Assembly (NCBI GenBank): GCA_024400115.1
Contig: JAKSNF010000015.1
Coordinates: 13,158 to 53,157 of the forward strand
Source of the DNA: Paludibacteraceae bacterium
Lineage (GTDB): Bacteria > Bacteroidota > Bacteroidia > Bacteroidales > Paludibacteraceae
Length of the DNA stretch: 40,000 nucleotides
Direction of reading: 5' to 3'
Below are positions 1 through 40,000 of this stretch, piece by piece. Every line of letters starts with the position of its first letter. Position 1 is the stretch's first letter. The notes under the pieces are model-generated. The model was not told where the DNA came from. It was given only the letters and a program-made list of their open reading frames with translations, and searched no databases. Both the position numbers and the translations under genes were made by a program.

Positions 1-85
1 CCTACGGTTCGGCAGGTAGTACCCGCGACTCCTCCTCTCCCCACAAAGTGGTACTTTGCGGGGACCCAAGTTAAATTTTAATACT

Positions 86-3000
86 ATGAAACACAATCTT
101 CTTTTTTTACTGCTCTTACCTGTAGTTGCGCTACAGGCGCAGATTAGCGGAACGGTAGTGGATGAGACGGGACAACCTCTTATCGGCGCCGCCGTACGCG
201 TGGTGGGTTCCGACCAAGGTACGATTACTGATTATGACGGCGTTTTTATTCTGCCCGACGCTCCTGCTGATGCTACGATCGAAGTGAGTTATGTAGGATA
301 CCTGCCGCAACGGCATCTCATAATTCAAAATTCAAAATTCAAAATTCAATTGCTTCCCGATGTGCAGAACCTTGAAGAAGTAATCGTAGTGGGTTATGGT
401 GCCGCTAAGATTAAAGACCTGACATCTCCTATTGAAGTGGTGAAGGGGGATAAGATTAGTGCTATCCCTACCTCCTCTGCCATAAGCGCTCTCCAAGGAC
501 AAGTAGCAGGTGTACACATCGTTAACTCCGGTGTGCCGGGTTCAGGTGCGTCCGTCACCATTCGCGGTTTGGGTTCGTTCTCGAACAACGCTCCCCTCTA
601 TGTGGTAGATGGTATGTTCTACGACAATATTAACTTCCTCAATAATAACGACATCGAGGAGATATCCGTCATGAAAGATGCTTCCGCAGCAGCTATCTAT
701 GGTGTACGCGCCGCTAACGGTGTTATTATTGTAACGACTAAGCATGGCAAGAAAGGTCAACAACGCCCCGATGTGACCTACGATGGTTATGTAGGACTAC
801 AAACGGTAAGCAATATACTCCCTATGTGCTCCTCTAACGAGTATGCACAGATGCTCATGGAAGCCGATCCGATGGCTTATACCACTTCTCTTGATGCTTC
901 GATGAACGCTTATGGCGGTTCGTTCGATGCCGAAACGGGGATATACAACCTTGCGCAGAACACAAACTGGTACAACCAACTGCTGCGCCCGGCAATGATA
1001 ACCAACCACAGTCTCAGTATCAACGGCGGTAGCGAGAAAGCCTCGTACGGAGTGGGTATATCCTACCTCTACCAAAACGGTATTATGAACACGACGAACG
1101 ACTATAACCGCATGACCATTCGCGGTAATGTTGATTATACGCCCGTTAAATGGCTCACGGTGGGAATGAACGCCGTCTTCTCTAACTCCACCCAACGGTT
1201 GCCTAATAATGCCGCTTGGCAACAGGCGTTTAATATGCCCGGACTATTCCCCACCTACGACGGCACAACCAAAGACCTATACACGGACGGGTACGCTTCG
1301 CCCGAGACAATAGGACTGTCACAAAACTTCTACAACCCCGTGGCTACAGCAAACCTCTATAACGCTACCAATCGTTCGGCACAGATATTGGCGAATATAT
1401 ATGCACAATTCAATATATGGCAGGATAAGATTGCTCTCCGCACCTCTTATAATTATGACCACACGGGCATGCGCGCGAACACATATTTGCCGCAGTACTA
1501 TATCAGTCCTTTCCAACAGAACACCACCTCTACACTCTACAAGAGTCAGACGCAGTTTAATAACTGGATTTGGGATAACACCCTCACCTATAGCGACGAG
1601 TGGGGCAAACACGCCTTCAAAGCGATGCTGGGTCTGAGCCTTCGCGAAGAGAGAATGGATTTCCTGCAAGGATCTGTGCAAGAGGTGCTGCCGGAAGAGA
1701 GTTATCAGTATATATCTTTAGGAAACAAAGAAACTCGAGAAGTGAGCGATAACGGTTCACGCTACCGCGGTTTCTCCTATTTCGGTCGTGTTAGCTATAG
1801 TTACGACGAGCGTTATATGATTATGGCCACCCTCCGCCGCGATGGCAGTAGTAAGTATAACGAGAAGTGGGGCACTTTCCCGTCTGTGGGTTTGGCTTGG
1901 ACGATCTCTAACGAACCGTGGGCGAAAGGCATTAAGAACTTTGACTACCTCAAACTGCGTGCTTCGTGGGGTTTGCTTGGTAATGACAAAGTGGCAGCGA
2001 GTGTAGGCGAACTGACCGTTACACCGGCACAAGCCGTCTATGGCGGCATGAACGTGATGGACGGATTCATCAACGCCACCACCTTCTCTTGGCTCACATG
2101 GGAGAAAGTGAACGAGACCAACGTGGGAACCTCCTTTGGTTTCTTCGGTAATCGCCTCACGGGAGACATTGACTGGTACTATCGTCTCACACAGAACGCC
2201 GTTTGCTCCGCTCGCTTGCCTATGCAAGATGCAGATGCTACCGGTAACTGGGCAAACATACTCAATATGGGTGTGGATATTAACCTCCATTGGGAACATA
2301 AGGTCAACAAAGATTGGACTTACTTTATTGGCGGTAATGTGAGTTGGTTACAGAACAGCGTGAAGAGCCTCTTTGGTACCCAACAAATACTCAAAGGTGG
2401 TAAGACCGTTCAAATGGTTGGCGAGAAGATGAATAGTTACTACGGCTACCAAGTAATAGGCGTTTATCAAAACGAAGAAGAGATTGCCTTAGACCCCATT
2501 GCCGTTGCTAATAACCTCCAACCCGGAGACTTCAAATACAAAGATGTTAACGAGGATGGGGTGATGGACGATAAGGATAAGCAGATTCTTGGTTCTTATA
2601 TCCCTGATTGGACCTATGGTATCAACCTCGGTTTCCGTTACCGCGGACTCGACTTGACGGTCGGTTTGAGCGGACAAGCAGGAGGCGAGATATGGAATCG
2701 TAAACGCGCATTACGCTATGCTTGTAATACATATAATTTCGATAAGGACCAATTCAACAATCGTTGGCACGGAGAAGGCACTTCCACGATGAACCCCTCT
2801 GCCGGAGCGTTGATGAAGTCTTGGAATATCGGCGAAACGGCTAACGCCAGTTATTTCGTAGAGCCGTCTGACTATTTCCGTATTCAGAACATAACCCTCG
2901 GTTATACCTTTACTAATGTGGGTGCCGGAACCTATAAGATGCCCTCTATCCGCCTCAGCCTCACGGCAGATAAGCCTTACACTTATTTCAAGGCTAACGC

Positions 3001-3094
3001 CATGACCCCCGAACTGAGTGACGCACAAGGGTGGGACACCGAGGTTTATCCCCTCACCGCTACTTGGTCTTTTGCTGTTCAACTTAAATTCTAA
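86..3094 (+). CDS. SusC-like TonB-dependent outer-membrane transporter
   Basis: Track ORF 56..3094. The ATG at 86 gives the signal peptide MKHNLLFLLLLPVVALQAQ. It has a carboxypeptidase-regulatory-like N-domain (ISGTVVDETGQPLIGAAVRV), plug motifs (IVVGYG, NAPLYVVDG) and a roughly 1000-aa barrel ending in F. A SusD-like gene follows 7 nt downstream. Confidence 0.9.
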   Translation: MKHNLLFLLLLPVVALQAQISGTVVDETGQPLIGAAVRVVGSDQGTITDYDGVFILPDAPADATIEVSYVGYLPQRHLIIQNSKFKIQLLPDVQNLEEVIVVGYGAAKIKDLTSPIEVVKGDKISAIPTSSAISALQGQVAGVHIVNSGVPGSGASVTIRGLGSFSNNAPLYVVDGMFYDNINFLNNNDIEEISVMKDASAAAIYGVRAANGVIIVTTKHGKKGQQRPDVTYDGYVGLQTVSNILPMCSSNEYAQMLMEADPMAYTTSLDASMNAYGGSFDAETGIYNLAQNTNWYNQLLRPAMITNHSLSINGGSEKASYGVGISYLYQNGIMNTTNDYNRMTIRGNVDYTPVKWLTVGMNAVFSNSTQRLPNNAAWQQAFNMPGLFPTYDGTTKDLYTDGYASPETIGLSQNFYNPVATANLYNATNRSAQILANIYAQFNIWQDKIALRTSYNYDHTGMRANTYLPQYYISPFQQNTTSTLYKSQTQFNNWIWDNTLTYSDEWGKHAFKAMLGLSLREERMDFLQGSVQEVLPEESYQYISLGNKETREVSDNGSRYRGFSYFGRVSYSYDERYMIMATLRRDGSSKYNEKWGTFPSVGLAWTISNEPWAKGIKNFDYLKLRASWGLLGNDKVAASVGELTVTPAQAVYGGMNVMDGFINATTFSWLTWEKVNETNVGTSFGFFGNRLTGDIDWYYRLTQNAVCSARLPMQDADATGNWANILNMGVDINLHWEHKVNKDWTYFIGGNVSWLQNSVKSLFGTQQILKGGKTVQMVGEKMNSYYGYQVIGVYQNEEEIALDPIAVANNLQPGDFKYKDVNEDGVMDDKDKQILGSYIPDWTYGINLGFRYRGLDLTVGLSGQAGGEIWNRKRALRYACNTYNFDKDQFNNRWHGEGTSTMNPSAGALMKSWNIGETANASYFVEPSDYFRIQNITLGYTFTNVGAGTYKMPSIRLSLTADKPYTYFKANAMTPELSDAQGWDTEVYPLTATWSFAVQLKF
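322..349. repeat. Heptamer tract (AATTCAA)x4, inside the SusC-like CDS
   Basis: Four perfect units read directly from the sequence. Translated as IQNSKFKIQ. Confidence 0.95.
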
Positions 3095-3100
3095 TGTCCT

Positions 3101-4624
3101 ATGAAAAAGCATACATCATACATCATACATCATACATTGGTAATAGCATCTATGCTATTAATCAGTTCTTGTTCGTTCCTCGATATTAATGTGGAGAACC
3201 AACTTCCGGCAGCGGCGGTAGATTATACGAATACATCCGATATGTATTCCCCCGTAGTGGGCGTATATGCTAAGTTGCGCTTCCCGGGTTGCCACTGGAT
3301 CAATCAGATGCTATGGACGGGACGCGATGAAGATATGACCTCGGGTCGAACCGATGACCAAGCCGAAGCACTCCTCTATAGTTATCGCGGTGGGTATCAG
3401 AACCCTAACTCGTTCTGGGGACTGCGTAACGTGTGGGTAACCCTGTACGATATTATTCGCACATCTAACTCTGCTTTACAGTCATTAGATGAATATGCCC
3501 AATATATCACCGACCATAACTCCCAAGACTATGCCGATTACCTCCAATACCAAGGGGAAATCAAGTGTATGCGGGCTTGGGCATACTTCATGATGGTCAC
3601 CTCTTTTGGCCCTTGTCCGCTCCTTACCGATAATGACCAACAAGACTACACCCGCTCCACGGTGGAACATGTCTGCGACTACGTCATTGCTGACCTTGAA
3701 GCCTCTATCCCCCATATGACAGCCGCTTATCCGGGCGAGATGCCCCACCAGGGTGCTTTCACTAAATACACGGCAGAGGCATTAGCCGCTCGTTTTGCTA
3801 TGCTCAAAGGCGATTGGCAGAAGATGCAAGACCTAACGGCGGATATCATTGGTAGCAGTAAGTTTGAATTAGCTTCCTCCACCAACGACGATTACTATAA
3901 CCTGTTTAAGATTCCGGGTAAACTCTGCCGCGAGAGCCTGATGGAGGTACAAGTGACGGATTACGGACAGCAGTCCGGCGATTACATCGGTGTTGATCAG
4001 TGGTTCGTTTGTCAAGGCGGAGAAGTGAGGAGCGCAGACAAAACAATCAATATCGCAGGTTGGAAATTCTGCCGCTTCAATCCGAATTTTGTTGCGTGGG
4101 CAGACGAACGGGGTGAGAAAGCCCGTCGCGAAGTTAGTTTCTTGGTAGGCGGAGAGACGCTACGCAATGGCTGGAAAGTGGCATTAACAAAGAAAGTGAT
4201 TTTTAATGCTAAGGCTTATATCCCTTATGAACAAATGACCGGTTCGGCAACCGAGTTTGGACGGAATAATAATGTGCGCTTACTTCGTTATGCTGAGGTG
4301 CTACTTATGAATGCGGAAGCCTCTTTCCGCTTGGGTAATACAGATGCCACTTTCCTCAATCAAGTACGTGCCCGTGCAGGATTAGCTCCCGTGGCTGCCT
4401 TAACTGAGGATATTATCTTAGACGAGCGTCGTATCGAACTTAGTGCTGAATGGGGACTACATTACGTGGATCTCGTTCGTACAGGTCGCGCAGCGCAAGT
4501 GCTCAACCAAGAGTCACTCACACGCGATTATGCCCCCGGACAATGGACCGAGGATAAGAAATACTGGCCTGTACCCGGAGAGGTACTCGCCGAATTACCC
4601 GAACTGGCTAACGAACCCAAGTAG
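3101..4624 (+). CDS. SusD/RagB-like outer-membrane lipoprotein
   Basis: 507-aa ORF directly after the SusC-like gene. It has a lipoprotein signal ending LLISSC. C-terminal motifs NNVRLLRYAEVLLMNAEA and DERRIELSAEW are typical of the SusD family. Confidence 0.88.
   Translation: MKKHTSYIIHHTLVIASMLLISSCSFLDINVENQLPAAAVDYTNTSDMYSPVVGVYAKLRFPGCHWINQMLWTGRDEDMTSGRTDDQAEALLYSYRGGYQNPNSFWGLRNVWVTLYDIIRTSNSALQSLDEYAQYITDHNSQDYADYLQYQGEIKCMRAWAYFMMVTSFGPCPLLTDNDQQDYTRSTVEHVCDYVIADLEASIPHMTAAYPGEMPHQGAFTKYTAEALAARFAMLKGDWQKMQDLTADIIGSSKFELASSTNDDYYNLFKIPGKLCRESLMEVQVTDYGQQSGDYIGVDQWFVCQGGEVRSADKTINIAGWKFCRFNPNFVAWADERGEKARREVSFLVGGETLRNGWKVALTKKVIFNAKAYIPYEQMTGSATEFGRNNNVRLLRYAEVLLMNAEASFRLGNTDATFLNQVRARAGLAPVAALTEDIILDERRIELSAEWGLHYVDLVRTGRAAQVLNQESLTRDYAPGQWTEDKKYWPVPGEVLAELPELANEPK
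3110..3137. repeat. Heptamer tract (CATACAT)x4, inside the SusD-like signal peptide
   Basis: Four perfect units starting 9 nt after the ATG. Translated as HTSYIIHHT. Confidence 0.95.
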
Positions 4625-4625
4625 T

Positions 4626-4688
4626 GTTTAGAGTTTAAAGTTGAAAGTTTAAAGAAGCCGTCTAGTTGTATAGTTTAGAGTTGAGAGT
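4626..4688. repeat. Composite intercistronic element E1: GTTTAGA-type units + AGCCGTCTAG + GTTTAGA-type units
   Basis: Sequence: GTTTAGA GTTTAAA GTTGAAA GTTTAAA G-AAGCCGTCTAG-TTGTATA GTTTAGA GTTGAGA GT. It lies between the SusD-like stop and the GH144-like start. Confidence 0.9.
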
Positions 4689-4694
4689 ATTATT

Positions 4695-5981
4695 ATGAAA
4701 ATTAAAAGTGCATTATTCATATTTTGTGGGTGGGTGGCACTACTGTTTATAGGGTGCAAGCCGGAGCCGGAGACGAATAACTCCCGCTCTCGTGATGAGG
4801 TACAAGATAGTGTTTTACTCAACACCGTCCAACGTGCTTCAATGGATTATATGTGGAACGGTGCCGATCCCGTTTCGGGCATGGCGTACGAACGTATCCA
4901 CCTTGATAATAACTACGGCTATAACGACCCAAAAGTGATTACAACAGGTGGTTCTGGTTTTGGTATCGCCGGACTGGTGGTGGCGATGGAACGCGGTTTC
5001 ATCACCCGCGAAAACGGCGTAGAACGACTACAACGTATCGTCGATTTTTTAGCTAAGGCAGACCGTTTTCATGGAGTATGGCCTCATTGGCTCAAAGCAG
5101 ACGGTAAGGTCGTGCCTTTCTCTGCTAATGATAATGGCGGCGACCTTGTGGAGAGTTCGTTTCTCATGGAAGGACTACTCATCGCGCGACAATATATGAA
5201 CCCTGCCGTTTCAGATGAGAAAGTCGTTATTGACGCTATTAACCAACTCTACCAAACGATGGAGTTTGATTGGTATCGCAATAATCAAAACTGCCTCTAT
5301 TGGCACTGGTCACCCGATAAAGGGTGGGTGATGAATATGCCTATTCGTGGTTGGAACGAGGCGCTTATCGTTTATGTCTTAGCGGCAGCATCACCTACAC
5401 ACACTATTCCCAAAGAGGTATATGAACAAGGATGGGGAGTGAACAATAAACCGATGGCTGCTTTTAATCAACCTCTCTTCTGGACTCATTATTCCTTTAT
5501 TGGACTCAATCCGATGACCCTGAAGGATCAGTACGCTACGTATAAGGATGTCGTTATTGGACATGCTTCAGCACAATACGATTATTGTGTGCGCAATCCC
5601 AAGGGCTATGCCGGTTATGGTGCGCAGTGTTGGGGTTTGACTGCCGGTTATTCACCCTCGGGTTATTCGGCACATAGTATTAATAACGACTTAGGCGTTA
5701 TCACTCCCACGGCGGCCCTGTCGTCTATGCCTTATACGCCCGTTCAATCAATGGCGGCTTTGCGCTATTTCGATTCGCGCAAAGCGCAGTTATGGGGTGA
5801 TTACGGCTTCTATGACGGATTCAGCGACAGTAAGAACTGGTGCCCTCCACATTACTTGGCGATTGACCAATTAACGATAGCACCTATGATTGAAAACTAC
5901 CGTTCTGGGCTGCTATGGGACTTATTTATGTCCTGCCCCGAAATACAAGCGGGTTTAACTAAACTTGGATTCACTTATTAA
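4695..5981 (+). CDS. Lipoprotein glycoside hydrolase, GH144-like (DUF3131, endo-beta-1,2-glucanase family) candidate
   Basis: 428-aa ORF with lipobox LLFIGC. Motifs TTGGSGFGI, WPHWL, GGDLVESSFL, YWHWSP and GWNEALIVYVLAAASPTH match this family as I recall it. It sits in a PUL next to a GH3 gene. The family call is from memory, not a search. Confidence 0.6.
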   Translation: MKIKSALFIFCGWVALLFIGCKPEPETNNSRSRDEVQDSVLLNTVQRASMDYMWNGADPVSGMAYERIHLDNNYGYNDPKVITTGGSGFGIAGLVVAMERGFITRENGVERLQRIVDFLAKADRFHGVWPHWLKADGKVVPFSANDNGGDLVESSFLMEGLLIARQYMNPAVSDEKVVIDAINQLYQTMEFDWYRNNQNCLYWHWSPDKGWVMNMPIRGWNEALIVYVLAAASPTHTIPKEVYEQGWGVNNKPMAAFNQPLFWTHYSFIGLNPMTLKDQYATYKDVVIGHASAQYDYCVRNPKGYAGYGAQCWGLTAGYSPSGYSAHSINNDLGVITPTAALSSMPYTPVQSMAALRYFDSRKAQLWGDYGFYDGFSDSKNWCPPHYLAIDQLTIAPMIENYRSGLLWDLFMSCPEIQAGLTKLGFTY

Positions 5982-5991
5982 CATATACTCT

Positions 5992-8900
5992 ATGAAACAC
6001 AATTCATCATTACACCATTACATCAATTTATCATTAATCACCCTTCTACTCCTCTCCGGCTGCCAAAGCAAGGAGGAGCGGTTCGTCAATAACCTTATGA
6101 GTCAGATGACCTACGAAGAGAAACTGGGTCAACTCAACCTCTTGCCCGTCAATGGCGACATCGTCACCGGTGCCGAAGTGGGCGAATACGACCTCGGCGA
6201 CCGGATAGCCAAAGGTGAGGTCGGAGGACTATTCAACCTCAAGGGCGTAGATAAGATTCGCGAGGCACAACGCATCGCCGTTGAACAATCGCGTCTCGGT
6301 ATCCCTTTAATCTTCGGTATGGATGTTATTCACGGTTATGAGACCGTCTTCCCTATTCCACTCGCTCTGTCCTGCTCGTGGGACACCGCAGCTATTCGCC
6401 TCTCGGCTCAGACTGCCGCCAAAGAGGCTACCGCAGATGGTATATGCTGGACTTTCTCGCCGATGGTAGATATATGCCGTGATGCCCGTTGGGGACGCAT
6501 TGCCGAGGGTAATGGCGAAGACCCGTTCTTAGGTTCGGCTATCGCCCAAGCGATGGTAAAAGGTTATCAGGGAACTGACCTCACGTCACCTTATACGATG
6601 TTAGCTTGCGTTAAGCATTTTGCCCTTTATGGTGGAGCAGAAGCCGGACGCGATTATAACACGGTCGATATGAGTCCCTACCGCATGGCGAATGATTACC
6701 TGCCGCCTTATAAAGCCGCTCTTGATGCCGGTTGCGGTTCGGTGATGGCTGCTTTCAATACGATCAACGGCGTTCCCTGCCACTGCAACCAATGGTTACT
6801 CACGGACTTACTCCGCAAGCAATGGGGTTTTGAAGGTTTTGTCGTAACCGACTATACAGGTATCTTAGAACTCATCGCTCACCGTATGGGAGCCGATCTC
6901 GAGACAGTGGGGCAACGCGCCTTACAAGCCGGGTGTGATATGGATATGGTATCCGAGGCACTGAATATGAGGCGACAGGCAACAGGCGACAGGCGACGGG
7001 TTGAACAGGCATGCCGCCGTGTGCTGGTTGCCAAGTACCGTTTAGGTTTATTCGATGACCCCTATCGCTACTGCGACGATAGTCGTCGTGCCACCGATAT
7101 CTACACGGAGGCAAACAAAGCCCAAGCTCGCCACCTCACCACCGAGACCTTTGTCTTATTAAAAAATAGTCCTTCAGCCACACCATCCACCATCCACAAT
7201 CCACAATCCACACTCCCCCTGTCACCGACAGCCAAGGTCGCCCTTATCGGTCCTCTTGCTGACACGCGTGCGAACATGGCAGGTACATGGTCAGTTGCGG
7301 CTACGTTTGATTATAAGACCGTTCGTGAAGCCTTTGAGGAAATGTTGCCTAAAGGACATTTCTTCTATGCTAAGGGTTCAAATATCGAGTATAGTAAAGA
7401 ACTACAACAGCGGGGTGAGTTAGCCGGTCGTTCTATTTGGGACGAGCGTTCGCCCGAACAGATGCGTCAAGAAGCGATGGCTGCTGCCCGTAAGGCAGAC
7501 GTTATTGTGCTGGCTATGGGTGAGAGTTCGGAGATGTCAGGTGAGAGTGCTGCTCGCACGAGTCTGACGATGCCCAAGGCGCAACAAGACCTCATCGACG
7601 CCCTCGCCACGCTTAATAAACCGATGGTACTACTCAATTTCTCGGGGCGTCCTGTGGTATTGACCCATGAGGCAGAGGTGTGTGACGCTATTCTGCAAGT
7701 ATGGTTTGGCGGGTCGGAGACGGCAGATGCTATAGCAGATGTAGTGTTTGGTAAGGTTAGTCCGTCGGGCAAACTGACGACTTCTTTCCCGCGCAGCGTA
7801 GGGCAAGAGCCACTCGGCTATCGCCAGTACTCAACGGGTCGCCCGATAGAGGATGGTGAGTTCATTAAGTACCGTTCCGGTTATCTGGACGAGAACACCC
7901 TACCCCTCTACCCCTTCGGTTATGGACTCAGTTATACTACCTTCAACTACTCCAATATCACCCTACACCCCTATACCGGTGTCGCCGAAGCGACCCCTAC
8001 CCCCCTACTCCCCTACTCCCTCAATCTTACGGTAACGAACACGGGTAAGATGGCCGGAGCAGAGGTAGTGCAGTTATATGTACGTGCCCATCACTCGACG
8101 TGGGCTCGTCCTGTACGTGAATTACGCGGTTTTGAGCGCGTTGAGTTAGCGGCTGGTGAGAGTAAAGAGGTAAGTTTTGCCATTACAAACGAGACCTTAG
8201 GTTATTACGATGATAAGATGAACTTCATCGTAGAACCCGGCATATATGACATCTTTATCAATGACCTATTCGTGGGACAAGTAGGCGAGAAACAAACCCA
8301 TCTCTACACACTTACCAATAGCAATGGCGTGCGTGTAGATATAACCAATTTCGGAGGACGCATTGTGTCTCTTTGTGTACCTGATAAAAAAGGACAATTA
8401 CAAGACGTTGTTTTAGGCTTTGATAACATCAAAGACTATGAGAATATCCCCTCCGACTTCGGTGCTTGCATCGGTCGTTATGCTAACCGCCTAAACAAAG
8501 GACAAATAACCGTTAACGGCGTACAATATCAACTACCCACCAATAATTTCGGGCACACCCTGCATGGTGGTCCTACGGGTTGGCAGTACCAAGTCTATGA
8601 GGCAGAACAAATAAGCGACCAGTGCCTCAAACTGACTATCGTTTCTCCTAATGGGGATAATGGTTTCCCCGGTCAAGTGACGGCTTCTTGCACCTATACA
8701 CTGACGGAAGATAACACGCTGGTTTTAGACTATGAAGCCACCACCGATGCGCCTACGGTTATTAACATGACCAACCACACATACTTCAACCTCAATGGTG
8801 ACGGAAGTACATCTATTCTCAATAATGAGTTATGGCTTAATGCCGACCAAATGACCCCTGTCGATAATACATATATGACTACGGGTGAGATAGTAACCAT

Positions 8901-9303
8901 TCCGGCAGGGGATCCGTTTGATTTCTTTACGGCACCTAAGACCATAGGTCAAGACATTGAAGCAGATAATGAACAATTACATAACGGAAACGGCTATGAC
9001 CATAACTGGGTACTGCGCCCATCAGAAGAGAAAATGAATCATGCCGCTATACTGTATAGTCCGGTGACGGGTATTCAGTTAGATGTATATACAGAGGAAC
9101 CGGGTATTCAAGTTTATTCGGGTAATTTCTTAGACGGAACGATAACAGGTAAGTATGGTAAGGTTTATAACCAACGAAACGCCATCTGTTTAGAGACGCA
9201 GAAATATCCTGATGCACCCAATAAACCACAGTGGCCGTCGGCTTTCCTTAATCTGGGTGAGAAATACCAAACGCGCACTACCTTCCGGTTCTCCGTTCGT
9301 TAA
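5992..9303 (+). CDS. GH3 beta-glucosidase (BglX-like) fused at its C-terminus to aldose 1-epimerase (mutarotase)
   Basis: Track ORF 5965..9303. The ATG at 5992 gives a lipoprotein-like signal (LLLLSGC). The first ~770 aa carry GH3 motifs (GIPLIFGMDVIHG, KHFALYGG, GFVVTDY, PLYPFGYGLSYT). From about nt 8300 the last ~335 aa carry mutarotase motifs (FGGRIVSL, IGRYANR, HTLHGG, TNHTYFNL, YDHNW, CLETQ). Confidence 0.85.
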   Translation: MKHNSSLHHYINLSLITLLLLSGCQSKEERFVNNLMSQMTYEEKLGQLNLLPVNGDIVTGAEVGEYDLGDRIAKGEVGGLFNLKGVDKIREAQRIAVEQSRLGIPLIFGMDVIHGYETVFPIPLALSCSWDTAAIRLSAQTAAKEATADGICWTFSPMVDICRDARWGRIAEGNGEDPFLGSAIAQAMVKGYQGTDLTSPYTMLACVKHFALYGGAEAGRDYNTVDMSPYRMANDYLPPYKAALDAGCGSVMAAFNTINGVPCHCNQWLLTDLLRKQWGFEGFVVTDYTGILELIAHRMGADLETVGQRALQAGCDMDMVSEALNMRRQATGDRRRVEQACRRVLVAKYRLGLFDDPYRYCDDSRRATDIYTEANKAQARHLTTETFVLLKNSPSATPSTIHNPQSTLPLSPTAKVALIGPLADTRANMAGTWSVAATFDYKTVREAFEEMLPKGHFFYAKGSNIEYSKELQQRGELAGRSIWDERSPEQMRQEAMAAARKADVIVLAMGESSEMSGESAARTSLTMPKAQQDLIDALATLNKPMVLLNFSGRPVVLTHEAEVCDAILQVWFGGSETADAIADVVFGKVSPSGKLTTSFPRSVGQEPLGYRQYSTGRPIEDGEFIKYRSGYLDENTLPLYPFGYGLSYTTFNYSNITLHPYTGVAEATPTPLLPYSLNLTVTNTGKMAGAEVVQLYVRAHHSTWARPVRELRGFERVELAAGESKEVSFAITNETLGYYDDKMNFIVEPGIYDIFINDLFVGQVGEKQTHLYTLTNSNGVRVDITNFGGRIVSLCVPDKKGQLQDVVLGFDNIKDYENIPSDFGACIGRYANRLNKGQITVNGVQYQLPTNNFGHTLHGGPTGWQYQVYEAEQISDQCLKLTIVSPNGDNGFPGQVTASCTYTLTEDNTLVLDYEATTDAPTVINMTNHTYFNLNGDGSTSILNNELWLNADQMTPVDNTYMTTGEIVTIPAGDPFDFFTAPKTIGQDIEADNEQLHNGNGYDHNWVLRPSEEKMNHAAILYSPVTGIQLDVYTEEPGIQVYSGNFLDGTITGKYGKVYNQRNAICLETQKYPDAPNKPQWPSAFLNLGEKYQTRTTFRFSVR
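6971..6997. repeat. Heptamer tract GGCGACA/GGCAACA x~4, inside the GH3 CDS
   Basis: Sequence: GGCGACA GGCAACA GGCGACA GGCGAC. Translated as [10 protein letters not shown]. Confidence 0.9.
7178..7212. repeat. Heptamer tract (ATCCACA/ATCCACC) x5, inside the GH3 CDS
   Basis: Sequence: CCACACC ATCCACC ATCCACA ATCCACA ATCCACA. Translated as ATPSTIHNPQST. Confidence 0.9.
7994..8020. repeat. C-rich 7/8-bp-period tract (CCCCTAC[T]) x3.5, inside the GH3 CDS
   Basis: Sequence: CCCCTAC CCCCCTAC TCCCCTAC TCCC. Translated as TPTPLLPYS. It is less regular than the other tracts. Confidence 0.7.
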
Positions 9304-9309
9304 GCCCTA

Positions 9310-10662
9310 TCAATGACGGAACTTCTTGAGGGTGACAAGCAGCATGATACATGCCGTGAGAGCGGAAGCAAAATCGCTGATGGGAAGTGACCACCATACC
9401 CCATTAATGGGTTCACAAGCATTATTAGCAAACAGAGACGGTAAGAACAAAGCTAAGGGAATAAGATAAAGCACTTGGCGCGTCAGACTCAAGAAAATAG
9501 ACTTACCCGACATACCGATGGAGGTGAAGAAATTACCCGTCACCATCTGGAAACCGACAAAGAGCATCATACAGCACACTATACGCATCGGTTTGATAGA
9601 TGCTTGTATCAATGCCTCATCATGTGTAAAGACCTCCGTTATCCAAACGGGGGTCAATTCACCTAAGAAGAAGACCAGTCCCATCACAATAGTAGCGCAA
9701 TAAGCGGTTAGTTTGAACGCACGTAACATGCGGTCATACTGCTTTGCCCCATAATTGAAACCTACGATAGGTTGCATTCCTTGATTAAGACCCATCACGA
9801 TCATAGCAAAGACAAAGGTGAAGCGGTTGATAACACCGAAAGTAGCCAACGATAAGTCTCCGCCATACCGAACGAGTTGATTATTGATAATAATAACCAC
9901 AAAGCAGTGGGCAAAATTCATAAGAAACGGGGCAGCACCAATAGCAAGTACACGCCACGTGATGCGTTTGTTCAGTTTCCAAATACCTTTACGGAAATGA
10001 AGTAGTTCATTAGGATTGCAGAAGATAGTCATCTGCCAAATAACGGAGATAGCCTGCGATATAACCGTTGCTAATGCAGCTCCTCGAACTCCCATATCAA
10101 AGACAAAAATAAAGATAGGGTCTAAGATTATATTCACGGTCACGGAAACAATCGTGGAAATCATAGCACTCTTAGGATGTCCCATGGAACGGAGAACATT
10201 ATTAAGACCAAAATAAATATGCGTGAGGATATTACCAAAAAGAATAATCTCCATATAATCTCGCGCATAAGCAATAGTGTTCTCACTTGCCCCAAAAGCG
10301 TACAAGATAGGATCGAGCCAAACCAAACCCACCACCATCACGAGTGCACCAAGGATGAAGTTCATTACCACCACATTACCTAATACACGAGAGGCTGTTT
10401 CGTAATTCTTTTCGCCTAACTTGATAGCTACCAGTGTACTTGCCCCCACTCCGACGAGCGAACCGAAAGCAGCACATATATCCATAAAAGGTTTAGCCAC
10501 CGTTAATCCCGAAAGAGCCAACGCCCCGCAGCCGTGACCGATAAAGATTGAATCGACTATGTTATACAACGAAGCCGCCGTCATAGCAATGATAGCGGGC
10601 AACGCGTACTTCCATAGAAGGCGGCGTATCGATTCGGTTCCGAGTTCAGAGGCGGTGTTCAT
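9310..10662 (-). CDS. MATE family efflux transporter
   Basis: 450-aa polytopic membrane ORF. The N-terminus LLWKYALPAIIAMTAASLYNIVDSIFIGHG and the overall length fit the NorM/DinF-type MATE family. Confidence 0.85.
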   Translation of the reverse strand: MNTASELGTESIRRLLWKYALPAIIAMTAASLYNIVDSIFIGHGCGALALSGLTVAKPFMDICAAFGSLVGVGASTLVAIKLGEKNYETASRVLGNVVVMNFILGALVMVVGLVWLDPILYAFGASENTIAYARDYMEIILFGNILTHIYFGLNNVLRSMGHPKSAMISTIVSVTVNIILDPIFIFVFDMGVRGAALATVISQAISVIWQMTIFCNPNELLHFRKGIWKLNKRITWRVLAIGAAPFLMNFAHCFVVIIINNQLVRYGGDLSLATFGVINRFTFVFAMIVMGLNQGMQPIVGFNYGAKQYDRMLRAFKLTAYCATIVMGLVFFLGELTPVWITEVFTHDEALIQASIKPMRIVCCMMLFVGFQMVTGNFFTSIGMSGKSIFLSLTRQVLYLIPLALFLPSLFANNACEPINGVWWSLPISDFASALTACIMLLVTLKKFRH

Positions 10663-10666
10663 AATA

Positions 10667-10719
10667 GTTTAGAGTGGAGAGTTTAGAGTGTAGAGTAGCC
10701 GTCTAGTTTAGAGTTTAGA
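10667..10719. repeat. Composite intercistronic element E3: GTTTAGA-type units + AGCCGTCTAG + GTTTAGA units
   Basis: Sequence: GTTTAGA GTGGAGA GTTTAGA GTGTAGA G-TAGCCGTCTAG-TTTAGA GTTTAGA. It lies between the MATE ATG (10662) and the peptidase-like gene, whose last codons and stop it encodes. Confidence 0.9.
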
Positions 10720-11171
10720 GGTAAATAAGTGTGTCTGTATATTTTTAGTAGGTAGCGGCGGAAGGGTTTGAGAAGGCGCCAAAGGCGACCTTTGGTAAGG
10801 GGTTTCTTATGCCCCTTGGGTGAACGTATCTCAATGACTGTTCCTAATATATCTTCTGAAGAACAATGCTCGTACCCTTGCAGGTTGCCGTCACCCTGAA
10901 GGGTGATTGAATTATGAGTTATGAATTTTGAATTATGAGTTATGAATTGTTTAACAACGCGGTGGAGGATGTAGCGGTCGGCGATGTGGGCGAGGACGAT
11001 GTCACCTACAGCGATGGTGGGTTTCTTGATAAGGGTGACGGAGTCCTTGCCACCCTCAATAAAGGGACGCATACTAACGCCACGAGGGGTGAAGATAACC
11101 TCCTTACCCTCCTTGAGTAGGCGTTCTATTTCCTCTAATAATATATCACTTTGTACTGCCGGCATGAGCAA
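10683..11171 (-). CDS. S24/S26-family serine peptidase-like protein
   Basis: 162-aa ORF. GVSMRPFI (Ser nucleophile context), GDIVLA and ILHRVV resemble signal-peptidase/LexA-fold peptidases. It overlaps the upstream gtrA-like gene by 26 nt. Its C-terminus and stop lie inside a repeat element. Confidence 0.55.
   Translation of the reverse strand: MLMPAVQSDILLEEIERLLKEGKEVIFTPRGVSMRPFIEGGKDSVTLIKKPTIAVGDIVLAHIADRYILHRVVKQFITHNSKFITHNSITLQGDGNLQGYEHCSSEDILGTVIEIRSPKGHKKPLTKGRLWRLLKPFRRYLLKIYRHTYLPLNSKLDGYSTL
10908..10949. repeat. Heptamer tract (TGAATTA/TGAGTTA/TGAATTT) x6, inside the S24-like CDS
   Basis: Six units, 42 bp or 14 codons. Translated on the minus strand as QFITHNSKFITHNS. It belongs to the AATTCAA family. 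Confidence 0.95.
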
Positions 11172-11649
11172 ATGAAAAATACTTCTGACAGAAGAACGAA
11201 ATAATAACAGTAATAACAGTAATCACCATCTTACTGGGCGTAGGATACCAAGCAAGAACATCGACACAGAGTTTAAGTCCGAAATAGTTAATTGCCAAAT
11301 TGATAGCCACAACCAAACAATAACGAATAAACTGCTTCCTTGTTTTTATATCCGATTGGGTGAAAGTGATATGTTTATTTAGCCAAAAACCGGTAAGAAG
11401 GGTAATAGGGAAGACGATGCACAATGACGCTATATGAGGCGTCATTGTGATAGTTGAGAGTGGAGAGTTGAGAGTTATTAACTCGTGACCGATGACGAAA
11501 TTATAGATGATAAAGTATAAAATCCAGTCGAGGACCATGTTTCCACCACCACACATTCCGTAGGTAAAAAGCTGTTTTGGCACCCATTTTTGGAATGGAT
11601 GATAGAAAAAATCAATGATTTTTGTAATTATTTGCGCTATTTTTTGCAT
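11146..11649 (-). CDS. GtrA-family membrane protein
   Basis: 167-aa ORF with 4 hydrophobic segments. FTYGMCGGGNMVLDWILYFIIYNF and the C-terminal layout fit the GtrA-like family. Confidence 0.7.
   Translation of the reverse strand: MQKIAQIITKIIDFFYHPFQKWVPKQLFTYGMCGGGNMVLDWILYFIIYNFVIGHELITLNSPLSTITMTPHIASLCIVFPITLLTGFWLNKHITFTQSDIKTRKQFIRYCLVVAINLAINYFGLKLCVDVLAWYPTPSKMVITVITVIISFFCQKYFSFAHAGSTK
11453..11480. repeat. Heptamer tract GTTGAGA GTGGAGA GTTGAGA GTTATTA, inside the gtrA-like CDS
   Basis: Read directly from the sequence. Translated on the minus strand as ITLNSPLST. Confidence 0.9.
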
Positions 11650-11674
11650 ATTTCAAATAAAAGTTGTACCTTTG
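11643..11674 (+). promoter_or_regulatory. Bacteroidetes-type promoter for rsmA
   Basis: TTTG at 11643-11646, a 20-nt spacer, then TACCTTTG at 11667-11674 (TAnnTTTG). Confidence 0.75.
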
Positions 11675-11691
11675 CAGTCCGAAATCGGGTG

Positions 11692-11723
11692 CAAAGATAA
11701 TACTTTTTTTTCAAACTACCAAA
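11692..11723 (-). promoter_or_regulatory. Bacteroidetes-type promoter for the gtrA / peptidase / MATE operon
   Basis: On the minus strand: TTTG (11723-11720), a 20-nt spacer, then TATCTTTG (11699-11692). Confidence 0.65.
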
Positions 11724-11748
11724 TTTATGGACGACTATCATAGTAAAA

Positions 11749-12561
11749 ATGCAAACAGTACGTGCAAAAAAATACTTAGGTCAGCATTTTTTGAAGGACC
11801 TCAATGTCGCCCGCAAGATTGCTGAGACCTTGACCGAAGGACCCGTTTTAGAAATAGGTCCGGGTATGGGTGTTCTTACCCAGTTCCTACTTCAAAATCC
11901 TAATATTGACCTCACGGCTATCGAAATAGACCGCGAGAGTGTGGCTTATCTCCACGAGTATTATCCCGAACTCAAACTTATTGAGGGCGATTTTCTTAAA
12001 CTGGATCTCAATAAAGTATTCCCAACAGGCAGTTTTTCGGTGATAGGCAATTATCCGTATAATATATCCAGTCAGATATTCTTCAAGGTACTTGAATACC
12101 GAGAACGTATCCCCGTTTGTTCGGGTATGATACAAAAAGAAGTGGCAGAACGACTGGCTTCTAAACCGGGCAAGAAAGAGTATGGTATATTATCCGTTTT
12201 ATTACAAGCGTACTATAATATCGAATATCTCTTCACGGTGGACGAATATGTTTTTGCCCCTCCGCCCAAGGTGAAATCGGCCGTTATTCGCTGCACACGA
12301 AACGAGCGACAGTCATTAGGATGTGACGAAGAACTATTCAAACAAGTAGTGAAAACGGCCTTTAACCAGCGACGAAAACAGATGCGAAACTCCTTGAGAG
12401 TTGAAAGTTTAAAGTTAAAAGTGGAAAGAAGTTGGATAGAAGATAGTGAAAAGTTAAAAGAATTCTATTCTGACCCTATTTTTAACAAGCGACCAGAGCA
12501 ACTGAGTGTAGAAGAATTTATTGAACTAACCCTTAAAATTGAAAAACTATGTCAGAAGTAA
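11749..12561 (+). CDS. rsmA: 16S rRNA (adenine1518/1519-N6)-dimethyltransferase
   Basis: 270-aa ORF with [21 protein letters not shown] (SAM-binding motif), [11 protein letters not shown] and [12 protein letters not shown] consensus promoter lies upstream. Confidence 0.92.
12393..12427. repeat. Heptamer tract CTTGAGA GTTGAAA GTTTAAA GTTAAAA GTGGAAA, inside rsmA
   Basis: Read directly from the sequence. Translated as [12 protein letters not shown]. Confidence 0.9.
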
Positions 12562-13496
12562 AGATTTTTTATCGCGATAAAGAGAAAATAAAAGTAGGAC
12601 GTTCGATTAGTGTTCTCAAGGAATTAGACAAGAAGGATATTATCTGGATTGACCTTATCGACGTAAGTGACAAGACTGAGGATACATTAGAGGGTTTCCT
12701 GAAGATTGATATTCAGGAAGACGAGGAAATGGAAGAGATTGAGATGTCTTCCCGTTATATCCAAACGGATGACTCCATTGTAGCTAACTCCAATTTCTTG
12801 CACACTAACTTTGATATAGAACCGGTAAACTTCATTGTTAAGAACGATATCTTAGTAACGAGCCATGATAACGAATTAGGTAGTTTCAAAGATACCATCA
12901 GTAAGATGCTGGTGAATAACCGTAGTTTCCCGACGGGATTTCATGTATTGGTATCGCTTATGGAAACGCGTGTAGAGAAAGATGCCGACATGATTGAGGA
13001 TACTACCGATTTAATCACCTCACTATCCGAAGAAATCAATGCCGAAGATCATGTAGATGAGGATGTTCTTATCCAAATCAAGAACTTACAGGAAAAAGTA
13101 ACCATCCTTCGTCAGACGATTATGGATAAACAACGTGTTATTTCCAATCTACTCAAATGCGATTTCTTCCCGAATGACCTACAAACACGATTAACGATGG
13201 TGATTAAAGATATTAACTCTTTATTCGAATATACTAAGTTTGGTTTTGATCGTTTGGACTACTTACAAGATACATTCCTTGGTTTAGTAAACATCGAGCA
13301 GAACCGAATAATCAAGATTTTTACCATCGTAAACATTATCTTCCTACCGCCTACGTTGATTGCCAGTATGTATGGCATGAATTTTGATTGGATGCCTGAG
13401 TTACATTGGCAGTACGGATACTTGTTTGCTATAGGATTGATGATAGTGTTCACTCTTTTTGTACTCATGATTTTCAGACTTAAGAAGTGGTTATAA
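12549..13496 (+). CDS. corA: CorA-family magnesium/cobalt transporter
   Basis: 315-aa ORF with a C-terminal YGMNF (GMN) motif followed by two TM helices. It overlaps the rsmA stop by 13 nt. Confidence 0.85.
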
Positions 13497-13693
13497 ACAA
13501 AATGTTAATAACTCATGTTAATAAGTGTTGAAAATGTCAATAAATAGGGCACTATAAACATAATTTACTTTTCACTCACAAAGAGTAAATATTGAAAAGT
13601 AGCGTCAATAAAAGTATTACATCATTTGTTAACATTATCAACCTACTATTGTTATTATAGATTTTTTTTAAAGAACTTATATAATATAAAATA

Positions 13694-14593
13694 ATGAATA
13701 ACCTAACCTACCAAATACGCCAATTATGTGAGCAAAAACATGCTGTTATCATGGCTCACTACTACACGCTGCCTGAGATACAGGAAGTAGCTGACTTTAT
13801 AGGCGATTCGTTAGCCTTAGCGCAAAAAGCCAAAACGATAGAGGCTGATATTATCGTTCTTTGTGGAGTACATTTTATGGGAGAAACAGCTAAAATTATT
13901 TGTCCCGATAAGAAAGTGCTGGTACCGGATCTAAATGCCGGTTGTTCACTGGCTGATTCGTGTGAAGCAAAAGCATTAAGCCAACTCAAAGCGCAACATC
14001 CGAATGCGTTGGTGATTAGTTATATTAACACCACTGCTGCTGTCAAAGCCCTGACAGATATAGTAGTAACCTCTTCTAATGCCGAGAAGATAGTGAAACA
14101 GATTCCGACGGAACAAGAGATAATATTTGGTCCTGATCGTAATTTAGGCGCGTATATAAATAAGGTGACCGGTAGAAAAATGATTTTGTGGGAAGGTTGC
14201 TGCCAAGTGCATAATAGTATTCAACCTGAACAAATAGAAGAGTTAAAGCAACAATATCCTCATGCTATTGTACTTGCTCATCCGGAGTGTAATGGTACAG
14301 TGCTTGAAAAAGCAGATGTGATAGGCAGTACGGCAGCATTACTGAATTTTGCTAAATCGCACGATTATGAGCAATATATAGTAGTGACCGAGTCGGGTAT
14401 AATGCACGAATTACAAAAACATTGTCCTGATAAACAATTTATTCCTGTGGGAGCTATTTGTAAAGACATGCAACTCAGTACCCTTGATAAACTCTATAAT
14501 TGTCTTCTCACCGAGCAACCCGAGATACAAGTAGATGCCGAGATAGCTGCTAAAGCGCGTCAGTCAATAGATAAAATGCTGAGCATGTCGTGA
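13694..14593 (+). CDS. nadA: Quinolinate synthase
   Basis: 299-aa ORF with AHYYT, GDSLALA, VLCGVHFMGETAKI, YINTTA and VLAHPEC, all typical NadA motifs. Confidence 0.9.
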   Translation: MNNLTYQIRQLCEQKHAVIMAHYYTLPEIQEVADFIGDSLALAQKAKTIEADIIVLCGVHFMGETAKIICPDKKVLVPDLNAGCSLADSCEAKALSQLKAQHPNALVISYINTTAAVKALTDIVVTSSNAEKIVKQIPTEQEIIFGPDRNLGAYINKVTGRKMILWEGCCQVHNSIQPEQIEELKQQYPHAIVLAHPECNGTVLEKADVIGSTAALLNFAKSHDYEQYIVVTESGIMHELQKHCPDKQFIPVGAICKDMQLSTLDKLYNCLLTEQPEIQVDAEIAAKARQSIDKMLSMS

Positions 14594-15834
14594 AGAGTTT
14601 ATTGATTATATTATCCGTTCTAACCTTCGAAGTGAACGGCGTTACCTTTCAACTTAATGAAGTGGAAGGCGGAACGTTCATTATGGGCGCTACAGAAGAA
14701 CAAGGTTCAGAGGAAGAAATAAGCATAGATAAACCTGTTCACTCTGTGGCTGTACAATCGTTCTATTTAGGTCAAACGGAAGTAACCAATCGACTATGGA
14801 ATGCCGTAATGGTCGCTCCGGCGACTCCGATAAAGGCAATAGGCGACAGGCAGCAAGCGACAGATAATGAGATGCAAGGTGAGATATGGGCAGCGGCTGA
14901 TTGTCCGGTAGTACTGCATTCGTGGTTTGAGTGTCAGGAGTTTATTCGTAGGTTAGATTCTATAACAGGTATAGATTTTCGTCTCCCTCATGAAGCGGAG
15001 TGGGAATATGCTGCCCGCGGAGGGAAGAAAGGTAAAACAACCCGTTATGCCGGTAGTGATAATGCCGACGAGGTGAGTTGGTTATACCGCAATAGCGGTA
15101 ACCGTTCGCACGCCGTGGCTCAGAAAAAACCCAACGAATTGGGACTATACGATATGACGGGTAATGTATGGGAGTGGTGCTTAAATGATTTCTATCCTTA
15201 TCAATCTTCACCTGAAGTAATATCTGTGCTTAAAGAGGCAGCTGATACAGCCAAAGTGCTCAAAGTGATGCGTGGTGGCAGTTGGGATAATGCTATCAGT
15301 AATAGTCACCTCTCCGTTCGCCGCACCGAATATCCGCAATATGCCTTTCACGACTGCGGACTGAGATTAGCACTGAGTAAAAAGATAGAACCCACTGTAT
15401 TACCCCAAACAAAAAAAGTGCGCATTAAGGGTTATACTATGAACTTTAATTTGGTTATGCCTCAAGATTCTATTAATCCTTACTATTTAGCTGAAGAAGA
15501 TGTGAGTGCTGCCTTATGGAAAGCGGTTATGCGCAAAAAAATGTATAAGGTAAGTAAAGAGGAAGTACAGTCTTTTCTTTATCAGATTAGCGATAAAACA
15601 GGGTATCAGTTTAGTTTAGTTCCTTCTAACGAGCAGGTAACTGATTTTTATTTTGATGAAGAAATAGATAAAAAGAACGTAAAAGTTTCTAAACGCAAAT
15701 CTATAAAAAAGGCTAATGTACTTTTAGAGTTATTTACAGGAAGAGAAAATACCATAGATGAACCAACCGACTATACTTTATTACGTTATAAACAAGAAAC
15801 TCCTCGAACAATTAGACTTATTATAATTCCATAG
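14590..15834 (+). CDS. Formylglycine-generating-enzyme (SUMF1/FGE) domain protein with a C-terminal extension
   Basis: 414-aa ORF. The GTG start overlaps the nadA stop (GTGA). It has an N-terminal signal-like segment and FGE-fold motifs HSVAVQSFYLGQTEVT, LPHEAEWEYAARGG, GNVWEWC and RGGSWDN. The last ~150 aa match no family I recognise. Confidence 0.8.
   Translation: MKSLLIILSVLTFEVNGVTFQLNEVEGGTFIMGATEEQGSEEEISIDKPVHSVAVQSFYLGQTEVTNRLWNAVMVAPATPIKAIGDRQQATDNEMQGEIWAAADCPVVLHSWFECQEFIRRLDSITGIDFRLPHEAEWEYAARGGKKGKTTRYAGSDNADEVSWLYRNSGNRSHAVAQKKPNELGLYDMTGNVWEWCLNDFYPYQSSPEVISVLKEAADTAKVLKVMRGGSWDNAISNSHLSVRRTEYPQYAFHDCGLRLALSKKIEPTVLPQTKKVRIKGYTMNFNLVMPQDSINPYYLAEEDVSAALWKAVMRKKMYKVSKEEVQSFLYQISDKTGYQFSLVPSNEQVTDFYFDEEIDKKNVKVSKRKSIKKANVLLELFTGRENTIDEPTDYTLLRYKQETPRTIRLIIIP
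14842..14862. repeat. Heptamer tract GGCGACA GGCAGCA AGCGACA, inside the FGE-domain CDS
   Basis: Three units, 21 bp. Translated as GDRQQAT. Confidence 0.8.
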
Positions 15835-15871
15835 TGGAGAGCCTCCACAGGCAAATATATACATTGTGATT

Positions 15872-17086
15872 ATGAATAGAAATGATTTTCCTATATTAAA
15901 AACACTTGTCTATAATAAACCGCTTGTTTATTTGGATAATGCGGCAACGACCCAAAAACCGCAGGCGGTGTTGGACGCAATCATAGAGGGTTATACCCAA
16001 TGGAACGCCAATATCCATCGTGGGGTACATCGTCTCAGTCAAGTGGCTACTGAACACCACGAAGCCGCTCGTCAACGAGTAGCCGATTTCTTGGGCGCTC
16101 AGTCTGCCAAAGAGATTGTGTTCACTAAAGGTACAACCGATAGTATCAATATGTTGGCTTACTGTGTTGGTCAAGCGTGGATACAAGAGGGTGATGAGAT
16201 TATCGTTTCCCAAATGGAGCACCACTCCAATATCGTTCCTTGGCAGATGGTGTGCGAACAACGCAAAGCGGTACTTAAAGTTATTCCGCTGCGGGAAGAT
16301 TTGTCGCTCGATGTAGAGGCTTTATCCGCTCTTATCACCGAAAAAACGAAATTCATTGCCGTGGCACATGTGAGCAATACATTAGGCATAATCAATCCTG
16401 TAAAAGAGGTTATTCGCCTTGCCCACGAACACCATATTCCCGTCCTTGTGGATGGGGCACAATCGGCACCACACATTCAAGTGAACGTACAAGACTTGGA
16501 CTGCGATTTCTTTGTTTGTTCGGCACATAAGATGTACGGTCCGACAGGCATAGGTATCCTTTACGGCAAAGAGCAATGGCTCAACACTTTACCTCCTGCG
16601 GAAGGCGGTGGTGAGATGATTGAGCATGTCAGTTTTGCCAAAACGACATATAACACGCTGCCGTATAAGTTCGAAGCCGGAACGCCGAATTTTATAGGTT
16701 CATACGCTTTTGCTGCGGCATTAGATTATATCAACACTATCGGTCGCGACAAGATAGCCGCCTATGAAGAGGAACTGACACAATACGCCGAAGCCGAATT
16801 GAGTAAAATCCCCGAAGTGAAGGTTTATGCCGCCGGTTTACCCAAAGCCGGAGCGATATCGTTTAATGTATTTATTAACGACAAACAGATTCATCCCTTT
16901 GATATAGGCACGTTGCTTGATCATCAGGGTGTAGCCGTTCGGACGGGTCACCACTGTGCTGAACCGCTGATTGATTATTTGGGTGTACCGGGTACGGTGC
17001 GTGTTTCGTTTGCGCTCTACAACACCAAAGAGGAGATAGATATTTTTATTGGAGCACTCAAAAAAGCGATTATGATGTTAGGGTAA
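15872..17086 (+). CDS. sufS: Cysteine desulfurase, SufS/CsdA type
   Basis: Track ORF 15866..17086, with the ATG at 15872. Motifs YLDNAATTQKP, NIHRGVH, MEHHSN, SAHKMYGPTGIG and RTGHHCAEP are present. Confidence 0.9.
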   Translation: MNRNDFPILKTLVYNKPLVYLDNAATTQKPQAVLDAIIEGYTQWNANIHRGVHRLSQVATEHHEAARQRVADFLGAQSAKEIVFTKGTTDSINMLAYCVGQAWIQEGDEIIVSQMEHHSNIVPWQMVCEQRKAVLKVIPLREDLSLDVEALSALITEKTKFIAVAHVSNTLGIINPVKEVIRLAHEHHIPVLVDGAQSAPHIQVNVQDLDCDFFVCSAHKMYGPTGIGILYGKEQWLNTLPPAEGGGEMIEHVSFAKTTYNTLPYKFEAGTPNFIGSYAFAAALDYINTIGRDKIAAYEEELTQYAEAELSKIPEVKVYAAGLPKAGAISFNVFINDKQIHPFDIGTLLDHQGVAVRTGHHCAEPLIDYLGVPGTVRVSFALYNTKEEIDIFIGALKKAIMMLG

Positions 17087-17979
17087 TGAGTACGTTCTTG
17101 CTCATATTATTTACCCTAATGTCTTACAATGTGGAGAACTTCTTCCACCCCGAACACGATTCCTTAAAGAACGATTATGAGTTTACGGTCGATGGCACTC
17201 GCCATTGGTCTTATACTCGTTATAACGCCAAAGCAGAAGCAATTGCGCGTGTTATCGTTAATGCCGGCGAACTCAATAACCCACCGACCCTCGTAGGTTT
17301 ATGCGAGGTAGAGAACGAGGCGTGCTGCAAGAAACTGACTTATCTGCTCCGTAATTGTCAATACGATTATGTTCATTACGAGAGTCCCGACGAGCGAGGC
17401 ATTGATGTGGCTATGCTGTATCGAAAGGAGCAGTTTGAGGTACTTTCTTCGCGACCGGTGAGGGTGTGGCTTGATTCGCTTACGCACACGCGCGATATAT
17501 TATATGTAAAAGGAGTAGTCAATAAAAGCGATACCCTTCATCTGATGGTCTGTCACTTGCCCAGTCAATTAGGCGGCACACAAGCCTCTGCGTGGAAGCG
17601 TGCCGCAGCGAAGAAAGTGATACAAGGTCTGACGGATAGTATTTACACTATCCATCCGCAAGCCAAGATTATAGTGATGGGCGATATGAACGGCGAACCC
17701 ACGAACGATATACAAGGGCTAACCAACGCGATGGTTGGAACCAAGATGATGAGTTATAAATACAAAGGTCTTTGGTCGTGTATCGATCAGTTTTACCTCT
17801 CGCCTGCTATAGATAGTACTGCCACAGTTCGCGTCTTTGACGCTGATTGGTTACAAGAGGAAGACACCAAATACTTGGGTCTTAAACCTAAACGTACTTG
17901 GGTGGGGTATAGATATCAAAAAGGTGGCTTTTCAGACCACCTTCCTATATTACTCTACACCCTAAACTCTACACTCTAA
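17086..17979 (+). CDS. Endonuclease/exonuclease/phosphatase (EEP) family protein
   Basis: 297-aa ORF. The ATG shares one base with the sufS stop (TAATG). Motifs SYNVENFF, GLCEVEN, GDMNG and FSDHLPI are present. The last codons and the stop lie in a heptamer tract. Confidence 0.82.
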   Translation: MSTFLLILFTLMSYNVENFFHPEHDSLKNDYEFTVDGTRHWSYTRYNAKAEAIARVIVNAGELNNPPTLVGLCEVENEACCKKLTYLLRNCQYDYVHYESPDERGIDVAMLYRKEQFEVLSSRPVRVWLDSLTHTRDILYVKGVVNKSDTLHLMVCHLPSQLGGTQASAWKRAAAKKVIQGLTDSIYTIHPQAKIIVMGDMNGEPTNDIQGLTNAMVGTKMMSYKYKGLWSCIDQFYLSPAIDSTATVRVFDADWLQEEDTKYLGLKPKRTWVGYRYQKGGFSDHLPILLYTLNSTL

Positions 17980-17982
17980 ACT
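17953..17982. repeat. Heptamer tract CTCTACA CCCTAAA CTCTACA CTCTAAA CT (reverse complement of the GTTTAGA family)
   Basis: It covers the last codons (YTLNSTL) and the TAA of the EEP gene, and also the stop of the convergent COG0523 gene. Confidence 0.9.
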
Positions 17983-19150
17983 ATTCGAGGCACTTATCCA
18001 ACGCTGCCGTAATCGCCTCTTTATCCAAGTGTTGACCGATAAAGACGAGTTTCTGCATTCGGTCGCCATAATAGTCATCCCAGTCGGCTCTGAGGTGTGG
18101 GTCGTGCGCCATCATTCGTTTCAGTTCTTCTTTAGGCATGGTCGCAAACCACCTTCCGGCATCAGACATCTTAATCTGCTTGCCCGCCTGCTCAAAGAGG
18201 TAACAATTATCGTATTCCTCTGTGAAATAAACCATTCCTTTGGCACGAATAACGCCTTTAGGCCAGTGACGCGCCACAAACTCGTCAAATAAACCGAGAT
18301 TCATCGGCTGACGACGATAATAAACAAACGTCCCTATTCCGTATTCATCCGCCTCACCTTCCTCTTCGTTTTCCAATTCGTCATGGTCGTGGTGGTGATG
18401 TTCTTCGTGTCGGTCTTCTATTTCTTCTATCCAAGCGGCACTACCGGCTACTTCGTCAAAATCGAACATACCCGTTCCAATGATACGGTCTAAATCGAAA
18501 TCGCAGTAGTCACACTCGATGATAGCGGCATTGGGTTGTAAGGTACGGATAATCGCTTTTAATCGACCTAACTCATCAGCACTGACTTCACTCACTTTAT
18601 TGAGCACAATGATATTACAGAACTCTATCTGCTGAATAAGCAGATTCTCTATATCGTCTTCTTCCAGATTGGGTTTTTGCAACCCTTCACCACACTTGAA
18701 CTCGTCGCGCATTCGGAGGGCATCTACCACCGTAGTGATACAGTCTAATTTAGGTAGTCCGTCCGTGGCGTATTGCGGAGCCATCGTGGGGATAGAACAT
18801 ATCGTTTGGGCAATCGGAGCGGGTTCGCATATACCGCTCGCCTCAATAACGATATAGTCAAAACAACCCTGTGCCACAAGGTCGTGCAGTTGTTTGACAA
18901 GATCCATCTTGAGGGTGCAGCAGATACAACCGTTCTGCAAAGCCACTAAACTCTCGTCTTGGGAATTAACGACACCGCCTTTTTGTATTAGTTCGGCATC
19001 GATATTAACTTCGCCAAGGTCATTGACTATAACCGCAAAGCGAATACCCTTGCGGTTGGTGAGTATCTTATTCACTAATGTGGTCTTACCACTTCCTAAA
19101 TATCCCGTCAAAAGAAGAACGGGCACTTCATCTATCTTATTATACATCAT
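17981..19150 (-). CDS. COG0523-family (CobW/ZigA/YeiR-like) metallochaperone GTPase
   Basis: 389-aa ORF with P-loop GYLGSGKTTL, a CxCC motif (NGCICCT), and a His-rich stretch (HEEHHHHDHDE) before the C-terminal CobW_C-like domain. Confidence 0.88.
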   Translation of the reverse strand: MMYNKIDEVPVLLLTGYLGSGKTTLVNKILTNRKGIRFAVIVNDLGEVNIDAELIQKGGVVNSQDESLVALQNGCICCTLKMDLVKQLHDLVAQGCFDYIVIEASGICEPAPIAQTICSIPTMAPQYATDGLPKLDCITTVVDALRMRDEFKCGEGLQKPNLEEDDIENLLIQQIEFCNIIVLNKVSEVSADELGRLKAIIRTLQPNAAIIECDYCDFDLDRIIGTGMFDFDEVAGSAAWIEEIEDRHEEHHHHDHDELENEEEGEADEYGIGTFVYYRRQPMNLGLFDEFVARHWPKGVIRAKGMVYFTEEYDNCYLFEQAGKQIKMSDAGRWFATMPKEELKRMMAHDPHLRADWDDYYGDRMQKLVFIGQHLDKEAITAALDKCLE

Positions 19151-19168
19151 ACATTAAACATTATACAT
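19141..19168. repeat. Heptamer tract TATACAT CATACAT TAAACAT TATACAT
   Basis: It covers the NlpC/P60 stop (19161-19163) and the COG0523 ATG-ATG start (19150-19145). Confidence 0.9.
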
Positions 19169-20012
19169 ATCTCCTAATTCCTGCTAAATGATGGGTATAT
19201 CTCCCTAATTCCGCGGAATAAATACCGTGTTCGTCTATTTTCTCTACTTTCACTCGTCCCGAGGCGTGAATAATACGCTCCTTGTCCAGCAATATACCTA
19301 CATGAATAATCTTCGTTTTGCTTGGGTCTTCATTTGCATGGTCAAAGAAAGCCAAATCGCCGCATTGTGCATCCTCGAGTGCTATTTCCTTTATCCCTTG
19401 TCCTTGTTCCTTGTTCATTTGTCCGAGTATCTGTTGTCTCGCCATGCGTGGCAGTCTGATTCCAAAGAGCGAGTATATTGTTTGTGAGAAGCCTGAACAG
19501 TCGATGCCAAGGGCGTTCTTACCTCCCCAGAGGTAGGGGGTGTTGATAAAGAAGCGAACGGTGTTCAGTATATTCTCTTCGGTCATTGCCATCGGTTTCT
19601 CCTGAACCATCTGTGGGTCAATGCGGAAACGCACTCCCAACAAAGAGAACTCTCCGTCTTTGTAGTTAGGCAGTCTCGTTCCGGCAGTAAGAGGAATCGT
19701 CTGACCATTATTCTCACTTACGGCATAAGCCATCGGCATACGCACGCGAGCGCCTTGCATGGTTGAGGTCTGCTCTTTTATTTCTTCCCACTCTTGGTCA
19801 CTAAGGATAGTGAGCATCTTCGTATCCACATAACCTTCTTCTCCGTCATCATCAATGCGGATATGTGTCCATTTACCTGTAGCCAGTAGCCTGTAGCCAG
19901 TAGCCTCAATTATCTCGCACGTTTGTGCAAAGATCATTTGTGTCTCTTGTTCAGCCTCCTCCGCCGGATTCACCCTTACGGGGATAACACTATGTAATGC
20001 AATTCCTTTCAT
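19161..20012 (-). CDS. NlpC/P60 (C40) cell-wall peptidase with an SH3-like N-terminal region
   Basis: Track ORF 19161..20123. I use the ATG at 20012 (MKGIALHS) because the consensus promoter at 20093-20124 lies inside the longer ORF. Catalytic context PYLWGGKNALGIDCSGF and IIHVGI...IIHAS is present. Confidence 0.85.
   Translation of the reverse strand: MKGIALHSVIPVRVNPAEEAEQETQMIFAQTCEIIEATGYRLLATGKWTHIRIDDDGEEGYVDTKMLTILSDQEWEEIKEQTSTMQGARVRMPMAYAVSENNGQTIPLTAGTRLPNYKDGEFSLLGVRFRIDPQMVQEKPMAMTEENILNTVRFFINTPYLWGGKNALGIDCSGFSQTIYSLFGIRLPRMARQQILGQMNKEQGQGIKEIALEDAQCGDLAFFDHANEDPSKTKIIHVGILLDKERIIHASGRVKVEKIDEHGIYSAELGRYTHHLAGIRRYV
19395..19422. repeat. Heptamer tract CCCTTGT CCTTGTT CCTTGTT CATTTGT, inside the NlpC/P60 CDS
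   Basis: Translated on the minus strand as QMNKEQGQG. It lies between the catalytic Cys and His regions. Confidence 0.85.
19876..19903. repeat. Heptamer tract (CCTGTAG CCAGTAG) x2, inside the NlpC/P60 CDS
   Basis: Four units. Translated on the minus strand as ATGYRLLATG. Confidence 0.95.
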
Positions 20013-20092
20013 TGTCTTGTTATTTTTCACTTTGTTTTTGACATTTCTTAGCCAACGGGCACGATTAACTTCGTTTTTCGAAAAACTGACTG

Positions 20093-20124
20093 CAAAATTA
20101 CAGTTTTTTTCTGATATATGCAAA
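20093..20124 (-). promoter_or_regulatory. Bacteroidetes-type promoter for the NlpC/P60 / COG0523 operon
   Basis: On the minus strand: TTTG (20124-20121), a 20-nt spacer, then TAATTTTG (20100-20093). Confidence 0.75.
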
Positions 20125-20508
20125 TTTATTTATTGATTTTATGCTATTTCTTTCGTGTTGAGGTTGTGTTTTTGCTGTGTTTTTGAGCCGAGGGTCGGCC
20201 GAGGGTCACTCGACACTCTCTCGAGGGTCTTGCTCCCCTAACCGTCCGGTAACCCTCCGATGCGGGTATAATCAAGATATACTGATGACACACTGATTAA
20301 TCACGCGGAAAAGACAACGCAAGTACCTTACAGTCATAGCGTTAGCCTATGATGCTGTGCGGGTGCTACGTTAGTGGTAAGTTTACAGGAGCACTACAAG
20401 CAGTACTTACCCCCCTTGTTCCGAATTTTCACGGACAGAATTCCGTTTGTCCGCGTCAACAAAAATAGGACGATGTCAACTTTTTTAGGAAAGTGTCAAC
20501 GAATGCGG

Positions 20509-20551
20509 AAAAGGCAAACACAACCATCGCAACCCCGAGAGGTTGCGATGG
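20509..20551 (-). terminator. Intrinsic terminator candidate downstream of the LRR gene
   Basis: CCATCGCAACC-ccgaga-GGTTGCGATGG forms an 11-bp stem (20524-20551). On the minus strand it is followed by TTGTGTTTGCCTTTT. Confidence 0.6.
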
Positions 20552-20602
20552 AAGATATATCTGTCACCCTTCCCTTTAGGGAGGGGATGTGGGTAGGCTT
20601 AT

Positions 20603-22120
20603 TTATTTTACCTTTTGCCCCATGGGTGTGTAAGTAGCGTTATTGGTCTCTATGAGCAGTTGCCCATTGCGGAGCACTTTGTGCATTGTGCATCGTGCAT
20701 CGTGCACCGACTCTAAGCCTGTTCCACCTGTAGTGCTGAAGTTGCCCTTGTGTTCCGCAAGCGTCTGTCCATCGGCATCGGTAGCGGTCACGTTGTAGTT
20801 GTAGGCAGTACCGGGGTTAAGACCTGTTACCGTAAACTGATAACCTTGTGCAGTAAGCGTTGCTGCCGGTGCTTGGTGTGCGCCATCAGCAGCAGGAGCC
20901 TTGAAGGCGATGTTTACCAACTGTCCTTGGGCATTGAAAGTCAGCACACAAACCGTCTCGCCGTTCTTTGTGATGGTGATCGTGTAGGTGTCTGTGCCAT
21001 CGGTAATCGGCCAAGTGATAGTGACATCTTGGTCGGAGGGAGTAACAATAGGATTCTCATCATCCATAGGTGTAACTTCTGCTGCAATAGGATATAGTTG
21101 CATATTCTTCCAATAATTGGCACTTTGATAATCTGCTAAGGCAGAAGCAGGGACATACACTTTGGCATCTTGACTTATGTTTTTGAAAACATCATAACCA
21201 CATGCTGGTGGAATAATGGCATAACAAGTAATAGATTTTAAACTGGAACAATAATCAAAAGCATATCTTCCAATCGTTGTGACGGAATTTGGAATTGTGA
21301 CCGAGGTCAATCTGTAGCAACTTTCGAAAGCATAACCTCCAATCGTTGTGACGGCATTGCCGATTGTTACAGAAGTTAAACCGGAGCAATGAGAGAAAGC
21401 CCAACTTTCAATCGTTGTGACGGAATTGGGGATGGTTATCGAAGTCAAACCGGAACAATTATAGAAAGCAGCGTTTCCAATTGTTGTGACGGAGTTAGGA
21501 ATGGTGATGGAGGTTAAACGAGAGCAACCAGAGAAAGCCCAGTTTCCAATCGAAGTGACGGAATTAGGAATGGTAACCGAGGTCAAACCAGTACAACCTT
21601 CGAAAACACTCTCTCCAATCGTTGTGACGGAATTGGGAATGGTGACAGAGGTCAAACCGGAGCAACCATAGAAAGCATACTCTCCAATCGTTGTGACGGA
21701 ATTGGGAATAGTGACCGAGGTCAAATTGGAGCATTTATAGAAAGCATAATCTCCAATCGTTGTGACGGCATTGCCGATTGTTACAGAAGTTAAACCGGAG
21801 CAATGAGAGAAAGCCCAACTTTCAATCGTTGTGACGGAATTGGGGATGGTTATCGAAGTCAAACCGGAACAATTATAGAAAGCAGAGTTTCCAATTGTTG
21901 TGACGGAGTAGGTTGTGCTATTGTAAGTAACAGTTTCAGGAATAACGACAGAGCCGAAGTATTCTTTTTCGTAAGACGAGTAAGAAATTCCTCGATATGT
22001 TACTTCTGCCGTCAAATTGGCAGAGTTAAGATTATAATAGATGCCACCGATTTTACAATCGTAAGCAAACAAAGTTGCTGCGCACGTGAGCGCAAAGAGA
22101 AATGTAAATAGTTTTTTCAT
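20603..22120 (-). CDS. BspA-type leucine-rich-repeat surface protein
   Basis: 505-aa ORF with a signal peptide. It has about ten 23-aa repeats (LTSVTIPNSVTTIGxxAFxxCSG), then an Ig/Fn3-like segment and a C-terminal beta-strand tail (KVLRNGQLLIETNNATYTPMGQKVK). That tail may be a secretion or sorting domain. Confidence 0.85.
   Translation of the reverse strand: MKKLFTFLFALTCAATLFAYDCKIGGIYYNLNSANLTAEVTYRGISYSSYEKEYFGSVVIPETVTYNSTTYSVTTIGNSAFYNCSGLTSITIPNSVTTIESWAFSHCSGLTSVTIGNAVTTIGDYAFYKCSNLTSVTIPNSVTTIGEYAFYGCSGLTSVTIPNSVTTIGESVFEGCTGLTSVTIPNSVTSIGNWAFSGCSRLTSITIPNSVTTIGNAAFYNCSGLTSITIPNSVTTIESWAFSHCSGLTSVTIGNAVTTIGGYAFESCYRLTSVTIPNSVTTIGRYAFDYCSSLKSITCYAIIPPACGYDVFKNISQDAKVYVPASALADYQSANYWKNMQLYPIAAEVTPMDDENPIVTPSDQDVTITWPITDGTDTYTITITKNGETVCVLTFNAQGQLVNIAFKAPAADGAHQAPAATLTAQGYQFTVTGLNPGTAYNYNVTATDADGQTLAEHKGNFSTTGGTGLESVHDARCTMHKVLRNGQLLIETNNATYTPMGQKVK
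20681..20708. repeat. Heptamer tract GTGCATT GTGCATC GTGCATC GTGCACC, inside the LRR protein C-terminal region
   Basis: Four units. Translated on the minus strand as VHDARCTMH. Confidence 0.95.
21337..21885. repeat. LRR-coding 69-bp tandem array containing a perfect 135-bp duplication
   Basis: 21337-21471 and 21751-21885 are identical when read base by base. The offset is 414 bp, or 6 x 69 bp. The surrounding 69-bp units are diverged. Confidence 0.9.
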
Positions 22121-22152
22121 AAATTAATACCCTATAGGTCACGGGCGCACCT

Positions 22153-22935
22153 TTAAAACTGATTATGTTTTTCTAAAATATGAGAGGGGTGTATTTTGCC
22201 TTTTAAAAATGAATATTTTTCTAAATCTGTAATAATTCTCTGTTGGTCATATTTATTTATATAAGGTGATAAGCGAATACTATGAATGAGATTTTTAGAT
22301 AGGATATTTAAATGAACAAAATCCTTTGTTGTATCTATGCAAAGACGAACTTCTTGTTCTTGTCGATAAGCATAGTATTTCCAAAAAATCCATTGTTCAG
22401 GATTTGATATCATTTTTTCTTTATCATACAGAACTTCGCTCAACCACATTGCGTCTTTATTGGATTTAATAGAATTAACAAGGTCTTCCACTGTTGTTTC
22501 AATTCTACAGGTCTCTCCATATTGCGCTTTTCCTGTTCCGTAATGATCCCATTCTAGAATATCTTCATCACAATCTCCAGAATTATTTCCATTTGTCCAG
22601 CAAGAAATACAAGAATTATGTGCAATTTCCCTTAATTTAGATAGATAATGAAACGTCTCATCATTTCTTTTTTCATCTTGTTTATTATACGTACATGGCA
22701 AAAATATACCGAAACGATATTTTAAGTTCTCTAACATTCCTTGTTCTCTTACATCTGAAAATAATGCCCGATTATTTACATACAGTGTATTAGATTCTAA
22801 TAAGTCGTATAAATACTTAACTTGCATGTAATGATATATCTTTTGATTGCGCTTTTCCCATAATTTTTGACGAACATGCACGTTTTCAATGGCATAATCG
22901 TCTTTAAATAATGTTCCCAAGGTATCCGTTTCCAT
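22153..22935 (-). CDS. Hypothetical protein, DUF2971-like
   Basis: 260-aa ORF that is AT-rich by eye. The pattern KIYHYMQVKYLYDLLESNTLYVNNRALFSDVRE ... ISCWT ... EVLY resembles the DUF2971 signature as I remember it. It lies 32 nt upstream of the LRR gene on the same strand. Confidence 0.5.
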   Translation of the reverse strand: METDTLGTLFKDDYAIENVHVRQKLWEKRNQKIYHYMQVKYLYDLLESNTLYVNNRALFSDVREQGMLENLKYRFGIFLPCTYNKQDEKRNDETFHYLSKLREIAHNSCISCWTNGNNSGDCDEDILEWDHYGTGKAQYGETCRIETTVEDLVNSIKSNKDAMWLSEVLYDKEKMISNPEQWIFWKYYAYRQEQEVRLCIDTTKDFVHLNILSKNLIHSIRLSPYINKYDQQRIITDLEKYSFLKGKIHPSHILEKHNQF

Positions 22936-23355
22936 AAGCTTTTACCCTCATTCGTGTCGGGCACAACTTCTATTTCGCTCGTGAATCCCGCCAAACGGTG
23001 ATACAAAAAGAAAAGCGTGGAACTCTTACCTTTGTCATTCCAACTTTCGAGGTCCTCGCATGACCCACTCAAAAGAACGACAACGCAGAATCTCACGCTG
23101 TGTATATAAACCACAGCGCGAGACAAGATAAAGTCGCAACGTGGGAAACATATACACCCATGAGCATCTACATCTGTCTTGTTCTTGTTTGAGTTTAAAC
23201 TTGCGAGGTTTGAAAGTTCAAGAACAAGCGTCAGTAAACGCTTTTATGTCTGCTCACCCACTCCGATGGGACTGTGCCGCATATGCGCAGACACCCTCAG
23301 CGTGAGTTTGCTTTTAATTTCTCACTTTTTAAAGTTGTGTGAGGCAACTATAATC

Positions 23356-23928
23356 TTACATTGACACCGAAGCTAAGTCAAATAGCATTGGTATCGTATC
23401 TTCTGGATTATCAGACGGGGTCGCAATCATTGGGACAAAACCATTGTCCTGATAAAAGTGTATTGTACGTTCATTATTCATCGCATCTACAGTCAAGTAT
23501 CGGCAGCCGAATTGTCCCATTGTTGCGTACTGATACTTGAGACCATTAATGATTAACTTCCCTAAATGAACTTCACAATGATTGGCACTTTGGAAATCTT
23601 TATCAACAGCTAATCGTCCTATTTTAATTGAAGGAAAACTCGTATAACGATAATCTGATTTCTTCTTTAATCGATTGCGTACAGAACGACGAATAGGATC
23701 GACTTTTGTGTCTATACGATCTGCCAGTACACAATAATATGCCAAAATACGATTTTTATGTAAAAGCACAAATGTTACATTCATGCGCTTTTCTAAATCA
23801 TTCAACGCATTTTCTTGTAAGAAACCATTCAATTCAGCAATTCCGCAATCAAATGACGAAACATCAATCGAACCATCCAATTTTCGTAGGATGATTTCCG
23901 AACTCTTTATTGGTTGTTCTTCACTCAT
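23356..23928 (-). CDS. GNAT-family acetyltransferase, TacT/AtaT/KacT-like toxin candidate
   Basis: Track ORF 23356..23967. The ATG at 23928 (MSEEQPIK) overlaps the upstream small ORF stop as ATGA. The GNAT core reads IGRLAVDKDFQ...GCRYLTVDAMNNERTIHFYQDNGF. Confidence 0.75.
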   Translation of the reverse strand: MSEEQPIKSSEIILRKLDGSIDVSSFDCGIAELNGFLQENALNDLEKRMNVTFVLLHKNRILAYYCVLADRIDTKVDPIRRSVRNRLKKKSDYRYTSFPSIKIGRLAVDKDFQSANHCEVHLGKLIINGLKYQYATMGQFGCRYLTVDAMNNERTIHFYQDNGFVPMIATPSDNPEDTIPMLFDLASVSM

Positions 23929-24077
23929 TGGGCCATTTGCTGCATCATCTGATAAGCAGACTTGCATGCCATAAATTCTTCGTGAGAAATAGGATTTACA
24001 GGAGCATAAGCTCTGTTTAGGAAGTTTTCGGCATCCTTACCCGTGAGAGTTGGTGTTGTTGCGATTGGCTTTGCCAT
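23925..24077 (-). CDS. Small putative antitoxin (50 aa)
   Basis: This ORF is not in the track because it is short. My manual translation gives MAKPIATTPTLTGKDAENFLNRAYAPVNPISHEEFMACKSAYQMMQQMAQ. It has a 4-nt ATGA overlap with the GNAT gene and a consensus promoter 58 nt upstream. Confidence 0.55.
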   Translation of the reverse strand: MAKPIATTPTLTGKDAENFLNRAYAPVNPISHEEFMACKSAYQMMQQMAQ

Positions 24078-24134
24078 AATAACTATTTTTTAATTTCTTA
24101 GCCACAAGGGCACGATTAATTTCATTTTGCGCTG

Positions 24135-24166
24135 CAAAATTACAACTTTTTTTTGATATGTGCAAA
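24135..24166 (-). promoter_or_regulatory. Bacteroidetes-type promoter for the antitoxin/GNAT operon
   Basis: On the minus strand: TTTG (24166-24163), a 20-nt spacer, then TAATTTTG (24142-24135). Confidence 0.75.
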
Positions 24167-24290
24167 TATAAATGCACTTTTCTGATGTGAACCCCGAAGT
24201 TTAGACAAAAAAACAGTGAATTTGATTATGAAAAACTCAATTGAAGAACCCAATAAGGAGATTCTCTGTTAATATTATCAACTGACAATC

Positions 24291-24416
24291 TCATCTTATT
24301 CCCAATTCGGCCTCACGTTTATCTACGGAAGCCATCCACTCTTGTTTCAAATTCATAGTTGCCAATAATGCGGCACGAAACTCTTCATCTGAATACATTC
24401 TAAAATCTTTTTCCAT
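24291..24416 (-). CDS. Orphan 41-aa ORF with its own consensus promoter
   Basis: My manual translation gives MEKDFRMYSDEEFRAALLATMNLKQEWMASVDKREAELGIR. The promoter at 24507-24538 lies upstream and a long imperfect hairpin (24246-24297) covers the stop. I recognise no family. Confidence 0.35.
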   Translation of the reverse strand: MEKDFRMYSDEEFRAALLATMNLKQEWMASVDKREAELGIR

Positions 24417-24506
24417 AGTCTTTGTTTTTTATATGTCATGCATCGCCTTACGCTATCTGTCAATCATAGGCGGGGTTTGTTTTTTCGTGTTTTGCAGTTT
24501 GCGCTG

Positions 24507-24538
24507 CAAAATTACAATATTTTCTTGATATATGCAAA
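24507..24538 (-). promoter_or_regulatory. Bacteroidetes-type promoter for the 41-aa ORF
   Basis: On the minus strand: TTTG (24538-24535), a 20-nt spacer, then TAATTTTG (24514-24507). It is nearly identical to the cassette at 24135-24185. Confidence 0.7.
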
Positions 24539-24657
24539 TAAAAATGCACTTTTCTGCCAAAATACCCCCTCTTTTACATCAGTGGGTGACGGGCAGGTAC
24601 GTCTGCCGGACGATATTTTTTATTTCGCTTGCAAAATAACAACTTTTTAACAAAAAC

Positions 24658-26277
24658 CTACCACACCTCCTGTGTATTCAGATTGGGGTCTTTGGGATAA
24701 TCAATCGTATAATGCAGTCCCCTACTCTCCTTGCGCTCCAAGGCTTGGCGAGTGATGAGATAACCGATATTGATCATGTTTCTCAACTCACATATATCCT
24801 TGGTTGCCTTCACGCGTTTGAACAGGTCTTCGGTCTCCTCGTAGAGCAGGTCCAATCGTTCCCAAGCGCGATGCAGACGCAGGTCACTACGAACGATACC
24901 CACATAGGTGGACATAATCTGTCCCACTTCGCGTATATCTTGCGAGATAAGCACTTTCTCTTCATTACTCATCGTTCCTTCGTCGTTCCACTTAGGCACT
25001 TTCTCATTGAACGTGTAGTTATCTACCATACTCAACGAGTGTTTGGCTGCGGCATCGGCATAAACGACCGCCTCAATCAGCGAGTTAGACGCCAAGCGGT
25101 TACCGCCATGCAGACCTGTACACGAACATTCGCCCACAGCATAGAGCCGATGAATCGAACTCTCGCCGTCAAGGTTAACTTGAATACCTCCACACATATA
25201 GTGAGCACAAGGTGCCACAGGGATATACTCTTTCGTTATGTCAATGCCTATACTCAGACACTTAGCGTATATATTGGGGAAGTGGTGTTTGGTTTCTTCG
25301 GGATCTTTGTGGGTCACGTCGAGGCAGACGTGGTCCAAACCATGTATCTTCATCTCGTTATCTATCGCACGAGCCACTATATCACGGGGAGCGAGACTCA
25401 GACGCTCATCGTATTTCTGCATAAACTCCTCTCCATTGGGCAGACGCAGTATGCCTCCGTATCCGCGCATCGCTTCGGTGATGAGGTAAGCGGGATGGGT
25501 CTCCCCCGGGTGGAAGAGAGCGGTTGGGTGGAACTGCACAAACTCCATATCCTTGACTTTGCCCTTGGCACGATAGACCATCGCTATACCATCCCCTGTG
25601 GCTATATTAGGATTGGTCGTTGTAGCATAGACAGCCCCCGTGCCGCCGGTAGCGATAAGGGTGATGCGACTGAGGTAGGTGTCAATCTTTTGGGTCTTAG
25701 GATTGAGGATATAAGCGCCATAGCACTCGATGTCGGGCGTGCGGCGGGTCACACGTACACCCAGATGGTGCTGGGTGATGATTTCCACAGCAAAATGGTT
25801 CTCTAAAACGGTGATATAAGGGTTATTTCTAACGGCAGCCATCAGTCCTCGTTGTATCTCTGCACCTGTGTCATCAGCGTGGTGAAGGATACGGAACTCG
25901 GAGTGACCGCCCTCGCGGTGGAGGTCGAAATTGCCATCCTCTTTCTTATCGAAATTAACGCCCCATTGGAGCAGGTCTTGTATTCCGGCAGGAGCATTAC
26001 GAACCACTTGTTCTACGGCTGCGGGGTCACTGATCCAGTCACCTGCCACCATGGTGTCGTGGATATGTTTCTCGTAATCATCTACGAGAAGGTTAGTTAC
26101 ACTGGCAATACCTCCTTGTGCTTTGGCTGTATTGGCTTCTTCCAAGGTTGTTTTGCAACATAGTGCAATACGATATTGTTTTTCCGGATGCTCGGCTGCA
26201 TAGCGAGCAATCTTAAGAGCGAAACTCATTCCGGCAACTCCGCCACCGATAATGAGAAAATCATATTTACAAGTCAT
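24658..26277 (-). CDS. nadB: L-aspartate oxidase
   Basis: Track ORF 24658..26355. I use the ATG at 26277 (MTCKYDFLIIGGGVAGMS) because the consensus promoter at 26302-26333 lies inside the longer ORF. It shows an FAD-binding fold and succinate-dehydrogenase/fumarate-reductase-like motifs (HPTAL, RGYGG, GECSCTGLHGGNRLASNSL). Confidence 0.92.
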   Translation of the reverse strand: MTCKYDFLIIGGGVAGMSFALKIARYAAEHPEKQYRIALCCKTTLEEANTAKAQGGIASVTNLLVDDYEKHIHDTMVAGDWISDPAAVEQVVRNAPAGIQDLLQWGVNFDKKEDGNFDLHREGGHSEFRILHHADDTGAEIQRGLMAAVRNNPYITVLENHFAVEIITQHHLGVRVTRRTPDIECYGAYILNPKTQKIDTYLSRITLIATGGTGAVYATTTNPNIATGDGIAMVYRAKGKVKDMEFVQFHPTALFHPGETHPAYLITEAMRGYGGILRLPNGEEFMQKYDERLSLAPRDIVARAIDNEMKIHGLDHVCLDVTHKDPEETKHHFPNIYAKCLSIGIDITKEYIPVAPCAHYMCGGIQVNLDGESSIHRLYAVGECSCTGLHGGNRLASNSLIEAVVYADAAAKHSLSMVDNYTFNEKVPKWNDEGTMSNEEKVLISQDIREVGQIMSTYVGIVRSDLRLHRAWERLDLLYEETEDLFKRVKATKDICELRNMINIGYLITRQALERKESRGLHYTIDYPKDPNLNTQEVW

Positions 26278-26301
26278 GATGTGTTTTTGCAAAAAACACT
26301 G

Positions 26302-26333
26302 CAAAGGTACAGTTTTTTTTTGGAATATGCAAA
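26302..26333 (-). promoter_or_regulatory. Bacteroidetes-type promoter for nadB
   Basis: On the minus strand: TTTG (26333-26330), a 20-nt spacer, then TACCTTTG (26309-26302). Confidence 0.75.
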
Positions 26334-26349
26334 AAAAGTTGTATCTTTG
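26319..26349 (+). promoter_or_regulatory. Bacteroidetes-type promoter for the small membrane protein gene
   Basis: TTTG at 26319-26322, a 19-nt spacer, then TATCTTTG at 26342-26349. It is interleaved with the divergent nadB promoter. Confidence 0.7.
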
Positions 26350-26370
26350 CAGCAAATTTTAACACAAACG

Positions 26371-26649
26371 ATGAATTTTGAAGGAATTATTTTAGGTTTA
26401 GCCACATTTTTGTTGATTGGCATATTCCACCCGATAGTGATTAAGAGTGAGTATTACTTTGGTGTAAAATGTTGGCCTATTTTTCTACTTGCAGGGTTGG
26501 CAGGCTGTGCAGGGTCGCTATTTGTAGATAACACCTACGCATCTGTTCTGTTAGGGGTGTTCAGTTTCTCCTGTTTCTGGTCCATATTGGAGTTATTTGA
26601 GCAACGAGAGCGCGTCAAAAAAGGCTTGTTTCCGAAGAAGCCAGCCTGA
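26371..26649 (+). CDS. Small 3-TM membrane protein (DUF4491-like)
   Basis: Track ORF 26176..26649. The ATG at 26371 (MNFEGIILGLATFLLIG) follows the consensus promoter at 26319-26349. The 92-aa product is hydrophobic. Confidence 0.6.
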   Translation: MNFEGIILGLATFLLIGIFHPIVIKSEYYFGVKCWPIFLLAGLAGCAGSLFVDNTYASVLLGVFSFSCFWSILELFEQRERVKKGLFPKKPA

Positions 26650-26660
26650 GAAATATTGAA

Positions 26661-28955
26661 TTAGATTTTCAAGTTCAGCCCTACGAAATAACTACGAGGT
26701 GTAAAGGGTCCGTAGATATAACTTGCATCCTTGTTCATACCTTTATCCAAATCTTTTTGGTATTGGTCTAATAGGTTCTTCACACCGGCACTAATCTCCA
26801 ACGTATAGTTTTTATACAAAGGTATCTCATACGCCAGTTTGATGTCCCACTCAAAGAATGGAGTCGTTTCCACTTCCTCGTCTTGAGGTATATATCCGGC
26901 GTAATGCTGTACCAACATATTGCCCGTTACTTTGCCGTTGGTGGTAATATTTAGCCCCTTAACAGGGTGCACATTCACAATAAAGAACCCATAGTGGTCA
27001 GGTGTGCGGAACATGCGTCGTTGAGGAGCAATAGTCGGACTCCATTGGAAATCTTCTATGTAGCGGCTTTGCTCGTAGGTGTAGCCCAATTGAAGTGTAA
27101 ATAATCTACCATACCCTATTTTGCCTTCTACGTTCACTCCTGCCACTCGTGCTCCAGAGGCATTAACACGCGTGAGCAACAGATTGCCCTGTTCATCGTG
27201 TCCGTCTTCGCGTAGGGCAAACACATTGTTGAGTTGGGTAAAGAATCCCTCTGCTGTGAAATTGATATCCCATTTTCTTACAGATTTATACCAATCAATA
27301 CTTAATGTAGCAGAGTGACTTCGCTCCTCTTTAAGATTGGGGTCCAACGAAATGAGATGGACTTCGCCACCTACTGCTCCCACATGCAAATCTTCGTCGT
27401 ATGTTTGTGGGGCACGGTATCCGCTTGCATAACCCACACGCAGAATCAAGTCCTTGATAGGTGTATAACGCACACTGGCACGCGGTGTAAAAATAGGCTT
27501 TTTAAGCAAGTTATGTTTCTCTAATCGTCCTCCTATCAAAATAGACCATTGCGTGTTCTTCCACTCGTTTTGCACATAACCGCCATAGAGATGCACCGTC
27601 TGCCAAAGATTTCGATTATAGCCCAAAATTTGGTCGTGCAGTTGGTTGAACGAATACTCTATACCGGCACTCAAATCCGCAGGCATCTTACCGCAAGGAT
27701 ACGAGAAACGATATTGACCACCCATCACAGCCGTTATATCCCTGGACTGACCATAGGCATTAGGGTTGTAATTGGTGCCGAAATAACTTTCACGCGCCGT
27801 GTGCTGAAACGAGACGTATGGTGTCACACTATGCCGATTGTCAGCAGTGTAATAGTCCCAACGAAGGCTACCGGCATCAATATTGTGTTTGAGTTGCTCT
27901 GTGAGGGGAGACTCGTGCGGCTGCAACGAATCAATTCCATAGCCACCACGGCGAAACTCGGTAGTATGATGATACTCAAGCGTTATTTTTGAATAATCGC
28001 TGGTTTTAAAGAAAGAACGAAAACCGAGTGTAGTCGTTTGCAACTTAGGTATATCGCTATAGCCGTCACCATCTCGGTCATATTGTTTGCGGTCACGTCT
28101 GACACCAAATAGATACAAACCTATTTTCTCATTGGGAGAGAGAACTGATGCGTTCATATTGGTATTGATATCAAACGAACCAGTCTCGGTAAAAGCACTT
28201 TGGTAGCTCAAGTTAATATAGTTGCGACAGGGTTCTTTAGTAATGATATTCACCACACCTCCTATTGCATTCGCGCCAAACAGGGCACTACACCCACCAC
28301 GAATCACTTCTACACAATCCACCATACCGGTAGGTATTTGCTCCAATCCATAAACACTGGCTAAAGACGAGAATATCGGGCGTGAGTCAAGCAAAATTTG
28401 ACTGTATTGTCCTTCCAAACCATTGATTCGCAGTTGAGGTACGCCACAGTTGCAGCAAGACATCTCTACACGCAAGCCGGGTTGAAAATTCAGCACATCT
28501 GCCATGGAATTAGAAGCAGTGTTTTCTATGACAAGTGGCGAGATTACATTGACAATAGTTGTCACTTCTTTTTGCTTGCTTGCGTATTTATTGGCGGAAA
28601 CCACTACATTATCTAATAAATAACTCGTCTCTTCTATTGCCACGTCCAGCACATAGGTAGAATCGGCTTGTATCGTTATAGGTACTTCCTTTGTTTTATA
28701 GCCCACGAAAGAGAAGACTACGATTTGAGAACCTAATGGCAGATTTTTTAGAAAAAAATGCCCGCTTTCGTCAGTAGTACAACCAATAGTTGTACCTTGC
28801 AGTTGAACATTTATATATCCCAAGTGCTCTTGGGTGGCTGCATCTAACACATGTCCCGTAATATGGGAATCGGTAGCAGCATATAGATGTATGGCGCACA
28901 TACACAATGTAGCCATACAAAATAGTTTTTGTATTGTTGACATACGATATTGCAT
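26661..28955 (-). CDS. TonB-dependent receptor with a carboxypeptidase-regulatory-like N-domain
   Basis: 764-aa ORF with a signal peptide. It has N-domain ITGHVLDAATQEHLGYINVQL, a plug (LRINGLEGQYSQILLDSRPIFS) and a barrel ending FVGLNLKI. Confidence 0.88.
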   Translation of the reverse strand: MQYRMSTIQKLFCMATLCMCAIHLYAATDSHITGHVLDAATQEHLGYINVQLQGTTIGCTTDESGHFFLKNLPLGSQIVVFSFVGYKTKEVPITIQADSTYVLDVAIEETSYLLDNVVVSANKYASKQKEVTTIVNVISPLVIENTASNSMADVLNFQPGLRVEMSCCNCGVPQLRINGLEGQYSQILLDSRPIFSSLASVYGLEQIPTGMVDCVEVIRGGCSALFGANAIGGVVNIITKEPCRNYINLSYQSAFTETGSFDINTNMNASVLSPNEKIGLYLFGVRRDRKQYDRDGDGYSDIPKLQTTTLGFRSFFKTSDYSKITLEYHHTTEFRRGGYGIDSLQPHESPLTEQLKHNIDAGSLRWDYYTADNRHSVTPYVSFQHTARESYFGTNYNPNAYGQSRDITAVMGGQYRFSYPCGKMPADLSAGIEYSFNQLHDQILGYNRNLWQTVHLYGGYVQNEWKNTQWSILIGGRLEKHNLLKKPIFTPRASVRYTPIKDLILRVGYASGYRAPQTYDEDLHVGAVGGEVHLISLDPNLKEERSHSATLSIDWYKSVRKWDINFTAEGFFTQLNNVFALREDGHDEQGNLLLTRVNASGARVAGVNVEGKIGYGRLFTLQLGYTYEQSRYIEDFQWSPTIAPQRRMFRTPDHYGFFIVNVHPVKGLNITTNGKVTGNMLVQHYAGYIPQDEEVETTPFFEWDIKLAYEIPLYKNYTLEISAGVKNLLDQYQKDLDKGMNKDASYIYGPFTPRSYFVGLNLKI

Positions 28956-29026
28956 TTAAGACCTCTACCGAAATGGGTAGAAGCCGAAGTAATTTATAAA
29001 AGTAAGGAATTTATTTAGGTGAAATA

Positions 29027-29386
29027 CTATGCCATCGGAGGTGCTCGCCAAACAAAATGGATACCATGAATCTGCTCTGCAAGACAATCTTGTTCGCTGC
29101 CAATGGTCTCAATATGACATTCCGAAAAATTACAATCAGTCGCTTGTGCCGATTCTGTAAAAAGGAAATTGCTATGAATACTGGCAATTAGATTAACTTG
29201 CCAAGCAGTGTGCCCACCATCATTTGAGGCGTGGTGCGAATTGCGGTGAATGTGCGAGTGAATAATCGTCACACCATTCACTACGTGTGCATGCACAAAG
29301 CAGTTAACATCCACATAATACACCGCAAAAAGCAGCAATAATCCTGCCGCCAATCCTCGTTTATATGATGTCCCAGATGTTCGCAT
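29027..29386 (-). CDS. His-rich membrane-anchored hypothetical protein
   Basis: 119-aa ORF with an N-terminal TM segment, then HAHVVNGVTIIHSHIHRNSHHASNDGGH. The consensus promoter at 29402-29433 is immediately upstream, and the ORF is probably co-transcribed with the TonB receptor. Confidence 0.6.
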   Translation of the reverse strand: MRTSGTSYKRGLAAGLLLLFAVYYVDVNCFVHAHVVNGVTIIHSHIHRNSHHASNDGGHTAWQVNLIASIHSNFLFTESAQATDCNFSECHIETIGSEQDCLAEQIHGIHFVWRAPPMA

Positions 29387-29401
29387 ACTCGAAATAACAC
29401 T

Positions 29402-29433
29402 GCAAAGGTACGAAAAAATTTTGATATATGCAA
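29402..29433 (-). promoter_or_regulatory. Bacteroidetes-type promoter for the His-rich protein / TonB receptor operon
   Basis: On the minus strand: TTTG (29433-29430), a 20-nt spacer, then TACCTTTG (29409-29402). Confidence 0.75.
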
Positions 29434-29563
29434 ATTTGGCGGCAATTATTTCCTATTTCCAATCACCTACCACCCCTTTTGTGGCATAATTTTTGATACA
29501 TTGTTATGTGTCGGCAATAGTGCCGATAGAAACCTAACTATTAACTTTTAAATTATTTGTTTT

Positions 29564-30133
29564 ATGAGAAGTATGACAACTTTCGATTTGCAGTATGCTC
29601 ACCGCTTCTACGGCTTTAAGGGCGAGGCGCAGTATCTGCACGGACACACCGGTACGCTGACCATTGAGGTGGAAGATACCATCAACGAAGGTGTGAACAT
29701 GATTTTCCCCTGCAACGAGATTAAAAAGACCGCTTGGGATGTGCTACGCAACTTTGACCACGCACTTGTTTTGCGTGAAGACGATCCGTTATTACCTGCC
29801 GTATTGGATGTTTATACCAAGCAGGGTATTCGTTACGGACACCCGCAAAACACAATGAAAGGTAAAGCTTTCAAGACGGAACTGGCAACTGCCTATCCCG
29901 ATTGCCGCTTGGTGGTAACCAAAGAGACAATGACCGTGGAAGGGTTTATTAAAATCGTCTATGACCTGCTGAAAGACAAACTGAATATTGTCAAGATTAC
30001 TTTCACCAGCGGGGATAACAAGGGGTCTGCTGACTTTGCGCCACGAAGTACTATGAATCGTTGTCCCTTATGCGGCATCACTCTAAACGAGCAAGGCGTC
30101 TGTCCCAAGTGTGGGTATAAAAAGGAATCCTAA
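29564..30133 (+). CDS. 6-pyruvoyl-tetrahydropterin synthase / QueD-fold protein with a C-terminal zinc ribbon
   Basis: 189-aa ORF. AHRF...LHGHTGTL is the His triad context of the PTPS/QueD fold. The C-terminus CPLCG...CPKCG is a CxxC-x12-CxxC ribbon. Confidence 0.7.
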   Translation: MRSMTTFDLQYAHRFYGFKGEAQYLHGHTGTLTIEVEDTINEGVNMIFPCNEIKKTAWDVLRNFDHALVLREDDPLLPAVLDVYTKQGIRYGHPQNTMKGKAFKTELATAYPDCRLVVTKETMTVEGFIKIVYDLLKDKLNIVKITFTSGDNKGSADFAPRSTMNRCPLCGITLNEQGVCPKCGYKKES

Positions 30134-30153
30134 ATCCTCACGCTTTTTCCTTC

Positions 30154-30221
30154 AAAAAAGAGCAACCCGTGAAGGTTGCTCTAATTTTATGTCACCGACT
30201 TACATTCGTAATCCTACATAA
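30154..30221 (-). ncRNA. Candidate small RNA (orphan promoter plus intrinsic terminator, about 65-70 nt)
   Basis: The consensus minus-strand promoter (30229-30260) points into a gene-free spacer. On the minus strand a 9-bp GC-rich hairpin (30159-30182) is followed by TTTTT. The only ATGs in between are followed immediately by stops. Confidence 0.35.
30159..30182. terminator. Hairpin terminator, bidirectional in position (better U-tract on the minus strand)
   Basis: AGAGCAACC-cgtgaa-GGTTGCTCT forms a 9-bp stem. The minus strand continues TTTTTGAAGG and the plus strand continues AATTTTAT. It lies 26 nt after the PTPS-like stop. Confidence 0.65.
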
Positions 30222-30228
30222 TAGGCTG

Positions 30229-30260
30229 CAAAATTACAACTTTTTTATCAAATATGCAAA
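30229..30260 (-). promoter_or_regulatory. Orphan Bacteroidetes-type promoter with no CDS downstream
   Basis: On the minus strand: TTTG (30260-30257), a 20-nt spacer, then TAATTTTG (30236-30229). A 22-nt stretch GCTGCAAAATTACAACTTTTTT is identical to the cassette at 24132-24153. Confidence 0.65.
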
Positions 30261-30264
30261 TAAA

Positions 30265-30296
30265 TTTGCACAATTCAAATATTTGTAGTAATTTTG
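30265..30296 (+). promoter_or_regulatory. Bacteroidetes-type promoter for panD
   Basis: TTTG at 30265-30268, a 20-nt spacer, then TAATTTTG at 30289-30296. Confidence 0.7.
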
Positions 30297-30322
30297 CATG
30301 CTCAATCAGATTATTATCCTAC

Positions 30323-30384
30323 AGCGTAGCGGTCTTTCAGCCGAAGGCGGTCCTTCAGTGAAACGGTCTTGCAGCTCAGCGGTC
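30323..30384. repeat. 16-18-bp tandem repeat in the panD 5' leader
   Basis: (G/A)CGGTC starts at 30329, 30347, 30363 and 30379. The first three copies are followed by TTTCAG, CTTCAG and TTGCAG. The repeat lies between the panD promoter and the ATG at 30399. Confidence 0.85.
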
Positions 30385-30398
30385 AAAAATAAAGAATT

Positions 30399-30743
30399 AT
30401 GTTTTTAACAATACTCAAATCAAAGATTCATCGCGTCAAAGTGACGGAAGCCAATCTCGAATATATCGGCTCTATCACGATAGATGAGGATTTAATGGAT
30501 GCAGCCGGTATTCTTGCCGGTGAACAAGTAAGCGTGGTAGATAACACCAACGGTGCCCGCCTTGAGACTTATGTTATTGCCGGTAAACGCGGAAGCGGTT
30601 GTATATGCATGAACGGTGCTGCCGCCCATCTGATGCACGTTGGTGACACCGTCATTATCATGGCTTACGCCCTTATGACACCCGAAGAGGCGAAGACGTT
30701 TAAACCTATGATTGTTTTTCCGGAAAACAACCTTTTAGTTTAG
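30399..30743 (+). CDS. panD: Aspartate 1-decarboxylase
   Basis: 114-aa [32 protein letters not shown] contains the Gly-Ser self-processing site. The stop TAG lies in the first unit of a heptamer tract. Confidence 0.92.
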
Positions 30744-30791
30744 AGTTTAGAGTTGAGAGAAGCCGTCTAGTTTATAAGTTTAGAGTTAATT
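30738..30791. repeat. Composite intercistronic element E2: GTTTAGA units + AGCCGTCTAG + GTTTAGA units
   Basis: Sequence: GTTTAGA GTTTAGA GTTGAGA G-AAGCCGTCTAG-TTTATAA GTTTAGA GTTAATT. The first unit supplies the panD stop TAG. The element ends 2 nt before the tgt ATG. Confidence 0.9.
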
Positions 30792-30792
30792 A

Positions 30793-31923
30793 ATGTTTTT
30801 TGATTTATTAAAAACCGATACGAATAGTCAAGCCCGAGCCGGTGTTATCCACACTGACCATGGCGATATACTCACCCCTATCTTTATGCCGGTAGGTACC
30901 GTTGGTACCGTCAAGGGCGTTCATAAACGCGACCTCAATGAGGATATACATGCCCAAATCATCTTAGGCAACACCTATCACCTCTACCTCCGTCCCGGAA
31001 CGGCTATCCTTCACCAAGCCGGAGGTCTGCATAAGTTCGAGGGTTGGACTAAACCTATCCTTACCGACTCGGGTGGTTACCAAGTCTTTTCGCTGACCGA
31101 CATTCGTAAAATGACCGAAGACGGAGTACAGTTCTCGTCGCACATAGACGGGCGCAAGCTTATGTTCACTCCCGAATCGGTTATGGACATCGAACGTGAG
31201 ATAGGTGCCGATATAATGATGGCTTTTGACGAATGCTGCCCCGGTACAGCAGATAAGACTTATGCGAAGAATTCGATGGACCGAACCCATCGTTGGCTCG
31301 ACCGTTGTATTGCCCGTTTTGATTCGACTTCAGACCTCTACGGTTATCACCAACACCTCTTTCCTATCGTGCAAGGTTGTACCTATCCCGATTTGAGACA
31401 GGACGCCGCCAAGCGTTTGCGCGACCTTGATAGAGATGGTTATGCTATCGGCGGTTTGGCAGTGGGCGAACCCGCGGAGGTGATGTACGAGATGATAGAG
31501 GTGGTTAATGATATACTCCCCACGACCAAACCTCGTTACCTCATGGGCGTTGGTACCCCTTGGAATATACTCGAAGGTATCGAACGTGGCGTAGATATGT
31601 TCGACTGCGTGATGCCCACGCGTAATGGTCGTAACGGTCAGATCTTCACGCGCAACGGTGTTATGAACATGCGCAATAAGAAATGGGAGAACGACTTTAC
31701 GGAACTCGATCCGGAGGGCACCTCGTATGTTGACCATGAGTACTCACGCGCTTATGTGCGTCACCTTATCCACGCAGAAGAGATGCTCGGATTAGAGATA
31801 CTTTCCATACACAACCTCTCTTTCTATCTTTGGCTTGTTGGACAAGCAAGAGAACATATCCTTGCCGGTGACTTCAAGGCATGGAAGGACGAAATGATTC
31901 CACGTCTTATGACCCGCCTCTAA
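30793..31923 (+). CDS. tgt: tRNA-guanine transglycosylase (queuine tRNA-ribosyltransferase)
   Basis: 376-aa ORF with ARAGVIHTDHGDILTPIFMPVGT, LTDSGGYQVFS, MAFDEC, GGLAVGE and MGVGTP. Confidence 0.93.
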   Translation: MFFDLLKTDTNSQARAGVIHTDHGDILTPIFMPVGTVGTVKGVHKRDLNEDIHAQIILGNTYHLYLRPGTAILHQAGGLHKFEGWTKPILTDSGGYQVFSLTDIRKMTEDGVQFSSHIDGRKLMFTPESVMDIEREIGADIMMAFDECCPGTADKTYAKNSMDRTHRWLDRCIARFDSTSDLYGYHQHLFPIVQGCTYPDLRQDAAKRLRDLDRDGYAIGGLAVGEPAEVMYEMIEVVNDILPTTKPRYLMGVGTPWNILEGIERGVDMFDCVMPTRNGRNGQIFTRNGVMNMRNKKWENDFTELDPEGTSYVDHEYSRAYVRHLIHAEEMLGLEILSIHNLSFYLWLVGQAREHILAGDFKAWKDEMIPRLMTRL

Positions 31924-31930
31924 CTAACCC

Positions 31931-31972
31931 CAGACATTAAACACTAGACACCAAACACCAGACACTAAACAT
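31931..31972. repeat. Heptamer tract CAGACAT TAAACAC TAGACAC CAAACAC CAGACAC TAAACAT
   Basis: Six units, 42 bp. It fills the tgt / lptF-G spacer and ends 3 nt before the ATG at 31975. Confidence 0.95.
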
Positions 31973-31974
31973 CA

Positions 31975-33057
31975 ATGAAGCTTTTCACTCGGCTTGACCG
32001 CTATATTATCTTTAAGTTCTTGGGCACTTTCTTTTTCTCGATAGTGCTTATCCTTAGTATTGCGGTGGTGTTTGATGTGACAGAGAAAATGGACGACTTC
32101 TTTGAGCACCAAGTTCCGCTCCGTGAGATAGTGGTGGATTATTACTTCAATTTCTTCCCCTACTACCTTAATATGTTCAGTTCGCTGTTCATCTTTATTT
32201 CGGTTATCTTCTTTACCTCTAAATTGGCTGGCAATAGTGAGATTATCGCAATGCTCTCTACCGGAATGAGTTATCAGCGACTGATGTGGCCCTATTTCCT
32301 TTCTGCCCTCTTTTTGTGCCTTATGACCTTTTGGTTAGGTGGATATGTTATTCCTAAGGCATCGGGTAAGATGCTTGCTTTTGAGGATAAGTACATCAAT
32401 CAGTTTACTACAGAGCACGCTCGTAATATCCAGATGCAAGTCGAACCCGGGACGGTGTTGTATATGGAGTCCTTCCAATTGCGTACCGGTGTAGGTTATC
32501 GCGTTTCGCTGGAGCATTTTGACGGTAAGATGCTGACGTCCCGTACCACAGCCGATCGTATTCGCCATGATTCGGCTTATAACTGGCACATGGAGAACTA
32601 TGTAGAGCGCAGTTTTGTGGGAATGCGAGAAAACATGGAGAAGGGGTATCGTAAAGACGTGGTTATCCCCATTGAACCGAAAGAACTATTTATCACTGCC
32701 GAAGAGGCGCAACGGATGACCAATCCCGAATTGCGCGAGTTCATGGCTAAACAATCCGCTCGCGGAGCAGGAAACATAGAAGCCTTCAAAACCGAGTGGT
32801 ATAAACGCTGGGCTTCGGCTTTGGGTGCGTTTATAGTCACGCTATTGGGCGTTACTATGTCCTCAAAGAAAGTGAGAGGGGGTATGGGTAAGAATCTCGG
32901 TTTAGGTATTGTGCTCACGGCGCTGTATATCCTTTTCTCTACCGTTTCCACCACTTTCTCCGTTACGGGCGTTATGTCACCCTTCATGGCAGCGTGGTTA
33001 CCTAATTTCGTCTTCTTGGCAATCGGAATAGTGCTCTATATACGCGTGCGCCGCTAA
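31975..33057 (+). CDS. LptF/LptG-family (YjgP/YjgQ) LPS export permease
   Basis: 360-aa ORF. It has the N-terminus LDRYIIFKFLGTFFFSIVLI, three N-terminal TM segments, a periplasmic insert, and three C-terminal TM segments. Confidence 0.85.
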   Translation: MKLFTRLDRYIIFKFLGTFFFSIVLILSIAVVFDVTEKMDDFFEHQVPLREIVVDYYFNFFPYYLNMFSSLFIFISVIFFTSKLAGNSEIIAMLSTGMSYQRLMWPYFLSALFLCLMTFWLGGYVIPKASGKMLAFEDKYINQFTTEHARNIQMQVEPGTVLYMESFQLRTGVGYRVSLEHFDGKMLTSRTTADRIRHDSAYNWHMENYVERSFVGMRENMEKGYRKDVVIPIEPKELFITAEEAQRMTNPELREFMAKQSARGAGNIEAFKTEWYKRWASALGAFIVTLLGVTMSSKKVRGGMGKNLGLGIVLTALYILFSTVSTTFSVTGVMSPFMAAWLPNFVFLAIGIVLYIRVRR

Positions 33058-33065
33058 TTAGAGTA

Positions 33066-35144
33066 TCATAGCGGATCTACATCCATCAGTATTTGTATTG
33101 CTTTGAGATTGGGCAGACTATGAATATAGTCTATTTGTTTTTGTAGTAATGTCTTGGCTTTACTGAACGAAGCGGAGGCTTCTATCCGCAAACGTATATT
33201 CCTTATATATAAATTATTTATACGCTGAATAGCCGGCAAGAGCACTATCGAGCAACGCTCCCCAAAACTCTGTGCCATCAACTGTTGCAGCAAATAGGCG
33301 GCACTCTCCACTTTGGCGCTATCACTATGTCGGAGTGTGACTTCGATAAGACGATAGAAAGGAGGATACTTGAAGGTCTTGCGCTCTTTTATTTCGTTGG
33401 CATAAAGACCTGTATAATCATGGTTCTTGACAAACTCATACACCTCGTTCTTAGGGTCGAACGATTGGATATACACTTGTCCTTCCGTGCCTTTACGTCC
33501 GGCGCGTCCTGCCACTTGTTCCAATAACTGATACGCCCTTTCGGTAGAGCGGAAATCAGGTTGTGCCACAATCTGGTCGGCATTGAGAACAGCCACCAAA
33601 GACACATCGTCGAAATGTAGTCCCTTGGTTACCATCTGGGTACCAATCAGTATATCTACTTCGTGACGCGCGAAGGAGTCAATGATCGTCTGATAATCGT
33701 CCTTGCGACGGGTGGTGTCTAAGTCCATCCGAATTACGCGTGCCTGAGGAAAAAGTTTGTGTACCTCTTCTTCGATACGCTCTGTACCAAAACCGTGTGT
33801 CTTCATTTCTCCCCCACACTCGGGACAAACGGTAGGAAGCGGAATAGTGTGCCCGCAGTAGTGACAAACGAGTTGGTGGGTGTTGAGGTGAACGGTCAAA
33901 CTCACATCGCAGTTGGGACAACGAGGCGGTTGACCACATTGTGTGCATTGTACAAAGGGTGCATAACCACGTCGGTTCTGAAAGAGAATAATCTGCTTAC
34001 CCTTACTTAACTCTTCTTTTATGCGTGTGACCAACGGGTCGGAGAAGTGTTCGTACATCTCCTTGCGATGATACTGCCGTTGAAGGTCAATGAGTTCAAT
34101 CGTGGGCAAGGCTAATCCTGCATAACGCTCCGTCAAGTTCACTAAACCGTATTTGCCGGCTAAGGCATTATGATAGGTCTCTACCGAAGGGGTAGCAGTA
34201 CCTAAGAGCACTTTGGCTTTTTGCTGAGCGGCAGCCATGATAGCTACTGAACGAGCATGATAACGCGGAGCCGGGTCTTGCTGTTTGTACGAAGGCTCAT
34301 GCTCCTCATCTACAATAATCAAACCTAAATTATTTAGGGGCAAGAAAATAGCGGAGCGCGCTCCGACAATTAAATGACCGCTGTCGCTGTAAGACAATAA
34401 TCTTCGGTAGATTTCGACCCGTTGTGCATCTGTGATACGCGAGTGATAGACATAGAGACTATCGCCAAAGTGAGCAGCGAGACGTTCGGTTAGTTGGGTA
34501 GTGAGGGCAATCTCGGGTACGAGATAAAGGACGTTCTTGCCTGCGGCTAAGGTCTGTTCAATGAGGTGCATATAGACCTCCGTCTTACCCGACGAGGTCA
34601 CTCCGTGAAGTAACACCACATCTTTGCTTTGCCACTGCTCTTGTATTGTAAATAAAGACCGTTGCTGCGCAACTGTAAGACCGGGCAAAGCCCTGTAAGA
34701 CCGTCCTTGTAGGACTGAAAGATTCGCTAATGCCCCTTCGGCTGAAGGGTACGTGGGGATTTTGACTCTCCGTTTCTTTTCGGGATCAAAGGAGTAGGTC
34801 TTGTCCATGGCTTTGACAGGTAAGGCTGCGGCAAGCACATCACCGATGGGGCACATATAATAGTCGGATATCCATCGCCATAGTTTGAGTTGGTTTTCCG
34901 TCACCATCGGTTCCTTATCTAAGACACATATAATCTCCCTCAACTTAATCTCGCCTGTCGCCTGTTGCCTGTCGCCAGTCGCCACTATCCCCACTACCTC
35001 TTTCTTCCCTAACGGCACTATAACACGAGTGCCCGGTTGGGGGCACTGTATGCTGTCGGGGACGAGATAGGTGTATGTGTCCGCGATGGCTAAGGGTAAT
35101 ATAACCTCAATTCTCTGCGGCAAGGGCTTTAGCGTAACATGCAC
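33066..35144 (-). CDS. priA: Primosomal protein N' (replication restart helicase)
   Basis: 692-aa ORF with Walker [18 protein letters not shown], a Cys-rich zinc region ([20 protein letters not shown]...CHYCG...CPECG) and GTQMVTKG. The start is uncertain: GTG at 35144 or TTG at 35123. It overlaps the tdk stop. Confidence 0.9.
34951..34985. repeat. Heptamer tract TCGCCTG x2 TTGCCTG TCGCCAG TCGCCAC (reverse complement of the GGCGACA family), inside priA
   Basis: Five units. Translated on the minus strand as [12 protein letters not shown]. Confidence 0.9.
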
Positions 35145-35694
35145 GGCAGAGGGGTTCGTAACTCTCCGTCTCGCCTAATAGAACGCGCTTCTCCGAACTA
35201 ACCAAACGGTGACTAACGTATGCCAAATCACCGCAATGAACGCAGATAGCGTGGGTCTTATACACATCTTCGGCAATAGCCAAAAGGGCAGGCATAGGAC
35301 CAAAAGGAACGCCCTTATAGTCCATGTCCAAACCGGCTACAATAACGCGAATACCGCGATTGGCGAGTTGTTGGCAAACATCAACAATACCCATGTCGAA
35401 GAACTGTGCCTCGTCAATACCGACTACATCAATGCCTTCGGCAAGGAGGAGGATGTTTTGACTGCTATCCACGGGGGTGGATTGAATCACGTTATGGTCG
35501 TGACTCACCACATCCTCGTCCGAATAACGGGTGTCGATAGCGGGCTTAAAGATCTCCACTTTCTGTTTGGCGAACTTAGCGCGTTTCATACGACGAATCA
35601 ACTCTTCCGTTTTGCCGGAGAACATCGAACCGCAAACTACTTCAATACTTCCCTTCCTGCGGATGGGACCTTGTGTGTCTCTTTCACTGAACAT
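35107..35694 (-). CDS. tdk: Thymidine kinase
   Basis: 195-aa ORF with [22 protein letters not shown], and the zinc site C..C...CRAC at the C-terminus. Confidence 0.92.
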
Positions 35695-37450
35695 ATCTTA
35701 TATCTTTTACTCTCATCTCAATCGAGTGTACGCCATTGAAGACGTTCTCTTCCAACTCATATACCACATCTACCTTATTGCCGTTTTGTATATACAAGGC
35801 GGCATCACCCTTACCAAACGCTATGCCACTGATAGCGGCAGTACCGTCGGTCAAATCCAATTTAAGGTGCTCCCCCGTCTTACCGCAGCGTTTGGTATAG
35901 CGGTTATTGACCATGTTTCTGGTCACGAAGAGGGGACGCGGGTTTTCCGGACCAAACGGTTCTAAGCATTGCAGCACCTTAAAGAACTGCGGCGTTATAT
36001 CCTCAAGGGCTATCTCAGCCTCTATGTTTAAGGTTGGTTGCTGTTGCTCAGGCAGTATATGCTGCTTCACATAATCGTCAAAACGAACTTTGAATGCCTC
36101 TAAGTTCGCTTCCGGCAGGGTCAGTCCTGCCGCAAAGAGGTGACCGCCGAACGTTGTCAGTAAGTCCGAACAAGCGTCGATGGCCGAATATAAATCAAAG
36201 CCCTCTACCGACCTTGCCGAACCGGATATAAGACCGTCGCCTCCGCCGGTCAATACTATCGTGGGTCGGTAATAGGTCTCAATCAGTTTACTGGCGGCAA
36301 TACCGACTACGCCTTTGTGCCAGTTGGGGTTATAAACGACCGTTGTATGTTTATGTTCATTCTCGGGGTCTGCTGCCAATTGCTCCAAGGCTTCGGTAGT
36401 AATCGTGTCCTCCTTACCCTTGCGTTCTTGGTTATAGGCATCTACGGCTTGCGCTAAAGCGAAGGACTCTTCAGCATTCTCGCTAAGCAAGAGGTTCACC
36501 GCTTCTATGCCCGATTTCATTCTGCCACAAGCGTTGATACGCGGTCCAATCTTAAACCCAAGGTCGGTAATGGTTATCGTCTGATTAGCCAGTCCCGCTA
36601 CATCTATAATCGCTTTCGGACCTATCTTCGGTCGCTCGTTGAGTTCTTTTAGGCCATAAGTAATCAGTATCCTATTCTCCCCCGTGATAGGCACTATATC
36701 CGACGCTATCGACATAGCGAGGTATTGTAGCAAAGACTGTAAGACCGCTTCGCTGCAGGATTGCTTCGCTGTAAGATATTTTAGGGTATAGGCGCAGCAT
36801 AGTTTATATCCTACTCCGCAGCCGGAGAGGTGTTTATAGGGATAATCGTCATCCTTGCGCTCCATATCGAGTACGGCTACCGCTGCGGGTAGTTCGTCTC
36901 CGGGGGTGTGGTGGTCGCAGATGATAAAATCGATACCCTTGCTCGTGGCGTACGCCACTTTATCTATCGCTTTGATTCCGCAATCAAGTGCAATAATGAG
37001 CGTGCACCCTATCTCTTTGGCGTAATCAATGCCCTTAAACGATATACCATATCCCTCCGTATAGCGGTCGGGGATGTAGTAGTTTAGAGTGGAGAGTTTA
37101 GAGTTTAGAGTGGAGAGTTTAGAGTTTATTAGGTCTTTGAGGAACGTAACCATCAATGTCACAGAGGTGGTGCCATCAACATCGTAGTCGCCATAAATGA
37201 GGATATGTTCGCCCGTCTCGATGGCGCGGTGCAATCGTTCCACGGCTTTGTCCATGTCCTTCATGAGGAATGGGTCGTGCAATTGGTTAAGGTTAGGACG
37301 GATATAAGCGCGAGCGTCATTAGCTGTCGTGAGACCTCTATCTACCAGCATTTGTGCCGATAGATTGGAGATATGCAGTTCTCCGGCTAACTGTTCGCAC
37401 AAGGCCTTCTCCGCCTCCGTCAGTTCCTTTATGTTCCAAACATTATCCAC
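35684..37450 (-). CDS. recJ: Single-stranded-DNA-specific exonuclease
   Basis: 588-aa ORF with DHH motifs ([22 protein letters not shown]) and DHHA1 (GGHLFAAG). It carries a 49-bp heptamer tract translated as [15 protein letters not shown]. Confidence 0.92.
37082..37130. repeat. Heptamer tract (GTTTAGA GTGGAGA GTTTAGA) x2 + GTTTATT, inside recJ
   Basis: Seven units, 49 bp. Translated on the minus strand as [16 protein letters not shown]. It has a 21-bp super-period. Confidence 0.95.
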
Positions 37451-37891
37451 TTTCTCTTATTCTTGTTTCTTTTCTCTCCCGCTCACTCGCTTTGCTCGTT
37501 ATTACGCTATATTACGCTTCATCGCCTAATACCTCGCTTTATTTTCTATTTTACCGCCCTATCCTTCGGTAGGGCTCACGTCAATCAAGCCTTACAAGAT
37601 GTCATTGCTCTGCAAAGACAGGGTTGTTGCGGCTCGATTGCCTTATTACGCAAATGATAATAGATTTACTACTTTGTGCCGCAAGACGAATTCCATCTGC
37701 GAAATTGAGGAGGGCTGGCTTGCAAATTACATGAGGAACCAACCGGATTGCTCATCATTTTGCTAGCCTGACCGACGGGCAAAGCGTGTGCTTTAGCCAC
37801 GCGGAATAAAACAATTAAGCGCGGGTCGGGCGTTGGCGCGTAATTTGCGTAATAGCGAACCACTGTCCGCGAGCGGGAGACATAAAAACGC

Positions 37892-38650
37892 CTAATCTGC
37901 ATCGCGGTACAGGGGTAGTACTTCTCTAAAATGGTGTAACGCCTCTATATCAAAATCGGCTATCTTCGTTCCCTCTTCGTCATCGGCAAAATGCACCAAC
38001 GGCTTGAGGTGACTATCGTACGCCACCGAGTGGCCGTTATAGTGCAACCCTTTGTCGTCCTCTCCTATGGGATTGACCGCTGCTATGTAACATTGGTTCT
38101 CAATGGCTCTTGCCGGAACCAGTATATCCCAATAAGCAATACGGCACTGTGGCCAATTGGCACTAACGAGTAGGATGTCGTAGAGGTCGTTCTTGTCTTG
38201 TCTCAACCAAACAGGGAAACGCAAGTCGTAACAGATAGCCAGTCTAAAACGCACCCCCTTATATTCGACTATCGGTTTGGTGGTACCTGCCGTGAAGAAC
38301 GTGTTCTCGCCTCCATGAGCGTATAAGTGCCGCTTATCGACAAAGACCGCTTCTCCGCCGGGCTTAATAAAGAACCCTCTGTTATACAGCTTATCTCCCT
38401 CTTTGCAAATGAATGACCCCACAATCATGAGGTCACATTCATTGGCTGTTTGTTGAAGAGTGGTGATGGTTATGCCGTCAATCTCTTCGGCTAAATCGGG
38501 GCGGTTGGTTGCAAATCCGGTAGTGAACATCTCAGGCAAGACAGCCACATCGGCTTGACCTTTGATTTCGTGCAGTCGAGACACGGTGGTTTGTAGATTA
38601 GCCACCGTGTCTGCCCACACAATCGGATATTGCAATAACGCTACTCTCAC
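37892..38650 (-). CDS. Carbon-nitrogen hydrolase (nitrilase superfamily, omega-amidase/YafV-like)
   Basis: 252-aa ORF. The Glu-Lys-Cys triad contexts are [15 protein letters not shown] and [10 protein letters not shown]. Confidence 0.85.
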
Positions 38651-39627
38651 TTCTTCGCCTTCGTGTCTTTACCGCCAATGGTCTCACGCATGGCCGTATC
38701 GGCTTGGATATTCTGCATGCGGTAGTAGTCCATGATGCCAAGATTACCATTACGGAAGGCTTCTGCCATAGCTTGCGGAACGAGAGCCTCTGCCTCAATC
38801 ACCTTAGCGCGTGCTTCTTGTGCTTTGGCTTTCATCTCTTGCTCATTGGCAATAGCCATAGCGCGACGCTCCTCGGCTTTCGCTTGAGCGATGTTCTTAT
38901 CGGCTTCGGCTTGGTCCATCTGCAACTGAGCACCGATGTTCTTACCTACATCAATATCAGCAATATCAATAGACAGAATCTCAAATGCCGTACCCGAATC
39001 AAGACCCTTATTAAGCACTAACTTAGAGATACTATCGGGGTTCTCCAGTACTTCCTTATGGCTCTCTGCCGAACCAATCGAACTAACGATACCTTCACCT
39101 ACACGAGCCAGAACGGTGTCCTCTCCGGCACCACCAACCAGTTGTTTGATGTTGGCACGAACGGTAACACGAGCCTTAGCCACTAACTGAATACCATCTT
39201 TAGCCACTGCCGAAACGGGAGGAGTGTCAATCACTTTCGGATTAACCGACATCTGTACGGCTTCAAACACATCACGACCGGCAAGGTCTATAGCCGTTGC
39301 CATTTGGAAGGTGATATCAATGCTGGCTTTGCTGGCACTAACCAAAGCGTGTACTACGCGCTGGATATTACCACCGGCAAGATAGTGTGCCTCTAATCCA
39401 TCACGCTTAACATCTGTCAAACCTGCCTTGTGAGCCTCAATCAGACAGTTAACAATCTGTGTGGGGGGCACTTTACGAATACGCATTAAAAACAACTGTA
39501 CCAACGAGATGCGAACACCACTCACTTGAGCGTTAATCCACAACATAAAGGGTACATAATAAAGGAACACAATCAGCAAGATCGCAGCAATAGCAATCAG
39601 TGCCATCTGGAATAAAGTAAGATCCAT
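38647..39627 (-). CDS. floA: Flotillin-like protein FloA (SPFH domain, YqfA/UPF0365)
   Basis: 326-aa ORF with an N-terminal TM segment, then [26 protein letters not shown] and an Ala/Glu-rich coiled C-terminus. A 4-nt overlap links it to the downstream hydrolase gene. Confidence 0.85.
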
Positions 39628-39664
39628 AATTGTAAATGTTTAAATGGTTAATGAATAAAGTTAG

Positions 39665-40000
39665 TTATTTTTTTTCATCCTCATTTTGTTTGAGGTCGTT
39701 GATTTTCTTTCCCGGGTCGGCAAGACCAACCTTAGAGTCAATCTGGGTGTCCAAACCCATTTTCTCAACTACGCGTGACTTAAAGAACGCGTACGTTGCC
39801 AAGATGGACAGAACCAGTACGGCTCCTAAAGTGATGTGACCCGCCAAAGCACTAATGTACTTATAGGCTACTACTACGGATGCTATCAGCATACCAAAAC
39901 CAAACAGTCCGGCTACTCCAAAACCGGGGAGAAGGAATAGTTCAGCAACCAAAAGTCCTACTCCAAATACTACTAAAAGAATAACAATAAAGAGGTTCAT
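39665..40000 (-). CDS. NfeD-like small membrane protein (may extend beyond the window edge)
   Basis: The ORF reaches the window end. Hydrophobic helices (LLPGFGVAGLFGFGMLIASVVVAY) lie directly upstream of floA, the usual nfeD/floA pairing. An ATG sits exactly at 40000-39998, but the true start cannot be verified. Confidence 0.45.
   Translation of the reverse strand: MNLFIVILLVVFGVGLLVAELFLLPGFGVAGLFGFGMLIASVVVAYKYISALAGHITLGAVLVLSILATYAFFKSRVVEKMGLDTQIDSKVGLADPGKKINDLKQNEDEKK

Follow-up and report, generated by a model that had tools for sequence, protein, structure and literature searches.

Dispersed heptanucleotide repeats are already known as a class, represented by LSSRs, cyanobacterial STRRs and TAACTGA repeats. 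In many bacteria the most frequent LSSRs are heptanucleotides, for which a polymerase footprint has been put forward as an explanation (Mrazek 2007, as summarised by PMC4679880 and PMC4692102). TAACTGA repeats occur in Beggiatoaceae, in cyanobacteria and in five Bacteroidetes including Paludibacter (PMC4679880), and regulatory-type roles have been proposed for these repeats (PMC4679880) and for STRRs (PMC2670836). Among repeats found inside genes, REPs and RPEs are small, give TAG stops and lie in-frame in replication and repair genes, and GTAG and CGTC are the tags of REP superfamilies (PMC3733652). Together with SDRs, these are the closest known relatives of the tracts described here. An earlier note on this DNA had held that no known class fits; dispersed heptanucleotide repeats are in fact such a class, already described, the mechanism of which is unexplained.

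The DNA analysed (the window) is a stretch of 40,000 nucleotides from a Paludibacteraceae MAG, and the related genomes compared with it are likewise all MAGs. A lag-autocorrelation scan (lags 3-15, threshold of at least 16 self-matches in 21) found 19 period-7 tracts at lag 7, compared with 0-2 tracts at each of the other lags, lag 14 (2x7) excepted, and with zero tracts in dinucleotide shuffles of the window. The resulting density of 4.75 tracts per 10 kb compares with 0.9-4.1 per 10 kb at seven loci of relatives, anchored on RecJ and picked without regard to repeats, with 0.23 per 10 kb (1 tract in 43 kb) in a Parabacteroides distasonis control region that is similar in G+C and carries a homologous polysaccharide-utilisation locus, and with 0 tracts in 50 kb of E. 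coli. Period-7 tracts are real and in excess, their density in the window being far higher than in shuffles and in the unrelated Bacteroidales control.

All twenty tracts listed in the earlier note are present, at its coordinates or within a few bases (Table 1), and TRF reports period 7 for 18 of them. The tract singled out there as the exception in period (7994..8020) is scored as period 8 by TRF, while 14842..14862, short and degenerate, falls below TRF detection; its units belong to a family also present at 6970..6997 and 34951..34985. Where GTTTAGA-type units had been claimed for at least 8 loci we count 7, with 23 two-unit matches in the window against 0.04 expected. Of the 20 tracts, 13 are in-frame in ORFs and 7 are intergenic or on gene ends; the peptides quoted in the earlier note are correct.

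Table 1. Heptamer arrays and composite elements of the window (L numbers label loci of related genomes).
Feature	Positions	Strand	Location and properties
AATTCAA x4.6 array	318..349		In-frame in SusC-like CarboxypepD_reg domain, aa 89-98, IIQNSKFKIQ; TRF 96% matches
CATACAT x4 array, perfect	3110..3137		Signal-peptide region of SusD-like protein, aa 4-13, HTSYIIHHTL; TRF 100% matches
Composite copy 1	4626..4688	+	63 nt; fills SusD stop to glucoamylase ATG spacer, sense; four GTKKARA units, core GAAGCCGTCTA, GTTGTATA, two units; orthologous copy in L043
GGCGACA-GGCAACA-GGCGACA-GGCGAC array	6970..6997		GH3, between N and C domains, aa 336-345; four residues longer than L043 orthologue; TRF
ATCCACM array	7178..7216		GH3 aa 405-416, ATPSTIHNPQST; clean 12-aa insertion vs L043
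CCCCTAC(T) array, period 7/8	7994..8020		GH3 linker before Fn3-like domain, aa 677-686
Composite copy 2	10666..10720	+	Four units, core GTAGCCGTCTA, two units; adjoins MatE start codon; antisense to flanking minus-strand genes
TGAATTA/TGAGTTA array	10907..10949		In-frame in unannotated ORF 10683-11171(-) (ORF without Pfam match), QFITHNSKFITHNS; perfect 21-bp super-period; TRF period 21, 100% matches
GTTGAGA/GTGGAGA array	11448..11480	+	Antisense in GtrA-like protein, aa 57-66, LITLNSPLST; TRF
GTTGAAA/GTTTAAA array	12393..12428	+	Sense, after RsmA methyltransferase domain, aa 215-227; TRF
GGCGACA GGCAGCA AGCGACA, three units	14842..14862		FGE-sulfatase-like protein aa 85-91, GDRQQAT
GTKKARA-type array	17952..17982	-	Reverse complement on + strand; last codons and stop of EEP gene, at convergent junction with CobW; TRF
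xATACAT array	19139..19168		Fills NlpC/P60 stop to CobW start spacer, minus-strand genes; TRF
CCTTGTT array	19395..19422		NlpC/P60 aa 234-243, GQMNKEQGQG; TRF
CCTGTAG/CCAGTAG array	19876..19906		NlpC/P60 aa 74-83, ATGYRLLATG; perfect 14-bp super-period; 7-aa insertion vs L002; related array in L050
GTGCATY array	20681..20708		BspA-type LRR protein near C-terminus, aa 471-480; family also in BspA homologues L015, L022, L049; TRF
Composite copy 3	30737..30791	+	Sense; three units, core GAAGCCGTCTA, GTTTATAA, then GTTTAGAGTT; gives PanD stop codon (TAG), ends 5 nt before TGT ATG; orthologous copies in L028, L087, L002, L092
CAGACAC/TAAACAC array, six units	31926..31975		Fills TGT stop to LptF/G start spacer; TRF
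GGCGACA-family array (TCGCCTG on + strand)	34951..34985		Loop of PriA 3' DNA-binding domain, aa 54-65
GTTTAGA/GTGGAGA array	37081..37130	+	Antisense in RecJ DHH domain, aa 107-123; perfect 21-bp super-period

All three composite tracts of the window represent a single ~60-nt element with the consensus TA-(GTKKARA)~4-GWAGCCGTMTA-GTTNNNNA-(GTTKARA)1-3, in which units of the dominant heptamer family (GTKKARA, e.g. GTTTAGA, one of many coexisting unit families) are combined with a conserved 11-nt non-heptamer core and an 8-mer. An exact 21-nt composite pattern scanned over 185,579 species genomes (596 Gb) returned 87 stretches with ~100 copies, against ~9 matches expected by chance by our arithmetic, and the matches are confined to 12 related gut MAGs. 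A single architecture is common to 101 copies at unrelated loci, with a left arm of four units in 51 of them, the related loci having been selected by the composite pattern itself and their genes being crude ORF calls. These tiny repeat elements are a clade-wide population in uncultured herbivore-gut Paludibacteraceae. The earlier suggestion of a tiny non-autonomous element fits the GTTTAGA family, the composite of which is multi-copy and present in this one clade only, and that of a lineage process copying short heptamer arrays is backed by the clade-restricted composite together with shared unit order: GGCGACA-like units follow the order GGCGACA-GGCAACA-GGCGACA in three unrelated window genes (GH3, FGE-sulfatase and PriA) and also in L057, L069 and L088.

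Iterative template copying and excision footprints, the other routes named in the earlier note, find no support. Telomerase-like synthesis at breaks, with a 7-nt template copied over and over, or footprints from the repeated insertion and excision of a transposon that duplicates 7 bp of its target, would match a period of strictly 7 and the absence of the whole composite from some orthologous sites, and GTTTAGA is one base off the plant telomere unit, a resemblance only. However, such origins are already disfavoured by the evidence in hand and very improbable, since the unit variants are ordered, shared between loci and arranged in 14- or 21-nt super-periods, many unit families lie side by side, no transposon lies within any array, and the conserved core and 8-mer are not obtainable from a 7-nt template.

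The reading that we favour, with our confidence evenly balanced, is that the tracts are non-coding, non-autonomous micro-repeats, with copying carrying them from locus to locus, slippage remodelling them and selection acting as a filter. Existing arrays and composites would act as templates for copies at new sites, possibly primed by microhomology, through ectopic conversion or a trans-acting enzyme. Resident arrays would then grow, shrink and homogenise their units as replication slips by 7, 14 or 21 nt, and may act as landing pads on which still smaller, GC-rich hairpin inserts settle. Purifying selection would retain harmless copies only, either in the stop-to-start spacer between cistrons, where the sense orientation would terminate any frame, or within a protein, at a surface loop or linker, where an open frame would be needed and the length change would have to be a multiple of three. 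Sequence hints of microhomology come from PriA arrays, which begin at a native GTGGAT, and from the empty MutS2 site (TTAAAGTTGAAA). No donor-recipient junction signature was established at the compared sites.

Elements differ between relatives both in presence and in unit number. L030 carries a whole composite that L046 lacks, the flanks being 95-98% identical, a possible target duplication of ~9 nt being seen at this one site while other sites are not clean, and L016 and L040, the MutS2 proteins of which are 97% identical, differ by a 33-nt segment containing the core. Between the conspecific L001 and L094 (98.3% identity), gain or loss of array units accounts for three of the five indels, one of them a 7-nt unit, and at the PanD-TGT site L001 carries TAAGTTGAAAGTTATG only. 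The TGT-LptF/G spacer contains 0 units in L003, 2 in L001, 3 in L094 and 6 in the window, and in two further relatives mixed units (L092) or CCATCCA alone (L002); because unit type turns over within this one orthologous spacer, convergence may account for part of the sharing of unit families. Unit-number differences in steps of 7 between conspecifics, and in-place turnover of this kind, are also expected of ordinary long SSRs, which would arise from local chance proto-repeats by slippage, the replication of this lineage favouring 7-nt slips, with no copying between loci. Tandem duplications of 6-12 nt are generally in excess, with only the 7-nt class reaching more than two copies, and both the prevalence of heptanucleotide LSSRs and the polymerase-footprint idea, as summarised from Mrazek 2007, agree with such an origin. 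Yet it is quite unlikely, as it does not account for a ~60-nt architecture with a non-heptamer core at ~100 unrelated loci, for identical ordered unit variants in three unrelated genes, for whole elements present or absent en bloc or for families that swap at the same protein loop.

Among 275 tracts, 62% are non-coding and 38% lie inside proteins. Intergenic composites span the interval between the stop codon of the preceding gene and a point 0-30 nt short of the following ATG, and those between co-directional genes are sense in 51 cases versus antisense in 15; a sense-oriented composite gives TAG in all three frames, and its sense strand is essentially unstructured, which would suit the Shine-Dalgarno-independent initiation of Bacteroidota. 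Along with the persistence of composites at some orthologous sites across species, these features raise the alternative that selection maintains the tracts, especially composites, as functional cis-elements, their spread being secondary to a role in all-frame translation stop plus downstream-cistron translation or stability, or in regulator binding; similar roles have been suggested both for TAACTGA repeats (PMC4679880) and for STRRs (PMC2670836). We consider this rather unlikely: orthologous composites evolve faster than their flanks (77% versus 85.5% identity, the element being more conserved in only 11 of 45 pairs), at the same junction close relatives are without the composite or their genes overlap, simple GTKKARA arrays do not favour either orientation (14 versus 11), ~20% of composites, like many other tracts, lie within proteins, and an Rfam search gave no match. 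The sense bias of composites could reflect function instead of mere tolerance.

The composites within real proteins reside in-frame in PolA, ArgRS, IspG, Glf, MBOAT, RlmL-like, GT9, Rce1-like and MutS2 proteins. Alignment with orthologues, proposed as a check in the earlier note, found all testable in-gene tracts to be lineage-specific (as inserts in RecJ, GH3 x3 and NlpC, and as replacements in PriA, SusC and SusD); that note had named tract peptides shared with distant orthologues, or a background-level density, as grounds against its idea, and since the in-gene tracts are lineage-specific and the density is far above control, neither was found. The RecJ insert at 37081..37130 occupies one of four hypervariable hot spots and is a local pLDDT minimum, a low-confidence loop, in the predicted structure. 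In the RecJ, GH3 and PriA comparisons, one and the same loop holds different unit families in different genomes: GH3 of L043 carries a GTKKARA-type array (STTLNSTLYTLH) instead of the one at 7994..8020, and in PriA of relatives the loop of 34951..34985 is occupied by GTKKARA arrays, some of which enclose a nested hairpin. ATCCACM-type units recur at many loci in L002, L008, L034, L063 and L084. The PriA tract replaces the native loop at equal length, the SusD-like N-terminus equals that of P. distasonis SusD in length, and the SusC-like protein is as long as its P. distasonis orthologue, so here native sequence was overwritten with no extension; such equal-length replacements, seen also at MutS2 site C, are not predicted by a simple insertion model. 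Coding arrays have stop-free unit orders with 21-nt super-periods. If copies are indeed filtered by selection, as we favour, these stop-free orders, the RecJ loop, the non-coding majority and the stop-to-start composites would be its signature.

Nine inserts of ~42 nt, each with two small GC hairpins, are nested in arrays, always at one unit phase (GTT|insert|GARA), in one orientation and without target duplication, and one such 42-nt insert, carried by L090 and L025, is missing from L086. Their stems vary yet pair (GCCCC/GGGGC versus CTCGGC/GCCGAG; CGGC/GCCG versus GCGAC/GTCGC), and the 11-nt core, which is similar to the insert's 3' end, includes GTAG and CGTC, the REP superfamily tags. A dedicated enzyme encoded elsewhere in these genomes might move the hairpin inserts, and perhaps composites, with heptamer arrays as targets; candidates would be a RAYT-like or IS200/IS605-like single-strand HUH/Y1 transposase, or else some other nuclease or integrase. 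The TAG stops of REPs and their residence in replication and repair genes (PMC3733652) are in line with this. It is unlikely, however, as composites have neither an inverted repeat nor a significant fold (z = -1.2 and -0.3), no REP doublets and, in the fetched loci, no mobilising gene or transposase were seen, and the overwriting of coding sequence at equal length is unlike an outcome of transposition.

Paludibacteraceae composites have TAG-stop supply and in-frame residence in common with REPs and RPEs (PMC3733652), with neither REP doublets nor an inverted repeat seen. The cyanobacterial and Beggiatoa heptamer repeats, long unexplained, are dispersed heptamers as the Paludibacteraceae tracts are. 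Within this known class the Paludibacteraceae tracts form a new type, made up of tiny elements that occur clade-wide in gut Paludibacteraceae, in gene spacers and in-frame in essential proteins.

A sequence check located all 20 of the 7-bp-period tandem arrays (tracts) that the earlier note had listed, each at its position, and Tandem Repeats Finder bore out the heptameric period for 18 of them, assigning a period of 8 to one of the remaining two and missing a short one (Table). In a self-match scan over lags 3 to 15 (threshold, at least 16 matches in 21), lag 7 yielded 19 tracts in the window and the other lags 0-2, save for lag 14 (2x7), while dinucleotide shuffles of the window yielded no lag-7 tracts. 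Expressed per 10 kb, there are 4.75 lag-7 tracts in the window, 0.9-4.1 in seven RecJ-anchored loci of relatives selected without regard to repeats, 0.23 in a Parabacteroides distasonis region of similar G+C that carries the homologous SusC/SusD/glucoamylase/BglX locus and 0 in 50 kb of E. coli, the window thus exceeding the Parabacteroides control about 20-fold. The earlier note had staked its idea on a density above that of random sequence and of unrelated Bacteroidales and on peptides that distant orthologues do not share, and on these lag-7 densities the idea survived both comparisons, as shuffles and P. distasonis fall far below the window and RecJ orthologues at 64% identity (570 aa) are without inserts. 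All genomes of the clade are MAGs, with related loci (numbered L001 and so on) picked through the composite pattern introduced below and gene calls beyond the window resting on six-frame ORF heuristics. GTKKARA arrays in the window lie 6:1 on the plus strand, a bias that is not significant. Period-11 tracts are the second commonest class in several relatives; in the window, three 11-bp x2 tandem duplications sit side by side in the long spacer ahead of the NlpC/P60 gene, a feature recorded for L002, L003 and L004 as well.

GTKKARA-type units, for example GTTTAGA, make up 175 of 294 tracts, and other units belong to a limited set of recurring families that includes GTGGATK, GTGATTK, GTGTYTG, GGCGACA, AAGGACA and AATTCAA. 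The ordered variant GGCGACA-GGCAACA-GGCGACA is found in the window genes for GH3, the FGE-sulfatase-like protein and PriA, is translated alike in all three and recurs in three loci of related genomes (L057, L069 and L088); an independent local origin of this shared order is very unlikely. Units also grade or mix within single arrays, indicating that in-place turnover occurs as well: the PriA array of L002 runs from GTGGATT through GTGGATA and GTGGAAA to GTTTAAA, and the TGT-LptF/G spacer of L092 mixes CCAGACA and CCATCCA units.

Three of the window tracts are copies of a composite, a multi-copy element of about 60 nt that combines GTKKARA units with a non-heptamer core, AGCCGTCTAG, common to all three. 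A scan with the pattern GTKKARAGWAGCCGTMTAGTT against 185,579 species, one genome each (596 Gb), returned 87 stretches with about 100 matches (about 9 chance hits being expected by our own arithmetic), and these were confined to 12 species representatives. Eleven of these bear the label Paludibacteraceae or uncultured Bacteroidales; most give no host, and for three the name points to horse faeces, red deer and roe-deer rumen. The twelfth is a contig assigned by binning to Ca. Alistipes equi. Cultured Paludibacter is absent among the composite-bearing genomes, Paludibacter propionicigenes giving no match in the scan. The 5.6-kb Ca. Alistipes equi contig (L041, JAGHTK010000126.1), the only composite-bearing one beyond the Paludibacteraceae/Bacteroidales labels, also has a divergent nested hairpin insert, and it could be mis-binned or reflect horizontal transfer.

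Alignment of 101 copies on the core gave the consensus TA-(GTKKARA)n-GWAGCCGTMTA-GTTNNNNA-(GTTKARA)1-3, in which the left arm has four units in 51 copies, three in 16 and five in 19, and is preceded by TA in about two thirds. The 11-nt core and the 8-mer were found in every composite, the tetranucleotide 3' of GTT is variable, and no inverted ends were present in the aligned copies. Tiny GC-rich palindromic inserts, CGCCTATGGCG and GTACGCCCTTTGGGC, are nested after GT(T) in composites of three relatives, at or near the variable tetranucleotide. Compared with shuffles, the composite folded no better in either orientation (z = -1.2 and -0.3), nor did the composite with a nested insert or a 16-17-nt array, and we therefore rejected an RNA-structure reading of the composite. 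Rfam returned nothing relevant over the whole window at gathering score or over 19950-20650 at E<=1.

Between co-directional genes, 51 composites lie in sense and 15 in antisense, with the upstream stop codon at or inside the left arm and the next ATG 0-30 nt past the right arm, a stop-to-start placement shared by three copies in the window. It follows directly from the sequence that three pure GTTTAGA units supply TAG in all three frames and that their reverse complement supplies TAA. The sense bias speaks for a functional intercistronic element, a reading that we hold to be unlikely; orthologous composites are 77% identical versus 85.5% for their flanks and are thus faster evolving rather than more conserved, the exception being the window copy and its counterpart in L028, which are perfectly identical.

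By six-frame analysis, long open frames contain about 20 of the 103 composites. Pfam places one in the linker between the 5'-nuclease and polymerase domains of DNA polymerase I and confirms as further hosts arginyl-tRNA synthetase, IspG/GcpE, UDP-galactopyranose mutase, an MBOAT protein, an RlmL-like methyltransferase, a GT9 heptosyltransferase, an Rce1-like protease and MutS2, the last at three sites. In-frame copies encode SLEFKVESLKKPSSSEVESLK in sense and a different 20-residue peptide in antisense. Where TAG or TAA would be in-frame, unit variants such as GTGGAGA and GTTGAAA replace that phase and the frame stays open, and it is because these stop-avoiding variants hold frames open that perfect 21-nt super-periods occur in RecJ and in one further window tract. 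More broadly, 38% of 275 period-7 tracts (732 kb) have 50 codons or more of open frame on either side. A protein search with the doubled composite-encoded peptide gave 29 word-sharing candidates and no scored match, and the breadth of in-frame copies accordingly rests on six-frame analysis and Pfam.

The RecJ of the window is identical to a database protein with the annotation "MAG: Paludibacteraceae bacterium", and its TGT matches GCA_024500545.1. By Pfam, the window encodes a polysaccharide-utilisation locus of SusC/SusD type that includes a glucoamylase and a GH3-aldose-epimerase ORF, as well as MatE, GtrA, RsmA, CorA, NadA, FGE-sulfatase-like, cysteine desulfurase, EEP nuclease, CobW, NlpC/P60, BspA-type LRR, NadB, TonB-dependent receptor, PanD, TGT, LptF/G, PriA, thymidine kinase, RecJ, CN hydrolase and FloA proteins; no tRNAs were found in it. 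Tracts do sit inside genes, as had been proposed, with 13 in-frame in ORFs and the other 7 in short spacers or on gene ends, and comparison with orthologues revealed that the in-gene tracts of RecJ, GH3, NlpC/P60, PriA, SusC and SusD are lineage-specific. In the close clade (74-90% identity, 578-627 aa) RecJ has four hypervariable hot spots, the first of which is a local confidence minimum in the AlphaFold model and holds a peptide coded by GTTTAGA/GTGGAGA in the window and other repeat-coded peptides in relatives. Two of the three GH3 tracts add 4 and 12 aa, the third is a loop that has a different array in the horse-gut locus L043, and the NlpC/P60 tract adds 7 aa relative to L002. Those of PriA, SusC and SusD equal the native sequence in length, indicating that it was overwritten and not extended, which suggests a conversion-like event rather than transposition. 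The single ORF that joins GH3 to the epimerase domain may be a genuine fusion or reflect a missed stop or frameshift, and L043 spans its GH3 part only. The 69-bp tandem repeats of the BspA-type protein are of the usual LRR coding kind and have no relation to the heptamers.

Comparison of close relatives revealed gain or loss of whole blocks. L030, L007 and L032 have the composite where L046 lacks it, with flanks 95-98% identical, and another lies in L067 where the genes of L011 overlap (ATGA). At MutS2 site B, L016 has the full composite, L040 (MutS2 97% identical) a simple array that is 33 nt shorter, and L055 and L023 the native TTAAAGTTGAAAAAAG. In the MutS2 C-terminal region of L016, L040 and L077, a 9-nt (3-aa) array of AAATCCGGA x5 (KSGNTGKSGDSGKSG) follows the heptamer array, and L055 has a full composite at that site. 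Inside arrays, we found nine copies of a nested insert of about 42 nt (for example GTT-CTTAGCCCCGAGGGGCACGATCGGCAAAGCCGTATG-GAGA), always in the same phase and orientation and each with two small hairpins whose stem sequences differ with pairing kept, nine copies being too few for statistics. Its 3' end resembles the 11-nt core, and it is present in L090 and L025 and absent from L086, with flanks 96-97% identical. The hairpins could be substrates of an HUH/RAYT-like enzyme, which we consider quite improbable; the junctions of four filled/empty pairs had no consistent signature of target-site duplication or microhomology.

Changes by whole units are also evident: of the five indels that separate the conspecific loci L001 and L094 over 10.4 kb at 98.3% identity, three are array-unit indels, one of them a single heptamer, and the TGT-LptF/G spacer holds 0, 2, 3 or 6 units depending on the relative. 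Such unit indels, along with the super-periods, require local slippage; the shared architecture and unit order, the clade restriction and the block presence/absence appear to require inter-locus copying, and we regard a purely local slippage origin of the arrays as distinctly improbable. From placement and open frames, a strong selective filter appears to be required as well. Copying, slippage and filter together favour non-autonomous micro-repeats that spread by templating, are remodelled by slippage and survive where harmless, a reading to which we give an even chance. Existing arrays would serve as templates copied into new sites, the resident arrays would then be remodelled by slippage, and copies would survive only at harmless sites. 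The templated-copying step is one that we infer; PriA-loop arrays begin at a native GTGGAT and, in MutS2, the unoccupied site already has the sequence TTAAAGTTGAAA, which hints that microhomology may prime it. More speculatively, the composite and nested hairpins might represent a so far unrecognised kind of very small mobile DNA, some 60 nt of direct heptamers without inverted ends, that is moved by dedicated machinery of the clade. Its insertions would fall in stop-to-start spacers and, in-frame, in essential enzymes of replication, repair and translation, the arrays acting as self-made landing pads, a proposal that we think doubtful.

Other small elements were observed alongside the heptamers. 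A second dispersed tandem family, with the unit CAGCGMAGCGGTCTTA, occupies two sites in the window, one immediately ahead of the panD ATG and the other in-frame within RecJ hot spot 2; it is also found in the RecJ and PriA hot spots of L001, L002, L003, L093 and L094 and in IspG of L052, encodes QRSFSDSGLSAQRS-like peptides in relatives and differs by an 18-nt unit indel between L001 and L094. The hairpin motif TTCTTAGCC-N3-5-GGGCACGATTA, which is the left half of the 42-nt nested insert and has no Rfam match, has a Bacteroidetes-type promoter (TAnnTTTG) about 20 nt upstream of it, belonging to the NlpC/P60 or the GNAT-like gene on the minus strand. A non-coding insertion of about 440 nt between the CN-hydrolase stop and the RecJ start, probably a MITE-like element, is also present in L094 (about 95% identical by eye) and absent from the conspecific L001 and from L002, L003, L004 and L092; the two genes overlap where it is absent.

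Coordinates of tracts, composites and other small features in the window and in related loci
Feature	Sequence	Coordinates	Strand	Remark
Tract	window	7994-8020		period 8 in Tandem Repeats Finder
Tract	window	14842-14862		short; missed by Tandem Repeats Finder
Tract	window	10907-10949		perfect 21-nt super-periods
Composite	window	4626		stop-to-start placement
Composite	window	10666		
Composite	window	30737		stop-to-start placement
Copy in spacer	window	31926		stop-to-start placement
GH3 beta-glucosidase (N, C, Fn3-like) + aldose 1-epimerase domain	window	5965-9303		single 1112-aa ORF
BspA-type leucine-rich-repeat protein, tandem repeats	window	21240-21909		69 bp (23 aa); ~9.7 copies; 76% identity
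CAGCGMAGCGGTCTTA family	window	30320-30380, 36737-36771		period ~16-18 nt
Hairpin motif	window	20042-20075	+	
Hairpin motif	window	24092-24125	+	
Hairpin motif	L001	offset 4598	minus	near + coordinate 17150
~440-nt insertion	window	37451-37891		
Its terminal inverted repeats	window	37467-37484, 37871-37888		18 nt, imperfect
11-bp x2 tandem duplications	window	20165-20259		
9-nt array, MutS2 C-terminal region	L016	~6300-6420		
GC-rich palindromic inserts	L092	16700-16760		
GC-rich palindromic inserts	L087	3750-3790		
GC-rich palindromic inserts	L038			

Dispersed heptamer repeats have reportedly been known since 1990 (STRRs) and are said to be the commonest bacterial long SSR class in a 2007 study, and their origin, spread and any role are a long-standing puzzle. 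In this clade, tracts are very dense, at about one per 2-4 kb, the sharply defined multi-copy composite can be followed by its sequence, mini-inserts are nested in the arrays, and many related gut MAGs already display filled/empty sites and unit-number polymorphism, which makes the copying mechanism and fitness effects testable with existing metagenomes. A 7-nt repeat can apparently remodel loops of essential proteins (RecJ, PriA, PolA, MutS2, ArgRS, IspG) repeatedly without inactivation, a source of protein length variation, and gene callers, orthology pipelines and MAG assemblers will be affected by such repeats.

The claim that no usual class fits stands for CRISPR, MITE and REP elements and needs qualifying for long simple-sequence repeats (LSSRs), TAACTGA-type repeats and small dispersed repeats (SDRs), features of which are partly present. 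A CRISPR array was rejected on 7-nt head-to-tail units without spacers versus 24-48-nt repeats with unique spacers, a MITE on the lack of inverted ends in the composite and of a consistent target duplication in the four filled/empty pairs, and a telomere-like reading on anatomy. REP/REPIN elements, defined by an imperfect palindrome of 20-40 bp that bears a GTAG or CGTC tag and often comes in inverted doublets, do not match direct repeats that fold no better than shuffles and of which no doublets were seen; GTAG and CGTC are present in the composite core, without a stem.

The closest description is that of TAACTGA heptamers in Beggiatoaceae, cyanobacteria and five Bacteroidetes including Paludibacter propionicigenes, which form short, genome-dispersed, mostly intergenic arrays whose forward copies provide three-frame stops, overlap the upstream stop and end a few nt before the next start, and whose reverse copies are tolerated in ORFs, with 7-nt-step indels between strains (MacGregor 2015, PMC4679880). 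Like these repeats, the composites give three-frame stops, overlap the upstream stop and precede the next start. Unlike them, the present arrays use GTKKARA and other families (TAACTGA occurs in 0 of 294 arrays), are far denser, include a defined composite with a non-heptamer core and lie in-frame in interior loops of essential enzymes, not just at protein ends.

Among LSSRs, heptanucleotides form the most frequent class (Mrazek, Guo and Shah 2007, as relayed in PMC4679880 and PMC4692102), and GGGAATC/GGGGAYT repeats occur in Xanthomonas and Nostoc (PMC4692102). As in both, the 7-nt class is over-represented and enriched in intergenic regions, same-junction length and sequence vary among close relatives, and slippage is an obvious contributor; the arrays consist of head-to-tail units, LSSR units being 5-11 nt in size, are longer and commoner than composition predicts and change copy number by whole units, as in the L001/L094 pair and the TGT-LptF/G spacer. 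In contrast to both, the present units are not G-quadruplex formers, the arrays embed non-repeat cores and hairpins, and families and order are shared by unrelated loci rather than locus-specific, as the prevalence of GTKKARA, the ordered GGCGACA variant and a composite at about 100 loci illustrate.

Mazel is said to have described cyanobacterial STRR heptamers in 1990, and the SDRs of Elhai et al. (2008) are reportedly tiny dispersed elements (tens of nt, about 20-30), some with conserved hairpins, that lie inside heptamer arrays, were recently mobile and lack coding capacity. For STRRs, a part in transcript stability or in translational coupling has been suspected (PMC2670836). The clade resembles STRR/SDR systems in its single-lineage dispersed tandem heptamers with very small, recently mobile non-coding elements nested in them, namely the core and 8-mer of all composites and the 42-nt insert and 33-nt segment that are present or absent between relatives. 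It differs in its Bacteroidota host, 11-nt core and hairpin insert of about 42 nt, SDRs being compared by description only, and the STRR units CCCCAGT, TTGGTCA and CAACAGT of heterocystous cyanobacteria occur in 0 of the 294 arrays.

REPs and Rickettsia palindromic elements (RPEs) are high-copy extragenic elements just downstream of ORFs whose ends provide TAG stops (Di Nocera 2013, PMC3733652; Bertels and Rainey 2011, PMC3116915), and a subset lies in-frame in replication/repair enzymes and tRNA synthetases, adding 20-30 residues (PMC3733652). The present elements share the TAG supply, the placement just downstream of ORFs and the in-frame copies in replication/repair enzymes and tRNA synthetases; unlike REP/REPIN elements, the composite is built of direct repeats, is neither a palindrome nor folding and has no inverted doublets, only the 42-nt insert being hairpin-like. 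Borg tandem repeats arise independently at each locus and form disordered protein segments (PMC9879509). Like them, the present repeats are fast-evolving, lineage-specific, low-complexity additions to proteins that are also found between genes. Borg units inside ORFs are reportedly multiples of three, whereas the 7-nt unit makes the reading frame rotate, and identical sequences recur here at many loci. In tract density and in the insertion of repeats into interior loops of essential enzymes, the clade goes beyond published descriptions of heptamer and REP elements.

Follow-up and report, generated by a model that had tools for sequence, protein, structure and literature searches.

Heptamer tandem repeats in recJ and neighbouring genes of a Paludibacteraceae genome, and a probable reading-frame filter on their persistence

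The recJ tract and the other tandem repeats of the window

The window, by which we mean the whole 40,000-nucleotide stretch of Paludibacteraceae DNA analysed here, carries recJ on the minus strand (35684..37450) as an intact ORF of 588 aa, the product of which is 100% identical to a protein named at NCBI as RecJ of a Paludibacteraceae MAG. A 48-bp heptamer tract (37081..37128, minus strand; units ACTCTAA and ACTCTCC) runs in frame through the gene, with DHH, DHHA1 and RecJ_OB domains flanking it on either side, and encodes 16 residues. By TRF and a period scan, the tract comprises 6.9 copies of the 7-nt unit, or an exact 21-bp super-unit repeated 2.3 times; its coding strand reads AAC TCT AAA CTC TCC ACT CTA twice, followed by AAC. 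RNA folding against shuffles found the mRNA strand of the tract, which has no G, to be wholly unstructured.

Comparison through close homologs of the window RecJ reveals a loop of 24 residues at the tract site, as against 8 in the outgroup (protein of ~570 aa). The tract aligns as an insertion relative to the solved structure 8y30, and pLDDT falls below 50 at residues 112–118 of the AF2 model, a low-confidence loop. RecJ of close relatives ranges from 578 to 627 aa, compared to ~570 aa in the outgroup, and is characterized by four hypervariable hotspots separated by near-invariant blocks; the inserts at these hotspots are tandem repeats with 16-bp and 8-bp units, in which an inverted-repeat search found no palindromes. 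The stretch CTC TCC ACT CTA AAC TAY is common to recJ of the window and of three relatives (L002, L003 and L004). The 21-bp block is present in one copy in L002 versus 2.3 in the window, the difference being an exact 21-bp duplication.

The recJ tract belongs to a set of 18 tandem tracts in the window, compared to ~0.05 per shuffled window, and period-7 tracts number 16, versus 0–2 for each other period from 4 to 12; no tandem tract was found in 35.6 kb of sequence from the relatives L005 and L007. The clade sample as a whole covers ~182 kb, all sequences being metagenome assemblies; assemblies related to this MAG include GCA_045615785, GCA_045616645, GCA_045627765, GCA_045599545 and GCA_045598805. 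Tract periods of 7, 8, 11 and 16 bp occur in the lineage, and the period is not divisible by 3 in 36 of 37 tandem tracts located in ORFs. The units fall into a small set of dispersed families, the largest of which in the window is AGAGTNN/ACTCTNN (8 tracts). Host genes include housekeeping recJ, priA, rsmA, topA and tgt neighbours.

Within genes, TCAAAAT units occur in a SusC/TonB-receptor gene (318..349, plus strand), and four CATACAT units begin at codon 4 of a SusD gene (3110..3137, plus strand). A GH3 gene holds AGGCGAC (6970..6997), CACAATC/CACCATC (7181..7216) and an octamer tract of the CCCCTACT family between the GH3_C and Fn3-like domains (7994..8020), all on the plus strand. On the minus strand are a GtrA tract (AACTCTC/CACTCTC, 11448..11476), two NlpC/P60 tracts (AACAAGG, 19396..19416; GGCTACT/GGCTACA with a 14-bp super-unit, 19876..19906), a tract in an LRR protein (TGCACGA/TGCACAA, 20679..20706) and a PriA tract of the GGCGACA family (34951..34984), the orthologous site of which is occupied by unrelated unit families in relatives. 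The rsmA tract (12394..12428, plus strand) reads GTTGAAA GTTTAAA GTTAAAA GTGGAAA and encodes 11 residues, an insertion present in many lineages and missing from 256-aa RsmA homologs. In the S24/S26 family peptidase gene (10683..11171, minus strand), TAATTCA/TAACTCA units form an exact 21-bp unit repeated 2.0 times (10907..10948, minus strand) that encodes QFITHNSKFITHNS. The RsmA and S24/S26 tracts both sit in hypervariable indel hotspots flanked by invariant blocks.

Other tracts lie at gene ends and in spacers. The C-terminus (PLNSKLDGYSTL) and stop codon of the S24/S26 peptidase are provided by a tract, and a composite of an F1 heptamer tract (with an AGTGGAG variant), the core AGCCGTCTAGTTTA and a second F1 tract (10666..10720, plus strand) covers the stop of this gene and the spacer ahead of a MatE gene. 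An intergenic composite of an F1 tract and the core AGCCGTCTAGTTGT (4622..4669, plus strand) begins at the SusD stop codon, the PanD stop codon comes from the tract of a further F1 composite with the core AGCCGTCTAGTTTA (30737..30774, plus strand), and an F1 tract in C-strand orientation (17952..17982, plus strand) makes the final codons and stop of an endonuclease/exonuclease/phosphatase gene. Two tracts without assigned strand fill a spacer, from the NlpC/P60 stop to the CobW start (19139..19168) and over the entire Tgt–LptF/G spacer (31926..31975). The composite of an F1 tract with the AGCCGTCTAGTT core has three copies in the window versus 0.29 expected, and since local slippage cannot yield three such composites, tract-bearing segments must disperse. 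Scanning the surroundings of the PanD composite for promoters and terminators gave nothing above background. A structured-RNA role for the tracts was considered and dropped: Rfam covariance models had no hits in the window at the gathering threshold, most RNA fold z-scores of tract regions on both strands did not differ from shuffles, and the recJ mRNA strand is unstructured.

The position of the inserts in loops and linkers raises the question of whether they are adaptive, with polar peptides of 7-residue periodicity (LNSKLST etc.) providing flexible linkers or disorder through which protein function is tuned. The RsmA insert is conserved across lineages, and Borg tandem repeats form disordered regions under selection (PMC9879509). 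However, the same DNA families occupy intergenic spacers and gene ends, the same loop in sister genomes holds unrelated unit families and hence unrelated peptides, and relatives and outgroups function without inserts. In addition, periods that are almost never multiples of 3 are as expected of a process at the DNA level, the opposite of the protein-level selection under which Borg units are all multiples of 3. We consider adaptation quite improbable; the protein-level conservation of the RsmA insert across many lineages could mean that some inserts have become functional and are not neutral.

Stop codons, reading phase and tract length

An earlier note on this DNA had proposed that variant units in coding tracts sit exactly where the canonical heptamer would create an in-frame stop. 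The individual readings are correct: both recJ units at the stop-creating phase are TCTCCAC, with TCC where TCTAAAC would give TAA; the phase-0 units of the S24/S26 tract are CAATTCA and AAATTCA, which read CAA and AAA in place of TAA; and those of rsmA read GTT GAA and GTG GAA. Likewise, the CATACAT, CCTGTAG and AATTCAA tracts are indeed oriented with the stop-free strand as the coding strand, and the three GGCGACA-type tracts do have GGCGACA on the coding strand. The word "exactly" is nevertheless too strong, as variants at harmless phases occur in the S24/S26 (TAACTCA) and rsmA (GTTAAAA) tracts, and the copies used as an intergenic contrast contain variants too (GTTGAAA at 4626–4654, GTTGAGA at 30738–30758 and AGTGGAG at 10673).

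Over the 182 kb of the clade, variants occupy 10 of 10 stop-phase positions, but they are also common elsewhere (32–52%), accounting for 8 of 25 units at the other phases of stop-type CDS tracts, 33 of 79 in stop-free CDS tracts and 38 of 73 in non-coding tracts. The nominal Fisher p of 0.0003 for the stop-phase excess is circular, because an open ORF logically forces 100% variants at the stop phase. Nor are the recJ and S24/S26 units independent observations, since both tracts are exact 21-bp duplications. The chance of an open recJ frame arising from random non-coding units is 0.21, or 0.46 with the duplication collapsed. The stop-phase pattern of the recJ, S24/S26 and rsmA tracts has no statistical weight, and an argument that is circular and built on duplicated units cannot establish that the tracts were added secondarily to ORFs already in place. 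Such secondary addition is well supported by other evidence, namely the tract-free outgroups, the hypervariable loop hotspots and a 21-bp difference between strains.

The note had left two alternatives, of which frame-aware survivorship fits the data, whereas recJ speaks against insertion followed by corrective selection. Under the latter, a stop-containing heptamer array would have landed in recJ, rsmA and the S24/S26 gene, with the stops then removed by point mutation, as the variants at 10 of 10 stop-phase positions would allow. One rsmA phase-0 unit reads GTT GAA in the window versus GTG GAA in L128 and L129, and substitutions at such constrained units do stay stop-free. For recJ, however, four diverged orthologs share the TCC unit, which indicates a single, long-ago origin, and the subsequent exact 21-bp copying means that the two TCC variants of the window represent one ancestral TCC. 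Furthermore, the TCC unit occurs in an identical 27-mer context in intergenic DNA and in many unrelated genes. The change from TCTAAAC to TCTCCAC takes two substitutions where one would suffice, and AGTGGAG is common in non-coding tracts (5 of 35 pooled units, including window 10673, L003 21323 and L006 9216). An in-frame stop in recJ, priA or rsmA would mean an inactive gene until repair, and corrective mutation, disfavoured for recJ in particular, appears very improbable.

Changes in tract length provide a further view of the constraint on frame. Strain L127 is ~98.7% identical to the window, and the two differ by a single indel, one exact 21-bp super-unit of the S24/S26 tract, with one copy in L127 versus two in the window, unpolarised as to duplication or deletion; one unit of the GtrA tract differs synonymously in this strain (CTC versus CTA). 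At orthologous hotspots, non-zero length differences are multiples of 3 in 12 of 12 CDS comparisons versus 2 of 12 intergenic ones (p = 7e-5). Phase variation classically depends on simple sequence repeats with non-triplet units inside ORFs (PMC4692102), typically in surface or virulence genes, and the tracts might be viewed as contingency loci, each switched by adding or dropping a single 7-bp unit. Yet the tracts lie in housekeeping genes as short and imperfect arrays, the sole strain-level length change keeps the frame, and so does every CDS length difference, making a switching role extremely unlikely.

Dispersal of the recJ module

The exact 27-mer that contains the TCC unit occurs in 48 metagenome stretches, where it reads NSKLSTLNS in 22, is read on the opposite strand in 4, is non-coding in 19 and falls at contig ends in 3. 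These occurrences represent at least 13 distinct gene contexts (6 confirmed as unrelated families) and ~12 non-coding contexts, with hosts that include an ECF sigma factor, a PGM-family mutase, CobT, DsbD, MutS2 and a P-type ATPase. The recJ module is also intergenic in L002 and L003, and lies inside a Bacteroidaceae PPTase; the all-canonical counterpart of the TCC module is AACTCTAAACTCTAAACTCTAAACTCT. Searches for the 27-mer in viral contigs and for the recJ region in plasmids gave no match and thus no candidate carrier for horizontal spread.

In metagenomes the 27-mer frequently forms the right arm of a ~110-bp hairpin, composed of G-strand heptamers, GCTACCGYTGCAG, a loop, CTGCGGAGCGGTAGC and C-strand heptamers. 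Such composites have folding z-scores of −7 to −12, the whole element reads in frame as a 30-residue stretch in unrelated proteins, and non-coding copies have heptamer arms flanking GC-rich hairpins. These properties lend some support to a reading in which each tract derives from a palindromic, MITE-like selfish element comparable to Rickettsia RPEs, as a solo arm or a decayed half, with the heptamers as terminal inverted repeats and a transposase acting in trans; RPEs similarly enter many unrelated Rickettsia genes in frame (PMC10969869). However, the palindromic core GCGGTAGCAAACTCT is present neither in the window nor in any of the eight clade loci, and inverted heptamer arms paired within 400 nt were sought in the window without result, which shows that the tracts there are not hairpin elements in their own right. 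No target-site duplication is visible at the three window composites or the metagenome copies, conserved termini are likewise not apparent, and the DNA adjoining the window tracts yielded neither a transposase nor any target-site duplication or inverted arm. The hairpins could equally be secondary, having arisen by inverted duplication of tracts. We regard a MITE-like origin as possible but rather doubtful; it is compatible with the frame-filtered spread of tandem repeats favoured below, for which it would supply a dispersal mechanism.

Known repeat systems and a proposed origin of the tracts

The tracts have head-to-tail units within 5–11 nt in at least about three copies, occur far above random frequency and show copy-number polymorphism between strains that is consistent with slippage, all of which are characteristic of long simple-sequence repeats (LSSRs). 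As their survey is summarized in later papers, LSSRs of 5–11 nt, especially heptamers, show lineage-specific excess and a sporadic phylogeny, with polymerase slippage proposed (Mrazek et al. 2007 in PMC4679880, PMC4692102). A strong over-representation of tandem heptamers in particular lineages is common to that survey and the present tracts. According to the same summaries, in-coding units tend to be multiples of 3 and Bacteroidales are not highlighted, whereas the in-ORF tracts described here depart from the triplet rule almost without exception and occupy recurrent hotspots in essential housekeeping genes.

TAACTGA heptamers are known from Beggiatoaceae, Cyanobacteria and a few Bacteroidetes, including Paludibacter propionicigenes (MacGregor 2015, PMC4679880); stop codons in this repeat dictate its orientation and position within ORFs, and horizontal spread is suspected (PMC4679880). 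Like the window families, TAACTGA is a dispersed heptamer family, mostly intergenic and near gene boundaries. Unlike them, it has a different unit sequence with a stop in each of the three frames, and it is almost excluded from gene interiors, whereas the window families have stop-free variants and are abundant in genes. Comparison with the unit sequences of STRR1–3 led us to reject identity with cyanobacterial STRRs, given a Paludibacteraceae host (SusC/SusD, homolog names) and units such as AGAGTNN, GGCGACA and CATACAT. More generally, the STRR heptamers of heterocystous cyanobacteria, the GGGNATC repeats of Xanthomonas and Nostoc (PMC4692102) and the GGGACCG four-heptamer elements of Geobacter metallireducens, found both within and between genes (PMC2700814), resemble the present tracts in that the heptamer families are specific to a genome, number tens to hundreds of copies and tend to a length of ~4 units. 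They differ in being G-rich, with G4 or regulatory roles proposed, while the mRNA strand of the recJ tract has neither G nor structure.

Two further systems concern repeats that are translated. RPEs, as described in a later account of the original report (Ogata et al. 2000 via PMC10969869), are selfish DNA found in frame in many unrelated Rickettsia housekeeping genes. They are translated through, occupy structurally permissive sites and keep an open frame in their consensus, as the tracts do, and the 27-mer matches their in-frame dispersal among unrelated genes. RPEs are nonetheless palindromes of ~100–150 bp from another phylum, whereas the window tracts are non-palindromic tandem heptamers and only the metagenome composites are palindromic. 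In Borgs, in-ORF repeat units are all divisible by three and intergenic units mostly not (Schoelmerich et al. 2023, PMC9879509). The likeness lies in fast-evolving, genome-specific repeats in both ORFs and intergenic DNA, and in low-complexity or disordered inserts; in contrast, the in-ORF units of the window are almost never multiples of 3, giving a three-unit super-period of 21 bp, or 7 aa, and the same families recur at many loci, whereas Borg repeat sequences are locus-unique. The phenomenon is related to known bacterial heptamer SSRs and to Rickettsia-type in-frame selfish elements.

We consider it quite probable that the recJ tract, as one of ~18 arrays, belongs to a bloom of dispersed tandem repeats with non-triplet units that has been filtered by the reading frame. 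Repeats of 7, 8, 11 and 16 bp would have spread to tolerant sites, namely very short spacers, gene ends (where a tract often provides the stop) and linkers or surface loops of proteins. As 7 is no multiple of 3, consecutive units fall in three phases, and an array within a gene would persist only if its length were a multiple of 3 and no unit placed TAA, TAG or TGA in the host frame. Such a filter, amounting to purifying selection on the reading frame, would be the entire cause of the stop-phase variant pattern. The stop-free unit of recJ would not have formed in place; the 21-nt repeat appears instead to be a pre-formed family module with exactly one open frame per strand, probably already present in the common ancestor of the four diverged orthologs. 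The window lineage would then have duplicated the recJ block by exactly 21 bp through slipped-strand mispairing at the three-unit register, the sole step that keeps the frame. Slippage probably underlies changes in tract copy number more widely, and the inserts, which the open frames predict to be translated, may be neutral or selfish.

Stop avoidance itself is ordinary under frame-filtered spread, being a necessary residue of purifying selection, and its logic has already been published for TAACTGA repeats. What stands out is a Bacteroidales lineage that holds non-triplet repeats in recJ, priA, rsmA, topA and other core genes, several per gene and at recurrent loop hotspots, contrary to the usual expectation of triplet periods within genes. 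Any slip of 7 bp shifts the frame of an essential gene, which adds to a mutational hazard. An identical 27-nt module is read in many unrelated proteins across metagenomes. The phenomenon is a bacterial counterpart to the in-frame selfish DNA of Rickettsia, and close relatives that are tract-rich or tract-free offer a natural comparison for the origin and spread of heptamer repeats. A bolder reading, which we hold to be unlikely but worth stating, is that the tracts are the visible part of a self-propagating system of repeat modules and hairpins, with a consensus that keeps one ORF per strand, colonising essential genes across rumen and gut Bacteroidales and spread by a unit-homogenising copy mechanism (concerted evolution, possibly templated or conversion-like) and not solely by slippage in place. 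In that case, a comparison of sister genomes with and without abundant tracts could reveal the machinery of bacterial heptamer blooms.

On a practical level, the inserts make protein lengths more variable and can lead ortholog alignment and MAG annotation astray. The host is a gut or rumen-type Bacteroidales, with heptamer repeats both between and within its housekeeping genes.

Short tandem tracts in the window and its relatives

The window carries Bacteroidales DNA (SusC/SusD, LptF/G, a BspA-type leucine-rich-repeat (LRR) protein and a run of housekeeping genes), and its RecJ is 100% identical to an NCBI protein, "MAG: ... RecJ [Paludibacteraceae bacterium]", on a 53-kb contig; searches of the window for tRNA genes and Rfam families found none of either. 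Tandem Repeats Finder (TRF) and our own period scan revealed ~18 short tandem arrays, compared to ~0.05 in each shuffled window, with 16 arrays at period 7 and 0–2 at each other period from 4 to 12 in the period scan. Across 182 kb of clade sequence, which holds 70 short tandem tracts, the period was not divisible by three in 36 of the 37 tracts within ORFs, and heptamers made up 28 of them; the relatives L005 and L007 (35.6 kb together) had zero tracts.

The spacers between window genes are very short and mostly composed of tracts, which also furnish the stop codons of PanD (30737–30743), an EEP-family nuclease (17971–17979) and an S24/S26 peptidase (10683–10696); another tract starts at the SusD stop codon (4622–4624). 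Proteins with a tract at the gene end differ in C-terminal length among relatives (PanD, 114–130 aa). A perfect CATACAT ×4 tract (3110–3137) occupies the SusD-like gene from codon 4 onward (MKK-HTSYIIHHT-LVIAS...), within the expected signal-peptide n-region. Octamer tracts of CTACCCCT / CCCCTACT (7900–7915 and 7994–8020) lie in the GH3_C / Fn3-like domain interval of a GH3 gene, and the relatives L004, L006 and L129 carry this octamer family between genes. The 69-bp (23-aa) array at 21240–21907 (9.7 copies, 76% identity), within the BspA-type protein (20603–22120, minus strand), is an ordinary protein-level LRR repeat with no relation to the heptamers.

Stop-avoiding units in coding tracts

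Every tract was aligned to the codons of its host ORF. In recJ (35684–37450, minus strand), whose DHH, DHHA1 and RecJ_OB domains are intact, the tract reads AAC TCT AAA CTC TCC ACT CTA, 21 bases that are repeated and followed by AAC, and translates to 16 residues; as the earlier note had described, both TCTCCAC units occupy the phase where TCTAAAC would give TAA. Equally accurate were its phase-0 units, CAATTCA and AAATTCA in the gene at 10683–11171 (an S24/S26-family peptidase by homolog names, the signal-peptidase match being weak) and GTT GAA and GTG GAA in rsmA, and its statements on tract orientation. The stop-avoidance pattern is real as an observation but largely tautological, and carries no evidential weight: a coding tract is by definition without an in-frame stop, so units at the stop phase, where the canonical heptamer would read a stop, must differ from a stop-containing consensus. 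Across the clade, 10/10 stop-phase units depart from consensus, and the nominal p = 0.0003 for their enrichment is circular and tests nothing.

Units in recJ and the S24/S26 gene are also not independent, because TRF scores both tracts as perfect repeats of 21 bp (2.3 copies in recJ, 2.0 in S24/S26); with the duplication collapsed, recJ has one variant among three units, a chance placement of 1 in 3. Nor did variants prove limited to the stop phase, since TAACTCA (S24/S26) and GTTAAAA (rsmA) occur at harmless phases; across the 182 kb of clade, the share departing from consensus was 32% at the remaining phases of coding tracts that have a stop phase, 42% in coding tracts whose repeat is stop-free and 52% outside coding sequence, with no significant difference among them. 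The TCC codon could alternatively record a corrective mutation made after the recJ tract was inserted, a reading that is disfavoured. The heptamer AGTGGAG occurs free of coding constraint at window position 10673 and in L003 (21323–21362) and L006 (9216–9252); the recJ "variant" unit is ordinary material of the repeat pool, from which randomly drawn non-coding units would leave the recJ frame open with a probability of 0.21, or 0.46 given one independent unit.

Insertion, frame selection and turnover at protein hotspots

That the tracts are secondary additions to their host genes, as the earlier note had argued, was upheld by homolog lengths, hotspots, structural alignment of RecJ, and comparisons of RsmA and the S24/S26 peptidase. 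RecJ homologs with 72–90% identity span 578–627 aa, and more distant ones are ~570 aa; alignment A1 concentrates these differences in four hypervariable hotspots separated by nearly invariant blocks. The tract site is an 8-residue loop in the outgroup and, compared to the solved RecJ structure 8y30, a ~14-residue insertion between the helix after the DHH motif and the YIPDR strand; the AlphaFold model has pLDDT <50 at residues 112–118, flanked by values of 82–91. The 11-residue RsmA insert is common to many lineages and missing from 256-aa forms, and the S24/S26 peptidase has an internal hotspot together with a C-terminal extension that a tract encodes.

Orthologous DNA from four lineages (the window, L002, L003 and L004) with RecJ proteins only 77–88% identical has in common the sequence CTC TCC ACT CTA AAC TAY at the 3′ margin of the recJ site, indicating that the stop-avoiding TCC arose once, before the lineages split. 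The site holds one 21-bp block in L002 and 2.3 in the window, and a lone indel separates the window from L127, a strain ~98.7% identical, amounting to exactly one 21-bp super-unit in the S24/S26 tract; in-gene copy number therefore shifts by three-unit steps. When each window tract was compared with its orthologous site, non-zero length differences were multiples of three in 12/12 coding cases versus 2/12 intergenic spacers (p = 7e-5). Judged from these sequence comparisons, the multiple-of-three rule in coding tracts is the mark of frame selection on a DNA-level process. The observations did not conform to phase variation.

One loop can hold unrelated unit families in sister genomes with flanks 85–95% identical: GGCGACA, AAAGTGG, GGATTGT or AAAGTTG in PriA, and ACTCTAA, the AGGCAGAG octamer or ACAAAGG in RecJ. 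Other RecJ hotspots of relatives carry 8-bp units, or 16-bp units (CAGCGCAGCGGTCTTT) encoding recurrent SAQRSFSDSGLSA-type peptides. An adaptive function of the inserted peptides may apply to the conserved RsmA insert; for the inserts at large it is disfavoured, given this hotspot turnover and the periods not divisible by three. The CAGCGCAGCGGTCTTT unit occupies RecJ hotspots 2 and 4 in L001–L006 and L130 (e.g. L130 10001–11821, aa 218–248), giving the peptides SAQRSFSDSGLSA and SCSETVVQRSDLTAQRSCSPK, and L006 has the 8-bp AGGCAGAG unit in TopA as well as at three RecJ hotspots. Genomes also differ in which unit dominates the AGAGTNN / ACTCTNN family (F1), orthologous sites included (AGAGTTT/AGAGTGG in the window and L003; AAAGTTG in GCA_045598805, with loci L129 and L130; Fisher p = 0.025, small sample), a pattern suggestive of concerted evolution among tract units.

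Dispersal of the heptamer family

F1 forms eight window tracts. A composite of an F1 tract, a unique core AGCCGTCTAGTT(T/G) and further F1 units occurs three times (4622–4669, 10666–10720 and 30737–30774, all on the plus strand and at gene ends) versus 0.29 expected, which is beyond what local slippage can produce; the core is retained with one mismatch at orthologous L129 and L130 sites, where the heptamer arms differ. The purine-rich strand is the plus strand in 7/8 F1 tracts whatever the gene orientation (those at 4622, 10666, 10705, 11448, 12394, 30737 and 37081, the exception being 17952; p = 0.07), which may reflect replication-strand bias.

Beyond the clade, the AGAGTNN pattern occurs in at least 119 genome stretches from many phyla; among the matches listed, long ORFs span 38/150 tracts, including those for a P-type ATPase, Mfd, MutL, CarB and PPTase. 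Arrays among these matches (L008–L126) come from Planctomycetota, Acidobacteriota, Clostridia, Nostoc and Thermodesulfovibrionales, and are often in frame within conserved proteins, the stop-free unit AGAGTTG being read as QLSTLNS. The exact recJ 27-mer with TCC was found in 48 metagenome stretches, where 22 copies read NSKLSTLNS and another 4 are read in the opposite orientation; of the rest, 19 are non-coding and 3 lie at contig ends. Among the hosts are an ECF sigma factor, a phosphoglucomutase-family enzyme, CobT, DsbD, MutS2 and a heavy-metal ATPase. The recJ module has exactly one open frame per strand, and an all-canonical array none. Neither viral contigs searched for the 27-mer nor plasmids searched for the recJ region yielded a copy.

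The best-supported account has four steps. A DNA-level process would seed and spread tandem repeats, coding or not, and slipped-strand mispairing, which we infer from the exact 21-bp changes, would then alter copy number. Purifying selection would discard arrays that shift the frame or bring in a stop, a step demonstrated by the multiple-of-three rule together with how stop-free units and orientations are distributed; survivors would occupy loops, linkers, termini and spacers. An origin like that of MITEs or Rickettsia palindromic elements (RPEs) may account for dispersal.

Heptamer blooms are documented in bacteria (Mrazek 2007, as relayed in PMC4679880 and PMC4692102), and the stop-codon and orientation logic was already stated explicitly in a study that included Paludibacter (MacGregor 2015, PMC4679880); the underlying repeat system is of moderate interest. 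In Geobacter metallireducens, an element of four heptamers occupies 49 sites, both between and within genes (PMC2700814), RPEs exemplify in-frame selfish DNA (PMC10969869), and Borg repeats evolve rapidly within ORFs with units always divisible by three (PMC9879509). Compared to these systems, the window lineage is peculiar in the dominance of units not divisible by three inside essential genes, in hotspot turnover and in a shared ORF-compatible module; within the searchable literature, we found no description of such an in-gene repeat system in Bacteroidales.

In metagenomes, the recJ 27-mer often makes up the right-hand arm of a ~110-bp hairpin element (folding z-scores from –7 to –12) whose heptamer arms flank a GC-rich inner stem, ordered as G-strand heptamers, GCTACCGYTGCAG, loop, CTGCGGAGCGGTAGC and C-strand heptamers (L131–L178, e.g. 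L138 around 143–169, L156, L160, L162 and L134). The element, absent from the window and clade, resembles Rickettsia palindromic elements and is predicted from metagenome DNA to be translated through, in frame, inside unrelated proteins. At one locus, a ~23-bp deletion in the hairpin element of L171 relative to L134 and L169 closes the upstream frame, and may be an assembly variant, or else a frameshift or pseudogene to which the tract gave rise.
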